Sequence record: OR544955 | Length of the DNA: 64,000 nucleotides | DNA from: Escherichia phage vB_EcoP_EP32B | Reading direction: 5' to 3' (one strand) | Shown here: in pieces, positions 1 through 64,000 of the stretch | How positions within the stretch are numbered: position 1 is the stretch's first letter | Layout of the letters: every line of letters begins with the position of its first letter | Notes under the pieces: model-generated | What the model was told of the DNA's origin: nothing | Seen by the model: the letters and a program-made list of their open reading frames with translations, nothing else | Databases searched by the model: none | Made by a program: the position numbers and the translations under genes

Positions 1-114
1 CGAACGATGTTCGATATCATTTCTAACTAGTAAAAAGTCTCTATAATCCGCTACGGTGAACGGCTTGAAACGATGAACACCATCCGGTAATTTACAACGA
101 ATTATATTAGCCAT
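1..114 (-). CDS. 51: Baseplate hub assembly protein gp51, N-terminal part (partial; continues beyond window start)
   Basis: Minus-strand ATG at 112-114 with AAGGAG SD; open to window edge; position divergent from gene 26 as in T4. Confidence 0.4.
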
Positions 115-131
115 AATTACTCCTTTTCTAT

Positions 132-143
132 TATTTATAAATA
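132..143. promoter_or_regulatory. Divergent overlapping T4-type late promoters (TATTTATAAATA) for genes 51 and 26
   Basis: TATAAATA on + at 136-143 upstream of gp26 ATG 162; TATTTATA on + at 132-139 (TATAAATA on -) upstream of gene 51. Confidence 0.55.
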
Positions 144-161
144 CACAATAAAGGAGTTAAC

Positions 162-788
162 ATGTACAAATATACATTTACCGTACGTTTAGGCGATAAA
201 GAAGTGAATTGTAGAGCTTTTACTTTAAAAGAATATTTAGGACTCATAGGTGCGCGGGCTACCGGTACTATTGAATCAGCAGTGAACAATATTATCACTA
301 ATTGCTCTAATGCTAAAAACTTGACCAAACAAGAAGCCGAGCTATTGTTGGTAAATCTGTGGGCACATTCATTAGGTGAAGTGAATCAAGAACACACCTG
401 GAATTGTTCCTGTGGGCATTCATTTCAAGTCTATATGAATTTATTGCACACTCAATTAGATGAACAGGCCGATCCATGGTATTCGTTCAGTGGTATTAAA
501 ATTAAGTTCCGTCAACCTAAATTATTTGACGATAAAAATATCGCATTAATGATTGCTTCATGTATTGAGGCCGTTTTTGTCAATGGAGAGTCCATCCCTG
601 TTGAAGATTTAACTGAAGCAGAAATAAATGACCTTTACGGCCTTATAACAGAAGATGACATGATCAATATTAAAAATCTTTTGGTATCGCCATCAATTTA
701 TCTGGCAACCCCTATTAAATGTCCCAAATGTGGGGCGTCACACGTTCACACAATACGAGGCCTCAAAGAATTCTTTGAGTTACTATAA
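162..788 (+). CDS. 26: Baseplate hub protein gp26
   Basis: 208 aa, same length as T4 gp26; AAGGAG SD; followed by gp25 with ATGA-type overlap. Confidence 0.8.
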   Translation: MYKYTFTVRLGDKEVNCRAFTLKEYLGLIGARATGTIESAVNNIITNCSNAKNLTKQEAELLLVNLWAHSLGEVNQEHTWNCSCGHSFQVYMNLLHTQLDEQADPWYSFSGIKIKFRQPKLFDDKNIALMIASCIEAVFVNGESIPVEDLTEAEINDLYGLITEDDMINIKNLLVSPSIYLATPIKCPKCGASHVHTIRGLKEFFELL

Positions 789-1186
789 TGTCTAATATCA
801 ATAAACTTTATTCAGATATCGACCCAGAAATGCGTATGGATTGGAACAAGGACGTTGCTCGTTCTGTAGGACTTCGTTCTATTAAAAATAGTCTTCTTGG
901 CATAGTGACAACTAGAAAAGGCTCACGCCCCTTCGACCCTGAATTTGGATGCGATTTGGTTGATGAACTTTTCGAGAACATGACACCACTTACAGCCGAT
1001 ACGATTGAGCGTAATATCCAGGCAGCCGTCCGTAACTATGAGCCGCGCATCGACAAACTTTCTGTAAGTGTAACGCCAGTATATGATGACTATACAGTTA
1101 TAGTAGAGATTAGATTTTCGGTCGTAGATAACCCTGATGATATCGAACAAATCAAACTTCAGTTAGCGTCAAGCAATAGAGTGTAA
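788..1186 (+). CDS. 25: Baseplate wedge protein gp25 (gpW/lysozyme-like)
   Basis: 132 aa as in T4 gp25; gene order 26-25-uvsY. Confidence 0.8.
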   Translation: MSNINKLYSDIDPEMRMDWNKDVARSVGLRSIKNSLLGIVTTRKGSRPFDPEFGCDLVDELFENMTPLTADTIERNIQAAVRNYEPRIDKLSVSVTPVYDDYTVIVEIRFSVVDNPDDIEQIKLQLASSNRV

Positions 1187-1266
1187 TGCTTCAAGGCAAC
1201 CTATGTATAATGGTTTTAGGTCCTTCCGATACAGCCGGGAGATTATTAGTTAAAAGAGAGAATATT

Positions 1267-1680
1267 ATGAAGCTGGAAGATTTACAGGAAGAGTTAGACA
1301 CAGACTTAGCTATTGATACGACAAAGTTGCAATATGAGACAGCGAATAATGTTAAGTTATACAGCAAATGGCTACGTAAGCACTCATTTATTCGTAAAGA
1401 AATGTTGCGTATAGAGACTCAGAAGAAAACTGCTCTAAAAGCGAGATTAGACTACTACTCGGGACGAGGTGACGGTGATGAATTCAGTATGGACCGATAC
1501 GAGAAATCTGAAATGAAAACTGTCCTGGCTGCTGATAAAGATGTGCTTAAAATAGAGACTACTTTACAATACTGGGGAATTTTACTTGAGTTCTGTAGTG
1601 GTGCACTTGATGCAGTTAAGTCTCGTAGTTTTGCACTTAAACATATCCAGGATATGCGAGAATTTGAAGCGGGGCAATAA
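1267..1680 (+). CDS. uvsY: Recombination mediator UvsY
   Basis: 137 aa from internal ATG 1267 (SD AGAGAG); sequence MKLEDLQEEL...DYYSGRGDGDEFSMDRYEKSEMK recalled as T4 UvsY. Confidence 0.85.
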   Translation: MKLEDLQEELDTDLAIDTTKLQYETANNVKLYSKWLRKHSFIRKEMLRIETQKKTALKARLDYYSGRGDGDEFSMDRYEKSEMKTVLAADKDVLKIETTLQYWGILLEFCSGALDAVKSRSFALKHIQDMREFEAGQ

Positions 1681-1877
1681 TGCGTTATTCAATTGAAGAT
1701 GCCTTTAATAATGATGAAGAATTTGAAACAGAAATTAAATTCTTAATGGAAAAGTATCGTCTACGACGTCAGGATATTCGTATCCTGGCAGACCACCCGT
1801 GTGGTGAAGACGTCCTTTATATTAAAGGAAAATTTGCCGGTGCGAGTGGTATAAATAGATATGTAATTTCAACTTAG
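1680..1877 (+). CDS. uvsY.-1-like small protein
   Basis: 65 aa ORF, start overlaps uvsY stop. Confidence 0.5.
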   Translation: MRYSIEDAFNNDEEFETEIKFLMEKYRLRRQDIRILADHPCGEDVLYIKGKFAGASGINRYVIST

Positions 1878-1886
1878 GAGGCAATC

Positions 1887-2054
1887 ATGTCAGATAAGAT
1901 TTGTGTTGTCTGTAAAACTCCAATCGATTCTGCATTGGTTGTTGAAACAGACAAAGGTCCAGCACATCCTGGTCCTTGTTATAATTATGTCCAACAATTG
2001 CCGGTTTCAGAAAGTTCAGAAGAGCAATTGAACGAAACCCAACTTTTACTATAG
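1887..2054 (+). CDS. uvsY.-2-like small Cys-containing protein (55 aa)
   Basis: ATG 1887 after AGGAGG SD; MSDKICVVCKTPIDS...; below 60 aa so absent from ORF track. Confidence 0.45.
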   Translation: MSDKICVVCKTPIDSALVVETDKGPAHPGPCYNYVQQLPVSESSEEQLNETQLLL

Positions 2055-2080
2055 TGTTACCTTTTTTGCCTATGGTTTTT

Positions 2081-2112
2081 GGCCCTTCCAAAAAGGTCGG
2101 GCCTTTTTTTTT
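2081..2112 (+). terminator. Rho-independent terminator ending the uvsY operon
   Basis: GGCCC...GGGCC stem followed by T9 run. Confidence 0.55.
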
Positions 2113-2114
2113 AA

Positions 2115-2345
2115 TTAGAAGTCTTCTTCCACATCCTCATCATCGCCTTCAAGTTCGGCACGCTTACCTGCTAAGGCATCCCTGACAGAAATATCATCTG
2201 TATCTTTTAATTCCGTTTCTTTTATACGTTTCTTATAATAAGCTTCCAATTCTTCAAGCCCTTCTAAGGTATGACAACTAGCAATTTTACCCATGAATTC
2301 GTCAATAGATGCTTCGTATAAAAATTGTTTAAATTCAAGTACCAT
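2115..2345 (-). CDS. uvsW.1: UvsW.1 small protein
   Basis: 76 aa acidic ORF immediately downstream of uvsW on same strand, as in T4. Confidence 0.6.
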   Translation of the reverse strand: MVLEFKQFLYEASIDEFMGKIASCHTLEGLEELEAYYKKRIKETELKDTDDISVRDALAGKRAELEGDDEDVEEDF

Positions 2346-2370
2346 TTTTATCTCCTAAGGGCCGAAGCCC

Positions 2371-3885
2371 TTATAAATTAATTGTTTTCATTACATAGTT
2401 AAATTTCTCATCAGCGTAACGTTGGATACGATCAATACCGTGTTTTAACAAGTAATTAAGATGAGTATACTTCTTTTTAGTATTTAATGATTTAGGTTTT
2501 ACACCTGCGTCATCTATGAGATCCCAAACTGTAGCAACAGCTTTAGAACCGTGCTTACGAAGCACACGACCTACGGTTTGAAGTACGATAATTTTTGATT
2601 TAACACCATGGGCAAAAATAACATGATGAAGATTCTTGACTGAAATACCAGTAGAGAATACTCCATATGATGCGACAATAATAATGCCTTTACCATTTTC
2701 TGCCATGACTTTAAGCGCATTACGTGTTTCAGTATCAACTTCACCTGATACGTAATAAACTTTTTCGTATCCAAGCTCTTTAATAGCTTCAAATATTTCT
2801 TTACCGTGTGTAACGTGTTTAAACATTACAAAGGCGTTCTCGTCTTTCTTAGCCAATTTGACTGAAAGTTGAGCAATCCACTTTGTACGACGTTTTAGTC
2901 CGGTAATAATTTTAACTTCTTCTTGGTATGTTTTACCTTTTAATTTAACGGCGAATTCGTCCGGATAACGAAGGAAAATACTATTAATCTTAAGCTCAGT
3001 TACCTGTCCGTCTTCCATTAATTTAGACGTGCTAACAGGACGGAAGATTTCGCCGAACATACCTACGTACTGCATTACATTGGCTTTTCCGTCTCTTAAT
3101 GAGCCGGATAAACCGAATTTAAACATGCAATTATTTAATCCTGAGATGATTGAAGAAATACTTTTGCCTGTTGCTAAGTGGCATTCATCATTCATCATCA
3201 TACCGAACTGAGAGAACCATTCTTTAGGCTGCTTAACTACCGTTTGCCATGTGCCAACAATAATTGGAGCGTCGTTTTTAGATTTGTCCGCTTTATCAGC
3301 ACCACCACCAATTTTCTTAATCATCGAATGACTAAACAAACGATAATCAACAAAATCGTTAGCCATCTGGGTTGTCAATGCTGTTGTAGGTACGATAATG
3401 AGAATTTTACCTTCATAGTTCTCTAGATAATACCGAGCTAAAAGTGCTTGGATTAGTGATTTACCTGCTGATGTCGGAAGGTTTAAAATTCGACGACGAT
3501 TAACTAGTCCTTCATATACTGCATCTTTTTGATACCAATGTGGTTCGATTTTGGCGTTGCCTGAATAAATTTCTTGTTTAGAAAGCCATGAGTCAAAATC
3601 TTCCCTGGTAAGGTCTTCAGTCTCAAAGATTTTAGGGTCAATCCATACAGAATAACTCATATTGTTACAGAACTTTTTTATTTGTCCTACAAGTCCATAT
3701 GGTAACAAACGATTGTAATCTAAAAGACGAATTCTACCATCCCATTGCCCATAGCGATATTTTGGGTTAAATTTATACCCGTCAGCTTCAAAGCTAAAAA
3801 AGTCACGAAGTTCGTAAAACGTACTTTCGTCGCATTCAATGCGAACGTGACTAAAATCATAAAAATGTACTTTAATGTCAGTCAT
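2371..3885 (-). CDS. uvsW: UvsW SF2 DNA/RNA helicase
   Basis: 504 aa; Walker A LPTSAGKS and DECH box visible. Confidence 0.9.
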   Translation of the reverse strand: MTDIKVHFYDFSHVRIECDESTFYELRDFFSFEADGYKFNPKYRYGQWDGRIRLLDYNRLLPYGLVGQIKKFCNNMSYSVWIDPKIFETEDLTREDFDSWLSKQEIYSGNAKIEPHWYQKDAVYEGLVNRRRILNLPTSAGKSLIQALLARYYLENYEGKILIIVPTTALTTQMANDFVDYRLFSHSMIKKIGGGADKADKSKNDAPIIVGTWQTVVKQPKEWFSQFGMMMNDECHLATGKSISSIISGLNNCMFKFGLSGSLRDGKANVMQYVGMFGEIFRPVSTSKLMEDGQVTELKINSIFLRYPDEFAVKLKGKTYQEEVKIITGLKRRTKWIAQLSVKLAKKDENAFVMFKHVTHGKEIFEAIKELGYEKVYYVSGEVDTETRNALKVMAENGKGIIIVASYGVFSTGISVKNLHHVIFAHGVKSKIIVLQTVGRVLRKHGSKAVATVWDLIDDAGVKPKSLNTKKKYTHLNYLLKHGIDRIQRYADEKFNYVMKTINL

Positions 3886-3914
3886 GTCAAATTACCATGT
3901 AATAAATATAGTTA

Positions 3915-3922
3915 TATTTATA
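3915..3922 (-). promoter_or_regulatory. T4-type late promoter for uvsW
   Basis: TATTTATA on + (TATAAATA on -) about 30 nt upstream of uvsW start. Confidence 0.4.
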
Positions 3923-3935
3923 ATGAGGAAATACC

Positions 3936-4604
3936 ATGATCGATAAAGACTATATTGAAGAGTTACGTGCTCTTTCTGATAAAAAGGAAGCCAAAGCTAA
4001 ACTGTTTGAATATGCGGAACAATTTGGTATTAGTGTTAAGAAAACAAAATCATTCGATAATATTGTTATTGATATCGAAGAAGCTCTTAACGCACTGGCT
4101 GATGAACCATTACCTGAAACTGATGGATTATCTATCACCGATTTAATTACTGCCGCAGATGATGTGGACAGTGTTAATTTCACCAACGAAGAAGTTAAAG
4201 AAGAAGCTATTCTGCTGTTTGATTCTCCAACAGAACAAGTTGAAGTATTAGAAGTTGTCGAACAAGAAATAGAATTCGACCATGATAAATTTGAAGAAGC
4301 AATTACTCAGGTTGTTGAATCTGAAAAAGAGCCTGAGCCAGAAGTAAATAAAGAAGTAAAATTTGTTCTGCCTGAAAATTTTAGTCCTACGCTTATTAAA
4401 TTAGGCAAAGGCCCAGGGTATGTTACTGTTCCTTGGTGGATTTATCAATGGATAGCCGAAACACCTGATTGGAAATCTCGCCCAACTAGTTTTGTACATG
4501 CTTCTGCTCACCAAACATTATTTAGCTTAATTTATTATATTAATCGCGATGGATCAGTTCTAATTCGCGAAACTCGTAATTCTTCTTTCGTAACATTAAA
4601 ATAA
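3936..4604 (+). CDS. Acidic protein in the Inh position (possible prohead protease inhibitor homolog)
   Basis: 222 aa, highly acidic, adjacent to hoc; assignment by position and size only. Confidence 0.4.
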   Translation: MIDKDYIEELRALSDKKEAKAKLFEYAEQFGISVKKTKSFDNIVIDIEEALNALADEPLPETDGLSITDLITAADDVDSVNFTNEEVKEEAILLFDSPTEQVEVLEVVEQEIEFDHDKFEEAITQVVESEKEPEPEVNKEVKFVLPENFSPTLIKLGKGPGYVTVPWWIYQWIAETPDWKSRPTSFVHASAHQTLFSLIYYINRDGSVLIRETRNSSFVTLK

Positions 4605-4613
4605 GGATAACTT

Positions 4614-6029
4614 ATGGCCTTCACTGTCACGTTATCTCCTCTAACTCCTACAGGGGTTATTGGAGGTTCACAAACATTCACTGCTACACCCGCAGGTGAA
4701 GCTCCAGACGGTACTATTACATACGTCTGGACTGTAGATGATATAACACAGGGCTCTACAGCTGCTACAATGGATTATACTCTTGCTTCTCCAGCAGGAA
4801 CAAAAAAAATTAAAGTGGTTGCAACTAATACACTTTCCGAAGGAGATCCGGAAATAGCTGAAGCATCAACAACTATCACTGTTAATAAGAAAGAAAATAA
4901 TTCCACTATCACTGTTACTCCGGCTTCTCCAGCGGCAGTAGAAATTGGAACAGCAACAACATTCACTGCTAATGTAAACAATAAACCTACTGGTGCTGCT
5001 ATTGCTTATACATGGAAAGTTGACGGGGTCGCTGTCGACGGTCAAAAACAATCAACCTTTGAATATACACCAACATCTGAAGGAACTAAGTCTATAACTT
5101 GCTCTGCCACAGTGACTGCAACTGATTACGTTGATAAAACGGTAGAATCATCAGCGGTTTCTTTGACTGTAAATAAAAAGGCTAATTCTTCAACGCTAAA
5201 AATTACACCAGAGTCTCCGACTACAGTCTTTGGTGTTCCTATTACTTTAACTGCAAATGTCTCTAGTGCACCTTCAGGTGCTACTACATCATTCCAGTGG
5301 TCAATGGATGACAGTAATATTCCAGATGCAACTTCTGCTACGTATAAATTCACTCCAACCGAGGTCGGAAGTAAAACTCTTAAATGCACCGTATCTGTTT
5401 CTGCAACAAATTATGTTACAAAAGAAATTTCAGCAGAAGCAACAGTAGTAACTAATAATGCGACATTTAATAGTGCCACCATTTCTTTATCTCCGCCATC
5501 AGTTAATACTACTGTTGGTGAAACTGCAACTTTAACAGCATCTGTTACTGGTGCTCCGGGTGATACTAATATTGTGTATTCTTGGAAGAAAGACAACGTA
5601 GCAGAAAGTAATTCTACTAATACTTACAGTATTGATACCTCCTCGGCAGGTACTCATACAATTAAAGTTGAAGCAGTATTAACTAAAGATAATTATACTT
5701 CAAAGACAATTAGTTCAACCGCTGAAGTTGTTATTGCTGAACGGACTCCAATTGAACCAGAAGGTGAACTACCTTATGTTCATCCTCTTCCGCATCGTAC
5801 TTCAGCTTACATCTGGTGCGGATGGTGGGTTATGGATGAAATCCAAAAAATGACTGAAGAAGGTAAAGATTGGAAAATTGACGATCCAGATAGTAAGTAT
5901 TACTTGCATCGTTATACGCTTCAGAAGATGATGAAAGACTACCCAGAAGTTGATGTTCAAGAATCACGTAATGGATACATCGTCCATAAAACTGCTTTGG
6001 AAACTGGTATCATCTATACATATCCATAA
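4614..6029 (+). CDS. hoc: Hoc-like outer capsid protein with four tandem Ig-like repeats
   Basis: 471 aa; four ~90 aa repeats each with (I/L)T(F/L)TA...Y(T/S)W motif plus a distinct C-terminal domain. Confidence 0.75.
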   Translation: MAFTVTLSPLTPTGVIGGSQTFTATPAGEAPDGTITYVWTVDDITQGSTAATMDYTLASPAGTKKIKVVATNTLSEGDPEIAEASTTITVNKKENNSTITVTPASPAAVEIGTATTFTANVNNKPTGAAIAYTWKVDGVAVDGQKQSTFEYTPTSEGTKSITCSATVTATDYVDKTVESSAVSLTVNKKANSSTLKITPESPTTVFGVPITLTANVSSAPSGATTSFQWSMDDSNIPDATSATYKFTPTEVGSKTLKCTVSVSATNYVTKEISAEATVVTNNATFNSATISLSPPSVNTTVGETATLTASVTGAPGDTNIVYSWKKDNVAESNSTNTYSIDTSSAGTHTIKVEAVLTKDNYTSKTISSTAEVVIAERTPIEPEGELPYVHPLPHRTSAYIWCGWWVMDEIQKMTEEGKDWKIDDPDSKYYLHRYTLQKMMKDYPEVDVQESRNGYIVHKTALETGIIYTYP

Positions 6030-6033
6030 TCAA

Positions 6034-6055
6034 GGGGCTTCGGCCCCTTTCTTCG
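6034..6055 (+). terminator. Rho-independent terminator after hoc
   Basis: GGGGC-TTCG-GCCCC hairpin followed by T-rich tract. Confidence 0.6.
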
Positions 6056-6126
6056 TTTTAAAGCATACAAACACATCTTGAGATTGATGTATATAATGGC
6101 ACAAACCAAATAATACGGGGTTGATT

Positions 6127-6321
6127 ATGAGAGCTGAAGTTGAAGTTTATACACTACATGAGGCGGGATTTTCATTCGTAGAAATTGCTCAAAAAATCGG
6201 TTTACAGCCTAAAGAAGTTGGATTACTATGGACTAAAGCCGAGACAGCTCGGTCAAAGTTTAAAGCAAAAGAAAAAGTTGTATACCGTAAACGTCTGATT
6301 AACAAAAAGGTGAAGAAATGA
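6127..6321 (+). CDS. Small basic protein (24.3 position)
   Basis: 64 aa from ATG 6127; possible HTH. Confidence 0.4.
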   Translation: MRAEVEVYTLHEAGFSFVEIAQKIGLQPKEVGLLWTKAETARSKFKAKEKVVYRKRLINKKVKK

Positions 6322-6569
6322 GTTTTGCACAGGAATTAAGAGAAAGGGCCCTGGCCACTAAAGCTAATTTGTTGAGTGATTTTATTACTAACTTCTCTGT
6401 GATGGCAGAGAAAGCCGCTGACAAAGGCCAGACACAATTTACATACTATCCATCAAAGAATGATTTAACTATCACCGAGCAAGTCGGGCAATGGCTTCGT
6501 GATAACGGCTTTCAGTACAAAATTAATCATGACCAGCGCGATGGTCATTGGATAGAAATCAAGTTCTAA
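6318..6569 (+). CDS. Hypothetical protein (24.2 position)
   Basis: 83 aa ORF overlapping previous stop. Confidence 0.4.
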   Translation: MSFAQELRERALATKANLLSDFITNFSVMAEKAADKGQTQFTYYPSKNDLTITEQVGQWLRDNGFQYKINHDQRDGHWIEIKF

Positions 6570-6688
6570 TATGCTTTACATTTTTTGATGGTATAATGAA
6601 TCTAGGTTCTATCCATTCAAATTAAACATCTGGACGGAGACAGAGTCTCTGCTAATTATTTTGATATTATTATTTATAATGGTGATTT

Positions 6689-7687
6689 ATGTTTAAGAAA
6701 TACAGCAGTCTTGAAAACCACTACAACTCTAAGTTTATTGAAAAACTCTACACTAATGGTTTGACTACTGGTGTTTGGGTAGCACGTGAGAAAATCCATG
6801 GGACCAACTTTAGTTTAATTATTGAACGTGACAACGTCACATGCGCCAAGCGCACAGGCCCTATTCTTCCGGCAGAAGATTTTTATGGTTATGAAATCGT
6901 ACTCAAGAAGTATGATAAAGCTATTAAAGCCGTTCAGGAATTCATGTACACAGCTCGAGCTGTATCATATCAAGTATTTGGTGAATTCGCTGGTGGTGGA
7001 ATCCAGAAAGGTGTTGACTACGGTGAAAAAGATTTTTATGTGTTCGATATCCTTATCAATACAGAAAGTTGTGATAATACGTATTTGACCGATTATGAAA
7101 TGCAAGATTTCTGTAATGAATTCGGTTTTAAAATGGCACCAATGCTTGGTCGTGGCACATTTGATGCTCTTATCATGATTCCAAACGACCTTGATTCTGT
7201 CTTAGCCGCTTATAATGCTACAGCGTCAGAAGACCTTGTCGAAGCAAATAATTGCGTATTTGATGCTAATGTTATTGGTAATAATACTGCGGAAGGTTAT
7301 GTTCTGAAGCCCTGTTTCCCTAAATGGTTGCCAAACGGTACTCGTGTAGCTATTAAGTGCAAGAACTCTAAATTCAGTGAAAAGAAAAAGTCTGATAAGC
7401 CTATTAAAACTCAGGTTCCATTAACCGAAATTGACAAAAACTTACTTGATGTTCTAGCTTGTTATGTTACATTAAATCGTGTTAATAATGTGATTTCTAA
7501 GATTGGGACTGTAACGCCAAAAGATTTTGGCAAAGTGATGGGATTGACTGTTCAAGATATTCTGGAAGAAACTTCTCGTGAAGGTATTGTATTAACATCA
7601 TCTGATAATCCGAATCTTGTTAAGAAAGAATTAGTCCGAATGGTGCAAGATGTTCTGCGTCCTGCATGGATTGAATTAGTATCATAA
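6689..7687 (+). CDS. rnlB: RNA ligase 2 (RnlB)
   Basis: 332 aa; KIHGTNFS ligase motif I near N-terminus; matches recalled T4 Rnl2. Confidence 0.85.
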
Positions 7688-7694
7688 CGAAAAA

Positions 7695-7717
7695 GGGACC
7701 GTAAGGTCCCTTTTTTT
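7695..7717. terminator. Bidirectional rho-independent terminator between rnlB and gene 24
   Basis: GGGACC-GTAA-GGTCCC hairpin with T-runs on both strands. Confidence 0.65.
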
Positions 7718-8999
7718 ATTCATCAATGATAATTTTTGGTAGCTTAACACCGAGTAAAACAGACAAGTCTGAACGTCCTGCCATTTTATCCATGTCCCCG
7801 CCATCAATTATTCTCGCTTCTTTTTCATCTTTTGCTACTGTGTAAGGATTTGCTGATAAGGCATATCTAACCAATAATCCGATAGACGGTTGCAAGCTTT
7901 CTGGATCAACTACAACTTTAAATGCACCGACATGTTCCGGGTCATCTAAATCCACTCCTTCAGTATATGGAGCATAAAAGATGGACCCTACAATTTCTTT
8001 TTCGCCGAGATTTTCTACAACACCCACAATAACATAATCTAACGGGCTGTTGGTATCGCAGTAAAGAGGTAATCCATTTGCCAAGAATCCATAAGCATTT
8101 TGTGAAAGATACTTGTCATCTTCTGGCTTATGTTTTAACCAACCGGAAGCAGCAAGAATAGCAGCTGCACGAGCTGAGGCTACACAAAACGTTGCAGTAT
8201 AAGTTGTCTCTTTTTGGATGTGTGATACCATTTCACACACCATTCGATATAACGAACGACCTGCTTCTGGAGCGGATGCATAGCTCAAGTCAATAAATCC
8301 GGTGTCAGTAATTCCAGTAACTTTATAACGTTTCGATACAGTAATTAAAGACTGAAGAATATCTTTATTAATTTCATCTGCCATTTCAGTAGCAAGCAAA
8401 TCTTCTAAGAAGTTAGGGGCATCAAATCCATTCGCTTCCAAATCTTGCGCTAATTCAACCGTGAGGCCAGTTTTAAGTTTACGAGATTTGACTGAAGTTT
8501 GCCATTTATTAATCTGGAATCTTGCATCAGAAATTTCGCTATCAGAGCTTTCAAATTTGCTTGTTACCGCTGCATCTGAAAATAACCGTACCTTTAAATG
8601 AACGACCGCAATCTGAAGAGCTAATTCTAGATCACTTTCTTGAATATCTGCAAATGGTGTATCTTCTAACACTTTATAGACGATATTATTATATTTGAAA
8701 AAATCGCCTTTATTTAGTGTGACTTTTGATTCTTCTGTGAGTTCGGTAATTTTTTCTCGGTCTACATATCCAACTTCACCAGCATAAGTAGCACCGGTTT
8801 TAAATGTGAATTCGTTATCTGGGTTAAGATATTTGATACCATAAAAAGCAGCAACAGGTTGATTAGTTCTTTGTGTTGCTACAATGTCAGAATATATTAA
8901 TTTAGTCGTAGCGCGAGTCAAAGCAACGAGATTTGGGCGACCAATTGAGTTGCTAGTAGACGTTGTAGATTCACGCAATAATTTTTGGATTTTACTCAT
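7716..8999 (-). CDS. 24: Head vertex protein gp24
   Basis: 427 aa, same as T4 gp24; gp23-like fold residues. Confidence 0.9.
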   Translation of the reverse strand: MSKIQKLLRESTTSTSNSIGRPNLVALTRATTKLIYSDIVATQRTNQPVAAFYGIKYLNPDNEFTFKTGATYAGEVGYVDREKITELTEESKVTLNKGDFFKYNNIVYKVLEDTPFADIQESDLELALQIAVVHLKVRLFSDAAVTSKFESSDSEISDARFQINKWQTSVKSRKLKTGLTVELAQDLEANGFDAPNFLEDLLATEMADEINKDILQSLITVSKRYKVTGITDTGFIDLSYASAPEAGRSLYRMVCEMVSHIQKETTYTATFCVASARAAAILAASGWLKHKPEDDKYLSQNAYGFLANGLPLYCDTNSPLDYVIVGVVENLGEKEIVGSIFYAPYTEGVDLDDPEHVGAFKVVVDPESLQPSIGLLVRYALSANPYTVAKDEKEARIIDGGDMDKMAGRSDLSVLLGVKLPKIIIDE

Positions 9000-9026
9000 T
9001 GCATTTTTTCCTTATGTGATATAGAT

Positions 9027-9034
9027 TATTTATA
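9027..9034 (-). promoter_or_regulatory. T4-type late promoter for gene 24
   Basis: TATTTATA on + (TATAAATA on -) upstream of gp24 start 8999. Confidence 0.5.
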
Positions 9035-9040
9035 AAGATT

Positions 9041-9070
9041 GTTTACAACGTATTTGGTATGTGATACTAT
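9041..9070 (+). promoter_or_regulatory. T4 early-type promoter (GTTTAC -35, TGATACTAT extended -10)
   Basis: Same motif family as the early promoters in the 41-60 kb region. Confidence 0.55.
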
Positions 9071-9100
9071 AGACTTATCAACTACAGAGGAGTAAACAAA

Positions 9101-9370
9101 ATGACTAAAGCACGTTTCTTACGAGATACTTTAAAAGTTCTGGAAGCTGAAGCAGTTAAGTTAGTAGAAAAATATGGTGCAAAAGTTAATGGTAATGCCT
9201 TCAACAAAGTATGGATGAAAGTTGATTCTGAAGCTCGAGCTAAAGGTTATTGGGCCACTGATAAACTTGCATCATTCAAAAACAAAGACGGTTCTCCAGC
9301 ATATATCCAAGAAGGTATGCCTAATTGGCAAAATATTTTGAAAACTTACATCAAAATTGCACAGAAATAA
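9101..9370 (+). CDS. Hypothetical 89 aa protein, antisense to the late cluster between genes 23 and 24
   Basis: ORF with GAGGAG SD and own early-type promoter. Confidence 0.5.
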   Translation: MTKARFLRDTLKVLEAEAVKLVEKYGAKVNGNAFNKVWMKVDSEARAKGYWATDKLASFKNKDGSPAYIQEGMPNWQNILKTYIKIAQK

Positions 9371-9380
9371 AACCAAAAAT

Positions 9381-9398
9381 GGGAGACCGAAGTCTCCC
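9381..9398 (-). terminator. Rho-independent terminator downstream of gene 23
   Basis: GGGAGAC-CGAA-GTCTCCC hairpin with T-run on minus strand. Confidence 0.6.
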
Positions 9399-9422
9399 AA
9401 AATAAGATTTAATCAATTAAGA

Positions 9423-10951
9423 TTAGATGCCTTTTACATATACACGGCGGAAGTAAGCGTTCTTACCAAGGCTGTTCAGGATAGACGGCATACCGGACTG
9501 GATGCGAGCACCTGGAGCCTGCAGGGAACTTTCAGCAAACGGGTTAACACCGATACCGTAACGAGTTTTGAAGCCCATTACCGGCTGGAAGTTCTTAGGA
9601 TCAGAACCACGCAGTGGGGTAAGTGCAACGTAAGGAGCATAGTAAATACCTGCATCCATTTCGTTAGCGCCTTTGTAACCAACGGTGAAGTAATCCTGTT
9701 TAGCATACTGGTCGATGTATACGCGGTATTTACCACCAAGTACACCGGCAAATACAGACTTAGTAGTGTCGGTATTAAAACCAGAAGCCAGACCCTGTGC
9801 AGCGTAAGAAATACCAGTATCAACTGAAGCCAGTACGTTAACTACGTTACGGGAAGCGATAATGAAGTTACCTTCACCACGACCGGTTTGACGAGCAATT
9901 TCAACTGCTTCTTTATCAATCTGGAACAACAGAGATTTAAAGCTTTCACCGGCCCAACGAGCACCACGGATATCAATCGGGTCCTGGAAGTCAAATACAC
10001 CAGCTTTAGAACCCGGAGTCAGGGTCATACCGGATTTACCAACCTGTGCTGAGTAGTTAATCCAATCAACAACTTCACGGTTGATTTCTAGCATAATTTC
10101 TGTAGCCAGAATACCACTCAGTTCAGCATCAGCATCCATACCGTGTACTGCACGGAGGTCTTGTGCTAATTCGATAGAGTAAGCAGCTTTCAGCTGGCGA
10201 GATTTAGCTTCGATAACTTGTTTATCGATACGGAAGCCCATTTCATTCCATGGGTTATCGGTAGAACCGTTGAAACCTTCCTGAAGTTCAGCGATAGAAG
10301 TAGCCATACCTTCAGCGATTTCTACCAGTGCACCAGCTTCCATTTGTTTCTTAACTTCGGCATCTAATTTAGCAGCATCGGTCGCATCGATTGTTACTTG
10401 AACAGAAGCTTGCAGATATACAGTACCAGTTTCCTGGAAGAAGTGAGTGCCAGAGCTGGGAATTTCTTAGCAGCACCCTGACCAGAGAACATCGCATCTG
10501 GGGCATACATCGGATGGAAAGCTTCTTTAGCGCCAGCAGCGATAGGGTCTTTACCATATACTGCACGGAGAGCAAATACCTGACCGGTCGGGCTGTTCAT
10601 AGGCTGAACACCACAAATATCAAAAGCGATCAGATTAGGAATAGCACGACGAACCATACCCATAACTGCTGGCCCAATTTGGGTTACTGCACCAGAGGTT
10701 TGACCTGCTGCGATGTTCTGAGCATTATAACCATGGTCACCACCAATTTCAGCTTCGGTCAAGAAAGAACCAAATGCCTGAGCGATTTTCTCGTCTTTAT
10801 ATTCAGGGGATACTTCGAAATCTTTTTCCTGGTTTTCGAAGATTTTAGCGATAATAGCCTGCTTGCTATTAGCGATTTCCGGCAGGCCTTCACCTTCCAG
10901 CAGTTCTTTCCATTTGTCTACGAGCTGAGCTTTAGTTTTGATAGTAGTCAT
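9423..10951 (-). pseudogene. 23: Major capsid protein gp23, disrupted by a frameshift near 10445-10455
   Basis: N-terminal 168 aa (ORF 10394..10951) and C-terminal part (ORF 9423..10343, frame open upstream to ~10450) both match T4 gp23 but lie in different frames. Confidence 0.85.
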
Positions 10952-10968
10952 TTGTGTTAACCTTTAAA

Positions 10969-11781
10969 TTAGAAACGAGATGCGACTTTCGCATATAAAC
11001 TTACATTAGAATTCTGTTCTACCTGAGTTGTGGTAGTGTCAACTGCTTCGGCAACAAAATTAAGACCGGCAGCGTCATTGTCAACTGTATTTATACTTTC
11101 GGTAATAGCGGCTTCTTCTTTAGTAGAACCTTTAACCATTTCTACAATAGCAGTTAACTTAGTACCAAATGCGTCAGAATAATCCATACCTTCAACCAGG
11201 CCAATAACTTTTTCTTTCTGAGATTCAGTCAGGTCTTTTACGCTTTCATTAATAGCGGTTTCACGCTGAACGTAATTGATATATGCATCACGTTTGGTAA
11301 CTTCTTCGAACAAACGAGCGGTTTCTTCTTTATGTTCGGCCAGCTCTTCTTCCATTTCTGCTACAACATCTACAGATTCTTCTGGAACAACAACGTTATG
11401 TTCAACAAACAGTTCTTTCAGACCACCAAGCATGGATTCGAACAAATCAGCTTTAATGCCTTTATCAACTGCGATTTGGTTTTCTGCGAGCCATTCTTTT
11501 GCAAGATGGTCTAGGAATTTAGAAGCTTGTTCAGCCAATTTTTTATCAGCTTTCTCTTCAGCATCTTCTTTAGCCTTTTCAACTTCTTCTTCGGCCTTTT
11601 CGGCGATGGCTTTGATATGAGATTCAGCCAGTTTGACTGCTTCCTGCTTAACGGTGGCTTCGAATACAGTGCTGAAATTAGCTTTAACGTCCGGAGACAG
11701 TTCTACTGATTCGAAAACACTATTAAGAGCAACTGAAGTCTCGATGTTCTGAGCTTCTTTCAAAAGTTGTTCTTTGATCAT
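10969..11781 (-). CDS. 22: Prohead core scaffold protein gp22
   Basis: 270 aa acidic coiled-coil protein; T4 gp22 is 269 aa. Confidence 0.85.
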   Translation of the reverse strand: MIKEQLLKEAQNIETSVALNSVFESVELSPDVKANFSTVFEATVKQEAVKLAESHIKAIAEKAEEEVEKAKEDAEEKADKKLAEQASKFLDHLAKEWLAENQIAVDKGIKADLFESMLGGLKELFVEHNVVVPEESVDVVAEMEEELAEHKEETARLFEEVTKRDAYINYVQRETAINESVKDLTESQKEKVIGLVEGMDYSDAFGTKLTAIVEMVKGSTKEEAAITESINTVDNDAAGLNFVAEAVDTTTTQVEQNSNVSLYAKVASRF

Positions 11782-11811
11782 TTTAGTGTCCTGTGGTTTA
11801 GATTACATTAT

Positions 11812-11819
11812 TATTTATA
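11812..11819 (-). promoter_or_regulatory. T4-type late promoter for gene 22
   Basis: TATTTATA on + upstream of gp22 start 11781. Confidence 0.5.
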
Positions 11820-12428
11820 ATGCTTTTAAACTCTCTGCGAGAGCTTTAAATGCTTCATCAGCACTGTTTTTGGTGATTTCCACCGAATTTTCTGATTCTG
11901 ATATTTGTTTAGGAGTAACCCAAGCATCTGGAGCAGAAGGTCCCCACACGGCATCTACGCCGACGGTTAATTTAAATCCTTCGTTCACGATACGGTACCC
12001 TTTATTGGTGTCGGTTAAAGAACCAAGACCACGAGAGGAAACACCTGGAATCCAACCAGCTCGTATATTAGCAGCTAATTTATCGCCGGGACCATGGTCG
12101 CCTTCAATAATTCTAGCGCGTCCATATACATCGTTTCCTTTCCACCACATATCTTCAATAATGATAGCGGCTTGCATAGGGTCAACATTTGCGCGAGGTG
12201 GATGATTTAATTCTCCAAGGGCTTGTTTGGTTGCGCTTTTTCCAAAACGCGTTTAGGATATAAACGTTTATTTCGGTTAACAACCTCTGCCTGAAGAAAA
12301 ATACCTTCTATATAAAGCCCTGGTTTTAAGCCAGAATCTTTTCCATCATGAGATTCCAACATTGGAACGCCATCAATAATCTCACCGGGTTGACCCCAAG
12401 TTTCAATAAGTAACTCGGGTTTATTCAT
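11815..12428 (-). pseudogene. 21: Prohead core protease gp21, disrupted by a frameshift near 12207-12235
   Basis: N-terminal 65 aa (ORF 12207..12428) and C-terminal 138 aa (ORF 11815..12177, frame open upstream to a stop at ~12250) are in different frames. Confidence 0.8.
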
Positions 12429-12853
12429 TAGCTTAATCCTAATGCTTTACGACGTTTAAGAGCTTTTTTACGCTTACGCAAGCCTTTAACTTGGCCTGAA
12501 GGGTTAGCTTTTTTAGCTTTAACGACCTTACGAGCGATTTGTCTACGTTTTGCTTTAGAAAGACCAGTGGTTTGGAACGCATTACGTTCACGAGTTTTAC
12601 GGTCTTTAGTGCGGGTGACTTCACCACGAGAAGAAACATGTTTAACGATAAACTCGTTTAACTGTTCTTCATTAATAATGGAAGCCATTGCAACAGCTAA
12701 ATCCGTTTCAGTTTCAAGCATGTTCTCGATAATAGTATTTATATCGTCAATATCGAGAGCAGAAGACAATGCATCGATTCGGCCCTGTGCTTCAGGAATA
12801 AGTGCTTCGACATTTTCGAGTACCAATTCATAAGATTCAGGGATAAGATACAT
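12428..12853 (-). CDS. 68: Prohead core protein gp68
   Basis: 141 aa as in T4; position. Confidence 0.75.
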
Positions 12854-13083
12854 TATTCATCGTCCTCATCATCTTCGTCTTCGTCGTCATCGCCTTCATC
12901 AGCGTCGTCTTCCGAAGCTTTCTTTTCTTCTTCAGGTTCTTCGCCTTCAATCAAAAATTGAGAAGCGATTTCTGCTTTGCGTGCTTCAATCAAACGAACC
13001 GTTTTTTCTGCCATTGCACTTTCAAAAAACTTTCGAGTAGCAACGAGGTCGTTTGATTTAATAGCTTGAATTAAATCGTCCAT
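12853..13083 (-). CDS. 67: Prohead core protein gp67
   Basis: 76 aa with acidic D/E tail; position. Confidence 0.75.
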
Positions 13084-14654
13084 TAAAAATCCTCTTGTTC
13101 TTGGTCGGGGTCTTGGAAACGAGCCTCTTTCGACTCTTCTTCAATTTGCTTAGCCTCTTGTTCAATTTCCTCGTCAGACATCTGAAGAATATCTTTCATA
13201 GCTGTTCTGTGAGAAATATATTTACCAATAAATGGTTCGGCCATCTGAAGCATATTAATGCGACGCTCCAGAATCTCAGCATCCTTTAATTCCGAGAAAT
13301 AACTATCCCGATGAAATTTTATCTTAATATTATTTATTTCATCATTCCACTCATCTTCTGTAATAATTCCTTTAAGAATTAAATTAGTTTTAAGAGGGTC
13401 TAGGAATATCTCTTCAAATTTATGTTGCAGCTCACGAATAAATTTACCAAATGATAATTCATCTCGTGTAATAGAAGTACCAGCATCAAACTGTATACCA
13501 CCTTGGTCACTTGGAATACGGGTAATAGGAATACGTAAAGCCATATAAAGCGCATTACGGAACCAACGTACATCTTCCATATTTCCGGTATTATCTGCAC
13601 CCGGTAATGTGTCAACTTCTGTTACTGCTTTACCATCACGTCGTTGTAACCAATAATCTTCGGTCATCGACATAATATGCTGCTGGTTTTTAATCTTGCC
13701 TGTAGTAGCATCATATGCAATACGGTTTTTCATCGTATTCATAACATGTTGCATATGTTCTGCTGCTTTTCTTGAAGGCATATTACCTGTATCAACGTAC
13801 CATACACGACGATCGGGAGCACGAGTAATACGATAAATTACGACAGCATCTTCAAGAAGTTTTAATTGGTTCGCTGGCTTAATAGCCCGATGCAAATAAC
13901 CGATGATATTTTTACCACAACAATCAACTAAACCAGAATGGGCATAAACAATCGCGGCTTTAGGGATTTTTATTTTTGTGCCCGCTTCATATATGCGACC
14001 ATCACAAGCATAAGATTCGTGTGATGTGTCATAAATGAAATATTCTTTATAACCCTTGACTATTTTAACACCAGCTTCAGTGGTTGTAATAACTTCACGG
14101 ACATATTGAACTTGACGTGGGTCTAAACGACGAAGCTCTTTAATACCTTCTTTAGGGCGTTTAGGGTCAATAATTTTATGGAAGAAAATTCGAGAATCCA
14201 CATACCAACGTCTAAAATGATCTGAACCTTTACGTTGGAAAGATAAATGATTTAACACTTCGTTAAATTCATCCAACATCATTGATTTGATATTTGGACT
14301 AAATTTTGTGTTGTCTAAATTTATAGAAACGACTTCTGTATCATCTTCATATACGATAGCATCCGAAACTATTTCAGAGACTGCATTATCCACTTCATAG
14401 TTCGTCATCAAATTTCGATACGTATCGATTAATTCACGCGTTGATTTGAGCCCTGGTTCTTGGCTACCGAACATTCTCTGAAACATAGCATTATATGTTT
14501 GCTGTGCTTCATTTTCAGATACTTCGTATTCTTTAGCGCCGTCGTCTAATTTTGGTGTGGTGATCGATTCTAAATTTTCTTTTTCTTGGTCTTTGTAATC
14601 ACGTTCGTCCATTTTTGCCCATGGAGCAAACAAACTTAAGATATTAAATTTCAT
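13083..14654 (-). CDS. 20: Portal vertex protein gp20
   Basis: 523 aa; T4 gp20 is 524 aa; preceded by late promoter TATAAATA (minus) at 14684-14691. Confidence 0.9.
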
Positions 14655-14738
14655 TGTATTCTCCGAATGGGAATTATAGTTATATTTATATGGACTTCTC
14701 CGTCATCACGGGAAGCTGGGGATTTCTCCCCAACCAGA

Positions 14739-15230
14739 TTATTCCCACCAATCAAGAGCAAGAGTTACTTCGAACGTTTCAATCTCGTTATTACTATCCC
14801 AATCAAGAGATACTTCACCAACGTTAGTAGGCCACAAGCCGACAATTTCAACTTCTTTAGTGACCGTTTTAGCATCACGAGCAAATTGACGAACGATAGC
14901 AGACTTTTTATATTCAGCAGGTTTACCACCGGTAATTTCATTACCTTGTCCTGCTGCAATACCTTGCCAATCAACAAATTTCTGACGAATGCTATGAGCA
15001 TCATCGTTCATTACTGTAATAGTCCAATCATCGAATGTACGATCACCGGCCACGTTAATTTTACGGTTCATATAAGAAACAGGAACCTTTTCAACAATCG
15101 CAGCAGGAAGAGCCGTAGCACGACACTGGAAGCTAAAGTTTTGCCCAAGATAAGAGATTTCTACTTCGAACAGGTTAGGGCGAGCGAAATCACCTGATTC
15201 GAAGGCACGAGTTACGTCATCTACAAACAT
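14739..15230 (-). CDS. 19: Tail tube protein gp19
   Basis: 163 aa, same as T4. Confidence 0.9.
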   Translation of the reverse strand: MFVDDVTRAFESGDFARPNLFEVEISYLGQNFSFQCRATALPAAIVEKVPVSYMNRKINVAGDRTFDDWTITVMNDDAHSIRQKFVDWQGIAAGQGNEITGGKPAEYKKSAIVRQFARDAKTVTKEVEIVGLWPTNVGEVSLDWDSNNEIETFEVTLALDWWE

Positions 15231-15342
15231 ATTAGCCTCTGTAGTAATATGGGCTTAGGATTAACCTGATGCCCATAGAATTAATTTTTAAACGATATAG
15301 TATATTTATATGGGCTACCGAAATAGCCCATCAGGCGTCTTA

Positions 15343-17325
15343 TTAACCACCTACAGCACCAATCAGTTCGTCGAAATCGGCACCAGTTGCTGTTGCTACA
15401 AAGTTCAACGTAATATAATTTATCGAGCGGGCAGGTTGTAAGTAGAAAGTAGCTACAAATTCATTACGGTCGATAACTGCTGGGGTGTTATTGGTAGTAT
15501 CACAAACAACTTTAAAGTTATATACACCACCGAGAGCTTTAATACCCTGTAGATATTGAGAAGTCTCTGTACGGAAAGAAGAACGGGTAAATGCGTTGTT
15601 CAATTCAAACAGGCGATATTTGGATGCTGAACCAATGTTCGTTTTAACCATATTGAACAAACGACGAACGTTAATACGGTCAAATGGTGAAGGAACAGAA
15701 GTGGCAGTTTTATCACCGTACAGAACATATCCATCACCACCGGTACCAGTAACAGGGTTAATAGCTTCCTGATACAAACGATCACGCTGTGGTTGACGAG
15801 TTTCAATTGCAAGCTTAATAACGTTAAGAATTTGTCCACGATTATAACCAGCAGGAGACATCCAAGGCTGAGAAATATTGTCTGTGCGAGCACAAAGACC
15901 AGCAATATCAGCAGCTAATGGAACCCAACGATTCACGTCATTATATTTGTCATATTGATATTTATAGTTACCGTCAATAGCAGCATAAGTAGAACTTACA
16001 TTAAAGTTATTATCAGTGTAAGTTCCTGACGCAGTACGCCAATCAACCAGATTATCAACTGCACGATTAACAGGAATACCGACTATAGTTGCACGTGGCG
16101 GTGAGCAAAGAACCAAGCAATCTTGACGAGAATCACCAATTGCTACAACATGTTTCTGAACTGTAGAAGCAACTTCTAAAGATTCACCTGCACAAGAACC
16201 GGCAATAAACAACTGCGCATTAACAGATTCACGGTCAGCAAACAAATCCCAAGCTTCCATTAAATCACCAGCGTCAACCGTTTCATTAGATGATAAGCCA
16301 CCACCCAGTTTGATTACGCCAGAGAAACCTTTTGGCCAACCTTGTGCAGTAGCGAAAATATAATTGCTTGCGCCTTTAGCAAAGAAATCATCAATAAAGA
16401 TATTACTACCATAAATATCGCGTTCACCGCGTTTAGTAGAAAGAACTACGCTCTGAACTACAGCATCGTTACGACGAACGATAATTGCATATTGGTCATC
16501 AGTTTGTGGGCCATACCCAAAGATTGCTTTAGCAGTAGATGCGCGAGTACCACCATCAGGATAAATTTTTAACTGGGCTGAAGCACCTTTGTCGTAGTCT
16601 GCTTTAGATACGATTTCAATTTCGAGCTGGTCGCCAAGTTCACCAGGATAAAGAGCAACTACGCCTGGGACACCATATTTTTTAATAGATTCTTGGAAAG
16701 TTAGAGAAGTAATAGCTTCTTCAGAAGTTTCAACTTCAGTTAACAGAATACCCGAATCGGTTACGATAGAACCAATTGTAATAACGCCAGAGAGACCAGA
16801 AGAAGAACTGGCAACTTCGGCGGTCCAGTTAGAACCCAATGCCGGATATTCATTAATTTCTTTTGCACGAGCAATAATTTTACCGGTTGGGATATAAATG
16901 TTAAGAATTTTACCATCGACATCAACTGAAGTGACATAACCATCTGCTTCAACAGTTTCGGTCAAATACTTAACGATAATTTTATCACCAACTGCATAGT
17001 TACTACCAGCAGCAGAGATTGTGAATTCAATATTGCCTGCTACAGGAGATGAGTTCTTAGCAGTATCACGGTCAACTGCGCGTACAACACGAAGGTCATT
17101 ACCATATTGAAGGAAGTTCATAGCAGACATGAAATAATCTGCTGTATCCGTATTAGGAGTACCAAACATATCAACTAATGCAACTTCATCAGTGATTTGT
17201 TTAATCTGGAATGCAGGGCCCCATTGGAATTTTCCAGCCAGGGCAGCAGTACCAGTGGAGTTATTAACTACAGTACTCTGTACGGTAGTTTCTTTGAGCT
17301 CAACGCCCGGAGAGAGAAGTGCCAT
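15343..17325 (-). CDS. 18: Tail sheath protein gp18
   Basis: 660 aa; T4 659. Confidence 0.9.
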   Translation of the reverse strand: MALLSPGVELKETTVQSTVVNNSTGTAALAGKFQWGPAFQIKQITDEVALVDMFGTPNTDTADYFMSAMNFLQYGNDLRVVRAVDRDTAKNSSPVAGNIEFTISAAGSNYAVGDKIIVKYLTETVEADGYVTSVDVDGKILNIYIPTGKIIARAKEINEYPALGSNWTAEVASSSSGLSGVITIGSIVTDSGILLTEVETSEEAITSLTFQESIKKYGVPGVVALYPGELGDQLEIEIVSKADYDKGASAQLKIYPDGGTRASTAKAIFGYGPQTDDQYAIIVRRNDAVVQSVVLSTKRGERDIYGSNIFIDDFFAKGASNYIFATAQGWPKGFSGVIKLGGGLSSNETVDAGDLMEAWDLFADRESVNAQLFIAGSCAGESLEVASTVQKHVVAIGDSRQDCLVLCSPPRATIVGIPVNRAVDNLVDWRTASGTYTDNNFNVSSTYAAIDGNYKYQYDKYNDVNRWVPLAADIAGLCARTDNISQPWMSPAGYNRGQILNVIKLAIETRQPQRDRLYQEAINPVTGTGGDGYVLYGDKTATSVPSPFDRINVRRLFNMVKTNIGSASKYRLFELNNAFTRSSFRTETSQYLQGIKALGGVYNFKVVCDTTNNTPAVIDRNEFVATFYLQPARSINYITLNFVATATGADFDELIGAVGG

Positions 17326-17355
17326 TTTAATTCCTCTTAATTTGCTTTATTTTAT

Positions 17356-19678
<2,323 letters not shown>

Positions 19679-20503
19679 TTATTGTTTTCTAGGACCAGGA
19701 GGGGTTGGTGGAGTCGGAATTGGAATATCATGAGTATAAGTTTGTTCAACTTCACCATTCCAATCTTGTACTTCAACGTCTCTCGGTTTAATTTCTGTAT
19801 CAACTGATTCAAAAACGCTTTCGGCTGTTTGAAGGTCTCGTTCATTAGCATGAAAATCAAGATAAGTCGTTTTAATAAGACCTTCTGCTGCGCCTACCGG
19901 AGGATACATCCATCCATTTACTTCAAATGTTAATGACCACTCTAAACGTCTACGGGATAAATTATCACCATCTATTTGTTCATCCATTGCCGCAGCCATC
20001 CATACGACCTTAATATCCCTTTCAAATGGAATATCCTGCCCATATTGCTCAATCATAGTCGTATTAAAATGCGGCTGAAAATATGGAATAATTTGCTCAA
20101 CGATTTGGAACATATCATCTTCATAACGAGTAAAGATGCTCAGTTCAAAAATCATTTTAATTGGTGATGGGTTGTATTGGTCTACAATATCCTTAGTCGA
20201 TTTACTCAAAAGAGAGTTATTCAATATATTCGTTTTAAACGTCGGGTTATAAACGAAATCCACCATTTGGAGATTTATACGTGGTAGAATAGTTTCGACT
20301 TTAGCCACATCTTCTTGTGAGTTTATAGAGGTCCATTTATTAAGTTTCATCATAAAGTGCTCTTTAGATGCATACGTAATAGGAACTCTAATTAATTTAT
20401 TGCCTGTAGACAATTGACGGTTAACTTGGATATTTGAAAACAAATCGCCCATCATTGTGATATATCGCCTGAACGACGAGTTGTAAAAATAACCAAACAT
20501 CAT
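19679..20503 (-). CDS. 15: Tail sheath stabilizer/terminator gp15
   Basis: 274 aa; position. Confidence 0.85.
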   Translation of the reverse strand: MMFGYFYNSSFRRYITMMGDLFSNIQVNRQLSTGNKLIRVPITYASKEHFMMKLNKWTSINSQEDVAKVETILPRINLQMVDFVYNPTFKTNILNNSLLSKSTKDIVDQYNPSPIKMIFELSIFTRYEDDMFQIVEQIIPYFQPHFNTTMIEQYGQDIPFERDIKVVWMAAAMDEQIDGDNLSRRRLEWSLTFEVNGWMYPPVGAAEGLIKTTYLDFHANERDLQTAESVFESVDTEIKPRDVEVQDWNGEVEQTYTHDIPIPTPPTPPGPRKQ

Positions 20504-20552
20504 TTCTCCTAACCGGCCTTTCGACCGGTGTTTGCTTTATCTTATCTATTTA

Positions 20553-21281
20553 TTAATTCATAAACCCATCGTCAAATGGTGAATTTTGTCTACCACGGTT
20601 GTTAACTACTACATACGGCTCAACGTATTCACTTGCCTCTGAATTGATTTGCTCAACTTCAGAATATTCATCGATATTAATGTCATGGATACCGTCAAGA
20701 TTTCTAACAGGGTTAAGTTCCAAGTCACTAAATTCAGGTATATTGATACCTTCATTTTTCTGAAGCACCGGATTGATTTCTTCGCCAGAGTAAATAAACT
20801 TGCCTGCAGTAATTTTACGAATCGCATTTTTACCTACTTGATAGAACGGGTCATATGGTTCAACCCAGTTAATCTCAAACAAACTGTTGTCCATTGGGAA
20901 GTATATCAAATCACCTTCCTTGGGCTCCTGATTGTTGACCTGGTGTTTGAAAAGACCTGGGTTAATAGATAATGTAACTTCGTCTTGAACTTGCATTCCG
21001 AAGTTGCTGAAGAACGATTTCGCTCCTTCATAACCTTCAAAAGAGTTCAGATATGCAGCAAATTTCCATGCTTTAGTAAATTTATTTTTAAGGTCCTCAC
21101 CAAAGATAAGGTCCACGGCAACATATTCACGTGGAACATAAAAACATTCAATACCGCGCATCTGTATGCTTTCTGCCACTAGAACATCGGCTAATGTCTG
21201 ACTATTCTCATAATTATTAAAATTAGAATACCCACCACGATTTTCTAGCTTGGCGAAAAGATTTTTATCATAAGTTGCCAT
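20553..21281 (-). CDS. 14: Neck protein gp14
   Basis: 242 aa (T4 256); position. Confidence 0.8.
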
Positions 21282-21282
21282 A

Positions 21283-22209
21283 TTAACCTACCAAAATACC
21301 TGCAGGAGGGTCCAGTAAATATAACTCTTCTCGTAAAGCTTCTTTCTCTAAACGAGCTTCTTCAATTAATCGAACACCATCAACGGTGACGCCACCCGGT
21401 AACATCATACCTTGATGTTTAGCAAGAATTTGTCCATTAAGCTCTTTAGCTAATGCAGTTGCATAATCTTTAACCCAGCGGTTGTTATATGCGCCTTGTT
21501 TGGTTGCAGGATCTTCACCAACTCGTCGTCCGACCAAATTATGGTCTGGATTATCATAACGTTCAGAAATAGACCATGAATCACGAGGACCTACCTGACC
21601 GTACCCTACTGTATTTCCTACCATCTTATGGGTCTCGATATAAGAGCGAACATACGATTCAACGATAATGACATCTTTCTGTCTAAAGTTACCCATTACT
21701 TTTAATTGCTCGTTTGCAGAGTTAAACCAAAAATCCGGGATAGGAGCAATCATATCTTGAAGCATACCCATATAAGATACTAATTGAGAATAATACCCGA
21801 GATCAGCGCCAAAAGCGTTCGGACCATAGAATTTACCACAATTACTACCCATGCCACCTGAAACACCAGCCATTCCTAAAAGGAAATCAGTGAACCACGG
21901 ATAAGTTGCATTACCATCCATTGAAGTAATAGAGCCAACGTTTGTTCTTATAATTCTTGTTACAGCAAATACGTTAGAACCACGCATATCAAATACGCCG
22001 TGACGGTATTTTTCTTCGTCATCAACAAAAAATACATGGAAACCTTTATTCAACCCGTCAAAATGGTATTCGCCATAAAGTTCTAACGCTCGTGAAATAC
22101 AATCATAAATTTGGTCTGTAGTTAATTCAACATTTACAATAGGAGCGCCTAAACGACGTAATATTACGTCCTTTAATTCTTTAGGGTTTTGTGCATTATA
22201 ACCTGACAT
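21283..22209 (-). CDS. 13: Neck protein gp13
   Basis: 308 aa; position. Confidence 0.85.
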
Positions 22210-22241
22210 ATAAATCCTTTAGGGCCCGAAGGCCCTTTTCA

Positions 22242-23690
22242 TTAAGCTGTAGGAAGTTCAACCCATGCACCATCTTTGCGAACATAGAATTTACCGTCTG
22301 AAGGAGCATCTTCAATATATCCAGCGTCCTTAAGAGTTTGGATTTCAGCTTCTGCAGCGGCCAAATCAGTTTCAAGAGTAGCAATTCTAGAAGTTAAACC
22401 ATTAATTGTCGTATCATGACTTTTAACTGTAGGCAATATACCGCGTTCTTCAACAGTCGAACCATTTGGGTTGGTGCCATTTATAAGAGTATTTAATGTG
22501 TTTACAGAACCCTTAATTCCTGTGGAATTAGTCCCAACATCAGTTTGAATGTTCTGAATGTCATTACTCAGCCCACCGATAGTTCCTTCAAGCTCTCGAG
22601 TACGATAAAGCAAAGAGCCGTCTGGTTCCGGTTTCCCACCTGAAGCGTCAACACCAACTACGTTATTTAACCATGACACATTAAAACGCAATCCTGACGA
22701 AGAATCAGAGCCGACAACAGTATTCAATGCTCCGATAGCATCAGTATTGAGTTTAATACGTCCTTGGATTGTAGTAGGCAAATCATCGGCGCCAATGGCA
22801 GTTTCTACTGTAGTCAAACGAGGTTTAATACCACCAGATTGATTGAGCTCAAGATTAATGTCGTTTATTGCTGAACTATTCGCATTAGTTGTAGTAATAA
22901 TAGAAGTCGTATTAGGATACCCAATAGACTGTTTAATGCCATCCAAGTCAGCATTTTGACGCGACAAAGTTAAATCAATACCGGAAAGACGACTAAACAC
23001 TGGAGTAGTGAAAGAAGTGCGAGGCCCCATTTCTTCGCGCAAGTGTTCAACTTCAACAGTTAAAGAGCCGACGTCAGAATCAGCAAATTTAGTTTCCAAA
23101 TCGGTTAAACGAACACCGTGGTCAACAATTACGGAGCTATTAGTCATAATACGGCGTTTCATACCAGTGCTATCATTTCCTGGAGTAGGAACCCCATTAA
23201 TATCTTGACCGGTATATTGTCCTAATTCATTTTTAATCCAAAGCAGGTCGTTACGAACCGTTCTATAAACTGAATCTGTTTCCTGATTATAAACACCAAT
23301 ATCGTCAGTATTCGCATCAATATGTTCATTCAAATCATTCAATTCACTGGCATGGGTTTGAACTGTGACTTTAATGACATCGATATCTTGGGTGTTCTGG
23401 CCTATCTGTGCAAGAGCATCAACATCCCCAGAAACATCTAAAATACCTTGAATAGCTTTGATATCTTCATTGGCCGTATTCAAAGAAGATGCTATAGTTT
23501 TAATATTAACATCTAACGCTTCTACGTTACGTTGAACTTCAACAATAGGACGGTTCATTACACCTTCAGAACCGTATTTTGTGTCAGCACCTGTTATTTC
23601 TTCATCGTTTTTAATCCATTCAATACGACTCTGACCCGCGTCTGGTGGGCCGTCAACATATGGTAAATCTACCAGAGTTATATCAGTCAT
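22242..23690 (-). CDS. wac: Fibritin (whisker) Wac
   Basis: 482 aa; C-terminal foldon-like GYIEDAPSDGKFYVRKDGAWVELPTA. Confidence 0.85.
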   Translation of the reverse strand: MTDITLVDLPYVDGPPDAGQSRIEWIKNDEEITGADTKYGSEGVMNRPIVEVQRNVEALDVNIKTIASSLNTANEDIKAIQGILDVSGDVDALAQIGQNTQDIDVIKVTVQTHASELNDLNEHIDANTDDIGVYNQETDSVYRTVRNDLLWIKNELGQYTGQDINGVPTPGNDSTGMKRRIMTNSSVIVDHGVRLTDLETKFADSDVGSLTVEVEHLREEMGPRTSFTTPVFSRLSGIDLTLSRQNADLDGIKQSIGYPNTTSIITTTNANSSAINDINLELNQSGGIKPRLTTVETAIGADDLPTTIQGRIKLNTDAIGALNTVVGSDSSSGLRFNVSWLNNVVGVDASGGKPEPDGSLLYRTRELEGTIGGLSNDIQNIQTDVGTNSTGIKGSVNTLNTLINGTNPNGSTVEERGILPTVKSHDTTINGLTSRIATLETDLAAAEAEIQTLKDAGYIEDAPSDGKFYVRKDGAWVELPTA

Positions 23691-25273
23691 TATTTTACCT
23701 TAATGATATAGTTTAAAGAAATATTCCATGGGCGAGTTTCATTTCCAATTAATTCTGGACGATTTAATGTATATTTGGAATTTCGTTGTGATGCCGGGTC
23801 AATTTCATATCCGTCATTGGTGAAGTATGAACGGTTATCCCAGTCAAGTCCTTTACGTGTACCAACAAAATTTGATCTACGGGTATTACCGAATGCTCCA
23901 GAATCATCATGTTCACCAAAACCGCCAGCATGCTTATGATATGACATCTGTTGTTTTTGCACTTCACCGACATATCCACCGGTACAACCTACACCTAATC
24001 TAGGCTTACCAAACTGGTCATTACCATTAACATTTGGATTTGTTAAGTGAGAACCACGACCTGAGCCGCGAACAAATAATCCACGCATATCGGGCAAGCC
24101 TGGGTTAGAAGAACTACCACCATATCGTGTCCCAATTCTGGAAGCATATACCGGACATTCTGAAGCAGAAACGGTCCCACCGTGACAGAAACGCCAGTCC
24201 GAACTCGGCAAACTATCTGCAGCCCACATTGTAATAGCGCCAACTGGAAGAATTCGGTCTAATTCATTTTGAGTCACAATACGATTGCCTTGAATATAAC
24301 CACCGGTCATATTGACATTACCCGTTATATTAGCACCACCAGAACCAACCGTCAACGTATTATTAATGCGAAGCGTGCCATTAATAGTTTGACCGCCTCG
24401 TTGGTGGATAACATCAGCATTCCAAGCAAGGGCAGAAGAACCATCACCACCTGATTGGCTACCCGCTTGTGTAGTTAAACGAACAACTCCACGTAAAGAA
24501 GTTGTAGCCCCACGCCCGTTTAATGTTGCGCCGGTCACTACAACTGAAGAGTTGTTACTATTTACTTCAGTCTGTGTCCCTAGTTTAACGACACCTTTAT
24601 TAGTTTCTGATGCTACTGAATTCATAAAGGTATAAGGTGAAATTGCATAGCCTTCACGCAGGGTGCCTTGTTGTGCTTGTGCAACTGTAGCTAAACGAAC
24701 AACACCTGTAATAGATTCGGTGGCGTCACTATTATTTGGAGCAATTTGTGAAATAAGTTTAATTGCTAATTGTTGTGTTTTTAACGGGGTCATTGCCGTT
24801 GTATCGTCAGAACCAGCTAATGCCGCAGCAGAAGTTGAAATTTTAATTACACCATTTGTTGCTTCTGTTGATACTTTTGTCTGGAATACATTGTCTATTT
24901 TTTGATTCAATTTAAGCGGAGTAATTGATGCATCGTCAATAGCTCCGGCTACTGCTTCATCTTCAGTAGCATAACGAGTTAAACCATATTGAGTTTCGGT
25001 TGCATTAGGATATTGTAGACGAGCATTCAGTGATGCCGGAGTAACAGCTTTACTATTATCTAATCCATCAATAACTTCTTGTGGAGTGGCTATTTGAATA
25101 ATTCCAGGTGTAGTAGTTGTTGCTTCCGGTACGCCATTAACACCTGAAGGAGAAATAGCAGCTAATGCGGCTTGGACATTAGTGACTGTATCTGGAAAAT
25201 TCGACCCAGTAGGGTCGAATTCAACGTAAATAGATTCATTTGAAACGTGTTGGTATGTATTGTTATTACTCAT
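23690..25273 (-). CDS. 12: Short tail fiber gp12
   Basis: 527 aa as in T4. Confidence 0.85.
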
Positions 25274-25929
25274 GAGGCTCTCACAAAGTGGTAGAAAACG
25301 GTAGGAGTATCATGGTTATCAAGAGTAACCGTTTGGGCACCTAATAAATTCCATGTTCCGTATCCGGATTTTGCTTCAGACAAAATTTCTTGCGAAATTG
25401 TTACACCAAACGAAGCATATGTTGGCAACACATGACGTTGGTTATCTAAATATGTCACCTGAAGTTTATTACCTTCGGATGGATGGTCTTTATAAGAAGA
25501 AATAGCGATTTGATTAGCAATGGCTTCTTGTAAAGCTATACGAACTTGTGCCGTTAATTCGTTATCAGTCATACCGATTGTTGCTTTAACAGCAAGTCCA
25601 AATACGTTAATAACGACTGGCGTTCCAGTGGTCAAAGTATCGTCGAGAACATCACCAGAAAAAGTCCAATAATCAACTTGTGCTGTACCTTCAGGCGATA
25701 CGCCTGAAGTGTTTGTGACAACAGTACCAATATCAGCTCGTGCCATATTATGGACATCATTTATTGCAGATTCTACGTTAGCATCATAAAAACCGCGAGC
25801 TAACTGAGAAATAGTCACGGAACCTACAGCTTGGTTGTTTAAAACATCAATTTGAGCTGGATTTTTTCTGTAATTCAAAAAATCAGCATGACGGGAAATA
25901 ACTCCCGCCTTTGTATTAAGTACAGTCAT
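25270..25929 (-). CDS. 11: Baseplate wedge/STF connector gp11
   Basis: 219 aa from internal ATG (MTVLNTKAG...), same as T4. Confidence 0.8.
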
Positions 25930-27734
25930 TATGCAATCCTTACCCAACGGTATACAGTTATAGATGGCTGAATATTAGTTATAGAACGCGCTGGAACATG
26001 AGATCCATTAGTCTTTGCATGGTCTTCACGATATTTAGTGTAAATAGGACCTTCTTCATCCGGGTCATATTGGCAACCGCCTATAATTACTGTACCATTA
26101 TCATCAGAAATAAGAACCTTTTCATCGGTTTGTGTAGCTGGTAAATCAGCATTTTCTAATGTGATGGTTGTTACACCAACGGTACCACCTGCGGTATGAG
26201 TAGGGTTACCATTGACGTCAAGGTCATTATTATTTAATGCAAAATTAGGATCGGATGCGTCGTCATTCCAACCTGCTAATACTTTGCCTTGTCCCCAAAT
26301 TTTCCACAAACCAAAACCTAAATAAGTTGCCGGATTATTAGGGTTAACCGCATTTTCGTAAATAGTCCCGACAGGATAAATTGTATCAAATATTGCTGAG
26401 ATAGTCGAGAATTCACGTTCATACTTAGGAACAGGTTCTACATTAGGCCATCCAATTTTATCGAAATCGGTTAATGCAACGTCACCAGTAATTTCAATGT
26501 TAGACCCTTGAGAAACATATTTCTCATCAGCGACATCAAGGATTTCTTCCATTTCAAGAAGAGTTCCTAAATCGTTATTAAACCATGTGATGGTAATAAT
26601 GTCTTGGTCTTCAAATTGACGGTCAAACAGAATTGCGCTAGGGATATTATCAGTATATTCAATCGCATAATCTGTATACGATTGAGTCCACGTCCCACCG
26701 AGATTAGCGCATGACTCTTCAGAATCAGCATCCACACCTTCACAACGGAAAATAGGAGTTCCAACAGTACCAGCTAATTCTTGGAGAATACCATTGAAGC
26801 GAACTTCTAACGAATTAGGGTTAGGTGGTTCCGTAGGATTAATACCAAATGCTGTAAATGGAATAGACCGGAACGTACTCAAATCAGTGACGTAAATACT
26901 TCCGTCAATAGACTTTTTAGCAGTCAATTTACTATCTAAAATGCGAACTTGGCGACGAGTATATGAACTACGCCACTGAGAAACACCATCTAAGAATGTC
27001 TCAATTTGTACAGTGTCGCCAACATTACATGGTTGGCGTAATCTAATATTAAATCCATCAAGTGCAACCAGTTCACCAGGATTAGCGCCTGGAGAACCAA
27101 AATCACTGTTATCACTGAATACATCACCATAGTACAATTCGTTGCCACGATGTTTTACGCGAATGTTGTTAACGTTATAAGAGGTCCCGTTAAAAACATC
27201 CATGAAATCGGTCTGACCTTGGGTTTCAACCAGATATTCTCTACGAGCAACGTTACTAATGTCAGAGCTAACTATTTTGTCAATTTGTTTGTTCTTGATG
27301 TATTCCCAACGTCCAGGAGCACAATAAACTAATTCTAAATCAGAGAACTGAACGTTAATTTCCACCGGAGATGAAGAACCTTTAATCGTGTCTCCGTTTG
27401 CCGGAATTAAAGTAACAGGGTTAATGTTCCAAGTTGCAAATACGTCACGGGCACGAATAACTTTATTATAGTCTGCAATTGTCCCTTTAGGAAGATTTAC
27501 CGAAACTCGCCCAGAAGTAGTATTAATTGCATAAGATTTACCCCAAGCAGCCTTAAGATTAAGACCATCAGCCGCATCATAAGTCTTCCATGCACCAGCG
27601 GCATAAGGAACTTCACCATCACCTAATTCATAATAGATTTCGTCAAAGTTCTCATTTATTTTTTCACCACCTCGACGAAGGTAATCGCCTTGTCCGTCAT
27701 CAACGACGTTACCAATTTTAATATTTTGTTTCAT
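25929..27734 (-). CDS. 10: Baseplate wedge protein gp10
   Basis: 601 aa; T4 602. Confidence 0.85.
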
Positions 27735-28606
27735 TATTGAGCGACCCCAATTTTCTGAGTTGAGATAATTTTAACTGCCGAACGTAATCCAATAATATCG
27801 GATGTAATCGTCATAGTAGCAAAGTTGTTAATAATACTAAAGCTAATATTAGCAATCTCGTCGGTTTCATCTACATTACCAACTCGCATTACTGCAAATT
27901 CGGTAGAAAGAACTTCTGAGTTAATTGTATCTATTAGAATATTTATTTCACATGTTTTTATTTTTCTACCGTCAGCGGATTGACATGTAACAAGCAATTT
28001 AGCCATGTTATAATCTGTGCGATAAAACAGAGGAATAGAAACTGTGTTTCCTGTAAGACTCCAAGTCCCATCGACAGGAGATTCTTTCTGCCCAAACATG
28101 CTATCAGTAGAATAATTCCATACTGAAGTCGGCCCATTAATTTCAACACAACGAAGAACAACATGGGTATAAGGGGTGGAAATAACAAGATTATTAAGAA
28201 CACCTTTAATTGAACCATCAGTTACTTGGATACTTAAAGGATTGTTAACAGAAATAGACCCATTAGAGTTTATGAATTCTACAGAGTCACCTAATTCAGG
28301 ACGGTCAATAATAACAATCACACCACCATCAGAAGCATCAATATCATGCATAGTGCCTGGTTTAATAGGAGTTTGATAATCGACCGCCTTTCCTTTTTGA
28401 TAATAACCTGTGGCATGAATAGTTTGACCTGTAGGTCCGGTTCCATCTGCTACGGCCATTTTACGTTGATCGCCAAATGCATTGTAAATAGCGTTGATAT
28501 CGTCATTTATTTTATTACCACCGTCGAATAAGATATCACCTGTTGAGGCATTACCAATTTCGCCGGTATCGATTAATTGTTTAGGAGTTTGCTTAAAAAA
28601 TGCCAT
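27734..28606 (-). CDS. 9: Baseplate wedge protein gp9 (long tail fiber socket)
   Basis: 290 aa; T4 288. Confidence 0.85.
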   Translation of the reverse strand: MAFFKQTPKQLIDTGEIGNASTGDILFDGGNKINDDINAIYNAFGDQRKMAVADGTGPTGQTIHATGYYQKGKAVDYQTPIKPGTMHDIDASDGGVIVIIDRPELGDSVEFINSNGSISVNNPLSIQVTDGSIKGVLNNLVISTPYTHVVLRCVEINGPTSVWNYSTDSMFGQKESPVDGTWSLTGNTVSIPLFYRTDYNMAKLLVTCQSADGRKIKTCEINILIDTINSEVLSTEFAVMRVGNVDETDEIANISFSIINNFATMTITSDIIGLRSAVKIISTQKIGVAQ

Positions 28607-28638
28607 AATTCTGCCTTTTGTTGTCCGATATTATATTC

Positions 28639-28675
28639 TATTTATAGATACAAAAATGGGAGCCCGAAGGCTCCC
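28639..28675 (-). promoter_or_regulatory. Hairpin/terminator after gene 8 plus late promoter for gene 9
   Basis: GGGAGCC-CGAA-GGCTCCC hairpin 28658-28675 with minus-strand T-run; TATAAATA (minus) at 28639-28646. Confidence 0.5.
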
Positions 28676-28678
28676 TAA

Positions 28679-29683
28679 TTAAAACATAAACAAAATGTTA
28701 ATTTCTTCTGTTTGGTCCATTGCCATAATAACAGGTGGTCGGTTTTCCATATAAATCATTTCACCAGAATGACGTTGCAGGTCTCTAGGGTCGTAATAAT
28801 CCTTTTCTGCTTTAACATTAGGGTCATTTGGATTTTTCTTAGCTTCTAATGGGTTTGCGATAATTGATATCTGTCTAAAACCCTTGTTACCTGGCAAAGC
28901 TGCCTCAGGGAAATAAACAGAATCAAAATATGCTTTAAACCGCATTGTATTAGCTTTAACACGATAAATCAAGCCGTAGTCGTCTTGTTGCCAAGTTAAG
29001 TTATTTTCATATCCCCAACGGGTGGGGTCTTCTTTAATTTCTTCCGGCCATGGAACTACAAGATATTCATTAGTGCAACGGTTAATTGACACATCGGCAG
29101 GAATCTCATAAAGATATTCCCAAATATATCCATCACCGGTTTCGATAACCCCATTAGCATCGCCTCTGCCTTCAGGAGGAGACATAGAACGAACAGACGG
29201 AGTCCATTTACCACCTAATTTAAGACATTCGTCTTTATTATCTAAAGATTCTATTGAACAGAGCCCTACGTCAGGGACGTCTAAACAACGGTAAATTAAC
29301 CAACCGGCTCCAACTTCTGTCGCGTTGTACGGAGCAGTATTACATGCGACTATATCGTTAATTCTAAACGTGTAAGGGTCTGGATATCGCACATCTCCCC
29401 AATCACGTCTAGGAATAACAGAATCTAACATTGAAGGTAAAACTTTAACGGTACCCATCATATGGGTCCACATATCAGTAACACCAAGAACAGAATCTGT
29501 AGGATAAGGTGGGGCGAAGCCCACCTCATTTTCATTTGACGCCCAAGGCTCTGAACGTCCAAACGTAATATAAATGGAGTTCTTATCATCTCCATCCCCA
29601 ACTGAATTATAAAAATTCAGCATTTTCTCTGTTCTAAATTTTGATGTAACTATTGCACGATAGATAACACTTGAATCATTCAT
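28679..29683 (-). CDS. 8: Baseplate wedge protein gp8
   Basis: 334 aa as in T4. Confidence 0.85.
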   Translation of the reverse strand: MNDSSVIYRAIVTSKFRTEKMLNFYNSVGDGDDKNSIYITFGRSEPWASNENEVGFAPPYPTDSVLGVTDMWTHMMGTVKVLPSMLDSVIPRRDWGDVRYPDPYTFRINDIVACNTAPYNATEVGAGWLIYRCLDVPDVGLCSIESLDNKDECLKLGGKWTPSVRSMSPPEGRGDANGVIETGDGYIWEYLYEIPADVSINRCTNEYLVVPWPEEIKEDPTRWGYENNLTWQQDDYGLIYRVKANTMRFKAYFDSVYFPEAALPGNKGFRQISIIANPLEAKKNPNDPNVKAEKDYYDPRDLQRHSGEMIYMENRPPVIMAMDQTEEINILFMF

Positions 29684-32600
29684 CTAATTTAACCTGTGGT
29701 GGATTCACGGGGTCTCTTGGATTTCCTACATTATCGATTAACCGCTGTTCAACCAAATCTCTAAATCTAGAGAATGTTGTTCCGGACGCATCAAATAATG
29801 GGCTCATCAGTTTACGTCGTTCCGATGGAAGTTGACCTTGAAATATGGAGTTATTGTTTTCAGCGTTATAATCTTCAGGTAATGGATAATCTTGACCGGC
29901 CATAGGGCCTATTTCATATATCGCTTTACCTGTAATAGGGTCAAACTCAACATTTCCTTGTGGGTCTAATTTAGCCACTCGGTCTGCATATTTAGTCGGT
30001 AATCCAGAATCCCACTTATAGTTTTTGTATTTATTAATAACGGTTTCAACATGTTTAAGTGTTAATCCGGTGTTAATAAACATTGTGAGAAGGGTAATTG
30101 CGATAAATCCAAATCCAACCGGATGAACAAAACGTAATACGTCTGATTTCCAACGAGATGATGGAAGTTTAGATTTAATCTTCATTACGTAGTATGCTCT
30201 ACCACGATTTATGTAATCGATGTTGTTCTGAGAAAGCTCTTTACCTTTAATACCACGAACAATTTCACCTTCAAAACCAGGGAGTCTTTCAGCTTTAACT
30301 TCTTGTCCTTGGATTAAACGACCTAAGAGGTTGTGAATTGTTACGGTCCATTGTAATTTACCTTTAGAGTAACTTCTCTCGATATACGTCACATTACAAC
30401 GTCCTGTCGCGGTGTATATGGTTTGTCCGACCAAATCTTCTGTCAACGAATCAGATTCAATGATGATATCATATTCGGTCCCGGAGCTAGATTCAATTTC
30501 AATTTCAACATCTTCGTTATAAAGCACTTTAAACAAGAATTTATATGATGCTTCAGTTCCTTTAGTTGAATAGAAGTCATAACTTCTTGATTCAAAGAAA
30601 CGAGACACTAAATCGCGTTTTTCGGCGTTTAAATAAATGTTTCGTTTATAAATCTCGGACCATAAATATTCCCACGCATGTTCTTCTCGCGGATATTGAT
30701 TTTTAATAAGATTCAAAAGGTTGTTATAATGGGTCCCATAACCGTCAGAAAGATACTGAATATAAGCCTCGCAGAACGCTTCAAAGTTTGTATTATCTAA
30801 AAGATAAGACTCCGGCATCATTGTAGTGAGCAATGGACGTAAATCTGGGTCTGCAATACCATTCTCTTCTACAGGAGTCCATGTGGTATCTTTTTCTTGG
30901 TTTTGTAACGATGCTGTTAAGAATATATTAGTAGGCTTCCAAATTATAGAAACATTATCTCTAACACGATAACTAAAATCATAATAAGAAATAATCTCAC
31001 CTGATGATTTATAGAAAATCATGCCGGATGCATATTTTTTAAATCCGGTGAAATCCACGTTAGGCATCACTATTGTACAGTCACCGTCCTTCCAATATTC
31101 ATGAACTTCACGGTCTGAAGAACTAAGTGGATGATTCTCAATAACCTTAGTGTAAAGTAAATCAGAATAAATTACAACAGCCTTGTCTGAGTTATTAATC
31201 CAACATCGAGTACCGGACTTTCTAGAATAACTAAAGAATGGCTCAGCATAGTATTCCATCGGTTGAGGAGTGAACGATTCCCATTGAGAGTCTTCAGTTG
31301 AAATAAATGCCATCATATGATAATGTTTATCAGCCAACCATTCGCGAGGATACTCATATTTAACAGCACCGATTAAACCGTACTTGATTTGTGTTTTTGG
31401 GTCATCAACAATATCCGATTCTAGAAATTTAAAATTACTAGATGAAATAGATAACTCAACACCATCAGTAGACATACTGGTGTACCCAGGTTCAATACGA
31501 CGGCGTTCTTCTTCAGTATTACCAAACACACGTTTAAATGTGCCAGCATCATGGTCTAGAACGTAAACGCCCTTATCAGCAGAATCAACAATAGGAGTAG
31601 TCCTCGGGTCATCGTTAAGATTAACAACTTCACCGATAATCAGTGCAAATATTTTACCACCGACAGAATCCATTTTATAGCAAACTGCCTTAGGGTTACC
31701 TGTGATGTTAAATGTTTCTTGTTCAAACAAACGTTCGGAATATGTCGGAGATAACGGGTCTGAATCAATAGGGGCATTACTAGTTTTGATAAAACGAACT
31801 TTATCTCGAGCAGCAACGTATACATAATCGTCGTTGCAAACGATAGCTTCTGCAATACGTGATACGTTAGCAGGTAATGATGCGTAGTTACCAAATATTT
31901 CTACATCAAATCCTAAATTTAATTGGTCGCCAATTTTAGCAAATGTTATATCTTGGGAACTAAATCTCACATCATCAGCAGACCAACGAATGTCTGTTGA
32001 TTTACGACCGTAAAATAATTTATCGTACCCAAGAACATACGTGGTATAATCTGTCTGGTAATACACTGTTCTTGATACAGGGTACCCTACACGGTCATTA
32101 AACAATTTAACCGATTTCCAGGTTTGTCCCTTATCATTAGAGACTTTAACCACAGGCTGATACCGTTCAAACAAATAAAGAATTCCTTCGGATTCCATCA
32201 AATAAACACGGTTTATATCATGACACACCTGTTGAATCGAACCTTGAATTTCATGATACTCATTTTCGCCAATAATGAAATTTTTAATAGATGAAATATC
32301 TGCATAAGCAGGGCTAAATTGGAACGATTCATTCATTAGAGCTGCCATTATAGTGTCGTTATTAAAATCGACATAAGCCATGTTGTTATTTGTAAATTTT
32401 TCTCTAATAAAAGTGTTAGCCAATTGCATTTCAATCATATGTTGAAATGTATACGCGTTAGTCTGAAATGATTCAAATATTTCGGTATATACCCAATCAG
32501 ATCTCTCGAAGCCTTCGGCGGCAGTTGATACACGAATAATATAAGAAGTTAATGGGTCTAAGCTATTTTCGAACCAGTTGCTATTAGGAGTATATCCTAA

Positions 32601-32774
32601 ATTTATCCATCTGTAGCTGGCAGGGGGAATTATTCCACCGTCTGCCGTTTTAGTCTCAGCGATTTCTACGAAATAGTAGAAATTAGCACCAACGTCATCC
32701 CAGCGTATTTGAACTTGGTTAGCGGACAACTTGGATATTCTGAGACTTGTGACTGCTGGCGCTTTTACTGTCAT
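29676..32774 (-). CDS. 7: Baseplate wedge initiator gp7
   Basis: 1032 aa as in T4. Confidence 0.9.
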   Translation of the reverse strand: MTVKAPAVTSLRISKLSANQVQIRWDDVGANFYYFVEIAETKTADGGIIPPASYRWINLGYTPNSNWFENSLDPLTSYIIRVSTAAEGFERSDWVYTEIFESFQTNAYTFQHMIEMQLANTFIREKFTNNNMAYVDFNNDTIMAALMNESFQFSPAYADISSIKNFIIGENEYHEIQGSIQQVCHDINRVYLMESEGILYLFERYQPVVKVSNDKGQTWKSVKLFNDRVGYPVSRTVYYQTDYTTYVLGYDKLFYGRKSTDIRWSADDVRFSSQDITFAKIGDQLNLGFDVEIFGNYASLPANVSRIAEAIVCNDDYVYVAARDKVRFIKTSNAPIDSDPLSPTYSERLFEQETFNITGNPKAVCYKMDSVGGKIFALIIGEVVNLNDDPRTTPIVDSADKGVYVLDHDAGTFKRVFGNTEEERRRIEPGYTSMSTDGVELSISSSNFKFLESDIVDDPKTQIKYGLIGAVKYEYPREWLADKHYHMMAFISTEDSQWESFTPQPMEYYAEPFFSYSRKSGTRCWINNSDKAVVIYSDLLYTKVIENHPLSSSDREVHEYWKDGDCTIVMPNVDFTGFKKYASGMIFYKSSGEIISYYDFSYRVRDNVSIIWKPTNIFLTASLQNQEKDTTWTPVEENGIADPDLRPLLTTMMPESYLLDNTNFEAFCEAYIQYLSDGYGTHYNNLLNLIKNQYPREEHAWEYLWSEIYKRNIYLNAEKRDLVSRFFESRSYDFYSTKGTEASYKFLFKVLYNEDVEIEIESSSGTEYDIIIESDSLTEDLVGQTIYTATGRCNVTYIERSYSKGKLQWTVTIHNLLGRLIQGQEVKAERLPGFEGEIVRGIKGKELSQNNIDYINRGRAYYVMKIKSKLPSSRWKSDVLRFVHPVGFGFIAITLLTMFINTGLTLKHVETVINKYKNYKWDSGLPTKYADRVAKLDPQGNVEFDPITGKAIYEIGPMAGQDYPLPEDYNAENNNSIFQGQLPSERRKLMSPLFDASGTTFSRFRDLVEQRLIDNVGNPRDPVNPPQVKLDE

Positions 32775-34744
32775 TGTGAAATAGGCTCCAAATCTATAGT
32801 TAAGTACTGAGGACGTAAGTCATTTTCGAATACGATTAAAGAACCATCCTTTGTAAAAATAATATCATCTGCAGGGTCGGAATAAAGTTCAATTGTTTGA
32901 ACTTCAAAACGGTCTGAAGTGAGGTCAATTTTAGCAATGTTCCAATAAATCGAATCGGCAGGATAATTCACTTCACCAATTGAATAGTATTTGTTTCGTC
33001 CGTCAGTAACAGTAAGTTTATTAAAATCATTACCTGTATAAGGTTGTATATTTTCGTTTTCAACAACATCACCGTCTGCAAATGGACCAATAATAACTTG
33101 ACCTATGCCACGGTCATTACGGTCAGAAGATACTATGCGAACACCGTATTTAATAGTTTCGTTTGCATTTTCTGGATTAGGTCTGTGCGAATCAAACGAG
33201 AATATATTAGATTCCATCGATCTATCTTTAATCTGATTATTGTATTTAATACCGGCCTCAGGCGTTTTATAGAAGTTTTGTACTTCGCGAACCATTTGAA
33301 TAGTAGCTGAAGAACCAATAATAGAAATATCTGCATCATCGACATAAGTTAGCATTTTAGATTTTGCAAACGATGAGTTAAAAATTTCTACATCTTCGAT
33401 ATAATATCGGTCTATTTTATTAATAATCTGCCCTTCAAGATATTGTTCTGATTCTTGGAGTTTATTCAACGCGTATGTAACTTTGATATTCATTTTGATA
33501 AACAAATAATCAGGCGAAATAACAACAGGTGTAATAGTCCCTAAGTTATAATCATTTAAATAGTTTTTGATATCATCGCGTTGGACAGAAGTCAAATACA
33601 ATCCAGATTTAGGCTTAGCAGCAATATATGCGTACCCTGGTTTAGATGAATCTGTGAATGTTTGAACCGCTTGAATAATAGAACCAAACCGCTCAGAGAC
33701 GAATGTGTCATAGTCGGAAGCGGTTACACAACGTTGTTGAGTTTCGCGTTTAATTGTGCCTAATTCGCGGATACGTTCAATATCTTCAGGGTCACCGCCA
33801 CCGTCGGCCCCGACAAAGTCTGGGTTATTGCTAGGGTTCTCGTTAATATCGATTACCGTGATATTAGCTAATGTATCAGCATAAGAAAATCCTACAGCAC
33901 CGTTGGCATCTGCGCCATTAGTAGAAATATACTCAATTACGATTTTAGAACCCTGAACAGGTTTAAGGCCACCAATATAGTTAGATGTTAACGCACCTTC
34001 TGATGTGTTAATAGAGATTTCGCCTTCACCAAAATAAAATTCTGTGTTCCCATCAACTGTTTCACGCATATAATAGATTGTTGACGTAGAACCAGCGTGA
34101 ACCATCGACTTACGAGTCCAGTTAATCCATTCTGCTCCGTCAACATACAACTTAACCAAATTACGGTCAATATTCTTATCACGAATAATGATAGGTTTTA
34201 ATCTATCAAATGTTAATTCAGTGCGAACAATACGTCCTTGAGCTAATCGAAGACGTGGAAAATATTGGTTATTTTTGTCTTTAACTACAATGACATCTTC
34301 GGTAGAAACAAAGTTATATGGGTTAACAGAAGTATCTTTAGCGTATGCTAAGAAACGAGTGCCACGTGGAATGGTGATATAGTTTCTATTTAATGCATCC
34401 GTACATGTGAGCATAATTTCTGTTTGTGCTGCTGATTTAGATGAAGGCAGATATCCGTTATCTTGAGCCGCTTGTACAACAGAACTACGCAAGTTTGCAG
34501 TACGCATAAAACTTTCATACACCGCACTATTACTGAACTGTTGGATGTAAAGAGTGTTATATGCTAAAAGGTCGCACAATACGTTTAAGCGTGAACCTTC
34601 AAAATCATAATCAAGAAATTCATTCTGCCCATTAAGCCATTCGATAATGTTCTGTTTGATTTCGGCAAATGTGCCCCCGATAAAAATCTCGGGAATAGCA
34701 TTCGCTGTTCTGGTTAATTGATAATTTACAGGAGTGTTTGCCAT
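32771..34744 (-). CDS. 6: Baseplate wedge protein gp6
   Basis: 658 aa from internal ATG (MANTPVNYQ...) with SD; T4 660. Confidence 0.85.
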   Translation of the reverse strand: MANTPVNYQLTRTANAIPEIFIGGTFAEIKQNIIEWLNGQNEFLDYDFEGSRLNVLCDLLAYNTLYIQQFSNSAVYESFMRTANLRSSVVQAAQDNGYLPSSKSAAQTEIMLTCTDALNRNYITIPRGTRFLAYAKDTSVNPYNFVSTEDVIVVKDKNNQYFPRLRLAQGRIVRTELTFDRLKPIIIRDKNIDRNLVKLYVDGAEWINWTRKSMVHAGSTSTIYYMRETVDGNTEFYFGEGEISINTSEGALTSNYIGGLKPVQGSKIVIEYISTNGADANGAVGFSYADTLANITVIDINENPSNNPDFVGADGGGDPEDIERIRELGTIKRETQQRCVTASDYDTFVSERFGSIIQAVQTFTDSSKPGYAYIAAKPKSGLYLTSVQRDDIKNYLNDYNLGTITPVVISPDYLFIKMNIKVTYALNKLQESEQYLEGQIINKIDRYYIEDVEIFNSSFAKSKMLTYVDDADISIIGSSATIQMVREVQNFYKTPEAGIKYNNQIKDRSMESNIFSFDSHRPNPENANETIKYGVRIVSSDRNDRGIGQVIIGPFADGDVVENENIQPYTGNDFNKLTVTDGRNKYYSIGEVNYPADSIYWNIAKIDLTSDRFEVQTIELYSDPADDIIFTKDGSLIVFENDLRPQYLTIDLEPISQ

Positions 34745-34752
34745 TTTAATTC

Positions 34753-35046
34753 CTATTTTATAAAGACTTTTGACGAGGCCTGAGAAACAGTATCCCCGCA
34801 TGAAATTGGGTCGGCCATTTGAACGGCCTTTTTACCGGTGACGTATACTTTAGATGTACGAGGTTCAGTAACACCTCCATGAGTCTCGTATGGTTTTTTA
34901 ATTTCTGTATGAGGTGTTATTTGGTCTCCTGCCACTAGAACAGGAATACCGCCTGTGAACACTTTAGATTGGGAAGCATTTATTACAGTAGGAGGCCATG
35001 CTTCATGACCTGCTGTAACGCACTTGTCGTAACTTAAGCCAGACAT
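34753..35046 (-). CDS. 5.4: gp5.4 PAAR-repeat spike-tip protein
   Basis: 97 aa from internal ATG (MSGLSYDK...), matching T4 gp5.4 length. Confidence 0.75.
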
Positions 35047-35048
35047 TT

Positions 35049-35564
35049 TCACGGCCTCACATAAACATAGTTTCGTAATTGATGAGCCCATTTGCTCCAA
35101 TTTCCTACTATAGTTTTTGTATAAACCTTAGTAAGAGTTTTTTGTACTGGAGCCGGTGGAGGTTCTGTACCAGAGTCACTTCTAGAACCGCCTGATGAAC
35201 TTTCTTCTTGGTAGTTATAAATCATTTCAACCGTATAACTAAACACTTTACGAAGATTCTGAGGAGCTCTCCACAAATATAACTGTGTGGACTCATCTTT
35301 TGGTAAATCATCCCATGAAGATGCGGTTTCAAAATCATCATTTAATCGATATTTCAATGCGTCCGAAGAAAAGCTAAACACACTTTCATATGTTCCATAT
35401 AAACGATTACCGTCTACCGTAATGCCTTGTGTCGGTTCATAATCTGTTATATTTATTGACACTAAAGTTTCGGTTGTTTCTAACTGTGGAGTAAAAAGGA
35501 CGTCAATAGACGCCCCTTCCATGTCTTCTCCTAAGTCGGTATTTAAAGGAAGTATTTGTGCCAT
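35049..35564 (-). CDS. 5.1: gp5.1-like protein
   Basis: 171 aa between gp5 and gp5.4. Confidence 0.6.
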
Positions 35565-35567
35565 ATA

Positions 35568-37301
35568 TTACCCAATATCAATACGAGATCCGTCAACAGT
35601 GTATTGTCCTGAAGCTACTGAGCTCATTGTAGACATTGTTTCGGCCCAATCCCCGGCAACAGTCATATCAACATTACCATTAACAGTCCATTTAACGTTT
35701 CCGTTGACGGTGTAATCATGATTCCCTTCGACCTGAGTTTTAGCATCACCTTTAACAAGAATATCTGCATTTCCGTCAACAACTATTTTGATATTACCCT
35801 TAACGTAAAGAGTTCCATCGCCTTCAACAGTTTTAGATTGGTTACCACGAATAAAGATTGTGTCATTGCCGTCTATTTGATGGAGGCGGTCTGCCATGTT
35901 ATAATATATTTCATTAGCACCAACGTTAACAAGCTTATCGCCAGAAATCAAGAAGTTCCCATCACCATTAGTGATGTCAAAAAGGTCTTCTACAGTTTTA
36001 CGAGTACGACGCCCAGATGGAGAAACTTCCTCATATGACCCTGTTGGATGAACTAAACGATAACGTTCATTACCTGGAGTGTCATCAAATTCTTGGATAT
36101 GACCGCTTTCTGTTTCCATAGCATGAACGTATGGATACTCACCACGATAACTTGATTCCGGTTCTTTAAAAAGGATGCGTGAATCTAATGGAACAGGAGG
36201 ACCAGCCGGGTCTTCTGAATCGGTATTTCTAGTAACTAAATCGGCACCAACTCCTGGTGAAGGCGGTGTTTTAACAGGAACACCGTATGATTCCATGTTA
36301 CCGGTTAAAATAATTGTTGTTACACGTGAAGCGCGTCCTTTAGTCTGTTGGAACCATAATGAATCGCGCCCAGATTTGTATGCAGTTTTCCAATCACCTT
36401 CGGCCATTGCTTTAAGCATAGTATTGAATTTTGCTACACCACCAACGCCCATTTGGAAGCACATGTTTTCTAATGCCATTTGGCGAGATCTGTTCATTTT
36501 AGCATAAACAGGACCTACTTTAGAATTAGAACGAATGTCTTTCTGCATCTTAGCAAGGTCCTTCTCAAATAACGCTGTTGCTTCTTCTAATGTAATAGTT
36601 CCCGGATTTCCTGTTACTTCACGCCCTACTTGATCAGATAACAATTTATTAATTCGAGACATATCTCGGGTCTTTTCCATTACGATAAGGTGTCCAATAC
36701 CTACGGTAGGATATCCGAGATGGTCCCAATACACTTTATCACGAAGACCTTCGTCACGACGTAACATTTCTGTTATTGTAAAATTAGGGTCGTCATCTTC
36801 TGGAATATTTGCTAAATCTGTATCGTCTGGGTTTATACCATAATCTAAGTTGTTATCTTGAATTACGTTAGAGTTCGAATAATAACCAGCTTCACCACCT
36901 TGGTTTAATACGTTCGTATCATTACCTAAACGTCGCGGATACTGACCTGTCGGGTCTGAAAAACCTTCAAGTCTATTAGGCTTTTCACGTACAATTCCGC
37001 CATACGTACCAAGTACAATCCCGTTTGTTTTCCATTTGTCTAAGAAATGACCATATACTCGAGTTCCTTCAACAGGACCTGTAACAGAACCACCAATACC
37101 TGACATTGATGCAGACGTAATAGGTTGAATAACAGTCATCCATGGAAGTTTTTCTGTAGGAATACCTTGTACATCACCTTGTGCTCTCTGTGCCGGATGA
37201 AGTCCAACTACTCGCACTCGAACTCGCCCTTGTTTTAATGGGTCCATTCTGTCCTCGACAACACCCACGAACCAATTAAGGCTACTACTAATCATTTCCA
37301 T
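35568..37301 (-). CDS. 5: Baseplate central spike/cell-puncturing protein gp5 with lysozyme domain
   Basis: 577 aa; internal T4-lysozyme-like domain (GIGHL..., MLKAMAEGDWKTAY); C-terminal beta-helix VxGxxxxx repeats. Confidence 0.9.
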   Translation of the reverse strand: MEMISSSLNWFVGVVEDRMDPLKQGRVRVRVVGLHPAQRAQGDVQGIPTEKLPWMTVIQPITSASMSGIGGSVTGPVEGTRVYGHFLDKWKTNGIVLGTYGGIVREKPNRLEGFSDPTGQYPRRLGNDTNVLNQGGEAGYYSNSNVIQDNNLDYGINPDDTDLANIPEDDDPNFTITEMLRRDEGLRDKVYWDHLGYPTVGIGHLIVMEKTRDMSRINKLLSDQVGREVTGNPGTITLEEATALFEKDLAKMQKDIRSNSKVGPVYAKMNRSRQMALENMCFQMGVGGVAKFNTMLKAMAEGDWKTAYKSGRDSLWFQQTKGRASRVTTIILTGNMESYGVPVKTPPSPGVGADLVTRNTDSEDPAGPPVPLDSRILFKEPESSYRGEYPYVHAMETESGHIQEFDDTPGNERYRLVHPTGSYEEVSPSGRRTRKTVEDLFDITNGDGNFLISGDKLVNVGANEIYYNMADRLHQIDGNDTIFIRGNQSKTVEGDGTLYVKGNIKIVVDGNADILVKGDAKTQVEGNHDYTVNGNVKWTVNGNVDMTVAGDWAETMSTMSSVASGQYTVDGSRIDIG

Positions 37302-37876
37302 TATGCAATCTCCATCTCACGAATCAAATCAGTAATAAACGAGTTTATATCTTCTTTTGCAACAATTTTTATTTTACGAAGTTTTTCATTATCTAATACT
37401 GCCGCTTCGTAAGTATCTACTGCAGCTAAAGGTCCTTTATATTGCGGATACTTACGAGCTTCATCACCTTTATCGTACCACACTAAAGGCTCGTCCGGAT
37501 ATGAAACTAAATTGTAAAATTTCTCACGATTTTCATTGATATGATAAAGAACTTGGTCTCCACCGGCATTAGCATATTTCTGAATAGAAGCTTGATACGC
37601 TGCTTCCTGAGATGTAATCCAACCATAATACGGGTCGTAGTTATCGTTACACATCAAAAGAACCCAGTATAATTGAGGGTTGCCATAAATTATGTTTGCT
37701 AGTTCTTCAGGACGCGGAGAGCCTTTAATATAATAAGAACGTAATCTATAATTGGCAGCAACACGCTTAAAGTACTCTTTATAGTTACGAAATATGTCTG
37801 TCATAGGAATAGTAGGTGCATTCTTATTAACTGTTTTAGCACTATATCCTATTGGGTCGAAGAATGTAAATAACAA
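37301..37876 (-). CDS. 53: Baseplate wedge protein gp53
   Basis: 191 aa; position upstream of gp5. Confidence 0.8.
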
Positions 37877-37903
37877 GATAGTCTCCTTCCAATATGAAAT
37901 TGG

Positions 37904-37926
37904 TATAAATAATAATACTATTTATA
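37904..37926. promoter_or_regulatory. Divergent late promoters for gene 4 (+) and gene 53 (-)
   Basis: TATAAATA on + at 37904-37911; TATTTATA on + at 37919-37926. Confidence 0.5.
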
Positions 37927-37937
37927 AGGAGGACAAC

Positions 37938-39134
37938 ATGGCCTACTCTGGTAAATGGGTCCCAAAAAATTTAAAAAAATACCGTGGAGACCATACCAAA
38001 ATAACGTATCGTTCAAACTGGGAAAAATTCTTTTTCGAATGGTTAGATAAAAATCCAGAAATTATTGCATGGGGTAGTGAAACAGCAGTAATTCCATATT
38101 TTTGTAATGCTGAAGGTAAAAAACGTCGATACTATATGGACATATGGATGAAAGATGCATCAGGTCAAGAGTTCTTTGTAGAAATAAAACCAAAGAAAGA
38201 AACTCAACCACCTATTAAGCCTGCAAATCTTACTACCGCAGCAAAGAAACGTTATATGAATGAAATATATACCTGGTCTGTGAACTGTGACAAATGGAAA
38301 GCTGCCTCAGCTATGAGCATATTCCAAATTATATCTGAAGGCGTACAAGCCCCTAAGATTGCTCAGTCTATGAATGAAAGAAAATGGATTGAGATAGGAT
38401 TAGAATACAAGAAAGCTAAAGAGAAAGGAATCACTGCAAAAGCATTTGCAGAATCAAAAGGAATAAAATACTCGTCGTTTACATCTGCAATGTCTAGATA
38501 TGCATCATCTATTAAGACCGCACAGAAAATTGAAACGCTTGAATCTAAACCTAAAAATAAACTCAATAAGCAAGAACGTCAACTTCTGATGATAAACTCG
38601 TTTCGCAGTTCAATACGAGAAAAGATTAGAAATGAAGGCGCAGCAGTAAACAACAAATCATCTAAGTGGTTTGTTGAAACAATTAAGAAAAGTGTAAAAG
38701 GTCATAAAGTAGTCAAGCCTACGCCAGGCAAAATTTATACTTACGTGTATGATGCTAAACATAAAGATACTCTGCCGTATTGGGACAGATATCCTTTGAT
38801 TATTTATTTAGGATTAGGTAAACATAATTTGATGTATGGATTAAACTTGCACTATATCCCACCTAAAGCACGACAACAGTTTCTTGAAGAATTGCTGAAG
38901 CAATATGCTAGCACAACTACTATTACTAATAACACAAAGTTGAAGATAGACTGGAGCAAGGTGAAAGGATTTCAAGGTGCTGACAAAATGATTAAAGCAT
39001 ACCTGCCTGGCCACATTAGAGGAACAATAACAGAAATAGCTCCTAAAGACTGGGCTAACATAATCATGTTACCTACTCAGCAGTTTATGTCAAAAGGAAA
39101 ACGTTTCTCTGCGAATACTGTTTGGAAATCTTAA
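37938..39134 (+). CDS. Head completion gp4-like N-terminus continuous with gp2-like (DNA end protector) region in a single 398 aa ORF
   Basis: ATG 37938 with AAGGAGG SD; one uninterrupted frame where T4 is recalled to have two genes (4 and 2). Confidence 0.5.
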
Positions 39135-39236
39135 TTCTATTCTCTTCCGTTCGTCTGATATTCTGTTGAACCGGATTAATGGAAGAGACCTAAAACCATT
39201 ATACTGTATTTTTATTAAAGCGTTTTTGAGGTGCTT

Positions 39237-39821
39237 ATGACTCGTCCAGCGAGACAGATTTTTAACCAAACAAATATAACAAACTTTGTTGTGGATATCC
39301 CAGATAGTACACGAACTTCGGGTTTTGTGCTCAATGCCCAAACGGCTCCATTGCCAGGTGTGAGAATTCCTGTTGTTGAAACCGTGACAGGCACAATGGG
39401 GTTAGGACGTGCAATGCGTGCAGGCACCACATTTGAATATGACCCTTTTATTGTACGATTTATAGTTGATGAAGACATGACGTCCTGGATGAACATGTAT
39501 AAATGGATGCTCAGCACTAATAACTATATAACCGGACATAATACGGCACACTCTGATGGTCCTGAGTTTGTTACTTTGCACATTTTAAACAACAATAAGA
39601 CCGAAGTAGTTTTGACGGCAAATTTCTATAAACCGTGGATTTCCGATCTGAGCGAAATTGAATTTAGTTACACTGAAGACTCTGACCCTGCCGTTACGTG
39701 CGTAGCAACTATTCACTACGCGTATATGACGATAGAAAAAGATGGCGAAGTCATTGTATCTCAACAACCACGTCAATCGGTCGAATCTAAATCCATTTCT
39801 AGACACCCTTCCTTGCGTTAA
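39237..39821 (+). CDS. 3: Tail completion/sheath stabilizer gp3-like
   Basis: 194 aa; position between gp2 and gp1. Confidence 0.5.
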   Translation: MTRPARQIFNQTNITNFVVDIPDSTRTSGFVLNAQTAPLPGVRIPVVETVTGTMGLGRAMRAGTTFEYDPFIVRFIVDEDMTSWMNMYKWMLSTNNYITGHNTAHSDGPEFVTLHILNNNKTEVVLTANFYKPWISDLSEIEFSYTEDSDPAVTCVATIHYAYMTIEKDGEVIVSQQPRQSVESKSISRHPSLR

Positions 39822-39875
39822 TCGCTTCTAGCTCCGTATGTTATAATCACTCATAAATTATATGAGGAAAAACCT

Positions 39876-40610
39876 ATGGAGCTAATCTTTTTAAGTGGCA
39901 TCAAACGTAGCGGTAAAGACACTACTGCTGATTACATCAATTCAAACTTTAAATCCGTAAAATACCAATTGGCATATCCGATTAAAGACGCTCTAGCAAT
40001 AGCCTGGGGACGTAAACATGCTGAAAATCCTAATGTATTCACAGAGTTGAAATACGAATACTTTGAAGGCATTGGATACGACCGTGAAACACCATTAAAT
40101 CTCAATAAGTTGGATGTTATTGAATTATTGGAAGAAGCGCTAATTTATTTGCAAAGCCAATATTTACCAATTAATAATGTTAAAGTATTATCATCGTTAG
40201 AAGGTGGATATTCATATCTAGATATTAAACCGTATGAAGCCCTGCGTGAAGCTATAAATAATATCAACGACACATGGTCAATCCGCCGTCTTATGCAAGC
40301 CCTCGGTACGGATGTTGTCGTTAATTTATTTGACCGTATGTATTGGGTTAAACTTTTTGCATTAAACTATATGGATTATATTGGAAGTGATTTCGATTAC
40401 TATGTCGTAACCGATACACGCCAAGTCCATGAAATGGAAACCGCTAGAGCGATGGGTGCTACAGTTATTCATGTGGTTCGCTCTGGTACGGAATCCACCG
40501 ATAAACATATTACAGAAGCTGGGTTGCCTATTGAAGAAGGCGATTTAGTTATTACAAACGACGGCTCTTTAGAAGAGCTTTATTCTAAAATTGAAACAAT
40601 CTTAAGGTAA
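39876..40610 (+). CDS. 1: Deoxynucleoside monophosphate kinase gp1
   Basis: 244 aa; N-terminal P-loop GIKRSGKDT. Confidence 0.85.
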   Translation: MELIFLSGIKRSGKDTTADYINSNFKSVKYQLAYPIKDALAIAWGRKHAENPNVFTELKYEYFEGIGYDRETPLNLNKLDVIELLEEALIYLQSQYLPINNVKVLSSLEGGYSYLDIKPYEALREAINNINDTWSIRRLMQALGTDVVVNLFDRMYWVKLFALNYMDYIGSDFDYYVVTDTRQVHEMETARAMGATVIHVVRSGTESTDKHITEAGLPIEEGDLVITNDGSLEELYSKIETILR

Positions 40611-40614
40611 TAAA

Positions 40615-41300
<686 letters not shown>

Positions 41301-41313
41301 TTTTCACAAAACA

Positions 41314-41348
41314 GTTTACATAAGGATGATGGTGTGATACTATCATCC
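41314..41348 (+). promoter_or_regulatory. PeSL-like early promoter with stem-loop
   Basis: GTTTAC 41314-41319, TGATACTAT 41335-41343, inverted repeat GGATGAT/ATCATCC flanking the -10. Confidence 0.55.
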
Positions 41349-41377
41349 TATCAAATAAACAACCTCAAGGAAATAAA

Positions 41378-41440
41378 ATGAAAACATATCAAGAATTTAT
41401 ATATGTTATAGTAGTCCTATCAAAACAAGAGGATAATAAA
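41378..41440 (+). other. Remnant internal-protein (IPI-type) start codon region fused to a partial PeSL
   Basis: ATG with SD encoding MKTYQEFI (capsid-targeting-sequence-like), running directly into TATGTTATAGTAGTCCTATCAAAACAAGAGGA and a second start at 41441. Confidence 0.45.
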
Positions 41441-41626
41441 ATGAAACGCGCTGAACTGATTCGTAATGTTGCTGTAGTAATTGCTTCAATGGCTTTTAGT
41501 TTTTCGATGTTTGTAGGATTCATTTGTGGACTACTGACAACAACTGAAAACTCTATCTCATTGGTAGTAGCATTTCTAATCGGCTTAATCGCTATCGTTA
41601 TGGATAAAATTGCAAAAGGTGAGTAA
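41441..41626 (+). CDS. Small hydrophobic membrane protein (61 aa; 82 aa if started at 41378)
   Basis: ATG 41441 with GAGGA SD; predicted TM helices. Confidence 0.5.
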   Translation: MKRAELIRNVAVVIASMAFSFSMFVGFICGLLTTTENSISLVVAFLIGLIAIVMDKIAKGE

Positions 41627-41989
41627 ATGAAATATCATGTATATGCAGATTTTGAAGCAAATCCTTCTAAAGACCATGATTGTCGTTTGATACGCAGACC
41701 ATTTGATTCAGCAGCTCAAGCCTGGGCTTGGATTAAATCTAAATCGCCTGGTTATATGTTCTTTGAAGTAGTCGATGACAATGGTACACTGCATCCGGCC
41801 CCTACAGAAACTATTAATTTCCTTCTGTTTGCTGGTTATGACTGTTATCCTCTTGGTGGTATTGACGACCTTGTTGCTACAGGAAAAACTGTTGAGGCTC
41901 TTCGCGAAATTTATAAAAACGCAGAAGAAAATTTTGACTGGTATCATATTGTTGATGCTCATACCTTTGAAATAGTGGAACATTCATGA
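41627..41989 (+). CDS. Hypothetical protein
   Basis: 120 aa ORF, ATGA overlap with upstream. Confidence 0.5.
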   Translation: MKYHVYADFEANPSKDHDCRLIRRPFDSAAQAWAWIKSKSPGYMFFEVVDDNGTLHPAPTETINFLLFAGYDCYPLGGIDDLVATGKTVEALREIYKNAEENFDWYHIVDAHTFEIVEHS

Positions 41990-42276
41990 TTCTTTATGCT
42001 AAGGTAAAATCCGTTGAGAATGGATATGAAAGCGACCGGGGTGCAGCTAAAGCACTAGTCGATGACTACGGTATTCTGACTAACTTTGAGGTTGAAAAGG
42101 TTTATATCGACCGTTCATCTTCACAGGTTAAATTACTCTGTGAAGACAATAAATTTAACACAGTTAATTTTGATTTCTTTATTGAAACTGAATCAGGTCC
42201 TCTTGAATATGATATTTTCAAGAATCCTTTGAAATTACGTTGCATTGAATATAATTACATTAATATGGTACGGTGA
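41986..42276 (+). CDS. Hypothetical protein
   Basis: 96 aa ORF overlapping previous stop. Confidence 0.5.
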   Translation: MILYAKVKSVENGYESDRGAAKALVDDYGILTNFEVEKVYIDRSSSQVKLLCEDNKFNTVNFDFFIETESGPLEYDIFKNPLKLRCIEYNYINMVR

Positions 42277-42280
42277 GTAA

Positions 42281-42772
42281 ATGAATATTTGTTTAGGCAG
42301 TACAATTCCTAAGGGTTACGTAATTGATGTCACTACTTGGGAAAATGACGGTGACAACTATAAAACCAAAACATTATTTGGTGTAGAAGAGCATGAGCTC
42401 CAACAGTTTAAATATCTCTTGAAGAAATTTAAGAGTCGTCATTCTAGTACTAAAGCTGAACGTTACTGTGGTAATACACTATTCAGTGATTGCTCGCTTT
42501 TAATCTATGAATACTTGGTTGAAGGACTGTTCTCAGACCAGCTTTATCCAGAATTCATTAAAAAGGTCTTTGATATTGAAGTCGACCTTGGTAATAAATC
42601 TGAAGAAGACGAATCACGTGTATTTGACCTGTTCCAAGGTCTCATTGATATTCTTGGCCATGCTTCTGAATATTATGACTATGATTTCTTGCGTGTAGTT
42701 GAACGTGTTGAATTCGCTTATATTGAAGAAGAAATTGTTTTGCCGACTGTTAAAATGATTGATTTGCTTTAA
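42281..42772 (+). CDS. Hypothetical acidic protein
   Basis: 163 aa ORF. Confidence 0.5.
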   Translation: MNICLGSTIPKGYVIDVTTWENDGDNYKTKTLFGVEEHELQQFKYLLKKFKSRHSSTKAERYCGNTLFSDCSLLIYEYLVEGLFSDQLYPEFIKKVFDIEVDLGNKSEEDESRVFDLFQGLIDILGHASEYYDYDFLRVVERVEFAYIEEEIVLPTVKMIDLL

Positions 42773-42851
42773 GAATTATGTGTTATTATTAATTCATACC
42801 CTCTATTACCAAAGGTGCTCTAAAGTGCCTTTCATAATAGAAAGTTATTTA

Positions 42852-42990
42852 GGCCCTGTAGCTCAATGGTGCAGTAGCTGCTCTGGAAAACCTGTTCCAA
42901 ATTGCAACAGAAGAACGCGAAGAAGTTACATTATGGATTGAAGATAACGCAGGTCTGAATCTCCAGGACGCGATCTCATTATCCCACAAT
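42852..42990 (+). other. Non-coding region with tRNA-like fragments (probable decayed tRNA cluster)
   Basis: GGCCCTGTAGCTCAATGGT resembles acceptor/D-arm; ...GATCTCATTATCC resembles a tRNA 3' region; no complete cloverleaf could be folded by eye. Confidence 0.3.
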
Positions 42991-43039
42991 AGTATCACTG
43001 TTCAAGGCTGGGTATCATCTAGTTATTCTTGCTAAAACA

Positions 43040-43078
43040 GTTTACAACAAGATAGGGCTATGTTATAGTAGTCCTATC
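43040..43078 (+). promoter_or_regulatory. PeSL-like early promoter with stem-loop
   Basis: GTTTAC 43040-43045; TGTTATAGT 43061-43069; inverted repeat GATAGGGCT/AGTCCTATC. Confidence 0.55.
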
Positions 43079-43097
43079 AAAACAAATGGAGTCCACA

Positions 43098-43337
43098 ATG
43101 ATTTATTACGAAAGTATCGGAACCAAAGTGGTTGGTAAAACCATTACTCGTGAAAAGTTTGCAAAGATATTCGATATGCGTTATAAAAAATCTGAACACA
43201 AAGGCATCCGATTCGAAGATGCGCACTGTACAATTTGCCCTTATAATGAAGACATAAACGGTACAATCGTTCCATTGGTAGAGGCTTCACATGATGACCT
43301 CTGGGATGAATATAATATCGCATGTCGTGAAATTTAA
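43098..43337 (+). CDS. Hypothetical protein
   Basis: 79 aa from ATG 43098 after GGAG. Confidence 0.5.
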   Translation: MIYYESIGTKVVGKTITREKFAKIFDMRYKKSEHKGIRFEDAHCTICPYNEDINGTIVPLVEASHDDLWDEYNIACREI

Positions 43338-43365
43338 GTTAATGAATTAATCCGAGGAAAATATT

Positions 43366-44322
43366 ATGATGTTAGTTATTGGTTCTCGTGCACTTCACTA
43401 TCACGGTCTTATTGATTCTAGCGCTATTAAAAATAGTGATTGGGACTTTATTGCGGACCAAGGTTCTTGGAATGCATTCAAAAATCAAATGATGGGTGTA
43501 TATGTTCACCAAGATAACCCTGATGTCCAAGTTTTCAAATGCTTCCATAATGGACGCGAAACTCATTTTGAAGCATATATTGTTCCGGCAATCACTAGTG
43601 TCCGTGAATTAGTCGGTGAACTCACTCCTGAAGATTTCACGTCTTCTTATGACCTTTTAAAATACGCCAAGAAAAATTTGACTAAAGACCGTTTGAACGG
43701 GTTTTACTGGGCAACTCCTGAGATATGTCTTGCAATTAAGATGTCTCATCGTTTCAAGAAAAATAATCCATTCTTTTTAAAGACTATGAACCATATTCAG
43801 TATCTTCGTGGTAAAGGTGTTAAACTGAACGATGAACTTACTGAAATTATGCTGAAACGCCAGAAAGAAACCTTGAACTATGCTCACCCTGTTCTTGACA
43901 CTTCTAAAAGTGCGTTCTTTAAAGATGACATCTATACATATGACCATGATACTATTCACGAAGCTATTGCACTAACAGACCGTCCGGCTTATACATTTTA
44001 CATGAAAGATGGTTCTGAAGTCATGACCTCACGCGAGAAGTTTGAATCACTTCCGGAAATGGTCAAATTGGCCGGTGTATATGAAGAAACATGTGTACTA
44101 GCGTTAGAACGTTCTCAGATTCCTAATGGCTTTGAAATCCATCCTCGTGATAGTTTTATGATGGCATTAGAAAAGGTCTGTACTTCAATCACATCAGGCT
44201 GGTTCCGTGAGTTCGCTTGGGAAAATTATAGCAAAGTAGTAAGTATGTACCAAAGCTTAGGACACGACGATTACGTCAAGCGTTTCAAACAAAACTTTCA
44301 TATGGTAAAACCTTTCAAATAA
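43366..44322 (+). CDS. Hypothetical 318 aa protein with possible nucleotidyltransferase-like GS...DxD motif
   Basis: GAGGA SD; N-terminal VIGSRALHYHGL...SDWDFIAD. Confidence 0.5.
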   Translation: MMLVIGSRALHYHGLIDSSAIKNSDWDFIADQGSWNAFKNQMMGVYVHQDNPDVQVFKCFHNGRETHFEAYIVPAITSVRELVGELTPEDFTSSYDLLKYAKKNLTKDRLNGFYWATPEICLAIKMSHRFKKNNPFFLKTMNHIQYLRGKGVKLNDELTEIMLKRQKETLNYAHPVLDTSKSAFFKDDIYTYDHDTIHEAIALTDRPAYTFYMKDGSEVMTSREKFESLPEMVKLAGVYEETCVLALERSQIPNGFEIHPRDSFMMALEKVCTSITSGWFREFAWENYSKVVSMYQSLGHDDYVKRFKQNFHMVKPFK

Positions 44323-44334
44323 TTTCACAAAACA

Positions 44335-44369
44335 GTTTACAAGGTCTGTAGTTGTTGATACTATAGACC
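44335..44369 (+). promoter_or_regulatory. PeSL-like early promoter with stem-loop
   Basis: GTTTAC 44335-44340; TGATACTAT; inverted repeat GGTCTGTAG/CTATAGACC. Confidence 0.55.
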
Positions 44370-44402
44370 TATCAAAACAAATGAGTGAATGGAGATATCA
44401 AA

Positions 44403-44603
44403 ATGACTACTTTGAATAAACGTTTCGGTAAAGCTAAACCTGGTTGTGCAGCAGAACGTCGTTATGTTTTCGCTCAGTTAGAAGATGTAGAGTATCAGAT
44501 TAATCAAGTTCACATTACTGGTATCGAGCCTATGTGTGGCCTTGAAGCTCTTCGTGAAGTTCGTGATGGGTATCGTCGTGACATCGAAGAAATGTCAAAA
44601 TAA
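44403..44603 (+). CDS. Hypothetical protein
   Basis: 66 aa from ATG 44403 after GGAG. Confidence 0.5.
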   Translation: MTTLNKRFGKAKPGCAAERRYVFAQLEDVEYQINQVHITGIEPMCGLEALREVRDGYRRDIEEMSK

Positions 44604-44604
44604 G

Positions 44605-44644
44605 TGTACAAACTGATAGGACTATGTTATAGTAGTAGTCCTAT
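44605..44644 (+). promoter_or_regulatory. PeSL-like early promoter with stem-loop
   Basis: GTGTAC -35 variant; TGTTATAGT; inverted repeat GATAGGACT/AGTCCTAT. Confidence 0.5.
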
Positions 44645-44664
44645 TAAAACATGAGGAGAATATT

Positions 44665-44970
44665 ATGAAATTAACAGAAACCAATCGAATTGGTCTTTTA
44701 ACAATACTTGCATCACCTTTTTACGCAACTCTTTCTGTTGCAGTATTACAAAAGGCTTACGATATGGATGGTGTTCCTGGTTTTGTATTCTTATCGCCGT
44801 TTTTGCTATTCGTTGGAGCATTGTTATTATATGCCACGACTGGTTTCGACCATAATGTCTGGGTCAATTATAAACGTAAATTGTCCGAAGAAGAACACGC
44901 AGAAGCTCGTAAAAAAGCTATTGAATCTACCAATCTAGAAAATTTCATTAAAGAATGTCGAGGAAAATAA
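44665..44970 (+). CDS. Small membrane protein
   Basis: 101 aa; GAGGAG SD; two predicted TM helices. Confidence 0.55.
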   Translation: MKLTETNRIGLLTILASPFYATLSVAVLQKAYDMDGVPGFVFLSPFLLFVGALLLYATTGFDHNVWVNYKRKLSEEEHAEARKKAIESTNLENFIKECRGK

Positions 44971-45092
44971 TATGAATAGTTCTAAAGTGTTTAATAGTCA
45001 AGCTCGTGCAGTAGGTGGTTTTGCTCATGCGATTAAAAATGACCAGATTAAAAACGAGCCTATGTTCTTTTGTATTTGATTCACGAGTCCAC

Positions 45093-45566
45093 ATGCTGAT
45101 GCCTGGTTGGTATCCTGCTATCCCAGGTTATCACCATGATGACGTACCACGCCCGGATATTCCGGTTGGTCAACATTTTATTACTGCAGGACAACCTGAC
45201 TATGACAATCCTCGCTATTTGTCTGAACATATTCTTGGTCTTGTTAACGCTGATGTGTGTCCTACTCATTTTGCAACAGGAACTGCGGAGTTCAGTCAGA
45301 TTCCTGATGGCGAACTTATCTATCGCCAGTGGCACAAAGAAGTCCTCGAAAAAATCGAAAAAGGCGAACTAGAGAAATGGGAAGCTCCAGACCGTACTCT
45401 TCTTCAGTTTGATTGGCAAACATGGCACACTGGTTCTCGTGCAATTAGTAATGGATGGCGTTGGTTCGGACGTGTATCTCGTAATACAGACCGAGTTAAA
45501 AAGATTACCAATGAAATTCGCGTCAATGCCCAAGTTTATCTGGAATTCCCTATGGAAGGCTGGTAA
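45093..45566 (+). CDS. Hypothetical protein (start uncertain)
   Basis: Frame open from 45015; first ATG at 45093 without clear SD; a 35 aa ORF (44972-45079) precedes it in another frame. Confidence 0.4.
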   Translation: MLMPGWYPAIPGYHHDDVPRPDIPVGQHFITAGQPDYDNPRYLSEHILGLVNADVCPTHFATGTAEFSQIPDGELIYRQWHKEVLEKIEKGELEKWEAPDRTLLQFDWQTWHTGSRAISNGWRWFGRVSRNTDRVKKITNEIRVNAQVYLEFPMEGW

Positions 45567-45925
45567 TGATTAACAAAACATATTGGTCTAATATTGACGA
45601 CGGCAATGAAGGTATTTCGTACTATTCAGTGGATTGGACAGGATGTCCATCCTACTTAGTGAAACGTATTTGCCAAGAATTTAAAATCGACAAACCAGCA
45701 GGTATTATCGTGAACAGATACATTAATGGATATCAACCTATCGATGAAGTAATACGAACAACTCAAGCTGATCTTGAAAAGTTTTTCAATAAGTGCCAAT
45801 GGATAACAGGATGGATTATATTTGTACCGTCGGTATGGTTTTTTAGTACTAAGGTGAGTTCTTTCGGTTTTGTTGATATTATTGCTATCTTATTAGCATC
45901 TGCTATCATAAGTCATCATTATTAA
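45566..45925 (+). CDS. Hypothetical protein with C-terminal hydrophobic anchor
   Basis: 119 aa; ATGA overlap with upstream. Confidence 0.5.
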   Translation: MINKTYWSNIDDGNEGISYYSVDWTGCPSYLVKRICQEFKIDKPAGIIVNRYINGYQPIDEVIRTTQADLEKFFNKCQWITGWIIFVPSVWFFSTKVSSFGFVDIIAILLASAIISHHY

Positions 45926-46018
45926 TCTTGTTAAAAGTAGTTTACAGGAACGTAAAGACAAGATAAAGGCCAAGAATAACGAAGTTGAACGTTTTATTAC
46001 TGAATGCAGGAATTTGAG

Positions 46019-46255
46019 ATGAGTATAGCAATTTACATTAAATCAGAATCATGTGATAGTTATCTGTACACATACGATAAAGATGTGTCAGAAGAAAAAA
46101 TCAAAGACGACCTTAATACGGATCTTGATATGTTCTGTCCTATTGCAGATTACAAACTTGCGGTCTCTAATAGTGAAAGTCCATCTAAAGAAACGCGCAT
46201 TGAAGAATTTATGTCCGAATTAATGGCCAAATCATGGGACCGAGATGATGAGTAA
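46019..46255 (+). CDS. Hypothetical acidic protein
   Basis: 78 aa; preceded by a GTTTAC -35-like element at 45939. Confidence 0.45.
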   Translation: MSIAIYIKSESCDSYLYTYDKDVSEEKIKDDLNTDLDMFCPIADYKLAVSNSESPSKETRIEEFMSELMAKSWDRDDE

Positions 46256-46703
46256 GAAAAATAAAGTGAAAGAACTATCAGCCGGTATTATTTTCCTTAC
46301 CGAAGATAAAGAATTATTCATGGGGCGTGTAACTGGTTCTCGTCCTAAAGGTTCTTTAGCTCATCGCTGGGATATTCCTAAAGGACGTGTCGAGCCCGGT
46401 GAATCTCCTATTGAAGCCGCTATTCGCGAATGCGAAGAAGAAACTGGGTTTACACAATATGACCCTGCCTTCCTGAAAGACCTAGGTGAACATCATTACT
46501 CAGACAATAAGAATATTCATCTGTTCCTATATACCATCCCTGTAGAGCACGAGCAATTCAGAAACAGTGCTTGTAATTCCTATCATACATTCCCAGACGG
46601 ACGACAGATTCCTGAATTTGATGCGTTCGCTTTAATTAAACCTTCTCAATGGGAATATGTGATGGGCAAATCATTATATAAGGTGCTCACTACTATCCTA
46701 TAA
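46245..46703 (+). CDS. nudE: Nudix hydrolase NudE (e.1)
   Basis: 152 aa; Nudix box GRVEPGESPIEAAIRECEEETG. Confidence 0.85.
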   Translation: MMSKKNKVKELSAGIIFLTEDKELFMGRVTGSRPKGSLAHRWDIPKGRVEPGESPIEAAIRECEEETGFTQYDPAFLKDLGEHHYSDNKNIHLFLYTIPVEHEQFRNSACNSYHTFPDGRQIPEFDAFALIKPSQWEYVMGKSLYKVLTTIL

Positions 46704-46737
46704 GTAATAAATATCTCCTATAAACGTGGGAGGTATT

Positions 46738-47226
46738 ATGAATATATTTGAAATGCTTCGTAATGACGAAGGTCTTAGACTGACTTTATACAAAGACACT
46801 GAAGGCTTTTGGACGATTGGCATAGGCCACTTGGTAACAAAGAACCCGTCTTTAGCCGTAGCTAAAGCTGAACTTGACAGAATGATCGGTCGTAAATGCA
46901 ACGGTACAATTACCCTTGATGAGGCTGAAAAGCTATTTAATGAAGACGTCGATAAAGCCGTTCGCGGAATCTTGGGTAATGCTAAACTTAAACCGGTATA
47001 TGATTCTTTAGATGCAGTTCGTCGATGTGCATTGGTCAATATGGTCTTCCAAATGGGTGTAGCAGGCGTTGCTGGTTTTACTAATTCTCTTCGTATGCTT
47101 CAACAGAAGCGTTGGGATGAAGCGGCAGTAAATCTAGCCCAATCTAAATGGTACCGTCAGACACCTAATCGAGCGAAACGCGTAATCTCAACATTTAAAA
47201 CAGGAACTTGGAAAGCGTATATATGA
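46738..47226 (+). CDS. e: Endolysin (T4 lysozyme, gene e)
   Basis: MNIFEMLR...EGLRL.LYKDTEG..TIGIGHL; 162 aa. Confidence 0.9.
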
Positions 47227-47504
47227 AAACATATAGTGAATTTTTATCAGAATCTATTCTTAACGAAGCTACTGACACATTTGCAACTAAGCTAGGTGCA
47301 GCTTTGGTTGAAGCTGAAAGTCTATTAGCACGTATTTCTGAACTTGCCAGTAAGATAGATACTCGCAAATTTGAGCGCACCAGTGATATCGTTAAGCTTG
47401 AAGCCTTGTTACGTATGTGCGATAAACCGGAAGAAATCGCTAAGAACGGCTCGCTGATGAAACAACGTCTTGAAAAATATATTTCAGGCGCTTCAGAAAA
47501 ATAG
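47223..47504 (+). CDS. Internal protein (IPII-like) with capsid targeting sequence
   Basis: 93 aa beginning [11 protein letters not shown], the CTS pattern of T4 internal proteins. Confidence 0.6.
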
Positions 47505-47505
47505 T

Positions 47506-47559
47506 GTTTACTTCCTCCAAGGACTTTGATACTATACATTCATCAACTACTTGGAGGAA
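47506..47559 (+). promoter_or_regulatory. PeSL-like early promoter with stem-loop
   Basis: GTTTAC 47506-47511; TTGATACTAT; 9 bp inverted repeat TTCCTCCAA/TTGGAGGAA. Confidence 0.55.
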
Positions 47560-47562
47560 ATT

Positions 47563-47976
47563 ATGACTCGTATCAATTTAACACTTGTTTCTGAACTGAC
47601 TGACCAACATCTTATGGCTGAGTATCGTGAATTACCACGCGTATTTGGTGCAGTCCGTAAACATGTTCAAAACGGTAAACGTGTAAAGGATTTTAAAATC
47701 TCTCCAACATTTATCTTAGGCACAGGTCACGTAACATTCTTTTACGACAAACTTGAATTTTTACGTTTACGACAAATCGAGCTAATCGCCGAATGCTTGA
47801 AACGTGGTTTCAAAATCAAGGACACGACTGTCCAGGATATTTCCGACATCCCTGCAGAATTTCGTAATAATTATGTCCCATCCGAAGCGTCCATTGCGAT
47901 AAGTCAAGCACGCTTAGATGAAAAAATTGCTCAACGTCCGACTTGGTACAAATACTATGGTAAATCAATTTACTAA
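47563..47976 (+). CDS. denV: Endonuclease V (pyrimidine dimer DNA glycosylase DenV)
   Basis: 137 aa; [12 protein letters not shown]...TWYKYYGK recalled as T4 endo V. Confidence 0.9.
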
Positions 47977-47984
47977 GGAACAAA

Positions 47985-48056
47985 ATGAAAACTCCAACCT
48001 GTAATAATGTCGAGCCCAAGTGCGGTAATGGGTTGCCACGGAATGGCCCAACATAA
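47985..48056 (+). CDS. Possible 23 aa Cys-containing micropeptide
   Basis: ATG 47985 after AAGGAA SD; MKTPTCNNVEPKCGNGLPRNGPT. Confidence 0.25.
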   Translation: MKTPTCNNVEPKCGNGLPRNGPT

Positions 48057-48068
48057 AAGAGAAACTAA

Positions 48069-48590
48069 ATGAGAACATTTTTAACTGGACCTTATCTATC
48101 CCTGATGAATGCTTTTACACACCATTCTGATGCTAGAGTAGAAGAAATTTGTAAGAACGGTTATGTCCCACCATTTGAAGACGTACTCAAGCAGTACTGT
48201 ACACTTCGTTTAGACGGTGGCAGACAATCCGGTAAATCAATTGCTGTGACTAACTTTGCTGCTAATTGGCTGTATGATGGCGGAACAGTTATTGTTCTTT
48301 CTAATACTTCAGCTTATGCTAAAATTTCTGCTGGTAACATTGAAAAAGAATTTTCTCGATATTCTAGCGATGATATTCGATTCCGTTTATTTACTGATTC
48401 TGTTCGTAGTTTTATTGGCAATGAAGGTTCTAAATTCCGTGGATTAACGCTTTCTCGTATTCTGTATATAATTGACGAGCCTATTAAAGCTCCTGATATG
48501 GATAAGATTTACAATGTCCATATTAAAACAGTTACTGTTGCAAAAGCAAATATTGCATCGGCGGTAATGCTCGTCCTCAATTTTTTGTGA
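48069..48590 (+). CDS. Hypothetical protein with P-loop-like motif
   Basis: 173 aa; GGRQSGKS. Confidence 0.5.
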   Translation: MRTFLTGPYLSLMNAFTHHSDARVEEICKNGYVPPFEDVLKQYCTLRLDGGRQSGKSIAVTNFAANWLYDGGTVIVLSNTSAYAKISAGNIEKEFSRYSSDDIRFRLFTDSVRSFIGNEGSKFRGLTLSRILYIIDEPIKAPDMDKIYNVHIKTVTVAKANIASAVMLVLNFL

Positions 48591-48600
48591 TTGGAATGCA

Positions 48601-48909
48601 ATGATGACCACTATTGAAGTTTTTGAATATTGTTATAACAGTCCAGTATGCAATAAAAGGGCCCTTGTAGAAAATTACGAGATTTACCATTTTAAACCTA
48701 AACGATATCGTTTGACTAAAGGTCCGTTCGCAGGGCAGCAGGTTCTTTGTACTGCTCCTAATGCACGACTGATGACTAGTATTCCACATTTCAAAATGGA
48801 ATTTATTGATGGGCCATTTAAGGGATTAACCACTCAAAGTTTAATGGCGTTTAGTTCTGACCCATTTTTGATTAAAGAAAAAACTTGGATAAATTTATTT
48901 TCTAATTGA
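48601..48909 (+). CDS. Hypothetical protein
   Basis: 102 aa ORF. Confidence 0.5.
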   Translation: MMTTIEVFEYCYNSPVCNKRALVENYEIYHFKPKRYRLTKGPFAGQQVLCTAPNARLMTSIPHFKMEFIDGPFKGLTTQSLMAFSSDPFLIKEKTWINLFSN

Positions 48910-48915
48910 GGTTAT

Positions 48916-49278
48916 ATGAAAGCATATCAAATTCTTGAAGGTGCACATAAAGGCACTATTTATTTTGAAGACGGTACTCAAGCCCGGATTATTGTCTCTA
49001 AGACTTTTAAAGAAGACGCTATTGTAGACCCGGAAATTTTCTACGGTTTGAATGCCCGTGAAATTGAAATTGAACATCAACCTAAAGTTAAAATTGAAGG
49101 TGGTCAACACCTGAACGTTAACGTTCTGCGTCGCGAAACTCTGGAAGATGCAGTTAAGCATCCAGAAAAATATCCGCAGCTGACCATCCGTGTATCCGGT
49201 TATGCAGTTCGCTTTAACTCTCTAACTCCGGAACAGCAGCGCGACGTTATCGCTCGTACCTTTACTGAGAGTCTATAA
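48916..49278 (+). CDS. Autonomous glycyl radical cofactor (GrcA/YfiD-like; T4 Y06I-type)
   Basis: 120 aa; C-terminal ...[29 protein letters not shown] glycyl radical motif nearly identical to recalled E. coli GrcA. Confidence 0.75.
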
Positions 49279-49502
49279 TGGCTAAATTGATTATAGAAGG
49301 GTCTGAAGATGTTTTAAAATGTTTTGCCGCCTGGTTTAGTTGCTCAGGCGAGCAATCATTCATTGAAGCATTTAGAATGGGTGATATTACTGGAAACTAT
49401 CCGACAACTGATATCACTGTACGTGGATATGGTATTAATGAGCCTATCCAATTGGTCGAATATGACCTTGCCACCGATGAGGAAATTCCTTATGTCGATT
49501 GA
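49278..49502 (+). CDS. Hypothetical protein
   Basis: 74 aa ORF. Confidence 0.45.
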
Positions 49503-49890
49503 AGACATCAAAGGCTATAAGCCGCATACCGACGATAAAATCGGTAAAGTGAACGCTATTAAAGATGCAGAAGTTCGAGGAAAAATACTAATGGCTCAAA
49601 TCCTATCAGGCTTTGGAACTCATTATGAAGCATCTAGACGCATAACTGAAAGCAATCCTTTTGGCCTTGTTCCGAAGCACAAGAAAATTCAAAGCCTTGA
49701 TGACTTTGAGAACCGCCTATGGGCCCTCTTTAATGAGTACAAGGCATATCTGAAAGAAGACGCTGACGATTGTCTTGAAGAAGATGAGATTGCGTATTAC
49801 GAACAACGCCTTGAACAGCTCAAGAACTTCCATCAGGTTCGTGACGAAGTATCTAAAGCAGTTAAAAAGTTAATTCCTTTCAAAGAGTAG
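49492..49890 (+). CDS. Hypothetical protein
   Basis: 132 aa from ATG 49492 overlapping upstream stop. Confidence 0.45.
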
Positions 49891-49940
49891 TTTACTTCTC
49901 CTCTAGTTGTGTTACTATAGACATGTCAACTAGAGGAGAA
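49890..49940 (+). promoter_or_regulatory. PeSL-like early promoter with 14 bp perfect stem
   Basis: GTTTAC 49890-49895; TGTTACTAT in loop; inverted repeat TTCTCCTCTAGTTG (49896-49909) / CAACTAGAGGAGAA (49927-49940), which includes the regB SD. Confidence 0.6.
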
Positions 49941-49946
49941 ATCAAA

Positions 49947-50405
49947 ATGACTATCAATTCAGACGTTTTTATCCGCCGTAATAAACTCCGTCGAATCTTT
50001 GAAACGGAGTTCCGCAAAATAAATGCCGGTATAAAAGATGCTGCAAAGTCTCTTGGACTACCAGGCTTTCATATCAAGTATTCTCAACATCTCTTAGATC
50101 GTGCCATCCAGAGAGAAATAGATGAGAATTACGTTTTTGAATTATTTCATAAAGTAAAAAATCATGTTAAAGAAGTTGCAGAATTTTTATCAATGCCGGC
50201 ACGTCCAGATGTTGATGAAGATTTTGTCGAAGGTGTCGAGTATCGTCCAGGCCGTTTAGAAATAACTGATGGAAATCTTTGGTTAGGACTTACAGTCTGT
50301 CGCGAAAATCCAGCATTCAAAATGAAGACTCTTCAATGCAGAATGGCTATTATTAACAGTAAACGACTACCAGGAAAAGCTTCTAAAGCAGTGATTAAAA
50401 TCTAG
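49947..50405 (+). CDS. regB: RegB endoribonuclease
   Basis: 152 aa; MTINSDVFIRRNKLRR...LQCRMAIINSKRLPGKASKAVIKI recalled as T4 RegB. Confidence 0.85.
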   Translation: MTINSDVFIRRNKLRRIFETEFRKINAGIKDAAKSLGLPGFHIKYSQHLLDRAIQREIDENYVFELFHKVKNHVKEVAEFLSMPARPDVDEDFVEGVEYRPGRLEITDGNLWLGLTVCRENPAFKMKTLQCRMAIINSKRLPGKASKAVIKI

Positions 50406-50413
50406 AGGTAAAC

Positions 50414-50956
50414 ATGAGAAAAGCACTACTCGCTGGTCTATTTGCTCTTTCATTATCAGCACATAGCTCCGAGCATACTTTTAGTAATGTCCAACTCGAT
50501 AACTTGAATTATGCTTATCAGTTTGGGGAACAGTTTTCTAAGGACGGAAAATTTAAAACGCATGAAAATATGCATAAGAAAGGACTTGGATACATAATGG
50601 CCGCAATACTATGGCAGGAATCATCTGCCGGTATTAATCTTAAAGATAAGAAAGGTCACCATGCGTATGGAATGTTCCAAAATTATCTACCAACAATGAG
50701 GGTAAGAATTAACCAGCTTGGTTATAATATGACTGATGCCCAAATTAAGAAAATGCTATCTAAGCGGTCTAATTCAGCCAGATGGGCTTATATCGAATTT
50801 TCTTATTGGTTAAATATACATAACGGGGATATAAGAAAAGCTATATCCTCATATAATGCGGGATGGAAGACAAGTGCTGGAAGTAAATATGCTTCTGAAG
50901 TCCTAGAAAAGGCTAATTACCTTAAATCAAATAAACTACTGGAAATAAAAGAATGA
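50414..50956 (+). CDS. Secreted lytic transglycosylase-like protein (SLT motifs)
   Basis: 180 aa; N-terminal signal peptide; QESSAG and SYNAG motifs. Confidence 0.55.
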   Translation: MRKALLAGLFALSLSAHSSEHTFSNVQLDNLNYAYQFGEQFSKDGKFKTHENMHKKGLGYIMAAILWQESSAGINLKDKKGHHAYGMFQNYLPTMRVRINQLGYNMTDAQIKKMLSKRSNSARWAYIEFSYWLNIHNGDIRKAISSYNAGWKTSAGSKYASEVLEKANYLKSNKLLEIKE

Positions 50957-51300
50957 CCAAAATGTTGGCTTTAATAGTTGGCTTGGTTTCATTTAGCGCT
51001 CTTGCTAATACTACATATACTGATGTAACGGAGTATACAAACAGAACGGCGTCTGATTATTGTGGTAAAAGTCAAGAGTGTAAAGTAGATTTTTCACAAA
51101 AATTGTTATATGCGTATAAAGACGGAGAAAAAGATGGGGCGTCTAGTAGGTTCAAGGCGTCTACCTTAATTAAAAGATACTATAAAAAATGGCAAATATT
51201 AGAATGCTCGGTGGCGGAACCTAAAGATAAGGCAGCATGCAATTCTATGGTGGACCGTCTAGTTGACTCTTATAATAGAGGACTTGCAGCAAGTGATTAA
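50953..51300 (+). CDS. Secreted hypothetical protein
   Basis: 115 aa; signal peptide MTKMLALIVGLVSFSALA. Confidence 0.5.
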   Translation: MTKMLALIVGLVSFSALANTTYTDVTEYTNRTASDYCGKSQECKVDFSQKLLYAYKDGEKDGASSRFKASTLIKRYYKKWQILECSVAEPKDKAACNSMVDRLVDSYNRGLAASD

Positions 51301-51760
51301 AAACTATATCAAGGGCGATATTGTCGCCCTGTTTTCTAAAGGTAATAATATTGCTCATGGGTGTAATTGTTTTCATACAATGGGCGCTGGTGTGGCAGGA
51401 CAATTAGCAAAGGCTTATCCAAAAATTTTAGAAGCCGATAAACTTCAAACCGAATTCGGAGACGAGTCTAAACTCGGGACTTATTCGGTTTATGAAAAAT
51501 ATTTTAAGACCCATAAAGCTTATTGCTTTAATCTTTATACACAGTTTGAGCCTGGACCTAATTTTGAGTACTATGCTTTAATGAATTGTATAATAGAATT
51601 AAATGAATTCGGAAAGAATAAGATAACAAAGCCTGTAATTTATATGCCAAGAATTGGTGCAGGTATCGGTGGCGGAAACTGGGATGTCATCGAAGAGATT
51701 TTAGACACATATTCCACTAAACTAGAAATTGTGATTGTTGATTGGGAACCATTATTATGA
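51263..51760 (+). CDS. Macro-domain protein (start uncertain, TTG/GTG)
   Basis: 165 aa; GDI...NIAHGCNCFHTMGAGVAGQL resembles macro domain ADP-ribose binding motifs. Confidence 0.5.
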   Translation: MTLIIEDLQQVIKNYIKGDIVALFSKGNNIAHGCNCFHTMGAGVAGQLAKAYPKILEADKLQTEFGDESKLGTYSVYEKYFKTHKAYCFNLYTQFEPGPNFEYYALMNCIIELNEFGKNKITKPVIYMPRIGAGIGGGNWDVIEEILDTYSTKLEIVIVDWEPLL

Positions 51761-51969
51761 ATATACATTATCCACATCCATATGACCCAAAGAATAAGGC
51801 AGTAATTATTCGTCAATGGGAACGCATTTGCCGTACTAAATGCCCAATTAATAGTCCACATGATGTAGATAAAGACTATATTGGAACATTCGTTGAATAT
51901 ACCTTTATTGATAAGAAAGGTCGTAAACAACATGTAGAAGAATATTGCTTAAAGGTTACATGGTTATGA
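51742..51969 (+). CDS. Hypothetical protein
   Basis: 75 aa ORF overlapping tk 5' end. Confidence 0.4.
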   Translation: MGTIIMNIHYPHPYDPKNKAVIIRQWERICRTKCPINSPHDVDKDYIGTFVEYTFIDKKGRKQHVEEYCLKVTWL

Positions 51970-52496
51970 GTCTTACTGCCGCCCATAACTATAAAGAACG
52001 TGGCATGGGTGTATTAGTTCTTAAACCGGCTATTGATACTCGCGATTCAAAAGGTGAAATAGTCTCTCGTATTGGTATTCGTCAGGACGCCAATATAATT
52101 ACAAAAGACATGGATATCTTTGAATTCTATAAATGGGCTGCAGCACAAAAGGATATTCATTGTGTATTTGTTGACGAAGCTCAGTTCTTAACTACTGAAA
52201 AGGTGTATCAACTTAGTCGTATTGTTGACGTATACAATGTGCCGGTAATGGCATATGGACTACGAACAGATTTTAAAGGTAATCTATTTGAAGGTTCTCA
52301 AGCATTAATGGCTATTGCCGATAAGCTTGTTGAACTTAAAGGTGTCTGTCATTGCGGTAAAAAGGCCACAATGGTAGCTAGAGTCACGGAAGACGGACTT
52401 CCAATTACAGATGGCAGTCAAATTGAAATTGGTGATACTGATAGATATGTGTCATTATGCCGGAAGCATTGGAATGATTTGACAGGGTTGTTATAA
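51960..52496 (+). CDS. tk: Thymidine kinase lacking the N-terminal P-loop (5'-truncated tk)
   Basis: Matches TK from ...AAHNYKERGM through C-terminal Zn motif CHCGKK...LCRKHW; no GxxxxGKS upstream in any frame; in-frame stop at 51924. Confidence 0.7.
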   Translation: MVMSLTAAHNYKERGMGVLVLKPAIDTRDSKGEIVSRIGIRQDANIITKDMDIFEFYKWAAAQKDIHCVFVDEAQFLTTEKVYQLSRIVDVYNVPVMAYGLRTDFKGNLFEGSQALMAIADKLVELKGVCHCGKKATMVARVTEDGLPITDGSQIEIGDTDRYVSLCRKHWNDLTGLL

Positions 52497-52498
52497 AT
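52491..52498 (+). promoter_or_regulatory. T4-type late promoter (TATAAATA) upstream of the rI region
   Basis: TATAAATA about 25 nt upstream of ATG 52524. Confidence 0.45.
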
Positions 52499-52523
52499 AC
52501 TAATATCTAACCAAGAGGTATAT

Positions 52524-52736
52524 ATGCAGCAATTAAACGAAAGACAACTTCGTAATCTTACTGTAACCCAATTGGATGAAATCCGAAGAGAATTAGGACA
52601 TTCTATTTCTCATTTAAACGAGGATATCCGTCAAACTGGTTCTAAAGCTGATTATACACGCAAGCGCAAGCTGGAAAAATACCTCACAGATGTTAAGGCC
52701 GTCCAAAGGCGAAAAATAAATACTGGCCAAAATTAA
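52524..52736 (+). CDS. rI.-1-like small protein
   Basis: 70 aa; AAGAGG SD. Confidence 0.5.
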
Positions 52737-52748
52737 CAGGAGGCCTAT

Positions 52749-53051
52749 ATGGCCTTAAGAGCGATAGCTGTCATGGCGATGCTGGGGTTTTTTGCAGCAA
52801 CAACTCCTATCGTTGGTACTGCATATACCGACCCATATTTTGACAACTTTATGGAATCAGGGATTAAAAACGTATATACTTTGTTTGAAATTCAAAATGT
52901 CGAGAATTCTGAAAAATTCTATAAGTATATGGCAAAGCATTACAAAAATAGCCCCTGTGATGATGCATTTGAATGTCATGAACAAGGCATAAAAACTGCC
53001 AGACAATTTGCCGAGTTCATGAAAATAAAATTAGAGCCTACATCTATCTAA
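52749..53051 (+). CDS. rI: Lysis inhibition regulator rI
   Basis: 100 aa; signal-anchor N-terminus; DPYFDNFMESGIKNVYTLFE...PCDDAFEC. Confidence 0.8.
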   Translation: MALRAIAVMAMLGFFAATTPIVGTAYTDPYFDNFMESGIKNVYTLFEIQNVENSEKFYKYMAKHYKNSPCDDAFECHEQGIKTARQFAEFMKIKLEPTSI

Positions 53052-53058
53052 TTTACTA

Positions 53059-53085
53059 GCCCCTTCCTTACGGTTGGGGCTTTTT
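53059..53085 (+). terminator. Rho-independent terminator after rI
   Basis: GCCCC...GGGGC hairpin plus T5. Confidence 0.6.
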
Positions 53086-53096
53086 GGCATCTATCA

Positions 53097-53147
53097 GTTT
53101 ACTTCTCCTCAGGTTGTGTTATAGTAGACCTTACTTACTAGAGGAGA
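53097..53147 (+). promoter_or_regulatory. PeSL-like early promoter with stem-loop
   Basis: GTTTAC 53097-53102; TGTGTTATAGT; inverted repeat TCTCCTC/GAGGAGA. Confidence 0.55.
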
Positions 53148-53152
53148 ACGTT

Positions 53153-53332
53153 ATGTCACGTAAAGAAAAAATTTCTAAGTTGATGTTTTTGATTGAAGAG
53201 TATGCTAATGCGGTGTCTGATTGGGAAAATGCTCATGGGTGCGAAGATGGAGACATCGACATTAACAGAGCTATGAAAAAGATGGCTGATACTCACACCG
53301 AATTGCAAATGTATGTTAACGAGATTATGTGA
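53153..53332 (+). CDS. Hypothetical protein (59 aa)
   Basis: ATG 53153 following the GAGGAGA stem/SD. Confidence 0.45.
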   Translation: MSRKEKISKLMFLIEEYANAVSDWENAHGCEDGDIDINRAMKKMADTHTELQMYVNEIM

Positions 53333-53339
53333 GGACATT

Positions 53340-53546
53340 ATGCTTTACGATTATACTGGAAAATCTGAAGACGGTGTACTTGAACTTTTACCTGAAAGCG
53401 CTGAAGACGATGATATGGTGGTGATGTTTTGTAAAAATGGCCCTGGGGATAAGGGATGGATTTATCTTCGCCAAGAAAATGACTTAATTGTTTTGGACCC
53501 TAAACAAGTTGAAGAACTTTATCAACATTTAAAACACAATCGGTAG
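53340..53546 (+). CDS. Hypothetical acidic protein (68 aa)
   Basis: ATG 53340. Confidence 0.45.
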   Translation: MLYDYTGKSEDGVLELLPESAEDDDMVVMFCKNGPGDKGWIYLRQENDLIVLDPKQVEELYQHLKHNR

Positions 53547-53586
53547 TTTACGTCTTGGTAGGACTATGATATAGTAATCCTACCAA
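53546..53586 (+). promoter_or_regulatory. PeSL-like early promoter with stem-loop
   Basis: GTTTAC 53546-53551; TATGATATAGT; 9 bp inverted repeat TTGGTAGGA/TCCTACCAA. Confidence 0.55.
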
Positions 53587-53603
53587 AACAAATGGAGAAC
53601 AAA

Positions 53604-53714
53604 ATGAAACTTTTGCTTATCGCTTATGTTGTAGTACAATACAATTATCCGATGTTTACTTATAACATGGTAAACGGCATAGTGAATCTTATTGAAACGA
53701 GTATGGTAAAATGA
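53604..53714 (+). CDS. Possible 36 aa hydrophobic micropeptide
   Basis: ATG 53604 after GGAGA SD; MKLLLIAYVVVQYNYPMF... Confidence 0.3.
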   Translation: MKLLLIAYVVVQYNYPMFTYNMVNGIVNLIETSMVK

Positions 53715-53890
53715 CCCGTGAACAAGCTAATAAATTGATGGACCTTATCCGTGACTTACGTGAAGCCGATTCAGATTTGAGTGATGTAGCTTATCATGCG
53801 GTAAATGATAACGGAGACTTTTATGAAAATCAGGTTGATGCTTGCCAGAATGCTTTGGTGAATTTTGTTGAAACTTTAATTGGTGAATAA
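53711..53890 (+). CDS. Hypothetical protein (59 aa)
   Basis: ATGA overlap with upstream. Confidence 0.4.
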   Translation: MTREQANKLMDLIRDLREADSDLSDVAYHAVNDNGDFYENQVDACQNALVNFVETLIGE

Positions 53891-53891
53891 T

Positions 53892-54422
53892 ATGAAAACT
53901 GTAATTGAAACAACCGAGTTGTTTGGTGATTTATGTATCGAAAAACGTGGTTATGTGTATGTTCTGACACAAGAAGATGATGCTGCTACTATTCTTCCTA
54001 TGGAACTGGACAAGATTTTGAAACTCAATCCGCCAGGCCATGCATCTGTAATTAACATCGATGAAGACCTTCAAGTTCGTTTTTATCACGGTCTTTATAG
54101 TGGGGTTAATATCGAAACTGAAGACGAATGTTTTTCTATCAATAATTGGAAAACATTCGTCACTAAGGTGAAAGAATTAATGGAATCTGAAACAGCCAAA
54201 AAGGCCAAACTTCAATGGGCTAAATGCCGTAATGCTTTTATTACAAATCAGGACCGCCCTGACTATACAACGGTCCTAGGCGTTAATCCTTCTTATGAAG
54301 ATGGTGATGTCGTAGTTATTCGTCAAATTGATGACCTTCGTCAACATATCGTTACATTAGACAAAGATGAAGCAGTTGCTCTTAAAGCTTATCTTGATTC
54401 TATTATACCGACTTTGAAATAA
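53892..54422 (+). CDS. Hypothetical protein
   Basis: 176 aa from ATG 53892. Confidence 0.5.
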   Translation: MKTVIETTELFGDLCIEKRGYVYVLTQEDDAATILPMELDKILKLNPPGHASVINIDEDLQVRFYHGLYSGVNIETEDECFSINNWKTFVTKVKELMESETAKKAKLQWAKCRNAFITNQDRPDYTTVLGVNPSYEDGDVVVIRQIDDLRQHIVTLDKDEAVALKAYLDSIIPTLK

Positions 54423-54431
54423 GGAATTATT

Positions 54432-54905
54432 ATGATTATCAATGAAAACTCTTGGCACTTTAAAATTTATGCCGCGTTTAATAGTACATGGAATCGCCCG
54501 AAAACGTTGTGTGCTTATTTTTGGAAAACGTTAATCCCGGTATTGGCTGTTTCAATTATTGGATTTGCGATTTTAGCAGCAGTCGTAATCATTGGCCAGG
54601 AAATTTTAACTAAATTCTTTGTTTTTAGTAGTCTATGGACATTAGTTCCGGCCTCAATTGGCGTAGGCATTTTAATGGTAGCAGTCATGGCTTTTATTGC
54701 TACCGGGTTGGTAATTGGTCCGTCTTGGTTGTTAGACAAATATAACGACAGAAAATATTATAAAGAAATCGAGCTCATTGCACAAAACCAAGAACGAATT
54801 AAAAATGGACTTGAACCTATTGAACGTAAGAAATCATTAATAGGTGAATACCTTAAAGCTCGTAAAGAAAAAATCTGTCCTACTCTTGAATATAAGGCTA
54901 AATGA
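54432..54905 (+). CDS. Membrane protein (about 3 TM helices)
   Basis: 157 aa; AAGGA SD; hydrophobic segments. Confidence 0.55.
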   Translation: MIINENSWHFKIYAAFNSTWNRPKTLCAYFWKTLIPVLAVSIIGFAILAAVVIIGQEILTKFFVFSSLWTLVPASIGVGILMVAVMAFIATGLVIGPSWLLDKYNDRKYYKEIELIAQNQERIKNGLEPIERKKSLIGEYLKARKEKICPTLEYKAK

Positions 54906-55891
54906 TGAAAACAATTATGAAAGGCTACTTTGGTAGCCACCTTTATGGAACGTCTACTCCTGAATCTGACGTCGATTTTAAAGAAATTTATGTCCCTCAT
55001 GCTCGTGATATCTTGACCGGTAACGTTAAAGAACACATGAGCAAGAACACGAATAACACATCTTCTAAGAACACAAAAGACGACGTGGACCATGAGTTGT
55101 ATAGTCTCAAATATTTCTTTAAACTAGCTGCGGATGGTGAAACCGTCGCATTAGATATGCTTCACACTCCACCAAGTTTAGTAGTTAAATCTGATTTGCC
55201 TGATGTATGGAAGTATATTCAAGATAACAGGTCTCGTTTCTATACCACTAACATGAAATCTTATTTAGGGTATGTCCGTAAGCAAGCTTCTAAATATGGT
55301 GTCAAGGGTTCTCGACTGGCTGTTCTTCGTCAAGCCCTTAAACGTTCTAATGAATGGGGACAATACTTTGATAATGGTGCAGTAATTCGTTTATCACATA
55401 TGAAGAATGTTCTGCCTGTAGGTGAATTTGCTTCGTGGGTTGAAACTGAAAACGAGAAAACAGGTAAGCAAACATTCTATAATCTGTTAGACCGTAAATT
55501 CCAAGACACATTAACTAATAAAGAGTTCAATGCCATCCTGGTTAAACTGGAAGAGAACTATGGTGAACGTGCTCGTAAGGCAGAAGCTAACGAAGGTATT
55601 GACTGGAAAGCATTGAGTCATGCATGTCGTGGTGGACTTCAATTATTAGAAATTTACAAAACAGGCGATCTGGTTTACCCACTTCAGGATGCTCCATTTA
55701 TTCTCGATGTTAAGCTTGGTAAACATACGTTTAAAACTGTACAAGAATTCCTAGAAGATATCGTTGACCAAGTTGAACATGCGTCAGAACAAGCTGCCAA
55801 GAACGGTATGCAACAAAAAGTAGATATGAGTTTCTGGGATGACTTCCTTGAACAAGTCTATCTCGAAAATCATAATTCTTACTATAAATAA
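54902..55891 (+). CDS. Predicted nucleotidyltransferase-fold protein
   Basis: 329 aa; N-terminal GSHLYGTSTPESDVDF matches the minimal NTase G[SG]...D.D motif. Confidence 0.55.
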   Translation: MMKTIMKGYFGSHLYGTSTPESDVDFKEIYVPHARDILTGNVKEHMSKNTNNTSSKNTKDDVDHELYSLKYFFKLAADGETVALDMLHTPPSLVVKSDLPDVWKYIQDNRSRFYTTNMKSYLGYVRKQASKYGVKGSRLAVLRQALKRSNEWGQYFDNGAVIRLSHMKNVLPVGEFASWVETENEKTGKQTFYNLLDRKFQDTLTNKEFNAILVKLEENYGERARKAEANEGIDWKALSHACRGGLQLLEIYKTGDLVYPLQDAPFILDVKLGKHTFKTVQEFLEDIVDQVEHASEQAAKNGMQQKVDMSFWDDFLEQVYLENHNSYYK

Positions 55892-55922
55892 GTAGATAAA
55901 TAACCATTAACTTGAGGTAAAT

Positions 55923-56204
55923 ATGAAAAAATTAGTAATTGGTTTATTCGCAGTAATGATGGCATTCTCTGTTGGTGCTACCACGGGTGCTGCTGGCGGT
56001 AGTGCAGGAGCTGGTGGTAACCAGTCTTCTGGGCCTTCTAATGGTTCGGTAAATGCATCACATTCTCAGGGTATTGAGAACATTAGATCAAGCTATATTA
56101 ATAGCACGGCCGGACAAGCAACTGAAGCATGGTCAAAGGGCCGAGTAGTTACTCGCTCCGTATTCTGTGATATGCCTAATTATGTTGCTAAGTGCGATAA
56201 GTAA
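55923..56204 (+). CDS. Secreted Gly/Ser-rich small protein
   Basis: 93 aa; signal peptide; GAAGGSAGAGGNQSSG. Confidence 0.5.
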   Translation: MKKLVIGLFAVMMAFSVGATTGAAGGSAGAGGNQSSGPSNGSVNASHSQGIENIRSSYINSTAGQATEAWSKGRVVTRSVFCDMPNYVAKCDK

Positions 56205-56208
56205 ATGT

Positions 56209-56228
56209 GGGGACCTTCGGGTCCCTTT
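56209..56228 (+). terminator. Rho-independent terminator
   Basis: GGGGACC-TTCG-GGTCCC followed by TTT. Confidence 0.55.
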
Positions 56229-56255
56229 AGGGGGTCAAAATATTTTTAAAAAGTA

Positions 56256-56290
56256 GTGTACATGCTTTTAGGATATGTTATTATAGACCT
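56256..56290 (+). promoter_or_regulatory. PeSL-like early promoter
   Basis: GTGTAC -35 variant; TATGTTATTATAGACCTATCG. Confidence 0.5.
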
Positions 56291-56322
56291 ATCGAAACGA
56301 AATGAGTAAATTGGAGAATAAA

Positions 56323-57303
56323 ATGTTCAACGTTCAAATCAAAAAAGGTATCTATCGTAATAACGAAATCTCTGGTTCTTATGTTGCCACAAAGACCTGG
56401 TTCCCGGCAAAGCTTAATCCTGAATGTTCCCACTTAGGTGATGGTAAAATTTTCGTTATGATTGATGGTTCTGAACGTGGAGTATGGGTCTTCAAATCAG
56501 ACATCGTAATGGAAGGAGTTGAGACATCACCGGTTGCAGTTGTTGAAAGCACTGAAGATATGAAAACTCGTATCAACAAACGCTTTAAAGTAATGAACAT
56601 GATGACGAATGGCATTATCGATGGTAAAATTCGTTCACTCATTATTTCAGGTGCAGCTGGTATTGGTAAGACGTATTCTCTGGATAAAGCACTTAATAAC
56701 GCTAATGATAATGGTTTCATCAAATACAAAAGCATTAATGGTAAAATCTCCGGTATTGGCCTTTACGAACAACTTTGGCTCAACCGTGATGCAGACAGCG
56801 TTCTCTTAATCGACGACGTTTACGTATTCTCGGATATGGACATCTTGAACCTTCTTAAAGCAGCATTAGATACTGGAGATAAACGCAAAGTTTGCTGGAG
56901 CACGGCGTCATCTTATCTCGATGATAAGGGTATTGATAAAGAATTTGAGTTTGAAGGTACTATCGTTTTCATTACAAACGTTGATATCGATAAAGAGTTA
57001 GAACGCGGTTCGAAACTTGCTCCGCACCTTCAAGCTTTAGTATCTCGTTCAGTGTATCTCGACCTTGGAGTACACTCTAATGAAGAGATTATGGTTCGAG
57101 TTGAAGATGTAATATTATCTACTGACATGATGCAGAAACGTGGTCTGACGGATGCAGAAACGTATAAAGCATTGTCCTGGATGAAGGCTAACGTATCTCG
57201 TCTTCGCAATGTATCATTACGTACGGCTCTTTATGTAGCAGATTTTATTTCAACTGATAAAGATGGTTGGGAGGAAATCTCCGAAGTAACTTTACTGAAA
57301 TAA
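56323..57303 (+). CDS. AAA+ family ATPase with N-terminal extra domain
   Basis: 326 aa; Walker A GAAGIGKT, Walker B VLLIDDV, sensor-1-like FITN. Confidence 0.6.
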   Translation: MFNVQIKKGIYRNNEISGSYVATKTWFPAKLNPECSHLGDGKIFVMIDGSERGVWVFKSDIVMEGVETSPVAVVESTEDMKTRINKRFKVMNMMTNGIIDGKIRSLIISGAAGIGKTYSLDKALNNANDNGFIKYKSINGKISGIGLYEQLWLNRDADSVLLIDDVYVFSDMDILNLLKAALDTGDKRKVCWSTASSYLDDKGIDKEFEFEGTIVFITNVDIDKELERGSKLAPHLQALVSRSVYLDLGVHSNEEIMVRVEDVILSTDMMQKRGLTDAETYKALSWMKANVSRLRNVSLRTALYVADFISTDKDGWEEISEVTLLK

Positions 57304-57441
57304 GCTTATAGGAAGTTCTGAGGTAACAAAAGCCATAAAGATGAATAATCATATGGCTTACCTCAAAGAAGGACACCAGGAACCTACTGAGGGCATAGAA
57401 ATATTTAAAAATAATGTTGTACAAATCAAAGAGGCTATGTT

Positions 57442-57729
57442 ATGGATTTTATGCAAAAAATTAAAGCCGCAGTCGAACTGTATGCTCATCGTATGGTTAG
57501 TTCTACAATGCAATATAGCGAGGAGGTTCGCCAGGACTCTTCCTTGAAAGGAAAAACTAAAGCCTTAATTACCTTAGACCGTTTGCAAAAGAATGTCATA
57601 GAGATGCTCCAGTACGACAAGGGTGTATATAAGAAAGAACAGGAAGAGAAACTTAAATCTGAAAAATTACAAAAAATCCCGAAGTCGGTTTGGTTCAGTG
57701 GAAAAAATACCGAAAAAAGTTTCTTTTAG
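57442..57729 (+). CDS. Hypothetical basic protein
   Basis: 95 aa; AAGAGG SD. Confidence 0.45.
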   Translation: MDFMQKIKAAVELYAHRMVSSTMQYSEEVRQDSSLKGKTKALITLDRLQKNVIEMLQYDKGVYKKEQEEKLKSEKLQKIPKSVWFSGKNTEKSFF

Positions 57730-57731
57730 TT

Positions 57732-57765
57732 GTTTACAAGGTCTATGTTTATGTTATTATAGACC
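57732..57765 (+). promoter_or_regulatory. PeSL-like early promoter with stem-loop
   Basis: GTTTAC 57732-57737; TATGTTATTATAG; inverted repeat GGTCTAT/ATAGACC. Confidence 0.55.
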
Positions 57766-57787
57766 TATCAACTACTGGAGGTAAAAC

Positions 57788-58315
57788 ATGAACGCTAAAG
57801 ATATTTTCAACCTGGTAAATTATAACGACGGTAAATTTAAATCCGAAGCACAAAGCAAGTTCTTTAATGACGTTGCTTATGGTAACGAGATTACTGTGGA
57901 CGGAGGTCAGATTTTCAAATCTCGCTGGAATTGGATTGTTATCATCGATTCAGTTGGAATTGTGGAAGTCTACAAAAACACTAACAAAAAACGTACATTA
58001 TTCTGGTCTCGTGAAACTAACGAGCAGTACAAAAAGGATAAAGCATCTCGTTTATCCAAAGTAACCCAGGAAGATATCGAGTTTATCAAGAAAGATATCG
58101 AGATGTACGAAAATTTAATCGCTGAAGACCAGGCAGTACTCGATAAGTTTGATGAAATTAAAGCTTCTCGTGAAATCCCTGACTTCATGAAAGAAACAGT
58201 AAACGAACGATACGCTCTCACTTCAGAACGTATTGCAAACTATACAAAACAGAAATCAGAACGTATTAGTACTCTTCGGAAATTTGAAGAACGTTTAAAG
58301 ACGGTTCACGCATAA
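57788..58315 (+). CDS. Hypothetical protein
   Basis: 175 aa; GGAGG SD. Confidence 0.5.
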   Translation: MNAKDIFNLVNYNDGKFKSEAQSKFFNDVAYGNEITVDGGQIFKSRWNWIVIIDSVGIVEVYKNTNKKRTLFWSRETNEQYKKDKASRLSKVTQEDIEFIKKDIEMYENLIAEDQAVLDKFDEIKASREIPDFMKETVNERYALTSERIANYTKQKSERISTLRKFEERLKTVHA

Positions 58316-58318
58316 ACG

Positions 58319-58342
58319 CTTTACCCAAGGACGGGTTATAAT
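58319..58342 (+). promoter_or_regulatory. Early sigma70-like promoter
   Basis: CTTTAC -35, TATAAT -10 at 58337-58342. Confidence 0.5.
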
Positions 58343-58377
58343 GGTTTTGAGTTCCAATTCAATCTGAGGAAATAGTT

Positions 58378-59373
58378 ATGAGCATTACATCTGATGCTGT
58401 AAAACATGAAATTAACGGTTTATGTGCTTCACAGATTAAAGTGTGGTTTAAAGACCATAACGATCGCAGAGCACTTAATTATGAGCAAATTGCTATCCAA
58501 GTTCATCAATTACTGACTAGTAAATTTGATTTTCATATGCCGTCTGAAATCTATACTAATCTACCGCGAGCGCTTATTAAAGCGTGTAAAGGTTACGGAA
58601 AATCAATGGCTGATGGAATCTTCAGCGCGCTGAATAAACTTAACGTTCTGTCGATGATTAACTCTAACAACATCCTGCGTAATCTAGGACGTACTGATTT
58701 GTTCGGTCGTGAACAGTGTAAAATGCCTTTGAAATGGATTGTTGCTCATCTTAACGAGAACCAAACACGTTTTATGGCCGTATCAGCACGCTTACAAATG
58801 GGCCTAGATCGTCAGATGAACTTTAAAACTCATCCACGTTATTCAGGTTCAACAGACTTTTATAAATGTGAGCTTCAAAAGGTCGGTGGCAAAACCGTCT
58901 TAGTAGTTCGTGTAACGTTTGAAGGACGACGTCAAGGATATTTTGACCTAATCGGCTCTGGTCTTAAACATTGTGGATTTATTGACGAAGTTGATATCAA
59001 GCGAGACGGCATTGGATACCGTATTGGATATGTTTGTACTCTTAAAGAAGAGATTTCAGGACCAGCACCAGGACTAAAAGACGTTAGATATAAAGACGAG
59101 CTCATTGAAGAAATAAAAGAAGTTGAATATGATATCAACCAAGAAGATGCTCTTAAAGACCTTATTGATGAACTAAACCAAGACGTTATTCCGGTTCAGA
59201 AATTTGAATCAAAACACGCTGAGCAAATCAAATACTTTGAAGCTTTGATTAACGAACTTAATGTAACTATTCAACAAACTGATGATGAAATCTCACGATT
59301 AGCAGGCTTAAACGGTAAAAATAAAACAGAACGAGCTAATCTTATTCAGGTAGTAAAACTTCTTAAGGAATGA
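58378..59373 (+). CDS. Hypothetical protein with C-terminal coiled coil
   Basis: 331 aa; GAGGA SD. Confidence 0.5.
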   Translation: MSITSDAVKHEINGLCASQIKVWFKDHNDRRALNYEQIAIQVHQLLTSKFDFHMPSEIYTNLPRALIKACKGYGKSMADGIFSALNKLNVLSMINSNNILRNLGRTDLFGREQCKMPLKWIVAHLNENQTRFMAVSARLQMGLDRQMNFKTHPRYSGSTDFYKCELQKVGGKTVLVVRVTFEGRRQGYFDLIGSGLKHCGFIDEVDIKRDGIGYRIGYVCTLKEEISGPAPGLKDVRYKDELIEEIKEVEYDINQEDALKDLIDELNQDVIPVQKFESKHAEQIKYFEALINELNVTIQQTDDEISRLAGLNGKNKTERANLIQVVKLLKE

Positions 59374-59402
59374 TGTACAACCAAGGATGGTTGGAGTATA
59401 AT
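59374..59402 (+). promoter_or_regulatory. Early promoter cassette (copy A of a 26 nt direct repeat)
   Basis: TGTACA -35; ACAACCAAGGATGGTTGGAGTATAAT identical to 60264-60289. Confidence 0.55.
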
Positions 59403-59428
59403 AAATTTTTCAACATGAGGAATATAAA

Positions 59429-60196
59429 ATGGCTTTTATTACACGTAGAGAACTTATCAAAGAATTTACCTCGAACGCATATACTCCAGGACCTAATCCT
59501 ATCCGTATGCCTGTAAAGACTCCTGAAGAGATTGAGGAAATCTGTTCATATTATGGGATTACTTCTCGTAAGTTTACTCAATTTGAATGCGTTACTAACA
59601 CACCCGTTAAAGAGTTCATTAAAAATGGTGAGTTCAGCCGTTTATTAGCCAAACAGAAACTTCGTAATTTTTGTATTGGCGGTGAAGGACAATATTTCGC
59701 TAAGCAGTTTCGGAATAACCTTAACAATCTGATGGCCATTGCTTCTCGTATTCGTCCTCAAGCAATTAATATGAAACATTTGAAATATACTTACGATAAG
59801 TTGGAAATCATGGTTATCAGTGAGAATGAGTTCACTCTCACGTATAAACCTAAGAATGATAACGTTGCTCGTGTATTCCACCAAGCGTTGGAAGTGTTAG
59901 GTGATAATATTCACCAGATTAAAGCAATTTATTCTCGTGAGCTTAATATTATCAACCCTATCAAGAATAAGGGCCATATCGCTATCCAGGCTCGTGTATC
60001 TATTGGTAAAAAGGTTCCTGCGCCATGGTGGCACAAAGACTCCGAATATTATCAAAATCTTAAAAAGGAAAATGCACTAATGACCTTCTTCCGGCCGAAG
60101 ATTACCATTACAATCAAATCAAGGCCACTATGGACCAACTGTCTGTTGAACTTGACAAAGCACAAGCTAAGCTTCGTGATGCTCAAAGTGTTGTAA
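59429..60196 (+). CDS. Hypothetical protein; C-terminus possibly frameshifted
   Basis: 255 aa; last ~35 aa hydrophobic/low-complexity while an overlapping frame (to 60254) encodes a coiled-coil tail like those of neighbouring ORFs. Confidence 0.45.
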   Translation: MAFITRRELIKEFTSNAYTPGPNPIRMPVKTPEEIEEICSYYGITSRKFTQFECVTNTPVKEFIKNGEFSRLLAKQKLRNFCIGGEGQYFAKQFRNNLNNLMAIASRIRPQAINMKHLKYTYDKLEIMVISENEFTLTYKPKNDNVARVFHQALEVLGDNIHQIKAIYSRELNIINPIKNKGHIAIQARVSIGKKVPAPWWHKDSEYYQNLKKENALMTFFRPKITITIKSRPLWTNCLLNLTKHKLSFVMLKVL

Positions 60197-60259
60197 CGAA
60201 TCTCCAGTTGCAGTACTCTAAACTTTTTAACGCAATGAATGCATTAAAATCATAAATCA

Positions 60260-60289
60260 GTTTACAACCAAGGATGGTTGGAGTATAAT
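60260..60289 (+). promoter_or_regulatory. Early promoter cassette (copy B of the 26 nt direct repeat)
   Basis: GTTTAC 60260-60265; TATAAT 60284-60289. Confidence 0.55.
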
Positions 60290-60318
60290 GAAATCTATCT
60301 TAACGAGAGGAAAATATT

Positions 60319-61263
60319 ATGACACGTTCACATTACGTTGATTATTTTGCAGGTCTTATCGCTAACGTTCATGCCCAACGTGCTTCTGGTGCACTAGGAT
60401 TTGATGTTCCACACCGAGATGTAGTAAGTGGCATTCTTCGAGATTTTGGTACATACACAGGTCAAGAAAATCATATCTGTAAAGATACTCAGAATGCGTA
60501 TTCTCATTCATTAGGGACGCTGCTTCAATGGTTTAAACGTTCTCGTTTATTATCTTCTACTGTGGCTCGTGATAACATTAAAAACTTTATGAAGCCGAGC
60601 TTTATTAAATCTGTGACATCTAAAACCGATTTGGTTGAATTCACTATTGTTAATGATGTTAAAAAGGCTCATTTGGCTGATTGGTTCTCTACCATTCCTG
60701 AAACTAAATTTGCTGATAAATTTGCTTGTGAATTCAATAACCAAGTGAATATGCTTTTTAAACATTCACGTAAATTATTCACTGGCGGCGATGGCCGTAC
60801 AAATAAAGTTCATGTTAAAGATTGGGTTACTGCAGTATTCAAACCAACTGGTAATGGTAACGCATCGTTATCAATTGATATCCAGGTTCCTTATTATTAC
60901 TCACGTAATCTCGGTACCATGAAAGCCGAAGAAATTAATAAGCGCAACAAAACCATTCGTTCTCTGTCTTATAAACTTCGCATGATGTTACAGACTATGG
61001 ATGTTGTTGAAATGTTCGACGAAACCGAAGATAACGGTTCAATGTTATTCAGTTCTCGAATTAAAATTAAACTGAAGAACCCTAATGTGTTTAAGCCTAT
61101 TAAAGAACCTAAAGCAGAAAAGGTCGATATCATGGCCGAAGAACGCGAATATCTCAAATCTCGTCTGAAAGAAGTCGAAGCCCAGATTGCAGAACAAACT
61201 AAATCGTTAAAAGCTCTGAATGCGAAAGCGGACGGTTTACGAAATGCCATTGAGGTGTTATAA
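60319..61263 (+). CDS. Hypothetical protein with C-terminal coiled coil
   Basis: 314 aa; GAGAGG SD. Confidence 0.5.
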   Translation: MTRSHYVDYFAGLIANVHAQRASGALGFDVPHRDVVSGILRDFGTYTGQENHICKDTQNAYSHSLGTLLQWFKRSRLLSSTVARDNIKNFMKPSFIKSVTSKTDLVEFTIVNDVKKAHLADWFSTIPETKFADKFACEFNNQVNMLFKHSRKLFTGGDGRTNKVHVKDWVTAVFKPTGNGNASLSIDIQVPYYYSRNLGTMKAEEINKRNKTIRSLSYKLRMMLQTMDVVEMFDETEDNGSMLFSSRIKIKLKNPNVFKPIKEPKAEKVDIMAEEREYLKSRLKEVEAQIAEQTKSLKALNAKADGLRNAIEVL

Positions 61264-61568
61264 TGAACCTACGTCTTCTAGAGGATATTGATATGAGCAC
61301 TAATCATGGCTTGGTTAAGTTTATTGACGATAGTTCAAAGATTGAATTTGTTCAGCGAGATAAAATCCACGGTGAAGAAGAGTTCGTTCCTCCGGCATGG
61401 AACGAAATAATGAAAATGGTTGAACGACGTGAAAATGCTGCCAAATCGGCAGCAAAACATCCATGTCCGGAATGTGGAACTATCCAAGTCCAACTGGTTA
61501 ACTGGACCACTGATAACTTGAAATTGAAATGCCGTAAATGCTTCCACAAATTTGAGAGAACATTATAA
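61263..61568 (+). CDS. Small zinc-ribbon protein
   Basis: 101 aa; CPECG...CRKC. Confidence 0.5.
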   Translation: MNLRLLEDIDMSTNHGLVKFIDDSSKIEFVQRDKIHGEEEFVPPAWNEIMKMVERRENAAKSAAKHPCPECGTIQVQLVNWTTDNLKLKCRKCFHKFERTL

Positions 61569-61981
61569 TGAGATATAGCCTTCGTTGTTTTATCGCAGCT
61601 TTAGTTTTTGCCATCATTCCATTCATTTGGAACAGCCAGAATACTTACATGGAAACTAAAGTAATTCCTGTGGAGGTAGTGGAATTAATTTCAGGTCAAT
61701 CTACAGGAAAATATTCTAAATTGGAATTTATTGCAGTTTATAAAGATGAACAAGGTCGAGTTTTTGACAGGCATGTATCACCATCGTTTTATACGCTTCT
61801 TAATAAAGGTGATACGATAGCTATAGAAATTCGTGAGATGGATATCAAACAAACTACTAAAGATAACCTGATTTGGTTCTTTGGTACAGTGTTGATGTTC
61901 TCTATCGGTATCACAGGTTTTATTACATGCATTGTATTTGGTGTTGCATATTTAATCGATGAAAGGAAAAATAATGTTTAA
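61568..61981 (+). CDS. Membrane protein
   Basis: 137 aa; N- and C-terminal TM segments. Confidence 0.5.
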   Translation: MRYSLRCFIAALVFAIIPFIWNSQNTYMETKVIPVEVVELISGQSTGKYSKLEFIAVYKDEQGRVFDRHVSPSFYTLLNKGDTIAIEIREMDIKQTTKDNLIWFFGTVLMFSIGITGFITCIVFGVAYLIDERKNNV

Positions 61982-62237
61982 AGTGTACGGGTATGACTCT
62001 ACTATTCATAAATGCATTTATTGCGATAATGCGAAACGATTGCTGACTGTTAAGAAACAGCCATTCGAATTCATTAATGTTATGCCAGAAAAAGGTGTGT
62101 TCGATGATGAGAAAATTGCTGAGCTTCTGGTTAAGCTTGGCCGTGAATCACAAGTCGGATTGACTATGCCTCAAGTGTTTGCTCCTGATGGAACTTCGAT
62201 CGGTGGCTTTGACCAACTACGAGAATATTTTAAATGA
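61974..62237 (+). CDS. nrdC: Glutaredoxin/thioredoxin NrdC
   Basis: 87 aa from ATG 61974; CIYC active site; MFKVYGYDS...GGFDQLREYFK. Confidence 0.85.
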   Translation: MFKVYGYDSTIHKCIYCDNAKRLLTVKKQPFEFINVMPEKGVFDDEKIAELLVKLGRESQVGLTMPQVFAPDGTSIGGFDQLREYFK

Positions 62238-62371
62238 CAATGGTTACCATTACCGTTGAAGAATATAATCGCCTGCAAGCCATTGAAGAGCTTCTTTGGG
62301 AAATTGAATCTGATTTGCCATCTGGGCTAGAATCCTGGGTTGATTATGAAGAGATCAATAAGCTCCGCGGT
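62234..62371 (+). CDS. Possible 45 aa acidic small protein
   Basis: ATGA overlap with nrdC stop. Confidence 0.3.
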
Positions 62372-62423
62372 TAAACCGTGGTATTCGGCTCGATGGGAGA
62401 CAGTCGAGCCAGACGTCGAAACG

Positions 62424-62453
62424 GTTTACAACTACGAAGAACCATGTTATGAT
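62424..62453 (+). promoter_or_regulatory. Early promoter (GTTTAC / TGTTATGAT)
   Basis: GTTTAC 62424-62429 with extended -10-like element at the expected spacing. Confidence 0.45.
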
Positions 62454-62502
62454 GAACCTTCAATAAATGAATTAATTGATATGGAAATGGGAAGAGATTA
62501 TT

Positions 62503-62673
62503 ATGCAAGTTAAATTATTATACCGTTTATTAAAAAATGGCAAGCATGATTGGTATTTGCTTATTAAAACCGATCCGAATTTTTTCTCTGGACAACCATT
62601 TACAGTTCGTCCTACTAAACGTCAGCTTCGCAAAGCTAAACGTTCTCATCGTAACTTTTATAGAGAATATTGA
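62503..62673 (+). CDS. Small basic protein (56 aa)
   Basis: ATG 62503 after GGGAAGAG. Confidence 0.4.
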   Translation: MQVKLLYRLLKNGKHDWYLLIKTDPNFFSGQPFTVRPTKRQLRKAKRSHRNFYREY

Positions 62674-62674
62674 T

Positions 62675-63088
62675 ATGAATATTTCTGAAACTCGCGGTAA
62701 ATGGTTCAAGATTGTTAAAGAAGACGAAGAACTCCAAGATAAGTTTCCTGAATTAAAGAAAGATACGATCATCAAGGTAATTGGTACTACTACCGAAGAT
62801 GGTTATGGCGACCATGGCATTATCGAAGTGATGTTGAACACAGGTGAGAAACTTTGCATCTATGACCGTGATACTTCTCTTTGGTGCTTCTGGGAATCCC
62901 ATTCAATAGATGAACTCGAAGAAATTGACCAAGTAGTTTGTGATGGTGGTCTTGGCGAATTCGAAGGTGAACGTATTTCTTATGCTTTAGCTAAATTAGC
63001 CGGTCAAGAAAATAACGACGGTTATGAAGGTAATCTGATGCAAGCAGCCGCAGAATACATTGAATATTTAGAAAGACGTTTAAGTTAA
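62675..63088 (+). CDS. Hypothetical acidic protein (Pin position)
   Basis: 137 aa; ATG overlapping upstream stop. Confidence 0.45.
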   Translation: MNISETRGKWFKIVKEDEELQDKFPELKKDTIIKVIGTTTEDGYGDHGIIEVMLNTGEKLCIYDRDTSLWCFWESHSIDELEEIDQVVCDGGLGEFEGERISYALAKLAGQENNDGYEGNLMQAAAEYIEYLERRLS

Positions 63089-63127
63089 GTAATAAATACC
63101 CTTATCTATTTAAGGTAAGGGTTTATC

Positions 63128-63601
63128 ATGTTATTATCAGGCGCAAAATATAAAGAAGAAAAACAAAAATTTTATGATGCACAGAATGGTAAGTGTCCTA
63201 TTTGCCACCGTGAATTAGACCCTGATGTTCAAGGTAACCATCTTGACCACGACCATGAATTAAACGGGCCAAAAGCCGGTAGAGTTCGTGGGTTACTATG
63301 TAACCTGTGCAATGCAGCAGAAGGTCAAATGAAGCATAAGTTCAACCGTTCTGGTCTTAAAGGTCAAAACGTTGACTACCTCGAATGGCTTGAAGCTCTT
63401 CTTGCTTATTTGAAACAAGATTATTCTGATAATAATATCCATCCTAATTTTGTTCCAGACAAAACTAAAGAGTTCTCAAGACTAGGTAAAGAGGAAATGA
63501 TGGCCGAGATGCTTCAAAGAGGATTTGAATATAATGAATCTGATACTAAAACACAATTAATAGCTTCATTCAAAAAGCAGCTTAGAAAGAGTTTAAAATG
63601 A
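63128..63601 (+). CDS. 49: Endonuclease VII (Holliday junction resolvase gp49)
   Basis: 157 aa; zinc site CPIC...H..H.H; MLLSGAKYKEEKQKFYDAQNGKCPIC. Confidence 0.85.
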   Translation: MLLSGAKYKEEKQKFYDAQNGKCPICHRELDPDVQGNHLDHDHELNGPKAGRVRGLLCNLCNAAEGQMKHKFNRSGLKGQNVDYLEWLEALLAYLKQDYSDNNIHPNFVPDKTKEFSRLGKEEMMAEMLQRGFEYNESDTKTQLIASFKKQLRKSLK

Positions 63602-64000
63602 AAATTGAAAAAGAAATTGAAGGATTAATTCGTAAAACTAATAAAGATCTTTTAAACGAGAATGCTAATAAAGATTCTCGTGTTTTTCCAACTCAACGGG
63701 ACCTTATGGCTGGTATTGTGTCTAAGCACATTGCCAAAAATATGGTCCCGTCTTTTATTATGAAAGCGCATGAAAGTGGAATTATCCACATGCATGATAT
63801 TGATTATTCTCCTGCTCTTCCGTTTACTAATTGTTGTTTAGTCGATTTAAAGGGGATGCTTGAGAACGGATTTAAATTAGGCAATGCTCAAATTGAAACG
63901 CCTAAATCGATTGGTGTTGCTACTGCAATTATGGCACAAATTACTGCACAAGTTGCTTCACATCAGTATGGCGGAACTACATTTGCAAATGTCGATAAAG
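63598..64000 (+). CDS. nrdD: Anaerobic ribonucleotide reductase NrdD, N-terminal part (partial; continues beyond window end)
   Basis: ATG 63598 overlapping gene 49 stop; MKIEKEIEGLIRKTNKDLL...; open to window edge. Confidence 0.7.
   Translation, partial: MKIEKEIEGLIRKTNKDLLNENANKDSRVFPTQRDLMAGIVSKHIAKNMVPSFIMKAHESGIIHMHDIDYSPALPFTNCCLVDLKGMLENGFKLGNAQIETPKSIGVATAIMAQITAQVASHQYGGTTFANVDK

Follow-up and report, generated by a model that had tools for sequence, protein, structure and literature searches.

Along the 64,000-nt stretch of phage DNA analysed here (the window), short promoter-like modules recur in front of ORFs, and inverted repeats lie in many of them. This raises the question of what the modules are, and whether the repeats act in RNA, in DNA or not at all. 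The window is that of a Mosigvirus (RB69-like), a T4-type phage. The original prediction was of an array of promoter-early stem-loop (PeSL)-like cassettes framing small ORFs.

Early promoter cassettes on one strand

Both strands of the whole window were scanned for GTTTAC with at most one mismatch, 17 or 18 nt from TAnnnT with at most two mismatches, with a bonus for TG and a score of at least 11. This strict motif occurred at 14 sites on the + strand and none on the − strand, against 2.4 ± 1.5 expected for both strands together in 100 dinucleotide shuffles. The predicted recurrence of early promoter modules with Shine-Dalgarno (SD) sequence and ATG on the + strand, and their enrichment, were thus borne out. 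The strict sites are the early-type entries and motif matches listed below, except 59373; 13 of the 14 cluster at 41.3-62.5 kb, the remaining one being 9041. Across 57 T4-like loci, the early-promoter motif was found 372 times on the + strand and 19 times on the − strand.

9041..9103, + strand: isolated early cassette that drives an 89-aa ORF (9101-9370) located between the genes for gp24 and gp23, both of which are on the other strand; stem not significant (z −1.6)
41314..41380, + strand: early cassette 3′ of 57B, ipI-type promoter; −35 41314-41320, −10 TACTAT 41338-41343, ATG 41378; stem AGGATGATGGT 41323-41333 / ACTATCATCCT 41339-41349; read-through fold −16.6 kcal/mol, z −4.3; ortholog of RB69 Pe:77187
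43040..43100, + strand: early cassette 5′ of RB69ORF135c homolog; −10 TATAGT 43064-43069; stem GATAGGGCTA 43051-43060 / TAGTCCTATC 43069-43078 with one G.T; z −2.9; ortholog of RB69 Pe:69254
44335..44405, + strand: early cassette 5′ of a 66-aa ORF (44403-44603), left end of an ORF-sized indel; stem AGGTCTGTAGT 44342-44352 / ACTATAGACCT 44360-44370; z −3.2
44604..44667, + strand: early cassette with GTGTAC −35, 5′ of RB69ORF133c homolog, right end of the same indel; stem TGATAGGACTA 44614-44624 / TAGTCCTATTA 44636-44646; z −3.3; ortholog of RB69 Pe:67959
47506..47565, + strand: denV early cassette; −10 47530-47535, ATG 47563; SD-masking stem TTCCTCCAAG 47512-47521 / CTTGGAGGAA 47550-47559; z −3.4; ortholog of RB69 Pe:64934
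49890..49949, + strand: regB early cassette; −10 TACTAT 49913-49918, ATG 49947; perfect 14-bp SD-masking stem TTCTCCTCTAGTTG 49896-49909 / CAACTAGAGGAGAA 49927-49940; −25.4 kcal/mol, z −5.8; ortholog of RB69 Pe:61376
53058..53086, + strand: terminator-like GC hairpin with T-run (AGCCCC..GGGGCT TTTTT) just 5′ of cassette 53097; z −4.4; ortholog of RB69 TransTerm terminator 'mobD.2a<--rI' at 58141-58162
53097..53155, + strand: early cassette 5′ of mobD.2a-like ORF; SD-masking stem TTCTCCTC 53103-53110 / GAGGAGAA 53141-53148; whole-segment fold unexceptional (z −0.4); ortholog of RB69 Pe:58138
53546..53606, + strand: early cassette; stem TTGGTAGGA 53555-53563 / TCCTACCAA 53578-53586, extending to 11-12 pairs; z −2.2; ortholog of RB69 Pe:57689
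56209..56228, + strand: terminator-like hairpin with UUCG tetraloop (GGGGACC TTCG GGTCCC TTT) 5′ of cassette 56256; ortholog of RB69 TransTerm terminator 'RB69ORF102c<--nrdC.11'
56256..56325, + strand: early cassette 5′ of nrdC.10, without strong stem; RB69 Pe:55296 and Pe:55018
57732..57790, + strand: early cassette 5′ of nrdC.8; stem AGGTCTAT 57739-57746 / ATAGACCT 57759-57766; z −2.6; ortholog of RB69 Pe:53683
58317..58342, + strand: MotA-box-type middle promoter (CGCTTTA, 13 nt, TATAAT) 5′ of nrdC.6, aligning with T4 PnrdC.7
59373..59431, + strand: weak early-type cassette 5′ of nrdC.5, with degenerate −35 ATGTAC and no TG; short spacer-internal palindrome CAACCA..TGGTTG 59378-59393; ortholog of RB69 Pe:52042
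60260..60321, + strand: early cassette 5′ of nrdC.3; spacer palindrome CAACCA..TGGTTG 60265-60280; ortholog of RB69 Pe:51019
61235..61295, + strand: promoter-motif match of uncertain status within the nrdC.3/nrdC.2 overlap, without stem; not in the RB69 list of predicted early promoters
62424..62505, + strand: promoter-motif match in a 49.1-like ORF, 5′ of pin, kept in T4, without stem; ortholog of RB69 Pe:48639

A cassette consists of an A-rich upstream region, a GTTTAC(A/T) −35, a 16-17-bp spacer, a TGn-extended −10, a short leader, an SD and a start codon. Among the early-type sites originally predicted, 12 of 13 (11 of 12 in the clustered region) are orthologous to RB69 early promoters predicted in 2006. 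We consider it very likely that these ~60-bp modules are sigma-70-dependent early promoters, or PeSL-type cassettes, of an RB69-like phage. All 14 predicted positions were inspected and scanned again; they held as early-type in 13 cases, weakly so at 59374, and failed at 58319, a middle promoter. The description of the cassettes as framing small ORFs was correct in part, but several precede long genes or units of more than one gene (denV, regB with ~12 genes, nrdC.10, nrdC.8, nrdC.5, nrdC.3).

Inverted repeats are specific to each cassette

Start sites were assumed to lie 7 nt 3′ of the −10. An 8-14-bp inverted repeat is present in 9 of the 15 window cassettes, with its 5′ arm in the −35/−10 spacer, ahead of the start site of the same cassette. 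In six of these the 3′ arm spans the end of the −10 to about +5, and in the other three (denV, regB and the mobD.2a-like ORF) it is the SD itself. The cassettes are so compact, with the stop codon of the preceding gene abutting or overlapping the −35, that only the spacer and the −6..+6 region can vary freely, and it is these positions that compose the inverted repeats.

The two arms of one cassette formed 8.07 pairs on average, compared with 5.9 for arms cross-paired between cassettes (permutation p<5e-5). As predicted, the stems differ in sequence while keeping their position. When all 15 cassettes were folded as read-through RNA, z was −2.2 or lower at eight (41314, 43040, 44335, 44604, 47506, 49890, 53546 and 57732), but did not reach this value at seven (9041, 53097, 56256, 59373, 60260, 61235 and 62424). 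Since 6 of the 15 have no significant stem, the hairpin is not obligatory.

The same was seen among 147 cassette families of T4-like phages. Stems of at least 8 pairs between spacer and −10 were found in 32% of families, compared with 3.4% of cross-pairs and 1.7% of shuffles, and start-site-spanning stems of at least 9 pairs in 17.7%, compared with 3.8% and 1.8%. Both geometries are thereby enriched 5-20-fold over the two controls, in counts that are not fully independent because the families are related by descent. At a threshold of 8 pairs, 19 of 34 start-site-spanning stems involved an SD motif, and most of the others paired over the start codon.

Folding of the sense strand was favoured over that of its reverse complement by 1.1-1.8 kcal/mol (p=2e-4 and 1e-5; −0.25 in the shuffled control). 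Isolated helix mismatches were biased to G.U on this strand (18 G.U versus 6 A.C), and both mismatches of the T4 regB stem are G.U. The asymmetry is modest, and hairpins in + strand single-stranded DNA would fit it too.

SD masking at denV, regB and the mobD.2a-like ORF

The probability that the SD is unpaired was computed for read-through RNA and for the cassette's own transcript. It was 0.00 versus 0.37 for denV, 0.00 versus 0.64 for regB, and 0.00 versus 0.65 for cassette 53097. The 14-bp perfect stem predicted at 49896-49940 is exact, and buries the regB SD in read-through RNA as proposed. At nrdC.8 the corresponding values were 0.09 and 0.61.

The regB SD pairs with the segment before the start site in 17 of 18 lineages, with differing sequences. 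Its partner is at spacer positions 8-15 in 15 of the 18 and in the −10/discriminator in 2 more; the helix has 16 distinct extensions among lineages, and compensatory changes were seen. At denV, masking is kept in most T4-like phage loci, by other arm sequences or in another geometry (two geometries). The T4 denV, regB and nrdC.8 promoters are also SD-masked by other arm sequences, that of nrdC.8 by GTTCCTCTGT/ACGGAGGAAC in place of the stem in the window. SD-masking stems make up ~12-18% of cassette families in T4-like phages. At cassette 53097, an upstream terminator and an SD mask are both present and are partly redundant.

A model for read-through and proximal transcripts

From these features we infer how the RNA folds in vivo and what follows for translation and RNA fate. 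As judged from the position of the −10, the 5′ arm precedes the cassette's own start, so that the helix can form only in read-through RNA from an upstream promoter. Read-through into the cassettes is plausible, since the units are in tandem on the same strand without intervening terminator, T4 middle promoters (Pvs.7 and PipIII) have been mapped upstream of regB and denV, and secondary structure inhibits RegB (PMC1702504). The best reading, and in our judgement a probable one, is that the stems discriminate at the RNA level between read-through and promoter-proximal transcripts.

SD-masked read-through RNA would be translationally silent, or would be translated only if the helix is unwound by a ribosome that terminates a few nt upstream; that of regB would additionally withstand RegB cleavage at GGAG. 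In promoter-proximal early transcripts the SD would be open, and synthesis of these proteins would be confined to the 2-3 min of early promoter firing. On the whole, we would expect the SD-masking stems to act by gating or coupling translation. If so, this control would mirror the late-promoter-in-hairpin control of T4 e, soc, 49 and I-TevI.

In most stemmed cassettes the stem is around the −10, with a 3′ arm that reaches to about +5 and leaves the SD free; the hairpin is located 6-15 nt past the upstream stop codon. It could serve as punctuation of polycistronic read-through RNA, by attenuation or pausing, by 3′-end protection after processing, or by structural insulation of the next translation start. 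We propose this role tentatively. Attenuation is favoured among these options because in RB49 a PeSL stem-loop reduced expression of lacZ downstream of it as a strong terminator would (PMC2839356).

Recombination at the cassettes

The cassettes had also been proposed as recombination points. Synteny with relatives is broken at several of them, but just about a quarter of the structural differences touch one. Of 15 indels, about 4 have an end within a cassette, two of these being clean cassette-to-cassette crossovers, and about 11 touch none; 5-6 of the 32 indel endpoints are in the 4.4% of sequence held by cassettes (p about 0.003-0.013). Positions 44342-44603 are missing from RB69 and two other genomes (L021, L101), with the crossover within the −35 (44341/44604). 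Cassette 56256 combines parts of the two RB69 cassettes on either side of RB69ORF102c, with the crossover within the common ATGTTATTATAGACCTATC (−10 to +1). Beyond these two clean deletions, two more junctions are at cassette edges. At the regB cassette, a replacement of the upstream ORF ends at AGTAGTTTAC. In relatives, the 57B-tRNA.4 interval holds one or two different ORFs, each cassette-flanked. The ipI-type locus is empty in the window, through an illegitimate deletion at a TAT microhomology that joined codons 1-8 of the ipI-type ORF to the next cassette's −10. The common −35, −10 and leader sequences offer identity patches of 7-19 nt at which neighbouring cassettes occasionally recombine, deleting or inserting one ORF together with its promoter.

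Alternative explanations for the stems

The discoverers of PeSLs proposed that the stem-loops are terminators or attenuators isolating each cassette. In their support, an RB49 PeSL stem-loop inserted between a promoter and lacZ reduced expression as rrnB T1 does (PMC2839356), predicted terminators of RB43 fall within predicted early promoters, and GC hairpins with T-runs, orthologous to RB69 TransTerm terminators, stand just 5′ of cassettes 53097 and 56256. The intrapromoter stems of the window, however, are followed by A-rich leaders (ATCAAAACAAA...) without U-tracts and are therefore not canonical terminators, and the TransTerm list contains none of their RB69 orthologs. SD-type stems moreover cover the SD exactly and extend beyond it with covariation, which a terminator does not need, and we find this explanation rather doubtful. 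Somewhat less likely still is that the SD-masking stems are coupling devices and not blocks, with the ribosome that finishes the upstream ORF unwinding the helix. The preceding ORF stops 8 nt short of the 5′ arm at denV and 6 nt short of it at regB, or its stop codon overlaps the −35. Distances of 6-8 nt from a stop codon are within the footprint of a terminating ribosome. Such a ribosome may open the helix and thereby couple translation; yet the footprint would open just part of an 11-14-bp helix, and the own-promoter transcript has no need of coupling.

It is improbable that the repeats are DNA-level cruciform or hairpin recombination signals (for example for endonuclease VII or a dedicated recombinase), which would make the cassettes mobile linkers and any RNA folding incidental. 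The two clean deletions, the two edge junctions and the endpoint enrichment would agree with such a role, as would the PeSL mini-circles demonstrated in RB49/phi1 (PMC2839356). Against it, the crossovers are at common −35 or −10/+1 sequence outside the stems, most indels are away from any cassette, and stems that differ between neighbouring cassettes reduce homology instead of raising it. The G.U bias and the sense-strand energy advantage are unexpected for a duplex-symmetric signal, and nothing at the DNA level would explain a 3′ arm that coincides exactly with the SD. Finally, the complementarity could be a functionless by-product of conserved promoter sub-elements (spacer; discriminator/leader) or of recent cassette duplication. 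Some arms do recur in several cassettes (TAGGACTA/TAGTCCTA, AGGTCTAT/ATAGACCT), so that cross-pairs within such families score high too, and RB69-type promoters favour C at −3..−1 (PMC1524935). But stems were 5-20-fold fewer in the controls, dozens of unrelated arm sequences occupy identical positions, and both arms changed together in orthologous regB and denV promoters, which makes a by-product very improbable.

Relation to known systems

The cassettes belong to a known kind, the T4 early promoters/PeSLs, and the main interpretation of the original prediction is supported. The window shares with PeSLs (Arbiol et al. 2010, RB49/phi1; Comeau et al. 2014, T4/PST, KVP40/nt-1) one intergenic cassette of AT-rich region, sigma-70-like early promoter, stem-loop and SD/ATG. 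The predicted likeness to reported cassettes was seen in the same anatomy as in RB49/phi1, where stem-loops are mostly between −35 and −10 or overlap the −10 (PMC2839356), as they do here. Clustering in hyperplastic early regions, ORF-sized indels between close relatives and crossovers between promoter sub-elements are also common to both. In contrast to the published GGGG..CCCC stems, those of the window are A/T/G-mixed, individually different, without U-tracts and not predicted terminators. The subclass with the spacer paired to the SD is distinct from described PeSLs, only a minority of the window's indels involve cassettes, and Mosigvirus (the RB69 group) is not among the published phage pairs.

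Early promoters (Pe) of T4 and RB69 have the GTTTAC −35, TGn-extended −10 and A-rich UP region of the window sites, and likewise are all on the early strand, 5′ of early genes and novel ORFs. Their consensus is reviewed in Hinton 2010, and Nolan et al. 2006 list 58 sites for RB69 (their text gives 57); word searches of both papers turned up no stem-loop, inverted-repeat, palindrome or dyad structure at early promoters. Masking of SD or AUG in long upstream-initiated transcripts is known from T4 e, soc, 49 and I-TevI and Aeh1 mobE, where transcription from the proximal promoter begins within or beyond the 5′ arm and yields the only translatable transcripts (PMC3014915). There the proximal promoter is late and expression is delayed, whereas in the window it is an early sigma-70 promoter, and the predicted effect is therefore expression confined to the first minutes. 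The internal-protein (ipI) locus of T-even phages is hyperplastic (Repoila et al. 1994, cited in PMC4122927), as is the 57B-tRNA.4 interval of relatives, but it is empty in this window.

Other promoter-like sites

Cassettes 59373 and 60260 are identical over 27 nt of spacer and −10. The matches at 61235 and 62424 are extra ones, both within coding sequence and without an AT-rich upstream region. The site at 58319 was rejected as an early-type cassette, its CTTTAC-TATAAT gap being just 12-13 nt; its alignment with the mapped T4 middle promoter PnrdC.7 (TSS 53325; PMC2988021, Table 1) identifies it as a MotA-box promoter.

Predicted early promoters of the window

The region 41300-60300 shares 96-98% identity with Mosigvirus genomes, including E. 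coli O157 typing phage 3, RB69, and G53, versus about 81% with Tequatrovirus genomes (T4 group). Its early genes, named after the RB69 annotation, are listed below.

Early genes on the + strand (RB69 annotation)
Part 1: 1, 57A, 57B, tRNA.4-.2, RB69ORF135c/134c/133c/132c homologs, e.2, nudE, e, denV
Part 2: vs.8-vs.4, regB, vs.1, vs, tk.4, tk, rI, mobD.2a, mobD.1
Part 3: nrdC.11, nrdC.10, nrdC.8, nrdC.6, nrdC.5, nrdC.3, nrdC.2, nrdC.7, nrdC, 49.1, pin, 49

Both strands of the whole window were scanned with a strict motif (GTTTAC with at most one mismatch, 17/18 nt, TAnnnT with at most two mismatches, and a bonus for TG). At a score of at least 11, the 64-kb window contained 14 sites, all of them on the + strand, against 2.4 ± 1.5 expected for both strands together from 100 dinucleotide shuffles; at a score of at least 12, there were 7 sites against 0.14 expected. 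Enrichment over background, which the original prediction had presupposed, was therefore confirmed. A generic TTGACA/TATAAT sigma-70 scan gave no enrichment (75 sites versus 66 expected), so the enrichment belongs to the early-promoter consensus specific to T4. With the cassettes lined up by their −10, this consensus reads GTTTAC(A/T/G), 16-17 bp of spacer with TG(T/A) at its end, and TA(T/C)(A/T)(A/G)T, often followed by AGACCTATCAA(A/C), an SD, and ATG.

Thirteen of the 14 strict sites lie within 41.3-62.5 kb (57B to pin), and one is isolated between genes 23 and 24. The 25 nt upstream of the −35 have a mean AT content of 0.69, compared with 0.63 for the region; in most intergenic cassettes this UP-like region has 0.72-0.84 AT, and a TCACAAAACA motif recurs. 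Across all T4-like loci, the strict motif matched 372 times on the early strand versus 19 times on the opposite strand, and 321 of the 372 early-strand matches had an SD and ATG within 90 nt. The T4 regB promoter has been mapped as a 'typical early promoter'. Judged by motif, AT-rich upstream sequence, strand, and position, the cassettes are predicted T4-type early (sigma-70) promoters.

Twelve of the 14 positions originally listed satisfied the early-promoter motif at a score of at least 11. The site at 59374 is weaker, with a poor −35 and no TG, and that at 58319 fails on spacing. Additional matches at 61235 and 62424 fall within coding sequence and are without the upstream AT-rich region; 62424, absent from the original list, is the counterpart of Pe:48639 of RB69. 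The early promoters (Pe) of RB69 were predicted, not mapped, by Nolan et al. (2006), and 12 of the 13 early-type sites originally listed have orthologs among them (Pe:77187, 69254, 67959, 64934, 61376, 58138, 57689, 55296/55018, 53683, 52042, 51019, and 109605). The remaining one, 44335, has no ortholog because RB69 lacks that ORF and retains only a hybrid cassette.

The identity of 58319 as an early promoter was ruled out by its 12-13-nt spacer and by its base-for-base alignment to the T4 middle promoter PnrdC.7, the start site of which was mapped at 53325 (Table 1 in Hinton's review, PMC2988021). It consists of AAACGCTTTA, 13 nt, and TATAAT, with a single mismatch to the MotA box that is also present in T4 PnrdC.7; the box tested was (a/t)(a/t)(a/t)TGCTT(t/c)A, located 11-13 bp upstream of TAnnnT in place of the −35. 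By this match, 58319 is a predicted MotA-box middle promoter, and no counterpart of it appears in the RB69 middle-promoter predictions. The middle promoter (58317-58342) and the early-type cassettes at 59373-59402 and 60260-60289 have in common a spacer core, CCAAGGA(C/T)GG, and the latter two, located before nrdC.5 and nrdC.3, share 27 identical bases. This suggests that adjacent nrdC.x promoters may have derived from one another, with a 6-nt indel switching early-type to MotA-type spacing.

The lone early cassette at 9041-9370, with an 89-aa ORF, lies between late genes 24 (7716-8999, − strand) and 23 (from 9423, − strand), on the strand opposite to them. It is a typical ORFan insertion within the core structural block, and RB69 has a predicted early promoter, Pe:109605, at the matching place.

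Inverted repeats embedded in the promoters

We compared the spacer with the −10-to-ATG segment, cassette by cassette. Stems of 8-14 pairs were present in 9 of 15 cassettes; 2 more had only a 6-bp spacer palindrome, and 4 had none. The stems took two geometries.

Stem-bearing cassettes, by −35 position
41314, + strand, −10-type stem
43040, + strand, −10-type stem
44335, + strand, −10-type stem
44604, + strand, −10-type stem
47506, + strand, SD-type stem, denV
49890, + strand, SD-type stem, regB
53097, + strand, SD-type stem
53546, + strand, −10-type stem
57732, + strand, −10-type stem

Stems of the −10-type have their 5′ arm within the spacer, at about −30 to −18, and a 3′ arm that covers the 3′ half of the −10 and continues to about +5; the extended −10 forms the loop. 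In the SD-type, the SD itself serves as the 3′ arm and pairs with a 5′ arm that begins directly after the −35. The arms of a given cassette pair with each other beyond cross-pairs (means of 8.07 versus 5.9 pairs; permutation p<5e-5), which bears out the original description of stems that differ in sequence and keep their position. A common operator for a dimeric repressor is excluded by the variation of the arms among cassettes.

Relative to start sites inferred from the −10 position, the 5′ arms lie at −30..−17 or −10..+1. With transcription expected to begin 7 nt after the −10, downstream of the 5′ arm in both geometries, the RNA started at the cassette itself, its own transcript, would be without this arm. 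Read-through RNA, transcribed from an upstream promoter, folded with z of −2.2 to −5.8 at 41314, 43040, 44335, 44604, 47506, 49890, 53546, and 57732; the same test was unexceptional at 9041, 53097, 56256, 59373, 60260, 61235, and 62424. In the three SD-type cassettes, the computed probability of an unpaired SD was 0.37-0.65 for the own transcript and 0.00 for read-through RNA; in the others it was the same for both transcript forms. We conclude that the cassettes are, as judged from sequence, early promoters whose embedded helices would exist only in read-through RNA.

Covariation of the SD-masking stem at regB and denV

The regB promoters of 18 distinct lineages were folded one by one. The SD paired with spacer positions 8-15 in 15 of them and with the −10/discriminator, still upstream of +1, in 2; it was free in 1. 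Outside the SD, the helix varied by lineage (CTCTAGTTG/CAACTAGAG, CTCTTGACTG/CAGTTAAGAG, CTCTTTATG/CATAAAGAG, TGTAAG/CTTACA, TTTTAGT/ACTAAAA, TGTAG/CTACA, and CATTTG/CAAATG), and arms anchored on CTCC:GGAG gave 16 distinct helix extensions of at least 4 nt. A MAFFT alignment of 23 regB promoters analyzed with RNAalifold yielded zero consensus pairs, because helix registers shift by 1-2 nt between lineages; the comparison rests on per-sequence folds and anchored arm comparisons. At denV, the SD was masked in most lineages. Its geometry varied, with spacer-arm variants in some lineages (TTCCTCCAAG, TCTCCTGTAG, CTCCGTTTG, and TCTCCTGTG) and another variant in which the arm is the −10 end plus discriminator (e.g. 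ATGTCCTCCTA/TAGGAGGACAT), and the masking arm was always upstream of the start site. SD pairing in upstream-initiated RNA is thus predicted, together with covariation, for denV, regB, and 53097, as expected of gating.

One T4-type genome (L037 / L011, IMG/VR contig 2974787500) encodes a RegB 77% identical to that of the window, and its denV promoter region is identical to the window's over 100 nt. These identities indicate a probable Tequatrovirus-Mosigvirus exchange somewhere between denV and regB.

Stems across T4-like phages

We extended the analysis to IMG/VR sequences of T4-like phages (16 regB and 36 denV loci of 20 kb), as well as to Mosigvirus and T4 records. The 276 distinct cassettes formed 147 families at 80% identity. 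Spacer/−10 stems of at least 8 pairs occurred in 32% of the families, compared with 3.4% of cross-pairs and 1.7% of shuffled spacers, and those of at least 9 pairs in 25%, compared with 1.1% and 0.8% (n=147). The same arm positions were filled by dozens of unrelated sequences in these families. Stems of at least 9 pairs spanning the start site, one arm on either side, occurred in 17.7% versus 3.8% of cross-pairs and 1.8% of shuffles. The 3′ arm contained an SD motif in 19 of the 34 such stems of at least 8 pairs, and pairing across the start codon was found for most of the remainder. T4 itself likewise has embedded stems at ipI, ipII (14 bp), ipIII, and mobD.2 (14 bp); its denV, regB, and nrdC.8 stems are of the SD-type, and their arms differ in sequence from those of the window.

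Probable selection on the RNA strand

The segment from the −35 to the ATG folded better on the sense strand than on the reverse complement by −1.09 kcal/mol (p=2e-4). The advantage was −1.77 kcal/mol for structured cassettes (p=1e-5), with −0.25 for shuffled controls. Isolated mismatches in helices of at least 8 Watson-Crick pairs were of the G.U type in 18 cases and of the A.C type in 6 (binomial p=0.023), and both mismatches in the T4 regB stem were G.U. These results speak for selection acting on the sense RNA rather than for a symmetric duplex signal; single-stranded DNA of the + strand is a less likely target. A cruciform presenting the −10 as a pre-melted loop was rejected, since its extrusion would lose the −35/−10 spacing and the G.U bias is contrary to it.

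Termination was weighed in the same way. The intrapromoter stems have A-rich leaders on their 3′ side and no U-tracts, and none of their RB69 orthologs is among the TransTerm terminators listed by Nolan et al.; by these features, the RB69/T4-type stems do not look like canonical terminators, and may act by attenuation or pausing. The only terminator-like hairpins were at 53058-53086 and 56209-56228, the orthologs of which are both in the RB69 TransTerm list. In contrast to the window stems, which lack U-tracts, the RB49 PeSL (promoter-early stem-loop) stem assayed by Arbiol et al. behaved as a strong terminator (PMC2839356). Likewise, RB43 has at least 8 TransTerm terminators inside predicted early promoters (e.g. 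Pe:11463 with 11434-11454), whereas RB69 has none (Nolan et al. 2006). The hairpin component of the cassettes seems to differ in kind between phage groups. Taken together, the evidence from sequence leads us to argue that the stems are probably maintained by selection for RNA pairing on the sense strand, and not for canonical termination or as signals of DNA recombination.

In 345-378-kb phage contigs (L043, L045, L049, and L051), a GC hairpin, GGGTTGAC..GTCAGCCC, with a T-run lies about 60 nt upstream of denV; a TTGAC −35 is within its 5′ arm and TATAAT follows. This jumbo-phage element is a putative terminator overlapping a promoter, and resembles the RB49-type PeSLs in an unrelated phage group.

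Predicted consequences and relation to known elements

In most cassettes, the upstream stop codon adjoins or overlaps the −35, which leaves the spacer and −6..+6 as the sole free sequence between genes and explains the positions of the arms. In read-through RNA, the SD of denV, regB, and the mobD.2a-like ORF would be closed by the helix, so that translation would proceed from promoter-proximal immediate-early transcripts only, or additionally via coupling to the upstream ORF. At regB, the paired GGAG would also resist cleavage by RegB, an enzyme inhibited by RNA structure (PMC1702504). Middle promoters have been mapped upstream of regB and denV in T4 (Pvs.7 and PipIII), and untranslatable read-through RNA is therefore expected once early promoters shut off; a Pvs.7 ortholog upstream of regB was absent from the window at up to 3 mismatches. 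The SD-type cassettes would be the early-promoter counterpart of the control of late genes e, soc, 49, and I-TevI. For stems around the −10, we favor, with less certainty, a role in RNA punctuation, attenuation, or insulation.

More tentatively, and as a possibility somewhat short of probable, promoter-embedded hairpins may constitute a general 'transcript-origin code' in T-even phages, in which each early cassette, through a 5′ arm placed between its −35 and start site, would distinguish upstream-derived from own RNA. If so, the RBS would be closed in about 1/6 of cassette families, with regB and denV made only from their own immediate-early transcripts, and about 1/3 of families would carry a free-standing hairpin punctuating or insulating polycistronic RNA. 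Such a code would account for the retention of non-terminator stems through covariation across genera, and for expression of shuffled ORF modules independently of context. Apart from any such code, the SD-targeting stems of regB, denV, and some other genes would offer a mechanism that confines RegB, a toxic RNase, and a repair nuclease to immediate-early expression. This mechanism is relevant to two matters that are loosely understood in T4 biology, namely the sharp shut-off of early expression and the autonomous expression of dense, often shuffled ORF modules.

PeSLs were defined in RB49/phi1 by Arbiol et al. (2010), with stems mostly between the −35 and −10 or over the −10 (PMC2839356), and were extended to T4/PST and KVP40/nt-1 by Comeau et al. 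(2014). The window cassettes share their properties, namely a stem-loop in or next to the promoter, a hyperplastic nonessential early region, and cassette-bounded indels. The array alone is ordinary: an RB69-like early-promoter set, predicted for RB69 in 2006, that fits the PeSL concept of 2010/2014. The literature searched, in which older papers are less covered, contained no earlier report that T4 early promoters hold inverted repeats or that the SD of regB or denV is masked. It likewise yielded no systematic SD-masking subclass, cross-genus covariation of one, or sense-strand bias, and no comparison of translation between read-through and own transcripts. Potential stem-loops before T4 ipIII, ipII, denV, and orf61.9 were reportedly noted by Valerie et al. 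in 1986.

Recombination junctions and indels

Breakpoint mapping over 41.3-63.1 kb against 7 Mosigvirus relatives revealed some 15 distinct indels or replacements. A comparison with more distant T4-like loci, at about 70% identity, gave 323 breaks, mostly divergence, and was discarded. Cassette-linked junctions were found at 44341/44604 (both ends), 56263, 49886, and 41402. The 66-aa ORF at 44403-44603 is missing in RB69, L021, and RPN187, where one hybrid cassette remains and the crossover lies inside GT(T/G)TACA. RB69ORF102c is missing from the window; 56256 is a hybrid, as the crossover falls in the 19-nt ATGTTATTATAGACCTATC common to the two cassettes that flank this ORF. The ORF upstream of regB has been replaced, with homology restarting at AGTAGTTTAC. 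An illegitimate deletion at 41402, with TAT as the microhomology, eliminated the ipI-type ORF(s) and left codon 8 of an ipI-type ORF joined to the tRNA.4 cassette at its −10. Within 41378-41445, the start codons of the ipI-type ORF (41378) and of tRNA.4 (41441) now share one reading frame, and a tRNA.4 product with a 21-codon N-terminal extension from the ipI-type start is possible.

Cassettes make up 4.4% of the sequence and contain 5-6 of 32 endpoints (p about 0.013-0.003), and synteny with the Mosigvirus relatives is broken at several of them. About 11 of the 15 events did not involve cassettes (42870, 45070, 46022-46242, 47992, 49577, 51750/51972, 57304-57475, 60076, 62237, and 63076-63088). 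The proposal that cassettes serve as recombination points thus holds as far as junctions are enriched in them, yet most plasticity here is not explained by them. Their role in recombination is real but minor in this lineage, which tempers the view that PeSLs drive plasticity.

At 42870-42871, all 7 Mosigvirus relatives carry 4.9-5.9 kb with 2-10 tRNA genes and e.8-e.3-type ORFs. Placed on O157 typing phage 3, this deletion extends from within tRNA-Met on the left to within the RB69ORF136c homolog on the right. ARAGORN detected no tRNA gene in the window (1-64000). Other segments lost relative to every compared relative are 93 bp in the RB69ORF132c homolog (45070), 0.4-1.4 kb after denV (47992), 446 bp of the tk.3 region (51972), 134 bp in nrdC.5 (60076), and 0.2-0.5 kb after nrdC (62237). 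Within its group, vB_EcoP_EP32B appears to be a member with multiple deletions.

Follow-up and report, generated by a model that had tools for sequence, protein, structure and literature searches.

The internal-protein (IP) locus of Escherichia phage vB_EcoP_EP32B, as written in the record OR544955, contains a join at position 41402 at which the first eight codons of an IP gene run directly into the middle of the PeSL (promoter-early stem-loop) cassette located in front of the next gene, trna.4. Comparison with related phages indicates that this join was probably created when a stretch of DNA was dropped in the course of building the record, at the assembly or consensus step, a cause to which the pattern of gaps in the same sequence points. 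The elements on both sides of the join are real and ordinary, namely 57B, the PeSL of the IP gene, eight IP codons, the 3' part of a PeSL and trna.4. Hereinafter, the window means the whole stretch of DNA that was analyzed (64,000 nucleotides).

Structure of the locus around position 41402

The DNA in the window is that of a T-even phage of the RB69 group, genus Mosigvirus. Its closest match was E. coli O157 typing phage 3 (O157tp3, KP869101), with 97.9% identity over 24 kb. The following features were located at the IP locus and next to it:

39876–40610: gene 1 (dNMP kinase)
40615–40845: 57A
40845–41300, plus strand: 57B, an intact Acb1-type 2H phosphodiesterase gene, the conserved left neighbour of the IP locus
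41315–41349, plus strand: complete PeSL before the first IP gene (promoter scan, fold, relatives)
41367–41401, plus strand: ribosome-binding site AAGGA (41367–41371) and the first eight IP codons, MKTYQEFI (41378–41401)
41378–41626, plus strand: 82-aa open reading frame made by the join (ORF list)
41402, no strand: the join (BLAST segment ends 41402/41402; base-by-base comparison)
41402–41428, plus strand: 3' part of the trna.4 PeSL, a 27-nt exact repeat
41441–41626, plus strand: trna.4, encoding a predicted two-helix membrane protein of 61 aa, with its own ribosome-binding site GAGGA (41429–41433)
41627–41989: trna.3 (phrog_1411), directly after trna.4
41986–42276: trna.2
43041–43085, plus strand: another complete PeSL of this type, 1.6 kb farther downstream, with −35 TTTACA (43041–43046) and a hairpin of −16.0 kcal/mol (z = −3.86)

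The 57B protein matched the Pfam family PF23474 (Acb1) with E = 1.8e-58, as well as phrog_755, and was 98.7–100% identical to Mosigvirus 57B. The element at 41315–41349 combines an early promoter with a stable stem-loop in an intergenic position and, hence, corresponds to the definition of a PeSL. According to the promoter scan, its promoter consists of −35 TTTACA (41315–41320), a 17-nt spacer and an extended −10 TG-TACTAT (hexamer 41338–41343). It fits the PST/T4 PeSL consensus, which is TTTACW-N17-TAYWAT (PMC4122927). Folding revealed a hairpin at 41323–41349 (−15.4 kcal/mol, z = −4.39) that overlaps the spacer and the −10 of this upstream promoter. The whole element is near-identical across all Mosigvirus relatives.

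The 100 bp 5' of the ATG at 41378 and the first 25 nt of the open reading frame aligned with the start of the first IP gene in every Mosigvirus examined; O157tp3, RB69, phiC120, HY126, ESh27 and UGJNEcP2 were included in the alignment. All eight residues of MKTYQEFI matched the first residues of RB69 ORF156c, and they matched other IPs too. Judging by this alignment, the likeness of the 41378 region to IP-gene starts is not accidental, and MKTYQEFI is recognizable as the N-terminal capsid-targeting signal common to T-even internal proteins. Six-frame translation of the window revealed only two starts of the MKTYQEFI type. The IP targeting signal ends with the gp21 processing site I/L-x-E, for example FIAE. 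No such protease site was found after the signal at 41378, where the frame continues as I-Y-V-I-V. An IP body (~70–190 aa, e.g., Pfam IPI_T4) is also missing after codon 8, the frame passing through a former non-coding PeSL and then through Trna.4; PF11634 matched the O157tp3 protein and not the window ORF.

The 24-nt string ATGAAAACATATCAAGAATTTATA was found as an exact copy at the starts of unrelated proteins (MKTYQEFINEG..., MKTYQEFIDLN...) on three JGI metagenome contigs (L054, L055 and L056), in which the sequence upstream of the string is unlike that of the window. Nucleotide-level conservation of the targeting-signal codons appears to extend far outside the coliphages.

At 41402, 25 nt into the first IP gene, the match to the IP start stops and that to the trna.4 PeSL begins; the left and right alignments overlap by 1 nt (T). 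The stretch missing at this point is 614 bp in comparison with O157tp3 and about 270–670 bp in comparison with the relatives. The sequence that starts at 41402 is TATGTTATAGTAGTCCTATCAAAACAAGAGGA; counted from this base, TATGTTATAGTAGTCCTATCAAAACAA is followed by GAGGA and then by the second ATG (41441). The first 27 nt are an exact copy of 43059–43085, and the start of this repeat coincides with the gap's right edge. On the left, the edge coincides with the end of the similarity among IP genes. An assembly collapse between two repeat copies was rejected, since the sides of the join share 1 nt only.

The fragment at 41402–41428 retains 3 nt at the end of the 5' stem arm, together with the loop, the −10 TATAGT (41407–41412) and the 3' arm. 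Most of the 5' arm is gone, the promoter scan revealed no −35 at the right spacing in this fragment, and folding revealed no hairpin at 41378–41445 (z = −0.37 vs. −5.0 for the intact O157tp3 element). The fragment therefore falls outside the definition of a PeSL, which includes −35, −10 and a full stem-loop.

These results agree with much of what had been noted from the DNA letters. All of the elements named in the preliminary description, i.e., a promoter, an SD, the ATG at 41378, a part of a PeSL and the ATG at 41441, are present where that description places them. The locus was correctly placed at the 57B-to-ipI position, as 57B ends at 41300 and the relatives hold IP genes there. The proposed alignment of the 57B–ipI region revealed that the MKTYQEFI codons are related to IP genes and bore out the description of MKTYQEFI as an internal-protein targeting N-terminus, which aligns with the first IP gene of every Mosigvirus examined; it is not T4's own IPI start, which is MKTFKEFTS. 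The sequence after the eight codons had been attributed to the 3' part of a PeSL, and its exact identity to the last 27 nt of the complete downstream element supports this. A full ipI located elsewhere had also been suggested as a check; tblastn revealed no IPI-like body anywhere in the 64-kb window.

One detail was overlooked in that description: the ATG at 41378 and the ATG at 41441 share a frame, with no stop codon between them. The resulting 82-aa ORF consists of eight signal codons, 13 formerly untranslated PeSL codons and the whole of Trna.4. Trna.4 itself is 100% identical to the RB69 protein and 84% identical to T4 Trna.4, which is annotated as a predicted membrane protein; the hydropathy profile revealed that it is strongly hydrophobic. 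It matched phrog_1692 with E = 1.4e-32 over profile positions 1–61 of 61, and this full profile match, together with the position upstream of trna.3 and trna.2, assigns it to the Trna.4 family. The family profile aligns to residues 22–82 of the 82-aa ORF only, which indicates that the native trna.4 start is 41441. No exact protein on record was found for the 82-aa fusion or for the truncated 185-aa gp23 described below.

Note that many relatives contain an in-frame ATG (ATGAGTAAATGGAGAAATAAAATG) upstream of trna.4. In ESh27 (L040, 1064–1270), a 68-aa product (MSKWRNKMKRAE...) is annotated from the upstream ATG; the longer product probably reflects how the start was annotated, not a true extension of the protein.

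The internal-protein locus in related phages

In all matching INPHARED phages, the query was split in two by extra DNA at the IP locus. The O157tp3 locus contains two IP genes, encoding a 95-aa IPI homologue (Pfam IPI_T4) and an 87-aa protein, and the RB69 locus contains ORF156c and ipI. One IP gene each was found in phiC120, HY126 and UGJNEcP2, and two were found in ESh27. Every IP gene of these relatives opens with ATGAAAAC.TAT.AAGAATT.AT and has a PeSL in front. Another intact IP gene is present in the window (47223–47504, 93 aa, phrog_3499), adjoining the lysozyme gene. Internal proteins are diverse injected anti-restriction proteins that have only the targeting signal in common (PMC3012670; PMC12373910); T4 IPI, Ip2 and Ip3 each block one specific GmrSD-type restriction enzyme (PMC12373910; PMC3012670).

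A survey of IMG/VR recovered 33 loci with 57B, and those with a readable 57B–trna.4 interval contained zero, one or two IP genes. Two of them, L005 (IMGVR_UViG_3300030021_000002) and L006 (IMGVR_UViG_3300029310_000133), have no IP gene between 57B and trna.4. Their 57B is 99–100% identical and their trna.4 100% identical to those of the window, and the spacer of 82–83 bp comprises a single intact PeSL with zero leftover IP codons. According to the mechanism described by Arbiol et al. (PMC2839356), this is the arrangement that recombination between two PeSLs is expected to leave. The existence of such clean loci favours the reading in which sequence was dropped from the record.

The same two relatives bear on a second explanation, which is the main rival, namely a genuine illegitimate deletion that took the body and stop codon of one or two IP genes along with the −35 and 5' arm of the trna.4 PeSL. 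We consider it rather unlikely. Mosigvirus relatives without IP genes do exist, but in these the PeSL is clean and no codons are left over. The locus is non-essential and hyperplastic (PMC3012670; PMC12373910), and the right breakpoint lies at the stem–loop boundary of the PeSL hairpin, PeSL crossovers having been mapped inside the loop (PMC2839356); the overlap at the join, however, is 1 nt only. The fusion is in frame and stop-free, yet the join resembles 15 other gaps in the window, likewise abrupt and private, of which no fewer than two would be lethal as written. In addition, the exact join was absent from INPHARED phages, IMG/VR, JGI metagenomes and GTDB genomes, so that it has no independent support in these four collections. 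A search for the ancestral allele using ATGAAAACATATCAAGAATTTAT(A) yielded IP genes of T4-like phages and of environmental contigs that are unrelated to it, so that microhomology at the join is bounded only at about 0–2 nt.

The preliminary description had offered a third explanation, a PeSL-mediated module exchange in which the ipI body was swapped for the gene of a 61-aa membrane protein and a recombination scar was left behind. PeSLs flank the IP genes in all relatives, and modules of T4-type phages are described as being shuffled through recombination between PeSLs (PMC2839356; PMC4122927). However, the 61-aa gene is the resident trna.4 of T4, RB69 and every relative, and nothing new was imported. 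Moreover, such an exchange should leave a PeSL that is chimeric but complete, like the one in L005 and L006, whereas here the left edge lies in coding sequence and the PeSL is truncated. This makes a module exchange highly improbable. Thus, the ipI body is indeed missing, but it was not replaced by another gene and the locus is simply shortened; the idea of a PeSL-type scar conflicts with the left edge inside coding sequence, the 1-nt overlap and the 15 further private gaps.

A break near the same point was found in the incomplete, reference-guided record OQ031495 (UNVERIFIED Escherichia phage MRostami-2023e), in which Ns start 2 nt upstream of the join position, right after GAATTTAT of the first IP gene. 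This phage was considered as a sibling of that in the window and rejected: it is 99.7% identical locally, but ~98.3% identical overall, and its other runs of Ns do not coincide with the gaps in the window. Between two N runs, OQ031495 (L002/L049; L049 24134–24458) contains a fragment with two mismatches to the 3' half of T4 ipI. Possible sources of the fragment are mixed reads and a T4-type ipI allele carried by a Mosigvirus backbone.

Other missing stretches and the origin of the join

The whole window was aligned to O157tp3, and stretches of at least 20 bp were counted. Sixteen such O157tp3 stretches (24 to 4925 bp), the one at the IP join included, were missing from the window, at the following positions (sizes in bp are given in brackets):

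1840 (50), 10448 (34), 12235–12249 (28), 21224 (36)
38312 (77), 41402 (614), 42635 (24), 42870 (4925), 45070 (92), 45913 (35)
47992 (419), 49578 (146), 51972 (446), 60076 (133), 62239 (216), 63089 (190)

The extra sequence in the window relative to O157tp3 amounted to 15 bp in total, with no stretch of 20 bp or more. A further difference was found at 48532, where the window is 4 bp shorter than O157tp3. Most of the joins are abrupt, with an overlap of 0–2 nt. The join at 63089 has a 14-nt direct repeat, and this gap may be a natural variant. The density of mismatches beside the gap edges, in a rough by-eye count on the flanks, appeared no higher than the 2% background. In this respect the edges do not resemble low-quality contig ends, which speaks against a dropped stretch.

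Several of the missing stretches are retained by other phages. RB69 retains those at 10448, 21224 and 38312, OQ031495 retains those at 38312, 45070 and 45913, and the 77 bp missing at 38312 are present in the IMG/VR relatives L006 and L007. A comparison of O157tp3 with RB69 over the same region revealed none of the small gaps and only module-level differences, namely in the uvsY.-1/-2 region, a divergent segment near wac, the IP locus and the tRNA region. The 42870 join was absent from INPHARED phages and IMG/VR, the two collections searched.

A number of genes are damaged by the gaps. In gene 23 (major capsid protein, minus strand), the 34-bp gap at 10448 divides the sequence between the ORFs 10394–10951 and 9423–10343, with residues 1–171 in frame −1 and residues 180–520 in frame −3, and the ORF stops after 185 aa. 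Gene 21 (prohead protease, minus strand) contains a gap of ~28 bp at 12235–12249, with residues 1–65 and 75–213 in different frames. Gene 4 (head completion) lacks its stop codon and the 25 codons before it owing to the 77-bp gap at 38312, and it continues in frame into gene 2 (DNA end protector) as a fusion in the ORF 37794–39134. Twelve codons of gp14 (neck protein) are removed in frame by the gap at 21224. The first 19 codons of tdk (thymidine kinase, ORF 51945–52496), including the P-loop, are lost in the 446-bp gap at 51972, which also takes two small ORFs. The second IP gene, corresponding to the 109-aa MKTYQEFITE protein of O157tp3 and adjoining denV, is cut right after ATGAAAAC at 47992 (window 47985–48034), and ~419 bp are missing there; the intact 93-aa IP gene at 47223–47504 is unaffected. 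The 4925-bp gap at 42870/42871 extends from nt 19 of a tRNA-Met gene to the middle of a small ORF. ARAGORN detected no tRNA gene in the whole window; the relatives have tRNA-Met and tRNA-Arg in the 42870 region. Several smaller gaps frameshift conserved accessory ORFs, and the broken conserved ORFs in the window amount to 10/85.

It is well established that a T4-type phage is not viable without gp23 and gp21. Of these, gp23 is counted among the essential capsid proteins (PMC3012670). Since genes 23 and 21 are both frameshifted, the record as written cannot represent a viable phage and, therefore, contains errors of the kind seen at 41402. The IP join is likelier to be a record error because 15 further abrupt private gaps are present in the window, two of them frameshifting these genes. 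The characteristics of a dropped stretch were found together, i.e., an abrupt and private join, companion gaps that break essential genes, and differences directed only toward loss.

It can be assumed that the reconstruction reached the end of the shared targeting codons and restarted at the start of the repeated PeSL segment. Both edges would be points where read placement fails, and the variable part between the shared modules would have been left unplaced and dropped; alternatively, contigs may have ended at repeats and then been abutted. Two routes are conceivable. The contigs of a patchy assembly could have been arranged along a reference and placed end to end with no Ns between them, or a consensus from read mapping could have been produced with zero-coverage positions deleted. 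T-even DNA is heavily modified, and such DNA generally tends toward patchy sequencing coverage. RB69 DNA carries arabinosyl-hmC (PMC6024577). The real phage would probably have one or two IP genes between 57B and trna.4, like its relatives.

Three further considerations weigh against a dropped stretch. The IP locus is non-essential and highly variable, and a real loss there would be tolerable. The larger gaps (614, 4925 and 446 bp) affect only non-essential regions, and they may have arisen in another way than the small gaps within essential genes. Finally, a stop-free in-frame fusion is expected by chance in only about one in six cases.

Deliberate deletion of the IP gene or genes in the laboratory, yielding an engineered phage, was also considered, and it is the least credible of the explanations. 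The first codons are kept and the downstream gene retains its ribosome-binding site, but the ends of the deletion do not look designed, as it cuts the hairpin and removes the −35 of the next gene. No cloning scar or foreign sequence was found at the join, and essential genes are interrupted by many other gaps in this record.

Significance and comparison with known systems

As many short stretches are missing, gene-content calls made from the record are unreliable, including the absent IP genes, the absent tRNAs, the truncated tdk and the fusion of gene 4 to gene 2. Taken at face value, the locus would suggest the loss of an anti-restriction protein or an odd PeSL recombinant; the result matters mainly as a caution.

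It is improbable that the join is real in the full sense, i.e., that an RB69-like phage lost its 57B-proximal IP gene or genes through a break atop the PeSL hairpin and uses the strong IP promoter and ribosome-binding site to express a signal-bearing 82-aa Trna.4 without a protease site. If it were, the IP promoter, with the IP ribosome-binding site, would drive trna.4, trna.3 and trna.2 directly, with no hairpin between. Initiation at 41378 would give an 82-aa Trna.4 with a 21-residue extension, MKTYQEFIYVIVVLSKQEDNK, and initiation at 41441 would give the normal 61-aa protein. The extension would include eight of the ~10 signal residues and no I/L-x-E site. Since Trna.4 is strongly hydrophobic, packaging of the 82-aa product into heads seems unlikely. 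Such a phage would lack the injected inhibitor or inhibitors encoded at the IP locus and would be a natural test of whether the targeting signal drags a small membrane protein into the prohead or is merely tolerated. Even so, it would represent one more variant at a long-known variable locus and no new kind of system.

The polymorphic ipI locus of T-even phages was described by Repoila et al. (1994, EMBO J 13:4181), as cited in PMC3012670 and PMC12373910. The window is similar to it in the position between 57B and trna.4 and in the MKTYQEFI... signal start. However, the variants described in the cited accounts are whole alternative IP genes, whereas the window keeps eight codons with no protease site and no body; the IP truncation in the window is probably not biological. 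OQ031495 is comparable in that its reconstruction breaks near the same IP-start point, 2 nt upstream of the join. The two are different phages, and OQ031495 marks the unresolved stretch with Ns, whereas the window abuts the flanks without Ns.

With regard to PeSL cassettes (Arbiol et al. 2010, PMC2839356; Comeau et al. 2014, PMC4122927), the element at 41315–41349 is a complete one of the T4/PST type and that at 41402–41428 is partial. In PeSL-mediated shuffling the crossover takes place within PeSL homology and a whole chimeric PeSL is left, whereas in the window coding sequence is joined to the middle of a PeSL. The IMG/VR loci L005 and L006 are like the window in having 57B and trna.4 with no IP gene, and unlike it in having an intact PeSL without leftover codons.

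Follow-up and report, generated by a model that had tools for sequence, protein, structure and literature searches.

In phage T4, the genes around the tRNA cluster are ordered 57B, ipI, trna.4, trna.3, trna.2, the tRNA cluster with segB and rnaC/rnaD, e.8 to e.2, nudE, and e. In RB69 and APCEc01, the left part of the locus is arranged as 57B, ipI, trna.4/.3/.2, an extra gene (RB69ORF151c), tRNA(cat), and tRNA-Arg(tct); the tRNA pair is followed on its 3′ side by about eleven small ORFs, including homologues of e.8/e.6/e.5/e.4/e.3, and the right part is made up of a 90-aa ORF, a 65-aa ORF (RB69ORF136c/APCEc01_167), a 79-aa ORF, and a 318-aa ORF. With ARAGORN, 8 tRNAs were predicted at the T4 locus and 2 each at those of APCEc01, RB69, and AV115. 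RB69 possesses two tRNAs in total (Table 1 of PMC1524935), both of them located at this locus. The T4-type tRNA(cat) class is a lysidine-type tRNA-Ile that is mis-called Met by predictors (PMC1524935), and the annotations of relatives accordingly name the tRNA-Ile(CAU) gene “tRNA-Met(cat)”. Deletions of 0.7 to 6 kb arise readily in the accessory regions of T4, those of kilobase size giving viable phage, and most of the deletions described use a microhomology of 6–10 bp (PMC9391042).

The sequence analyzed here, a stretch of 64,000 nt from Escherichia phage vB_EcoP_EP32B (record OR544955), is referred to below as the window; its plus strand is the counterpart of the T4 minus strand. From sequence matches at this locus, EP32B was assigned to the genus Mosigvirus, among the RB69-like phages of the T4 type. 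The gene order read from the ORF list was 57B, trna.3, trna.2, a homologue of ORF151c, a gap, the 79-aa gene, and the 318-aa gene. In relatives, the RB69ORF151c-type gene is the final gene ahead of the tRNA genes, and the gap in the window is situated 3′ of trna.4/.3/.2 and 5′ of the e.x genes, which is the T4 tRNA position, as had been proposed in the original prediction. That prediction had described a non-coding gap of 270 bp (nt 42772–43040) holding several fragments of a decayed tRNA cluster. Measured from intact gene to intact gene, the gap extended over nt 42773–43097 (325 bp), and half of it (nt 42871–43035) was former coding sequence. As detailed below and in Table 1, the gap is very probably the scar of one deletion of about 5.1 kb in an RB69-like phage, which would have taken two tRNA genes together with about eleven accessory genes.

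Table 1. Features at and around the tRNA locus of EP32B (positions are those of the window)
Feature	Position (nt)	Strand	Basis or relation
57B	40845–41300		Window ORF list
Upstream neighbour, intact, 163 aa, homologue of RB69ORF151c/APCEc01_155	42281–42772	+	ORF list; synteny with APCEc01, RB69, and SQ17
Predicted MotA-type middle promoter of the former tRNA operon	42757–42797	+	Identical in sequence to RB69 74996–75036
Native spacer from upstream gene to tRNA gene, 79 nt	42773–42851	+	100% identical to APCEc01
tRNA-Ile(CAU) stump, nucleotides 1–19 of 74	42852–42870	+	Identity; ARAGORN and Rfam negative
Deletion junction, T/G	42870–42871		Joins APCEc01 110559 to 115679
3′ remnant of the 65-aa gene APCEc01_167/RB69ORF136c (phrog_4882), codons 12–65 and stop	42871–43035	+	
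Early-type promoter TTTACA-17-TATAGT (43041–43069) with overlapping 9-bp stem	43041–43078	+	Promoter scan; direct reading
Downstream neighbour, intact, 79 aa, homologue of RB69ORF135c/APCEc01_168	43098–43337	+	
318-aa gene	43366–44322		Window ORF list
PeSL-like intergenic repeats, 35–66 nt	9027–9107, 41402–41443, 43035–43100, 44353–44413, 47505–47569, 49878–49953, 53057–53093, 53544–53606, 56228–56293		

The genes bordering the gap were intact. The downstream 79-aa gene had its ATG at nt 43098, preceded by GGAG 6 nt upstream, and the product of the ORF151c homologue was 163 aa in the window versus 171 aa in APCEc01, RB69, and SQ17, with a stretch of divergence or an indel starting about 236 nt upstream of the junction. 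Exact proteins of the ORF151c and trna.2 homologues and the 318-aa downstream protein found no match in a large protein-to-contig index; with these three neighbouring proteins not on record, EP32B is a distinct, unsampled Mosigvirus. Two ORFs listed inside the gap, nt 42759–42941 (plus strand) and nt 42849–42998 (minus strand), were regarded as spurious, being out of frame with and antisense to the gene remnant, respectively.

The first of two fragments pointed out in the original prediction, the acceptor/D-arm-like GGCCCTGTAGCTCAATGGT, occurred once in the window, on the plus strand at nt 42852–42870, the chance expectation being about 0.02 matches with 3 mismatches permitted. Its origin from a tRNA gene was confirmed, since nt 42800–42870 matched the spacer and the first 19 nt of tRNA-Met(cat) at 71 of 71 positions in at least 25 Mosigvirus records (E=2e-28). 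When the tRNA regions of T4 and RB69 were aligned with the window by blastn, the match was confined to nt 42851–42870, in which the 19-mer plus one upstream base was an exact match to T4 tRNA-Ile. The stump was identical over 19/19 nt to both the APCEc01 tRNA(cat) and the T4 tRNA-Ile, two genes that differ from each other at a single position, and differed by one base from the RB69 tRNA; its base 16 (T) and base 19 (T) were shared with the APCEc01/T4-type tRNA only. Retained in it were the 5′ strand of the acceptor, the 5′ strand of the D-stem, and most of the D-loop. It was found in the orthologous position, that is, after the ORF151c homologue, the equivalent of promoter Pm:75036, and the 79-nt spacer. 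Judged by identity beyond chance and by this position, nt 42852–42870 are a truncated pseudogene of T4-type tRNA-Ile(CAU), and a stump of 19 nt is unable to form a tRNA fold.

The sequence following the stump was of a different nature. Over 165/165 nt, it was identical to APCEc01_167, and its translation, AVAALENLFQ...VQGWVSSSYSC followed by the stop, corresponded exactly to residues 12–65 of the intact 65-aa protein. The intact gene matched phrog_4882 (E=7.7e-37), a PHROG in the category of unknown function. The remnant possessed neither an in-frame ATG, GTG, or TTG nor a ribosome-binding site, was missing from the ORF list, and was directly preceded by in-frame TAG stops, one of which lay inside the tRNA stump; lacking a start codon and ribosome-binding site and having in-frame stops upstream, it was classified as a pseudogene. 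The second fragment of the original prediction, GATCTCATTATCC, taken there for the 3′ end of a tRNA, was located at nt 42972–42984 within this remnant, where it encodes D-A-I-S-L-S, and it was unmatched in the T4 and RB69 tRNA regions by blastn. The reading as a tRNA 3′ end was therefore rejected in favour of a protein-coding remnant. In APCEc01 (locus nt 7050–7844), the products of orf165 and orf166 (phrog_899) and of orf167 (phrog_4882) are encoded by consecutive tiny ORFs, all of which end in G(A)W(V/I)(A/S)SS..C and a stop, and look like a paralogous small-protein family.

The two pieces met at one sharp junction. To its left, 134 nt ending at tRNA nucleotide 19 were 100% identical to APCEc01, the first mismatch being 135 nt away, and to its right, 263 nt beginning at codon 12 of ORF167 were likewise 100% identical. 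In APCEc01, the junction points are separated by 5,119 bp (nt 110560–115678). Compared with that phage, the window thus lacked 55 nt of tRNA-Ile, all of tRNA-Arg(UCU), ORFs 156–166 (eleven, including the e.3–e.6 homologues), and the first 11 codons of ORF167. The deleted DNA was not found elsewhere in the 64 kb window, where the only matches were 35–66-nt promoter-cassette repeats. No Pfam domains were found in the lost ORFs, and all of their PHROGs fell into the category of unknown function. Both ends cut functional units, the tRNA at nt 19 of 74 and the ORF at codon 12, which indicates that the state in the window is derived, by deletion. Other Mosigvirus genomes diverge by several percent, and SQ17 has five differences in the 165-nt remnant; against this background, the perfect match of the two flanks to an existing relative points to a single recent event. 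From these features we infer both the direction and the single-step nature of the deletion.

Gradual decay, by which the tRNA genes would have been eroded by mutations and small deletions to unrecognizable fragments, accounts for the failure of cloverleaf prediction and for the shortness of the visible tRNA-like piece; it is nevertheless refuted by the sequence around the junction, where neither the 134 nt on the left nor the 263 nt on the right showed any substitution relative to APCEc01. The rest of the gap was without tRNA resemblance by blastn and consisted of a perfectly kept gene tail. The several decayed fragments originally supposed were thus reduced to one 19-nt stump at a single junction with identical flanks.

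How much was deleted depends on the layout assumed for the ancestor, the loss being 1,482 bp for the AV115 type, 5,119 bp for the APCEc01 type, and 5,513 bp for the RB69 type. Since bases 16 and 19 of the stump match the APCEc01/T4-type tRNA only, about 5.1 kb was taken as the best estimate. The ancestor would then have had the APCEc01 layout, with an ORF151c-like gene, the middle promoter, tRNA-Ile(CAU), tRNA-Arg(UCU), about eleven small ORFs, among them the homologues of T4 e.6, e.5, e.4, and e.3, followed by the 65-aa ORF and the 79-aa ORF. One illegitimate recombination would have joined nucleotide 19 of tRNA-Ile to codon 12 of the 65-aa ORF with excision of about 5.1 kb. The leftovers would be an orphaned promoter with its spacer, a 19-nt stump that can be neither folded nor processed, and a start-less gene tail, all presumably without function of their own and probably transcribed merely as a leader toward the next genes.

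Base-by-base comparison with APCEc01 revealed no microhomology at the join between nt 42870 and 42871. A GCAG shared 2 nt off-register was considered as such and rejected, because the product predicted from it differs from the sequence observed. The absence of microhomology at T/G suggests an illegitimate, end-joining-like recombination and not the microhomology-mediated kind typical of T4. A 26-mer spanning the junction was not found in the collections viral_contigs, metagenome_contigs, and genome_contigs, and none of 50,697 phage records spanned the same junction, which is thus known from a single sequence, the OR544955 window. Both this uniqueness among all collections searched and the lack of microhomology would fit an assembly or cloning artefact, in which the phage has the full locus and the join either is a mis-join or was taken into the consensus from a deletion variant present as a minority. 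This was considered very unlikely: the join is collinear and in the same orientation, with both points in one hyperplastic region, and a 5-kb collinear skip without end repeats is rarely made by assemblers. Moreover, the natural isolate SQ17 carries an analogous deletion, and a second small scar, located 1.4 kb upstream where ipI would be expected, suggests a genome that has truly been trimmed.

A true deletion could also have been initiated by a homing endonuclease, if a T-even phage infecting the same cell had supplied a SegB-like enzyme of the GIY-YIG type that cut the tRNA gene, the ends then being resected and joined illegitimately. By way of the T-psi-C motif that it recognizes in tRNA genes, SegB cleaves many of those carried by phages (PMC2330249), and it drives rearrangements near tRNA genes (PMC13096335). 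The enzyme cleaves close to the 3′ terminus of the tRNA gene, following CCAR and on the 3′ side of GGTTCRANTCC, which is some 50 nt away from the break observed at nucleotide 19, and the T-loop of the tRNA-Ile, AGTTCGAATCT, does not conform to the core motif. At its far end, 5 kb away, the deletion terminates inside a protein gene, and Pfam and PHROG searches revealed neither a homing endonuclease nor a seg gene in the lost ORFs. An origin by SegB cleavage is accordingly extremely unlikely.

MotA boxes have the consensus (a/t)(a/t)(a/t)TGCTT(t/c)A and are located about 12 bp upstream of a -10 sequence TAnnnT. This arrangement was observed at nt 42763–42789, with the MotA box TTTGCTTTA at nt 42763–42771, a 12-nt spacer, and the -10 sequence TATTAT at nt 42784–42789, as expected of a MotA-dependent middle promoter. 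The surrounding nt 42757–42797 were identical to the RB69 sequence published as the predicted promoter Pm:75036, with a score of 18.7 (Additional file 4 of PMC1524935), and motA is present in RB69 (PMC1524935). The predicted middle promoter has thus been kept intact, now without tRNA genes to drive, and would presumably still be active as an orphan. The spacer behind it was predicted by RNA folding to hold a 16-bp interrupted hairpin (nt 42802–42841). Folding of nt 42796–43040 gave no indication of a structured RNA, being no better than that of shuffled sequences (z = -0.74).

On the other side of the gene remnant, the early promoter at nt 43041–43069 showed 10/12 matches and an extended TG in the promoter scan, and a 9-bp stem was formed between nt 43051–43059 and nt 43070–43078. 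This region was identical in SQ17 and APCEc01, the deletion having left it untouched. Cassettes consisting of an early promoter and a stem-loop (PeSL) have been described in T4-type phages (Arbiol 2010; Comeau 2014; PMC2839356, PMC4122927). With an early promoter and a stem-loop in combination, repeated between genes, nt 43041–43078 resemble such a PeSL cassette, which would serve the downstream gene. Similar PeSL-like repeats were present at about nine other sites in the window (Table 1), and owing to such repeats, searches with the gap region matched 4–8 places per relative genome. No PeSL-mediated end points were found for the deletion at the tRNA locus, its ends being in a tRNA gene and an ORF and neither of them in a cassette.

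At the ipI position, 1.4 kb upstream (nt 41378–41440), the second deletion scar was observed. It keeps an early promoter, a ribosome-binding site, and the first eight or so codons, MKTYQEFI, resembling the capsid-targeting N-terminus of T4 internal proteins, and this ipI remnant runs straight into the 3′ half of the promoter/stem-loop cassette that follows, ahead of trna.4, the true start of which is likely the ATG at nt 41441. The scar thus ends in a PeSL-like cassette, unlike the deletion at the tRNA locus. At the matching place, APCEc01 carries an ipI gene of 288 nt. With ipI truncated at its usual place, EP32B appears to be without an IPI-type internal protein there.

ARAGORN detected 0 tRNAs in the whole 64 kb window, and no match to the Rfam tRNA model was obtained for nt 42000–44000 even at E<=10; weak Rfam matches in the same interval, to snoRNA and similar families, were far below the gathering scores and were attributed to chance. 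The original prediction had reported that no cloverleaf could be folded, in agreement with both predictors, and had suggested that the phage has lost its tRNA complement. The latter stands as far as the 64 kb window extends, with the ancestral set being two tRNAs (Ile-CAU and Arg-UCU) and not the eight of T4. Because the tRNA set of RB69 is limited to the two genes at this locus, the phage genome has likely lost its entire complement. In the 78 long ORFs of the window, AUA and AGA were used at 11.2 and 7.0 per 1000 codons, respectively. Both values exceed the E. coli averages. The phage would now be dependent on the rare host tRNA-Ile2 and tRNA-Arg(UCU) for decoding AUA and AGA.

Events of this kind are ordinary phage genome variation, well known in the hyperplastic regions of T4-type phages, and the feature reveals no new mechanism. 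That the deletion is an adaptive allele instead of a neutral trimming appeared unlikely. In one version, it may have allowed the phage to evade a host defence that is triggered by, or directed at, something encoded in the tRNA/e.3–e.8 block; in another, by analogy with experimentally evolved T4, it may compensate in headful packaging for DNA gained elsewhere; and in a weaker variant, the orphaned middle promoter, the stump, and the gene tail may together yield a new non-coding leader or sRNA. Were the adaptive reading true, the tRNA-less and IPI-less EP32B would show a measurably altered host range. In annotations, the gap should be entered as a tRNA-Ile(CAU) fragment and a truncated pseudogene, and the labels decayed cluster and candidate non-coding RNA should be avoided. 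More and more links are being made from phage tRNAs and accessory genes to counter-defence and host range (PMC13096335, PMC9391042), and a natural tRNA-less, IPI-less isolate could therefore be used as a comparison strain.

The RB69-type phages, including RB69, APCEc01, JS09, and others, have in common with EP32B the flanking genes, the predicted middle promoter, the spacer, the tail of the 65-aa ORF, and the 79-aa gene. In the phage collection, about 145 records had an intact right flank and about 110 had the spacer with tRNA-Ile and tRNA-Arg (at least 80% coverage), suggesting that tRNA-less members are a minority. One of these is SQ17 (vB_EcoM_SQ17, MW882907, Mosigvirus), from which both tRNAs and the e.3–e.8 block are likewise gone, ARAGORN finding 0 tRNAs in its 6.7-kb locus. 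The SQ17 deletion, about 4.8 kb, is independent and has other end points, leaving the 90-aa and 65-aa ORFs intact. On the left, it begins 32 nt before the tRNA, at the copy of AAGGTGCT situated in the 5′ arm of the spacer hairpin (nt 42812–42819 of the window), and on the right, it stops at the 3′ end of the ORF165 homologue, with AAGGTGCT forming an 8-bp microhomology (SQ17 locus nt 3113–3120). This independent deletion indicates that the phages can do without the block, which has disappeared on more than one occasion. EP32B would thus be, with SQ17, a second independent natural example showing that Mosigvirus can shed both tRNAs and the e.3–e.8 block in one step, which fits the view of the hyperplastic region as dispensable and rapidly turning over.

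A different tRNA pair is present here in AV115 (locus nt 1482–1636), consisting of another tRNA(CAT) and a tRNA-Asn(GTT), a combination also reported from phages of the T2 type. The AV115 tRNA(CAT) has its spacer and initial 18 nt in common with the APCEc01 tRNA-Ile, after which divergence is complete. The 5′ 18 nt therefore mark a boundary of cassette exchange, only 1–2 nt from the break point in the window.

The T4 cluster, with its 8 tRNAs, segB, rnaC, and rnaD, occupies the syntenic position, and the stump in the window is identical to the 5′ end of T4 tRNA-Ile. In the Mosigvirus records examined, the other six T4 tRNAs, segB, and rnaC/rnaD were never at this locus, so that comparison with the full T4 cluster overstates the loss. 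In 1972, Wilson, Kim, and Abelson reportedly found the T4 tRNA genes to be dispensable on laboratory hosts. Apart from a junction that differs in having no microhomology, the EP32B deletion is comparable to those of T4 deletion mutants, which have likewise sustained kilobase losses in non-essential early regions.

Follow-up and report, generated by a model that had tools for sequence, protein, structure and literature searches.

In phages of Gram-negative hosts, the gene described here belongs to a conserved module and occupies its downstream end, preceded by one or more genes for small acidic proteins with a shared C-terminal tail. The linkage between the two is near-obligate, bidirectional and on the same strand. 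The protein of 318 amino acids is predicted to combine a Pol-beta-type nucleotidyltransferase core with a second domain, and its tentatively proposed role is the nucleotidylylation of the tail of its small partners. The gene was analysed in the window, here the whole stretch of 64,000 nucleotides from Escherichia phage vB_EcoP_EP32B (sequence record OR544955), where the partner genes have been lost.

The gene, its cassette and its two domains

The open reading frame, proposed by an earlier note on this DNA from the letters and a list of reading frames, is a real gene. Comparison with four Mosigvirus orthologues gave dN/dS values of 0.06-0.12, and it is therefore protein-coding and under purifying selection. 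This selection, an early promoter of the PeSL type and a good ribosome-binding site (Table 1) show it, as far as sequence features can, to be an expressed-looking early gene. The neighbouring genes (dNMP kinase (gene 1), 57A, 57B, nudE, lysozyme e and denV) are those of the RB69/HX01 group (Mosigvirus) of T4-like phages. The nearest database orthologue, in phage SA79RD, is 99.1% identical and is annotated there as an RB69ORF134c homologue; identity to the Mosigvirus orthologues is 96-99%, with substitutions confined to variable positions (T242, G255, E257).

No homologue had been recognised previously, and this proved mistaken. The protein matches, in N- to C-terminal order, the Pfam families DUF7277 (PF23942; aa 2-101, E 8.6e-28, 97.3 bits) and DUF7275 (PF23940; aa 120-305, E 2.8e-79, 265.8 bits), both above the gathering threshold (cut-off 27 for each), and PHROG 2141 over its full length (E 2.5e-150); homologues occur in 733 phage records. 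Among 52 aligned homologues, DUF7275 was matched in all 52 and DUF7277 in 51. The gene is thus not an orphan and belongs as an ordinary member to catalogued, uncharacterised families: the DUF7277, DUF7275 and PHROG 2141 entries record no function, and no paper on DUF7275, DUF7277, RB69ORF134c or the PHROG and Pfam identifiers was found in the searchable literature.

The gene had also been described as lying between two PeSL cassettes. Two PeSL-like elements do bracket it, but the cassette between them holds two ORFs and not one, since the upstream element leads first into an 83-aa ORF. Promoter-early stem-loop (PeSL) elements of the T4 type consist of an early sigma70-like promoter, TTTACW-N17-TAYWAT, and a stem-loop (PMC2839356, PMC4122927). 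Both bracketing elements carry such an early promoter, which overlaps a stable hairpin and is followed by CCTATCAAAACAA. An alignment of four intergenic elements gave as common parts AAAACAGTTTACA, a hairpin enclosing the -10 box and CCTATCAAAACAA, the hairpins having energies of -14.5 to -16.4 kcal/mol (z -2.8 to -4.2). The promoter-overlapping stem-loop is repeated between ORFs of the hyperplastic region and is associated with indels among close relatives; HX01 has an ipI-like gene between two of its PeSL copies, and the window lacks it.

Table 1. Features of the enzyme gene and its surroundings (positions in the window)
Feature	Position	Strand	Description	Basis
Start of tRNA-Met	42851..42868	+	First 18 nt, left deletion edge; tRNA-Met intact in HX01	HX01 comparison
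Remnant of third partner gene	42871..43035	+	Startless, 5'-truncated, ends ...GWVSSSYSC-stop	SA79RD comparison
Upstream PeSL-like element	43036..43082	+	TTTACA-N17-TATAGT (43041-43069) and hairpin (43051-43078)	-16 kcal/mol, z -4.2
83-aa ORF	43086..43337	+	phrog_3723, no assigned function; in the PeSL cassette of the enzyme gene	T4-like phages only
Shine-Dalgarno	43354..43358	+	GAGGA	Read from sequence
CDS	43366..44322	+	318 aa, ATG start; two-domain nucleotidyltransferase-like enzyme, RB69ORF134c homologue	ORF call, Pfam, PHROG, dN/dS, AF2
N domain	43369..43668	+	aa 2-101, DUF7277; predicted minimal Pol-beta-type nucleotidyltransferase fold	
G6-S7	43381..43386	+	'hG[GS]' motif, start of helix 6-12	G 100%, S 97% in 150 representatives; AF2
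D25-W-D27	43438..43446	+	Predicted metal-binding DxD, strand 25-31	D25 99%, D27 100% in 150 representatives
E69	43570..43572	+	Predicted third carboxylate, strand 64-73	E 88% and D 11% in 150 representatives
C domain	43723..44280	+	aa 120-305, DUF7275; predicted all-alpha, invariant K/H/D/E/R cluster	
Downstream PeSL-like element	44329..44378	+	TTTACA-N17-TACTAT (44336-44364) and hairpin (44342-44370)	-16.4 kcal/mol, z -3.4

The N-terminus, VIGSRALHYHGL...SDWDFIAD (aa 4-31), had been read as a loose fit to a GS...DxD nucleotidyltransferase pattern, with the caution that the match was weak. The reading is supported by invariant residues and by their placement in an AlphaFold2 (AF2) model. G6, S7, D25, D27 and E69 are invariant in the 52 homologues, and in a conservation set formed by the best 150 of 1,616 family representatives, 36-56% identical to the query, the same positions are kept far above chance (Table 1), position 69 being acidic in 99%. 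The model (pLDDT 92.7, pTM 0.87) runs in the order strand 2-5, helix 6-12 from G-S, strand 25-31 with D-x-D, helix 32-41 and later strands, among them 64-73 with E69. The hG[GS] motif is found as I5-G6-S7, which follows the first strand and opens the first helix, the [DE]h[DE]h motif as D25-W-D27-F on the second strand, and the third carboxylate as E69 on a later one; the spacer from GS to DxD is 17 residues, against the classic 9-13. The model is similar in three dimensions to solved nucleotidyltransferases, the closest being MenT1/3/4 and also ANT(2'') and LnuA.

Structure prediction had been suggested as a check and gave no confident match to an unrelated fold. Because of this, and because the model sets the catalytic residues in standard positions, the motif reading is supported. 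Conservation and model together show the N-terminal ~105 residues as a predicted minimal Pol-beta-type nucleotidyltransferase core with a full set of catalytic residues, a description of DUF7277 that is not in the searchable databases or papers. The predicted core gives the family a testable biochemical identity.

Residues ~110-318 are all-helical in the model. The full-length model aligns over ~145 residues to MenT1 and the N domain has ~105, so that the first helices of the C region are probably the usual helical extension of minimal nucleotidyltransferases; the rest of the C region is, in the model, a domain without a recognisable fold, and the C domain gave no significant fold match in the PDB. 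In the 150 representatives the mean frequency of the top residue is 0.62 in the C domain and 0.52 in the N domain, and K125, H128, K139, H194, D195, H198, E240, E241, E248, R249, S277, G278 and R281 are invariant in all 150. A TS-x-TSG loop is present in addition to the invariant Lys, Arg, His, Asp and Glu. The composition of the domain, with its basic residues, this loop and a His/Asp/Glu cluster, suggests binding of a phosphate-bearing ligand and/or a metal.

Distribution and linkage to small acidic proteins

The distribution across T4-like phages, which the earlier note had proposed to examine, extends to T4-like phages of several host genera and far beyond. The 733 records with homologues were found by tblastn among 50,697 phage records. 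The T4-like carriers are Mosigvirus, JS98-like, Klebsiella, Enterobacter, Serratia, Citrobacter, Aeromonas and Acinetobacter phages; other carriers are the rV5-like Phapecoctavirus, Pseudomonas Otagovirus, Xanthomonas and Ralstonia jumbo phages, Vibrio phages, Bacillus phage G, and Streptomyces and Gordonia phages. Many T4-like coliphages lack the gene, since the T4-type tRNA.2-tRNA.4 region is present in 517 Escherichia phage records and the enzyme gene in 259; judging from record counts alone, the T4 group itself is probably without it. When 1.84 billion cluster representatives (50% identity clusters) were searched with a profile, the 1,616 matches mentioned above were obtained, of which the best 150 are all of ~300 aa, match end to end and have a uniform two-domain architecture. 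Cellular relatives were limited to five loci, all on MAG contigs, among 185,579 bacterial and archaeal species (one genome each), and the family is therefore effectively virus-only. In BFVD, DUF7275 proteins occur in the giant viruses Sylvanvirus and Satyrvirus, together with split N-only and C-only forms, and a lone C domain is found in some phages, e.g. the 168-aa protein of IME13. Among the enzyme families of virulent phages that are still uncharacterised, this is one of the larger.

The neighbourhood of the gene was surveyed in 85 loci (80 IMG/VR loci with 8-kb flanks, four annotated phage regions and the window), in which ORFs were called and 2,832 proteins clustered. In 15 of the 22 enzyme lineages, a member of one particular neighbour family was encoded no more than 3 kb from the enzyme gene; the next-best family reached 4 of 22. 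An HMM of the leading family (E < 1e-3) detected 148 ORFs in 75 of the 85 loci, all on the same strand as the enzyme gene and 146 of them upstream of it, at a median gap of 840 bp and in some cases of 12-100 bp; four of the ten HMM-negative loci hold divergent members, recognised by eye, directly upstream (L031, L054, L067, L073). Usually one to three tandem paralogues are present per locus, with five and six in one locus each. The family corresponds to phrog_899, which has no assigned function and whose database names are all 'hypothetical'; it has no Pfam match and no PDB relative, and no paper on it was found in the searchable literature.

The partner proteins are small (median 88 aa) and acidic, with a pI of 4.4 and a net charge of about -9. 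An N-terminal amphipathic helix, which runs to ...IADExGxxF, is followed by a central YG-x-GG-x-YY-P motif and by a tail with the consensus G-x-W-x-[S/A]-S-S-x-x-C-COOH, in which W(-7), S(-4) and C(0) are essentially invariant. The paralogues have in common the last eight residues, W-x-x-S-S-x-x-C-stop, and Cys followed by the stop codon is the exact end of 146 of the 148 ORFs. The linkage was also searched in reverse, by the DNA pattern GWVSS(S)xxC-stop in IMG/VR, which gave 32 stretches, three of them chance matches and 29 genuine; 28 of the genuine tail genes share a contig with an enzyme gene and the remaining one lies at a contig end. When tblastn was run with an Otagovirus member as query, the partners were found at the expected upstream positions and in a subset of the host groups of the enzyme. 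The module of enzyme and tail proteins is not in the searchable databases or papers.

Homologues outside these phages differ. Those of actinophages have a shortened N domain without the E69 hairpin and no small partner, and those of giant viruses are probably also without one; in Bacillus phage G, the neighbour upstream of the enzyme homologue ends ...ETSSSW.

Three further candidate associations were rejected. A conserved third gene of the module is not supported, the 83-aa ORF being restricted to T4-like phages and the next-best neighbour family to the 4 of 22 lineages given above. An apparent Rosetta-stone fusion of small protein and enzyme (P0231, 377 aa) is a gene-calling artefact, since the DNA has a TAG stop between the two ORFs. 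Linkage to tRNA genes is not compelling, as tRNA genes at a distance of 8 kb or less are confined to the T4-like lineage and four other loci.

In the nearest relatives, SA79RD and HX01, three partner genes directly precede the PeSL, which is followed by the 83-aa ORF and the enzyme gene. Compared with HX01, the window is collinear as far as HX01 position 32012, 18 nt into tRNA-Met, and resumes at HX01 position 37074, a deletion of 5,061 bp relative to HX01 with its right edge inside the third partner gene. The 165-nt remnant of that gene is identical to SA79RD from 42871 on, diverging upstream, and contains no in-frame start codon; it is all that represents phrog_899 on the same strand within ~3 kb upstream, and the HMM found no other member in the 64-kb window. 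Since the 5-kb deletion took out two partner genes and left the third truncated, the enzyme gene of this genome stands intact without its usual partners, and the local instance of the module is degenerate. The window contains no tRNA genes, and its deletion junction is shared by none of the 50,697 phage records. In phage SQ17 a shorter stretch of this region is deleted and two partner genes survive; the two natural deletion variants, the window and SQ17, are ready genetic contrasts.

Proposed function and competing readings

We propose that the DxD/E site would bind an NTP with Mg2+ and that the nucleotidyl group would pass to an acceptor bound to the C domain. Of the possible acceptors, the invariant Ser that the small partner proteins carry in their tails would be the most likely; the reaction would then be a protein nucleotidylylation, and later chemistry at the terminal Cys may follow. 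An NTP-dependent enzyme that nucleotidylylates the Ser of its partners is our preferred reading, suggested by genomic linkage and by analogy, and we hold it tentatively, at somewhat less than even confidence. The occurrence of one enzyme with several paralogous small proteins of invariant tail points to a relation of enzyme and substrate, and the linked, multi-copy acidic proteins are candidate substrates or partners. Pol-beta nucleotidyltransferases acting on Ser or Tyr of proteins include GlnE, GlnD, MntA and CitX/MdcG, the targets of CitX and MdcG being acidic carrier proteins of ~100 aa. If the tails are modified, the module would be a previously unrecognised viral system of post-translational modification, and the modified small acidic proteins would be plausible effectors of host takeover or anti-defence.

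Against the tail as substrate stands the activity of the closest folds, since MenT1/3/4 act on tRNA 3' ends and ANT(2'') and LnuA on small molecules. Moreover, as the homologues of actinophages, and probably of giant viruses, have no small partner, either a different acceptor or no acceptor at all must be assumed for the wider family. An intact, selected enzyme without partners in 64 kb fits a partner-independent function at least as well.

The competing reading that survives best, although we consider it rather unlikely, takes the protein as a MenT/AbiEii-like RNA nucleotidyltransferase that adds nucleotides to the 3' ends of tRNA or other RNA in repair or host manipulation, with the small proteins as MenA1-like regulators (PMC7450476). 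None of the 52 members matches Pfam AbiEii/DUF1814 (PF08843, motifs I-IV) even at E <= 5, no PADLOC match was obtained, and the family is phage-only and does not occur in cellular toxin-antitoxin loci. The one to six paralogues per enzyme, with their invariant C-terminal tail, are unlike an antitoxin, and the intact state of the window enzyme after loss of the small genes would be odd for a neutralised toxin. In most of the loci scanned, no tRNA gene lies within 8 kb.

Transfer to a small molecule by the mechanism of ANT(2'') or LnuA is unlikely in our estimate. The acceptor would be a metabolite, an antibiotic-like anti-phage compound or a nucleotide signal, held in a pocket formed by the C domain, and the small proteins would then be functionally separate neighbours. 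This reading leaves unexplained the near-obligate bidirectional linkage to the W-x-x-S-S-x-x-C proteins, the sequence does not match the aminoglycoside or lincosamide nucleotidyltransferase families, and proximity to Acb1 is conserved in T4-like phages only.

A slightly less probable reading makes the C domain the catalytic unit, e.g. a metal-dependent hydrolase or lyase built on H128, H194, D195, H198, E240, E241 and E248, and the N domain a nucleotide binder or scaffold. The higher conservation of the C domain, its occurrence on its own in some phages and the shortened actinophage N domain all agree with such an arrangement, and the His/Asp/Glu pattern would resemble a metal site. The partnerless homologues of actinophages, and probably of giant viruses, keep both this reading and transfer to a small molecule alive.

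A more elaborate form of tail chemistry must be regarded as a long shot. In a maturation exclusive to phages, O-nucleotidylylation of the tail Ser would be followed by DUF7275-catalysed elimination to dehydroalanine and by addition of the Cys, giving a C-terminal thioether ring of the lanthionine or AviCys-like type on small effector proteins. The Ser19-Cys22 ring of epidermin has the same spacing as the S-x-x-C of the tail. If true, hundreds of virulent phages would carry enzymes of a new class with RiPP-like chemistry.

That the motif is fortuitous and the protein non-enzymatic, either structural or regulatory, is very improbable: the names 'prohead assembly scaffold protein' and 'structural protein' given to homologues in some records are isolated automatic transfers, whereas the catalytic residues are kept across 150 divergent representatives and the nucleotidyltransferase fold match is consistent.

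Comparison with known systems

The nearest solved folds are those of the MenT/AbiEii (DUF1814) toxins MenT1 (8an4), MenT3/TglT (6j7n) and MenT4 (6y56). In MenT3, the C-lobe contributes a catalytic Lys and Asp, K189 and D211, which face the Pol-beta site. The context is not that of DUF1814 systems, given the phage-only distribution, the lack of a PADLOC match and small proteins that are multi-copy and absent from the window. The antibiotic nucleotidyltransferases ANT(2'')-Ia (4xje) and LnuA (4wh5) and the minimal nucleotidyltransferases TM1012 and JHP933 are single-lobe enzymes of 150-225 aa without the 200-aa DUF7275 domain; they use small-molecule acceptors and have no sequence similarity to the 318-aa protein.

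GlnE, GlnD, MntA (of HEPN/MNT) and CitX/MdcG are alike in the proposed chemistry, a nucleotide-type transfer that would be made to a Ser or Tyr hydroxyl of a partner, but they have no detectable sequence similarity or specific structural similarity to the protein, and the phrog_899 partners are unrelated to PII, HepT and CitD. The RlaP proteins, RNA-ligase-associated Pol-beta nucleotidyltransferases of large virulent and jumbo phages (PMC7824862), share with it the origin in phages and the superfamily. Membership of RlaP was rejected, as no Pfam match beyond the two DUFs and no consistent linkage to an RNA ligase were found; an RNA ligase neighbour was seen in one annotated locus, that of Streptomyces phage Blueeyedbeauty. 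For AbiEii/MenT, ANT/Lnu and RlaP alike, membership is set aside on the same result, no Pfam match beyond the two DUFs in the 52 members (E <= 5) and no NCBIfam or PADLOC match.

From sequence and model we rate the enzyme as a predicted Pol-beta nucleotidyltransferase joined to a domain of unrecognised fold and served by a dedicated partner family, and at the level of the family this is a strong and directly testable lead.

Segments of HX01 lost from the window

Two segments of the HX01 genome are absent from the window near the enzyme gene. The larger comprises 5,061 bp, carries tRNA genes, homologues of e.3-e.8 and two of the small partner genes, and is replaced in the window by a junction within a partner gene (see table). 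This junction was found in no other phage record in a search of 50,697 records, and no tRNA genes were detected across the whole 64-kb window. The smaller segment, approximately 285 bp (HX01 30225-30509), is missing at 41300-41402 and in HX01 carries an ipI-like internal-protein gene flanked by two PeSL copies; its absence looks like a PeSL-mediated cassette loss.

Two more PeSL-like promoter and stem-loop elements were observed in the window, at 41300-41370 and 44603-44650, sharing the frame AAAACAGTTTACA...CCTATCAAAACA.

Features of the window and of other loci
Feature	Sequence	Coordinates	Strand	Details
Acb1 homologue (anti-CBASS 2H phosphodiesterase, T4 57B)	window	40845-41300	+	151 aa; Pfam PF23474, E 1.8e-58
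ORF	window	42281-42772	+	163 aa; no Pfam match
Deletion junction	window	42851-42880		first 18 nt of tRNA-Met joined to mid-part of small W-x-x-S-S-x-x-C gene
phrog_3723 ORF	window	43086-43337	+	83 aa; co-transcribed with enzyme gene
ORF	window	44385-44603	+	72 aa; no Pfam match
ORF	window	44665-44970	+	101 aa; no Pfam match
ORF	window	45015-45566	+	183 aa; no Pfam match
Enzyme homologue, Streptomyces phage Blueeyedbeauty	L118	2878-3633
Enzyme homologue, Gordonia phage Engineer	L119	2809-3600
gp204, Bacillus phage G	L120	2172-2525
gp205, Bacillus phage G	L120	2560-3564
P0231 region	L127	1-1240		database protein, 377 aa

Neighbouring reading frames

Judged by its Pfam match, the 151-aa product is clearly an Acb1 homologue; its HX01 orthologue is labelled 'RNA ligase' in RefSeq. 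The phrog_3723 protein is confined to T4-like phages (229 records), and the RefSeq label of its HX01 counterpart, 'major capsid protein', is evidently wrong. The four remaining ORFs near the enzyme gene gave no match in the Pfam search.

Variant, split and distant forms

P0231 was considered as a fusion of small protein and enzyme and was ruled out, as the L127 DNA has a TAG stop between two ORFs. Within this region the small protein has the C-terminus ...NSSGGPACW; upstream of it there is another copy, of canonical type, ending in ...WHSSSESC. In Bacillus phage G, the DUF7275 homologue gp205 is directly preceded by gp204, a very acidic protein of 117 aa that ends in ...ETSSSW and possibly represents a Gram-positive phage's variant of the tail-protein partner.

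The actinophage homologues of Blueeyedbeauty and Engineer are 251-263 aa long. Their N domain is shortened: GS and DxD are retained, but the E69 hairpin is missing. Neither has a W-x-x-S-S-x-x-C neighbour beside the enzyme homologue; a tRNA array lies just downstream of that of Engineer, and an RNA ligase gene 1.3 kb upstream of that of Blueeyedbeauty. The BFVD matches included split forms, N-only in phage KIL2 (117 aa) and C-only in phage IME13 (168 aa), as well as DUF7275-containing proteins of the giant viruses Sylvanvirus and Satyrvirus (508 and 571 aa; A0A3G5AJ90 and A0A3G5AE53), both matching the query model, the AlphaFold2 model of the window enzyme, with a TM-score of ~0.70.

Follow-up and report, generated by a model that had tools for sequence, protein, structure and literature searches.

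A radical-domain segment very likely copied from Escherichia grcA in gene vs.6 of a T4-like phage, with a parallel in Klebsiella phages

The glycyl-radical proteins Y06I of phage T4 and YfiD/GrcA of Escherichia coli are both activated by PFL-AE, and both restore pyruvate formate-lyase (PFL) cleaved by oxygen, as stated in PMC8683613, which cites Wagner et al. 2001. Since this biochemistry has been reported for T4 Y06I, the gene and its biochemical role are already known; the conversion at the DNA level is what the present analysis adds. T4 Y06I, the product of vs.6, has 120 amino acids and its gene lies in the order denV-vs.8-vs.7-vs.6-vs.5 ... regB-vs.1-vs, and both the length and the order recur in the phage described here. 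E. coli GrcA is a small stand-alone protein as well, with the same RVSGYAV loop, and the C-terminal glycyl-radical domains of PflB and TdcE have the same fold and motif as vs.6. A further precedent concerns mosaic genes. Intragenic recombination between host and phage is said to have been found in the cyanophage genes psbA and psbD by Zeidner et al. 2005 and Sullivan et al. 2006. Like vs.6, these are reportedly auxiliary metabolic genes of T4-like lytic phages with segments of host alleles; their similarity is said to be patchy and the phage alleles to track the host genus. T-even phages break down the chromosome of their host and contain modified cytosines, and for this reason documented natural recombination from the host into T4 is, to our knowledge, scarce. 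The mosaic of vs.6 differs from that of psbA and psbD in being a single sharply bounded block that covers one structural domain and reaches 100 % identity to living host alleles, in occurring in phages with hydroxymethylcytosine-modified DNA that degrade the host chromosome, and in that two host genera appear to have served as donors for the same gene in sister phage genera. Neither the DNA-level mosaic nor the parallel Klebsiella case was found described in the searchable full-text literature, and an earlier mention is possible.

The window, as the whole analysed stretch of 64 kb is called here, originates from a T4-like phage (Escherichia phage vB_EcoP_EP32B, record OR544955). On the plus strand, an ORF of 120 amino acids at 48916-49278 runs from an ATG at 48916 to a TAA at 49276-49278. 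The ORF list, the identity to T4, the gene order and matches to Pfam and PDB let us regard it with high confidence as the orthologue of T4 vs.6/Y06I, and the same confidence applies to the host origin of its 3' part. The closest nucleotide match of the ORF was Mosigvirus 'moha' with 99.2 %; T4 was 93.1 % identical, with 363/363 nt aligned. On the protein level the identity was 94 % to T4 vs.6 and 65 % to E. coli GrcA. The homology to Y06I that the initial annotation had named is thus borne out, with the same neighbours and with a repair of PFL that is reported in PMC8683613. The gene order agrees with T4 and moha: vs.6 is situated between the orthologues of vs.7 (48601-48909, plus strand) and vs.5 (49278-49502, plus strand), which had no match in a Pfam search and served as divergence controls. 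Upstream follow the orthologues of vs.8 and denV, downstream those of regB, vs.1 (SLT), vs and a macro-domain gene.

The protein is small, stands alone and consists essentially of one C-terminal glycyl-radical domain. Pfam Gly_radical matched aa 60-101 with E=2e-18 and 67 bits (cut-off 22). The nearest solved structure was E. coli GrcA (PDB 6OWR, 2e-42), followed by the PFL C-terminus (residues 696-759, 3e-26). Translation and alignment to the radical-domain positions of PFL and GrcA locate the RVSGYAV motif at aa 92-98 (49189-49209, plus strand), with the codon GGT of the radical-bearing Gly95 at 49198-49200. This loop, which the initial annotation had pointed out, is of the PFL type, not of the NrdD type, and is identical to that of E. 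coli GrcA. For the family model TIGR04365 (IPR011140), vs.6 scored 159.1 bits over aa 18-120 (profile 23-126), under the equivalog cut-off of 170, while E. coli GrcA scored 234; the low score is due to the divergent N-terminal half. In comparison to E. coli GrcA, vs.6 is 7 residues shorter and divergent in its N-terminal 59 aa, and it resides in the early-region gene cluster of a lytic phage, whereas grcA is located at the chromosomal ung-grcA locus.

The ORF was aligned to E. coli grcA (L001:447-830) and a breakpoint was determined by maximum chi-square with 2,000 permutations. It fell between gene nt 178 and 179, i.e. between window positions 49093 and 49094, with a chi-square of 108 versus a highest permuted value of 21.9 (P<0.0005). 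Left of the breakpoint, 86/175 aligned columns of the first 178 nt agree with E. coli grcA (49.1 %); to the right, through the stop codon at 49278, the identity is 97.3 % (180/185), and the protein agrees with E. coli GrcA in all of its last 60 residues (aa 61-120). Three parts are distinguished, all on the plus strand. Gene nt 1-178 (48916-49093, aa 1-59) are a genus-specific and apparently phage-native 5' part with a GC content of 0.356. Gene nt 179-353 (49094-49268, aa 61-118) are the putatively host-derived conversion tract, a near-verbatim copy of E. coli grcA that encodes the glycyl-radical domain. The last 10 nt (49269-49278; GAG AGT CTA TAA from the third base on) are, according to the table of variable sites, probably phage-native again. 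In contrast to E. coli with its A, 15/16 T-even phages have a G at gene nt 354, and the phage genera show a fixed difference at nt 360; as G354 is common to the T-even phages and nt 360 is genus-fixed, the tract proper most likely comprises nt 179-353 (49094-49268).

Several earlier proposals on this gene can be made more precise at this point. A GrcA-like C-terminus of about 55 residues had been noted; the match to E. coli GrcA holds, over 60 residues. A host-like DNA block had been placed at 49080-49280, and the block is real, but its start was set some 14 nt too far to the left. Acquisition from the host had been proposed, which is correct for the 3' part and seems to be a partial gene conversion rather than the capture of a whole host gene. 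A nucleotide comparison with host grcA, named at that time as the test on which the proposal could fail, revealed an overwhelming similarity right of the breakpoint. The 5' half fits a remote homology to the N-terminal half of GrcA: BLASTP aligned 39 aa of the N-terminal part at 33 % identity (E=2e-5), and against TIGR04365 the N-terminal 59 aa on their own gave E=0.12. In the simplest reading, a pre-existing, diverged phage homologue of grcA had its 3' part replaced, and vs.6 would not be a fresh capture of a host gene.

For the search of a donor, the 64-kb window was compared by megablast in three pieces with 5,426 complete E. coli genomes. The sole match of the whole window was 49094-49286. 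Within this set, the best E. coli grcA reaches 98.9 % identity to the window tract. The vs.6 of T4 is a mosaic of this kind too, with an identical 5' junction, and its tract is identical at 176/176 bases to grcA of many E. coli strains and at least 99 % identical in 5,156/5,426 genomes. Within nt 179-354 the window tract differs from the E. coli allele at three positions (A249, A309, G354), that of T4 at one, which is itself an E. coli allele. A249 and A309, private to the window tract, were present in 0/5,426 E. coli genomes, thus some divergence by ordinary mutation occurred after the transfer. The genes pflB and tdcE were rejected as donors of the tract, with 75-78 % DNA identity versus 97-100 % for grcA. 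An RNA element or terminator was considered as cause of the conserved DNA and rejected: an Rfam search of 47000-50500 gave no match, and promoter- and terminator-like sites were at chance level.

The identity of the tract by host was 97-99 % for E. coli, 95-99 % for another Escherichia species, 89-92 % for Citrobacter and 81-83 % for Salmonella. The T-even tracts together are 98.7-99.4 % identical to E. coli, with the nearest non-Escherichia host at or below 92 %. The host genes themselves diverge evenly on both sides of the breakpoint: dS of grcA to E. coli was 0.42 in the 3' part and 0.50 in the 5' part for Citrobacter; the corresponding values were 1.06/0.91 for Salmonella and 0.81/0.82 for a Klebsiella MAG. 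It is the phage gene, not host grcA, that is discontinuous. As the tract is nested in Escherichia and host grcA shows no discontinuity at the breakpoint, the direction was from host to phage. Identity by itself carries no direction, and E. coli and K. pneumoniae might each have taken the 3' half of grcA from T4-like phages; this is hardly credible in view of the host divergence that continues across the breakpoint and tracks the host phylogeny, of a tract that is GC-rich for the phage (top 0.7 %) and rich in CTG, and of the location of grcA at the ung-grcA locus in 5,426/5,426 E. coli genomes.

About 1,500 phage records contain GrcA-like genes, and the radical domain is nearly invariant on the protein level across all phages and hosts. 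It could be argued that grcA was captured in ancient times and that purifying selection together with shared codon preferences kept the 3' half host-like, the more so as CGT, GGT, GTT, GAA and ACT are preferred by both E. coli and the phage, and the tract is close to typical in the phage's codon table (z=-1.0). The synonymous sites refute this explanation, to which we assign a very low probability. Phages that encode the same 60 C-terminal residues have only 80-83 % DNA identity to E. coli grcA and a dS of 1.4-1.8 (L105 and L107, for example, 83 % and 1.8), and between E. coli and enterobacterial hosts with an identical protein there are 15-23 synonymous codon differences. The T-even tract, in contrast, has a dS of 0.07-0.12 to E. 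coli, the level observed within Escherichia, with all 176 bases identical in T4. Because the same protein is encoded by divergent DNA elsewhere, the synonymous identity does not result from selection on the protein.

Lysates of phage stocks, which are propagated on E. coli, contain contaminating host DNA, so host reads might have been assembled into the phage genomes, or the conversion might occur during laboratory propagation only. Such an artefact is extremely improbable. The tract is in frame with phage sequence on both flanks and recurs in 646 independent phage records, among them the classical T4 and RB69. The E. coli type is retained even in Tequatroviruses isolated on Yersinia, some phage substitutions are private and absent from all E. 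coli genomes searched, and Klebsiella phages have a Klebsiella-type tract.

Composition contributed little to this result. The tract has a GC content of 0.492, above both the window (0.38) and the 5' half of the same gene (0.356), and ranks in the top 0.7 % of all 59-codon windows across the ORFs of the window. Its GC3 of 0.407, however, is in the top 7 % only, and its codon typicality, calculated with the phage's own table and conditioned on the amino acid sequence, is at the 16th percentile (z=-1.0). CTG accounts for 4/5 leucine codons in the tract versus 10 % in phage usage and is host-like, as is CGC; CGT, GGT, GTT, GAA and ACT, codons of highly expressed E. coli genes, are also preferred by the phage, and CGT is its favourite arginine codon. 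The GC shift put forward in the initial annotation is therefore real but modest, and of the E. coli-style codons it listed, CTG and CGC are host-like while CGT is as much a phage codon. Its proposed windowed comparison of GC and codon usage does bring out total GC and CTG, but would not prove a transfer alone. Composition was rejected as proof because GC3 and codon typicality were no outliers, and with so few compositional outliers we relied on direct DNA comparison instead. A clear transfer that is barely visible in codon statistics advises caution in the compositional detection of horizontal gene transfer.

A second case was found in Jiaodavirus, T4-like phages of Klebsiella and Raoultella, which have a vs.6 orthologue with the same 5' junction. 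The reference grcA was taken from a K. pneumoniae chromosome mislabelled as plasmid in PLSDB. From nt ~181 to 335, the Jiaodavirus genes share 95-98.7 % of their bases with K. pneumoniae grcA and about 87 % with E. coli; the values were 98.7 % for KPV15 and 98.1 % for phage 15882-6-5, and the next best host in the set compared reached at most 93 %. Their 3' junction at nt ~335 is located about 20 nt earlier than in the T-even phages. Within the domain, Jiaodavirus encodes the Klebsiella-type residues LLDAVEH, and the E. coli phages the E. coli-type LEDAVKH. The Klebsiella tract was present in 138 phage records with at least 90 % identity (77 at 95-99 %, 61 at 90-95 %), the E. coli tract in 646 (628 at 95-99 %, 18 at 90-95 %). 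Since Klebsiella-type and E. coli-type tracts occupy the same spot, conversion occurred at least twice, each time from the phages' own host genus.

Many relatives are unconverted. Tracts of only 63-84 % identity to any host were observed in Karamvirus (Enterobacter), Slopekvirus-like phages, Pseudotevenvirus, Krischvirus, T5-like phages, Aeromonas phages and jumbo phages. Phages that infect E. coli are among them: Krischvirus, the 76%-class and T5-like phages have an unconverted tract with about 74-76 % identity. No Salmonella-type tract was found in phages; over nearly the whole tract the best match to Salmonella grcA was the E. coli-type of the T-even phages with 84 %, three records at 90-95 % being left out of this comparison. 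Unconverted E. coli phages and the lack of a Salmonella-like tract indicate that conversion is rare rather than general. Klebsiella phages of the Slopekvirus-like group have the residues LLDAVEH, yet only about 80 % DNA identity, which may reflect either an old conversion or convergence. A putative third case derived from Yersinia was dismissed: the IMG/VR contig concerned (L122), 91 % Yersinia-like, encodes a full-length GrcA of the bacterial type (MITGIQITKA...), so that this 'viral' contig consists of bacterial DNA and its gene is no phage vs.6. In the Raoultella-grown Jiaodavirus Ra_O-1, 5/8 differences from K. pneumoniae match a Raoultella MAG (rough P~0.005). These Raoultella-like variants are suggestive of a Raoultella donor; the true donor species is unsampled.

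The timing of the transfer into T-even phages was approached by the divergence between window and T4, expressed as Nei-Gojobori dS with ten neighbouring genes as controls. Values for the neighbours ranged from 0.59 to 2.2, with two genes saturated: denV 1.43, vs.8 0.59, vs.7 1.03, vs.5 2.2, regB 1.9, vs.1 0.91 and the macro-domain gene 1.25. The 5' half of vs.6 had a dS of 0.40 and the tract one of 0.14. The tracts of window and T4 are each as close or closer to E. coli (0.07-0.12) than to each other, while the 5' half of the window has 19-20 substitutions relative to T4 that are typical of the Mosigvirus lineage. In a comparison of 16 phages (7 Mosigvirus, 9 Tequatrovirus), the 5' half differed at a mean of 4.5 sites within a genus (0-10) and 18.7 sites between the genera (16-21), the tract at 3.6 sites within versus 4.1 between. 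Genus-fixed differences number nine in nt 1-170, are absent from nt 171-359 and recur with a single site at nt 360. Genus structure is thus missing from just that block which is homologous to the host. Furthermore, a C/T variant at nt 219 segregates in Mosigvirus, in Tequatrovirus and in E. coli.

Two histories can be considered for the T-even phages. One E. coli conversion may have happened in a single ancestor or lineage and then have spread between Tequatrovirus and Mosigvirus by recombination among phages, with no ongoing exchange with the host. This history would agree with the 5' junction at nt 178|179 that all T-even phages examined have in common, with G354, just past the tract, in 15/16 phages, with the fact that no T-even phage examined has a host-like 5' half, with the dS of 0.40 in the 5' half, which is also lower than in the neighbours, and with a weak Mantel correlation in the 16-phage comparison (r=0.10, P=0.03). 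It offers no reason why an exchange between phages should stop at the borders of the host-homologous segment, where nt 171-359 are free of genus-fixed sites and the nearest such sites lie no more than 9 nt 5' of the host block and, 3' of it, at nt 360. RB69-type phages have been reported not to recombine with T4 in crosses (PMC6024577), the nt 219 variant is present in both genera and in E. coli, and the independent Klebsiella-derived tract shows that such conversions recur. A single conversion is, on balance, a possible but less probable history. The genus pattern, the shared variant at nt 219 and the RB69/T4 crosses are suggestive of repeated host-to-phage conversion in the T-even phages, and we favour repeated or ongoing conversion with moderate confidence, at slightly better than even chances.

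In summary of the sequence evidence, vs.6 very likely is a phage GrcA of which a radical-domain segment of about 175 bp was overwritten by Escherichia grcA, with a parallel in Klebsiella phages. Replication of T4 depends on recombination, and during infection fragments of the host chromosome may occasionally recombine with the replicating phage genome. We infer such a recombination between phage DNA and host chromosome from the sequence patterns: the ~175 bp at 49094-49268 would have been replaced through gene conversion (homologous or homeologous recombination) with the grcA copy on the chromosome of an Escherichia host. The radical-domain region of unconverted relatives has exact runs of 11-20 nt in common with host grcA and an identity of 75-83 % to it, in comparison to a 5' half with ~49 % identity; in converted tracts the longest exact runs are 70-137 nt. 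We propose that the exchange is confined to the tract because no other part of the gene resembles the host gene closely enough. The left junction would be fixed at the start of the EGGQHLN block, as the conserved domain alone may offer sufficient similarity for strand exchange. Once converted, the tract is near-identical to the host gene, which would make further conversions easier and could reset the segment to current host alleles. In Klebsiella phages the same process very likely took place on its own, and there the donor was grcA of K. pneumoniae. Selection may contribute, as the domain must suit recognition by the host PflA and fit the host PFL; the two residues that separate the E. coli from the Klebsiella domain follow the host. 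Whether vs.6 is a standing recombination target, with T-even phages and Jiaodavirus repeatedly copying the radical-domain part of their current host's grcA in nature, we consider an even bet.

The function of the window protein can be predicted from T4. Its radical domain is identical to that of T4 Y06I, the proteins being 94 % identical as noted, and despite the TIGR04365 score below the cut-off it presumably is functionally a GrcA. By analogy to T4, the protein would be made during infection, the host PflA would install the radical on Gly95, and the activated protein would dock into host PFL cleaved by oxygen at Gly734. Docking may bring back the production of acetyl-CoA and formate, and the repaired PFL could sustain the fermentative energy metabolism for the phage when oxygen fluctuates.

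As a natural case of a virulent phage that appears to have overwritten part of its own gene with host chromosomal DNA, vs.6 is unusually clean. If the conversion is recurrent, auxiliary genes whose products dock into host machinery may be kept compatible by conversion and not by point mutation, the tract would be a possible molecular record of the recent hosts of a phage, and measuring recombination between host chromosome and lytic phage would become feasible. A standing exchange would further mean that the phage carries a spare part matched to its current host even at synonymous sites, that a virulent phage gene and a host gene evolve in concert, and that a natural, quantifiable read-out of host-to-T4 recombination exists.

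Minor features were observed at both ends of the gene. A GAGG at 48908-48911 on the plus strand, 4 nt 5' of the vs.6 ATG, overlaps the stop codon of vs.7 and, judged by its letters, is Shine-Dalgarno-like and may serve translation initiation. At the 3' end, the stop codon of vs.6 overlaps with the start of vs.5 in the sequence TAATG. On the opposite strand, an antisense ORF of 88 aa (48895-49161) overlaps vs.6 and is a probable by-product of the vs.6 coding strand.

The neighbourhood of vs.6, the gene for a 120-aa GrcA-like glycyl-radical cofactor (window 48916-49278, plus strand), joins segments with different affinities. At about 47400-47980 denV lies immediately upstream of vs.8, an arrangement as in T4. 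In contrast, in the Mosigvirus phage moha, the closest relative of the window, IpIII adjoins vs.8 and denV is found at another place. The window is thus mosaic, with some arrangements of the Mosigvirus type and others of the T4 type. The denV/vs.8 intergenic region together with the start of vs.8 (about 47990-48160) had an identity of about 98% to T4, the flanking DNA one of about 75-85%. Part of this island is intergenic DNA rich in GC, CCAACCTGTAATAA.GTCGAGCCCAAG.GCGGTAATGGGT...GCCACGGAATGGCCCAA. A search of the island against Rfam gave no match, and its predicted folding did not surpass that of shuffled sequence (z=0.34). Downstream, the vs.4/vs.3 region (about 49555-49930) shared just 54-70% identity with the phages moha, L094 and L095, while in the adjoining bins these phages were 91-100% identical to the window. 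Judged from this identity profile, the region looks like a gene cassette swapped among otherwise near-identical phages. The ORF list also presented an antisense ORF of 88 aa (48895-49161, minus strand), placed entirely within vs.6, that is probably a chance ORF.

Variants of vs.6 were observed in other phages. In Klebsiella phage KPV15 (L181:225-586) the gene is annotated as two CDS, thus a frameshift or a sequencing error is located in its 5' half. Escherichia phage OES_C-2 (L177:229-585) has a 6-nt in-frame deletion, also in the 5' half; the host-derived 3' tract is intact in both. In the tract of Raoultella phage Ra_O-1 (L179), five of the eight differences from K. pneumoniae grcA correspond to the allele of a Raoultella MAG, a pattern that suggests that patches of the tract were converted anew from a Raoultella-like host. 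In the Asteriusvirus ph0011, a jumbo phage of Escherichia, a grcA-like gene (L093:324-686) is situated between nrdD, the anaerobic ribonucleotide reductase gene, and nrdG, encoding its activase. This gene order hints that phage glycyl-radical functions may be co-regulated for infection at low oxygen.

Several database records contained bacterial grcA. The 'viral' IMG/VR contig IMGVR_UViG_2706794630_000006 (L122) has a bacterial-type full-length grcA (MITGIQITKA..., gene end at 1797) with 91% identity to Yersinia artesiana, and probably represents DNA of a bacterium or the flank of a prophage. In PLSDB, whole chromosomes or large chromosomal pieces are labelled as plasmids, e.g., CP125156.1 (L174) and LR134122.1 (L175), including a K. 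pneumoniae 'plasmid' of 5.37 Mb. The PLSDB grcA of K. aerogenes NCTC10006 has a frameshift inside an A-run, probably a sequencing error.
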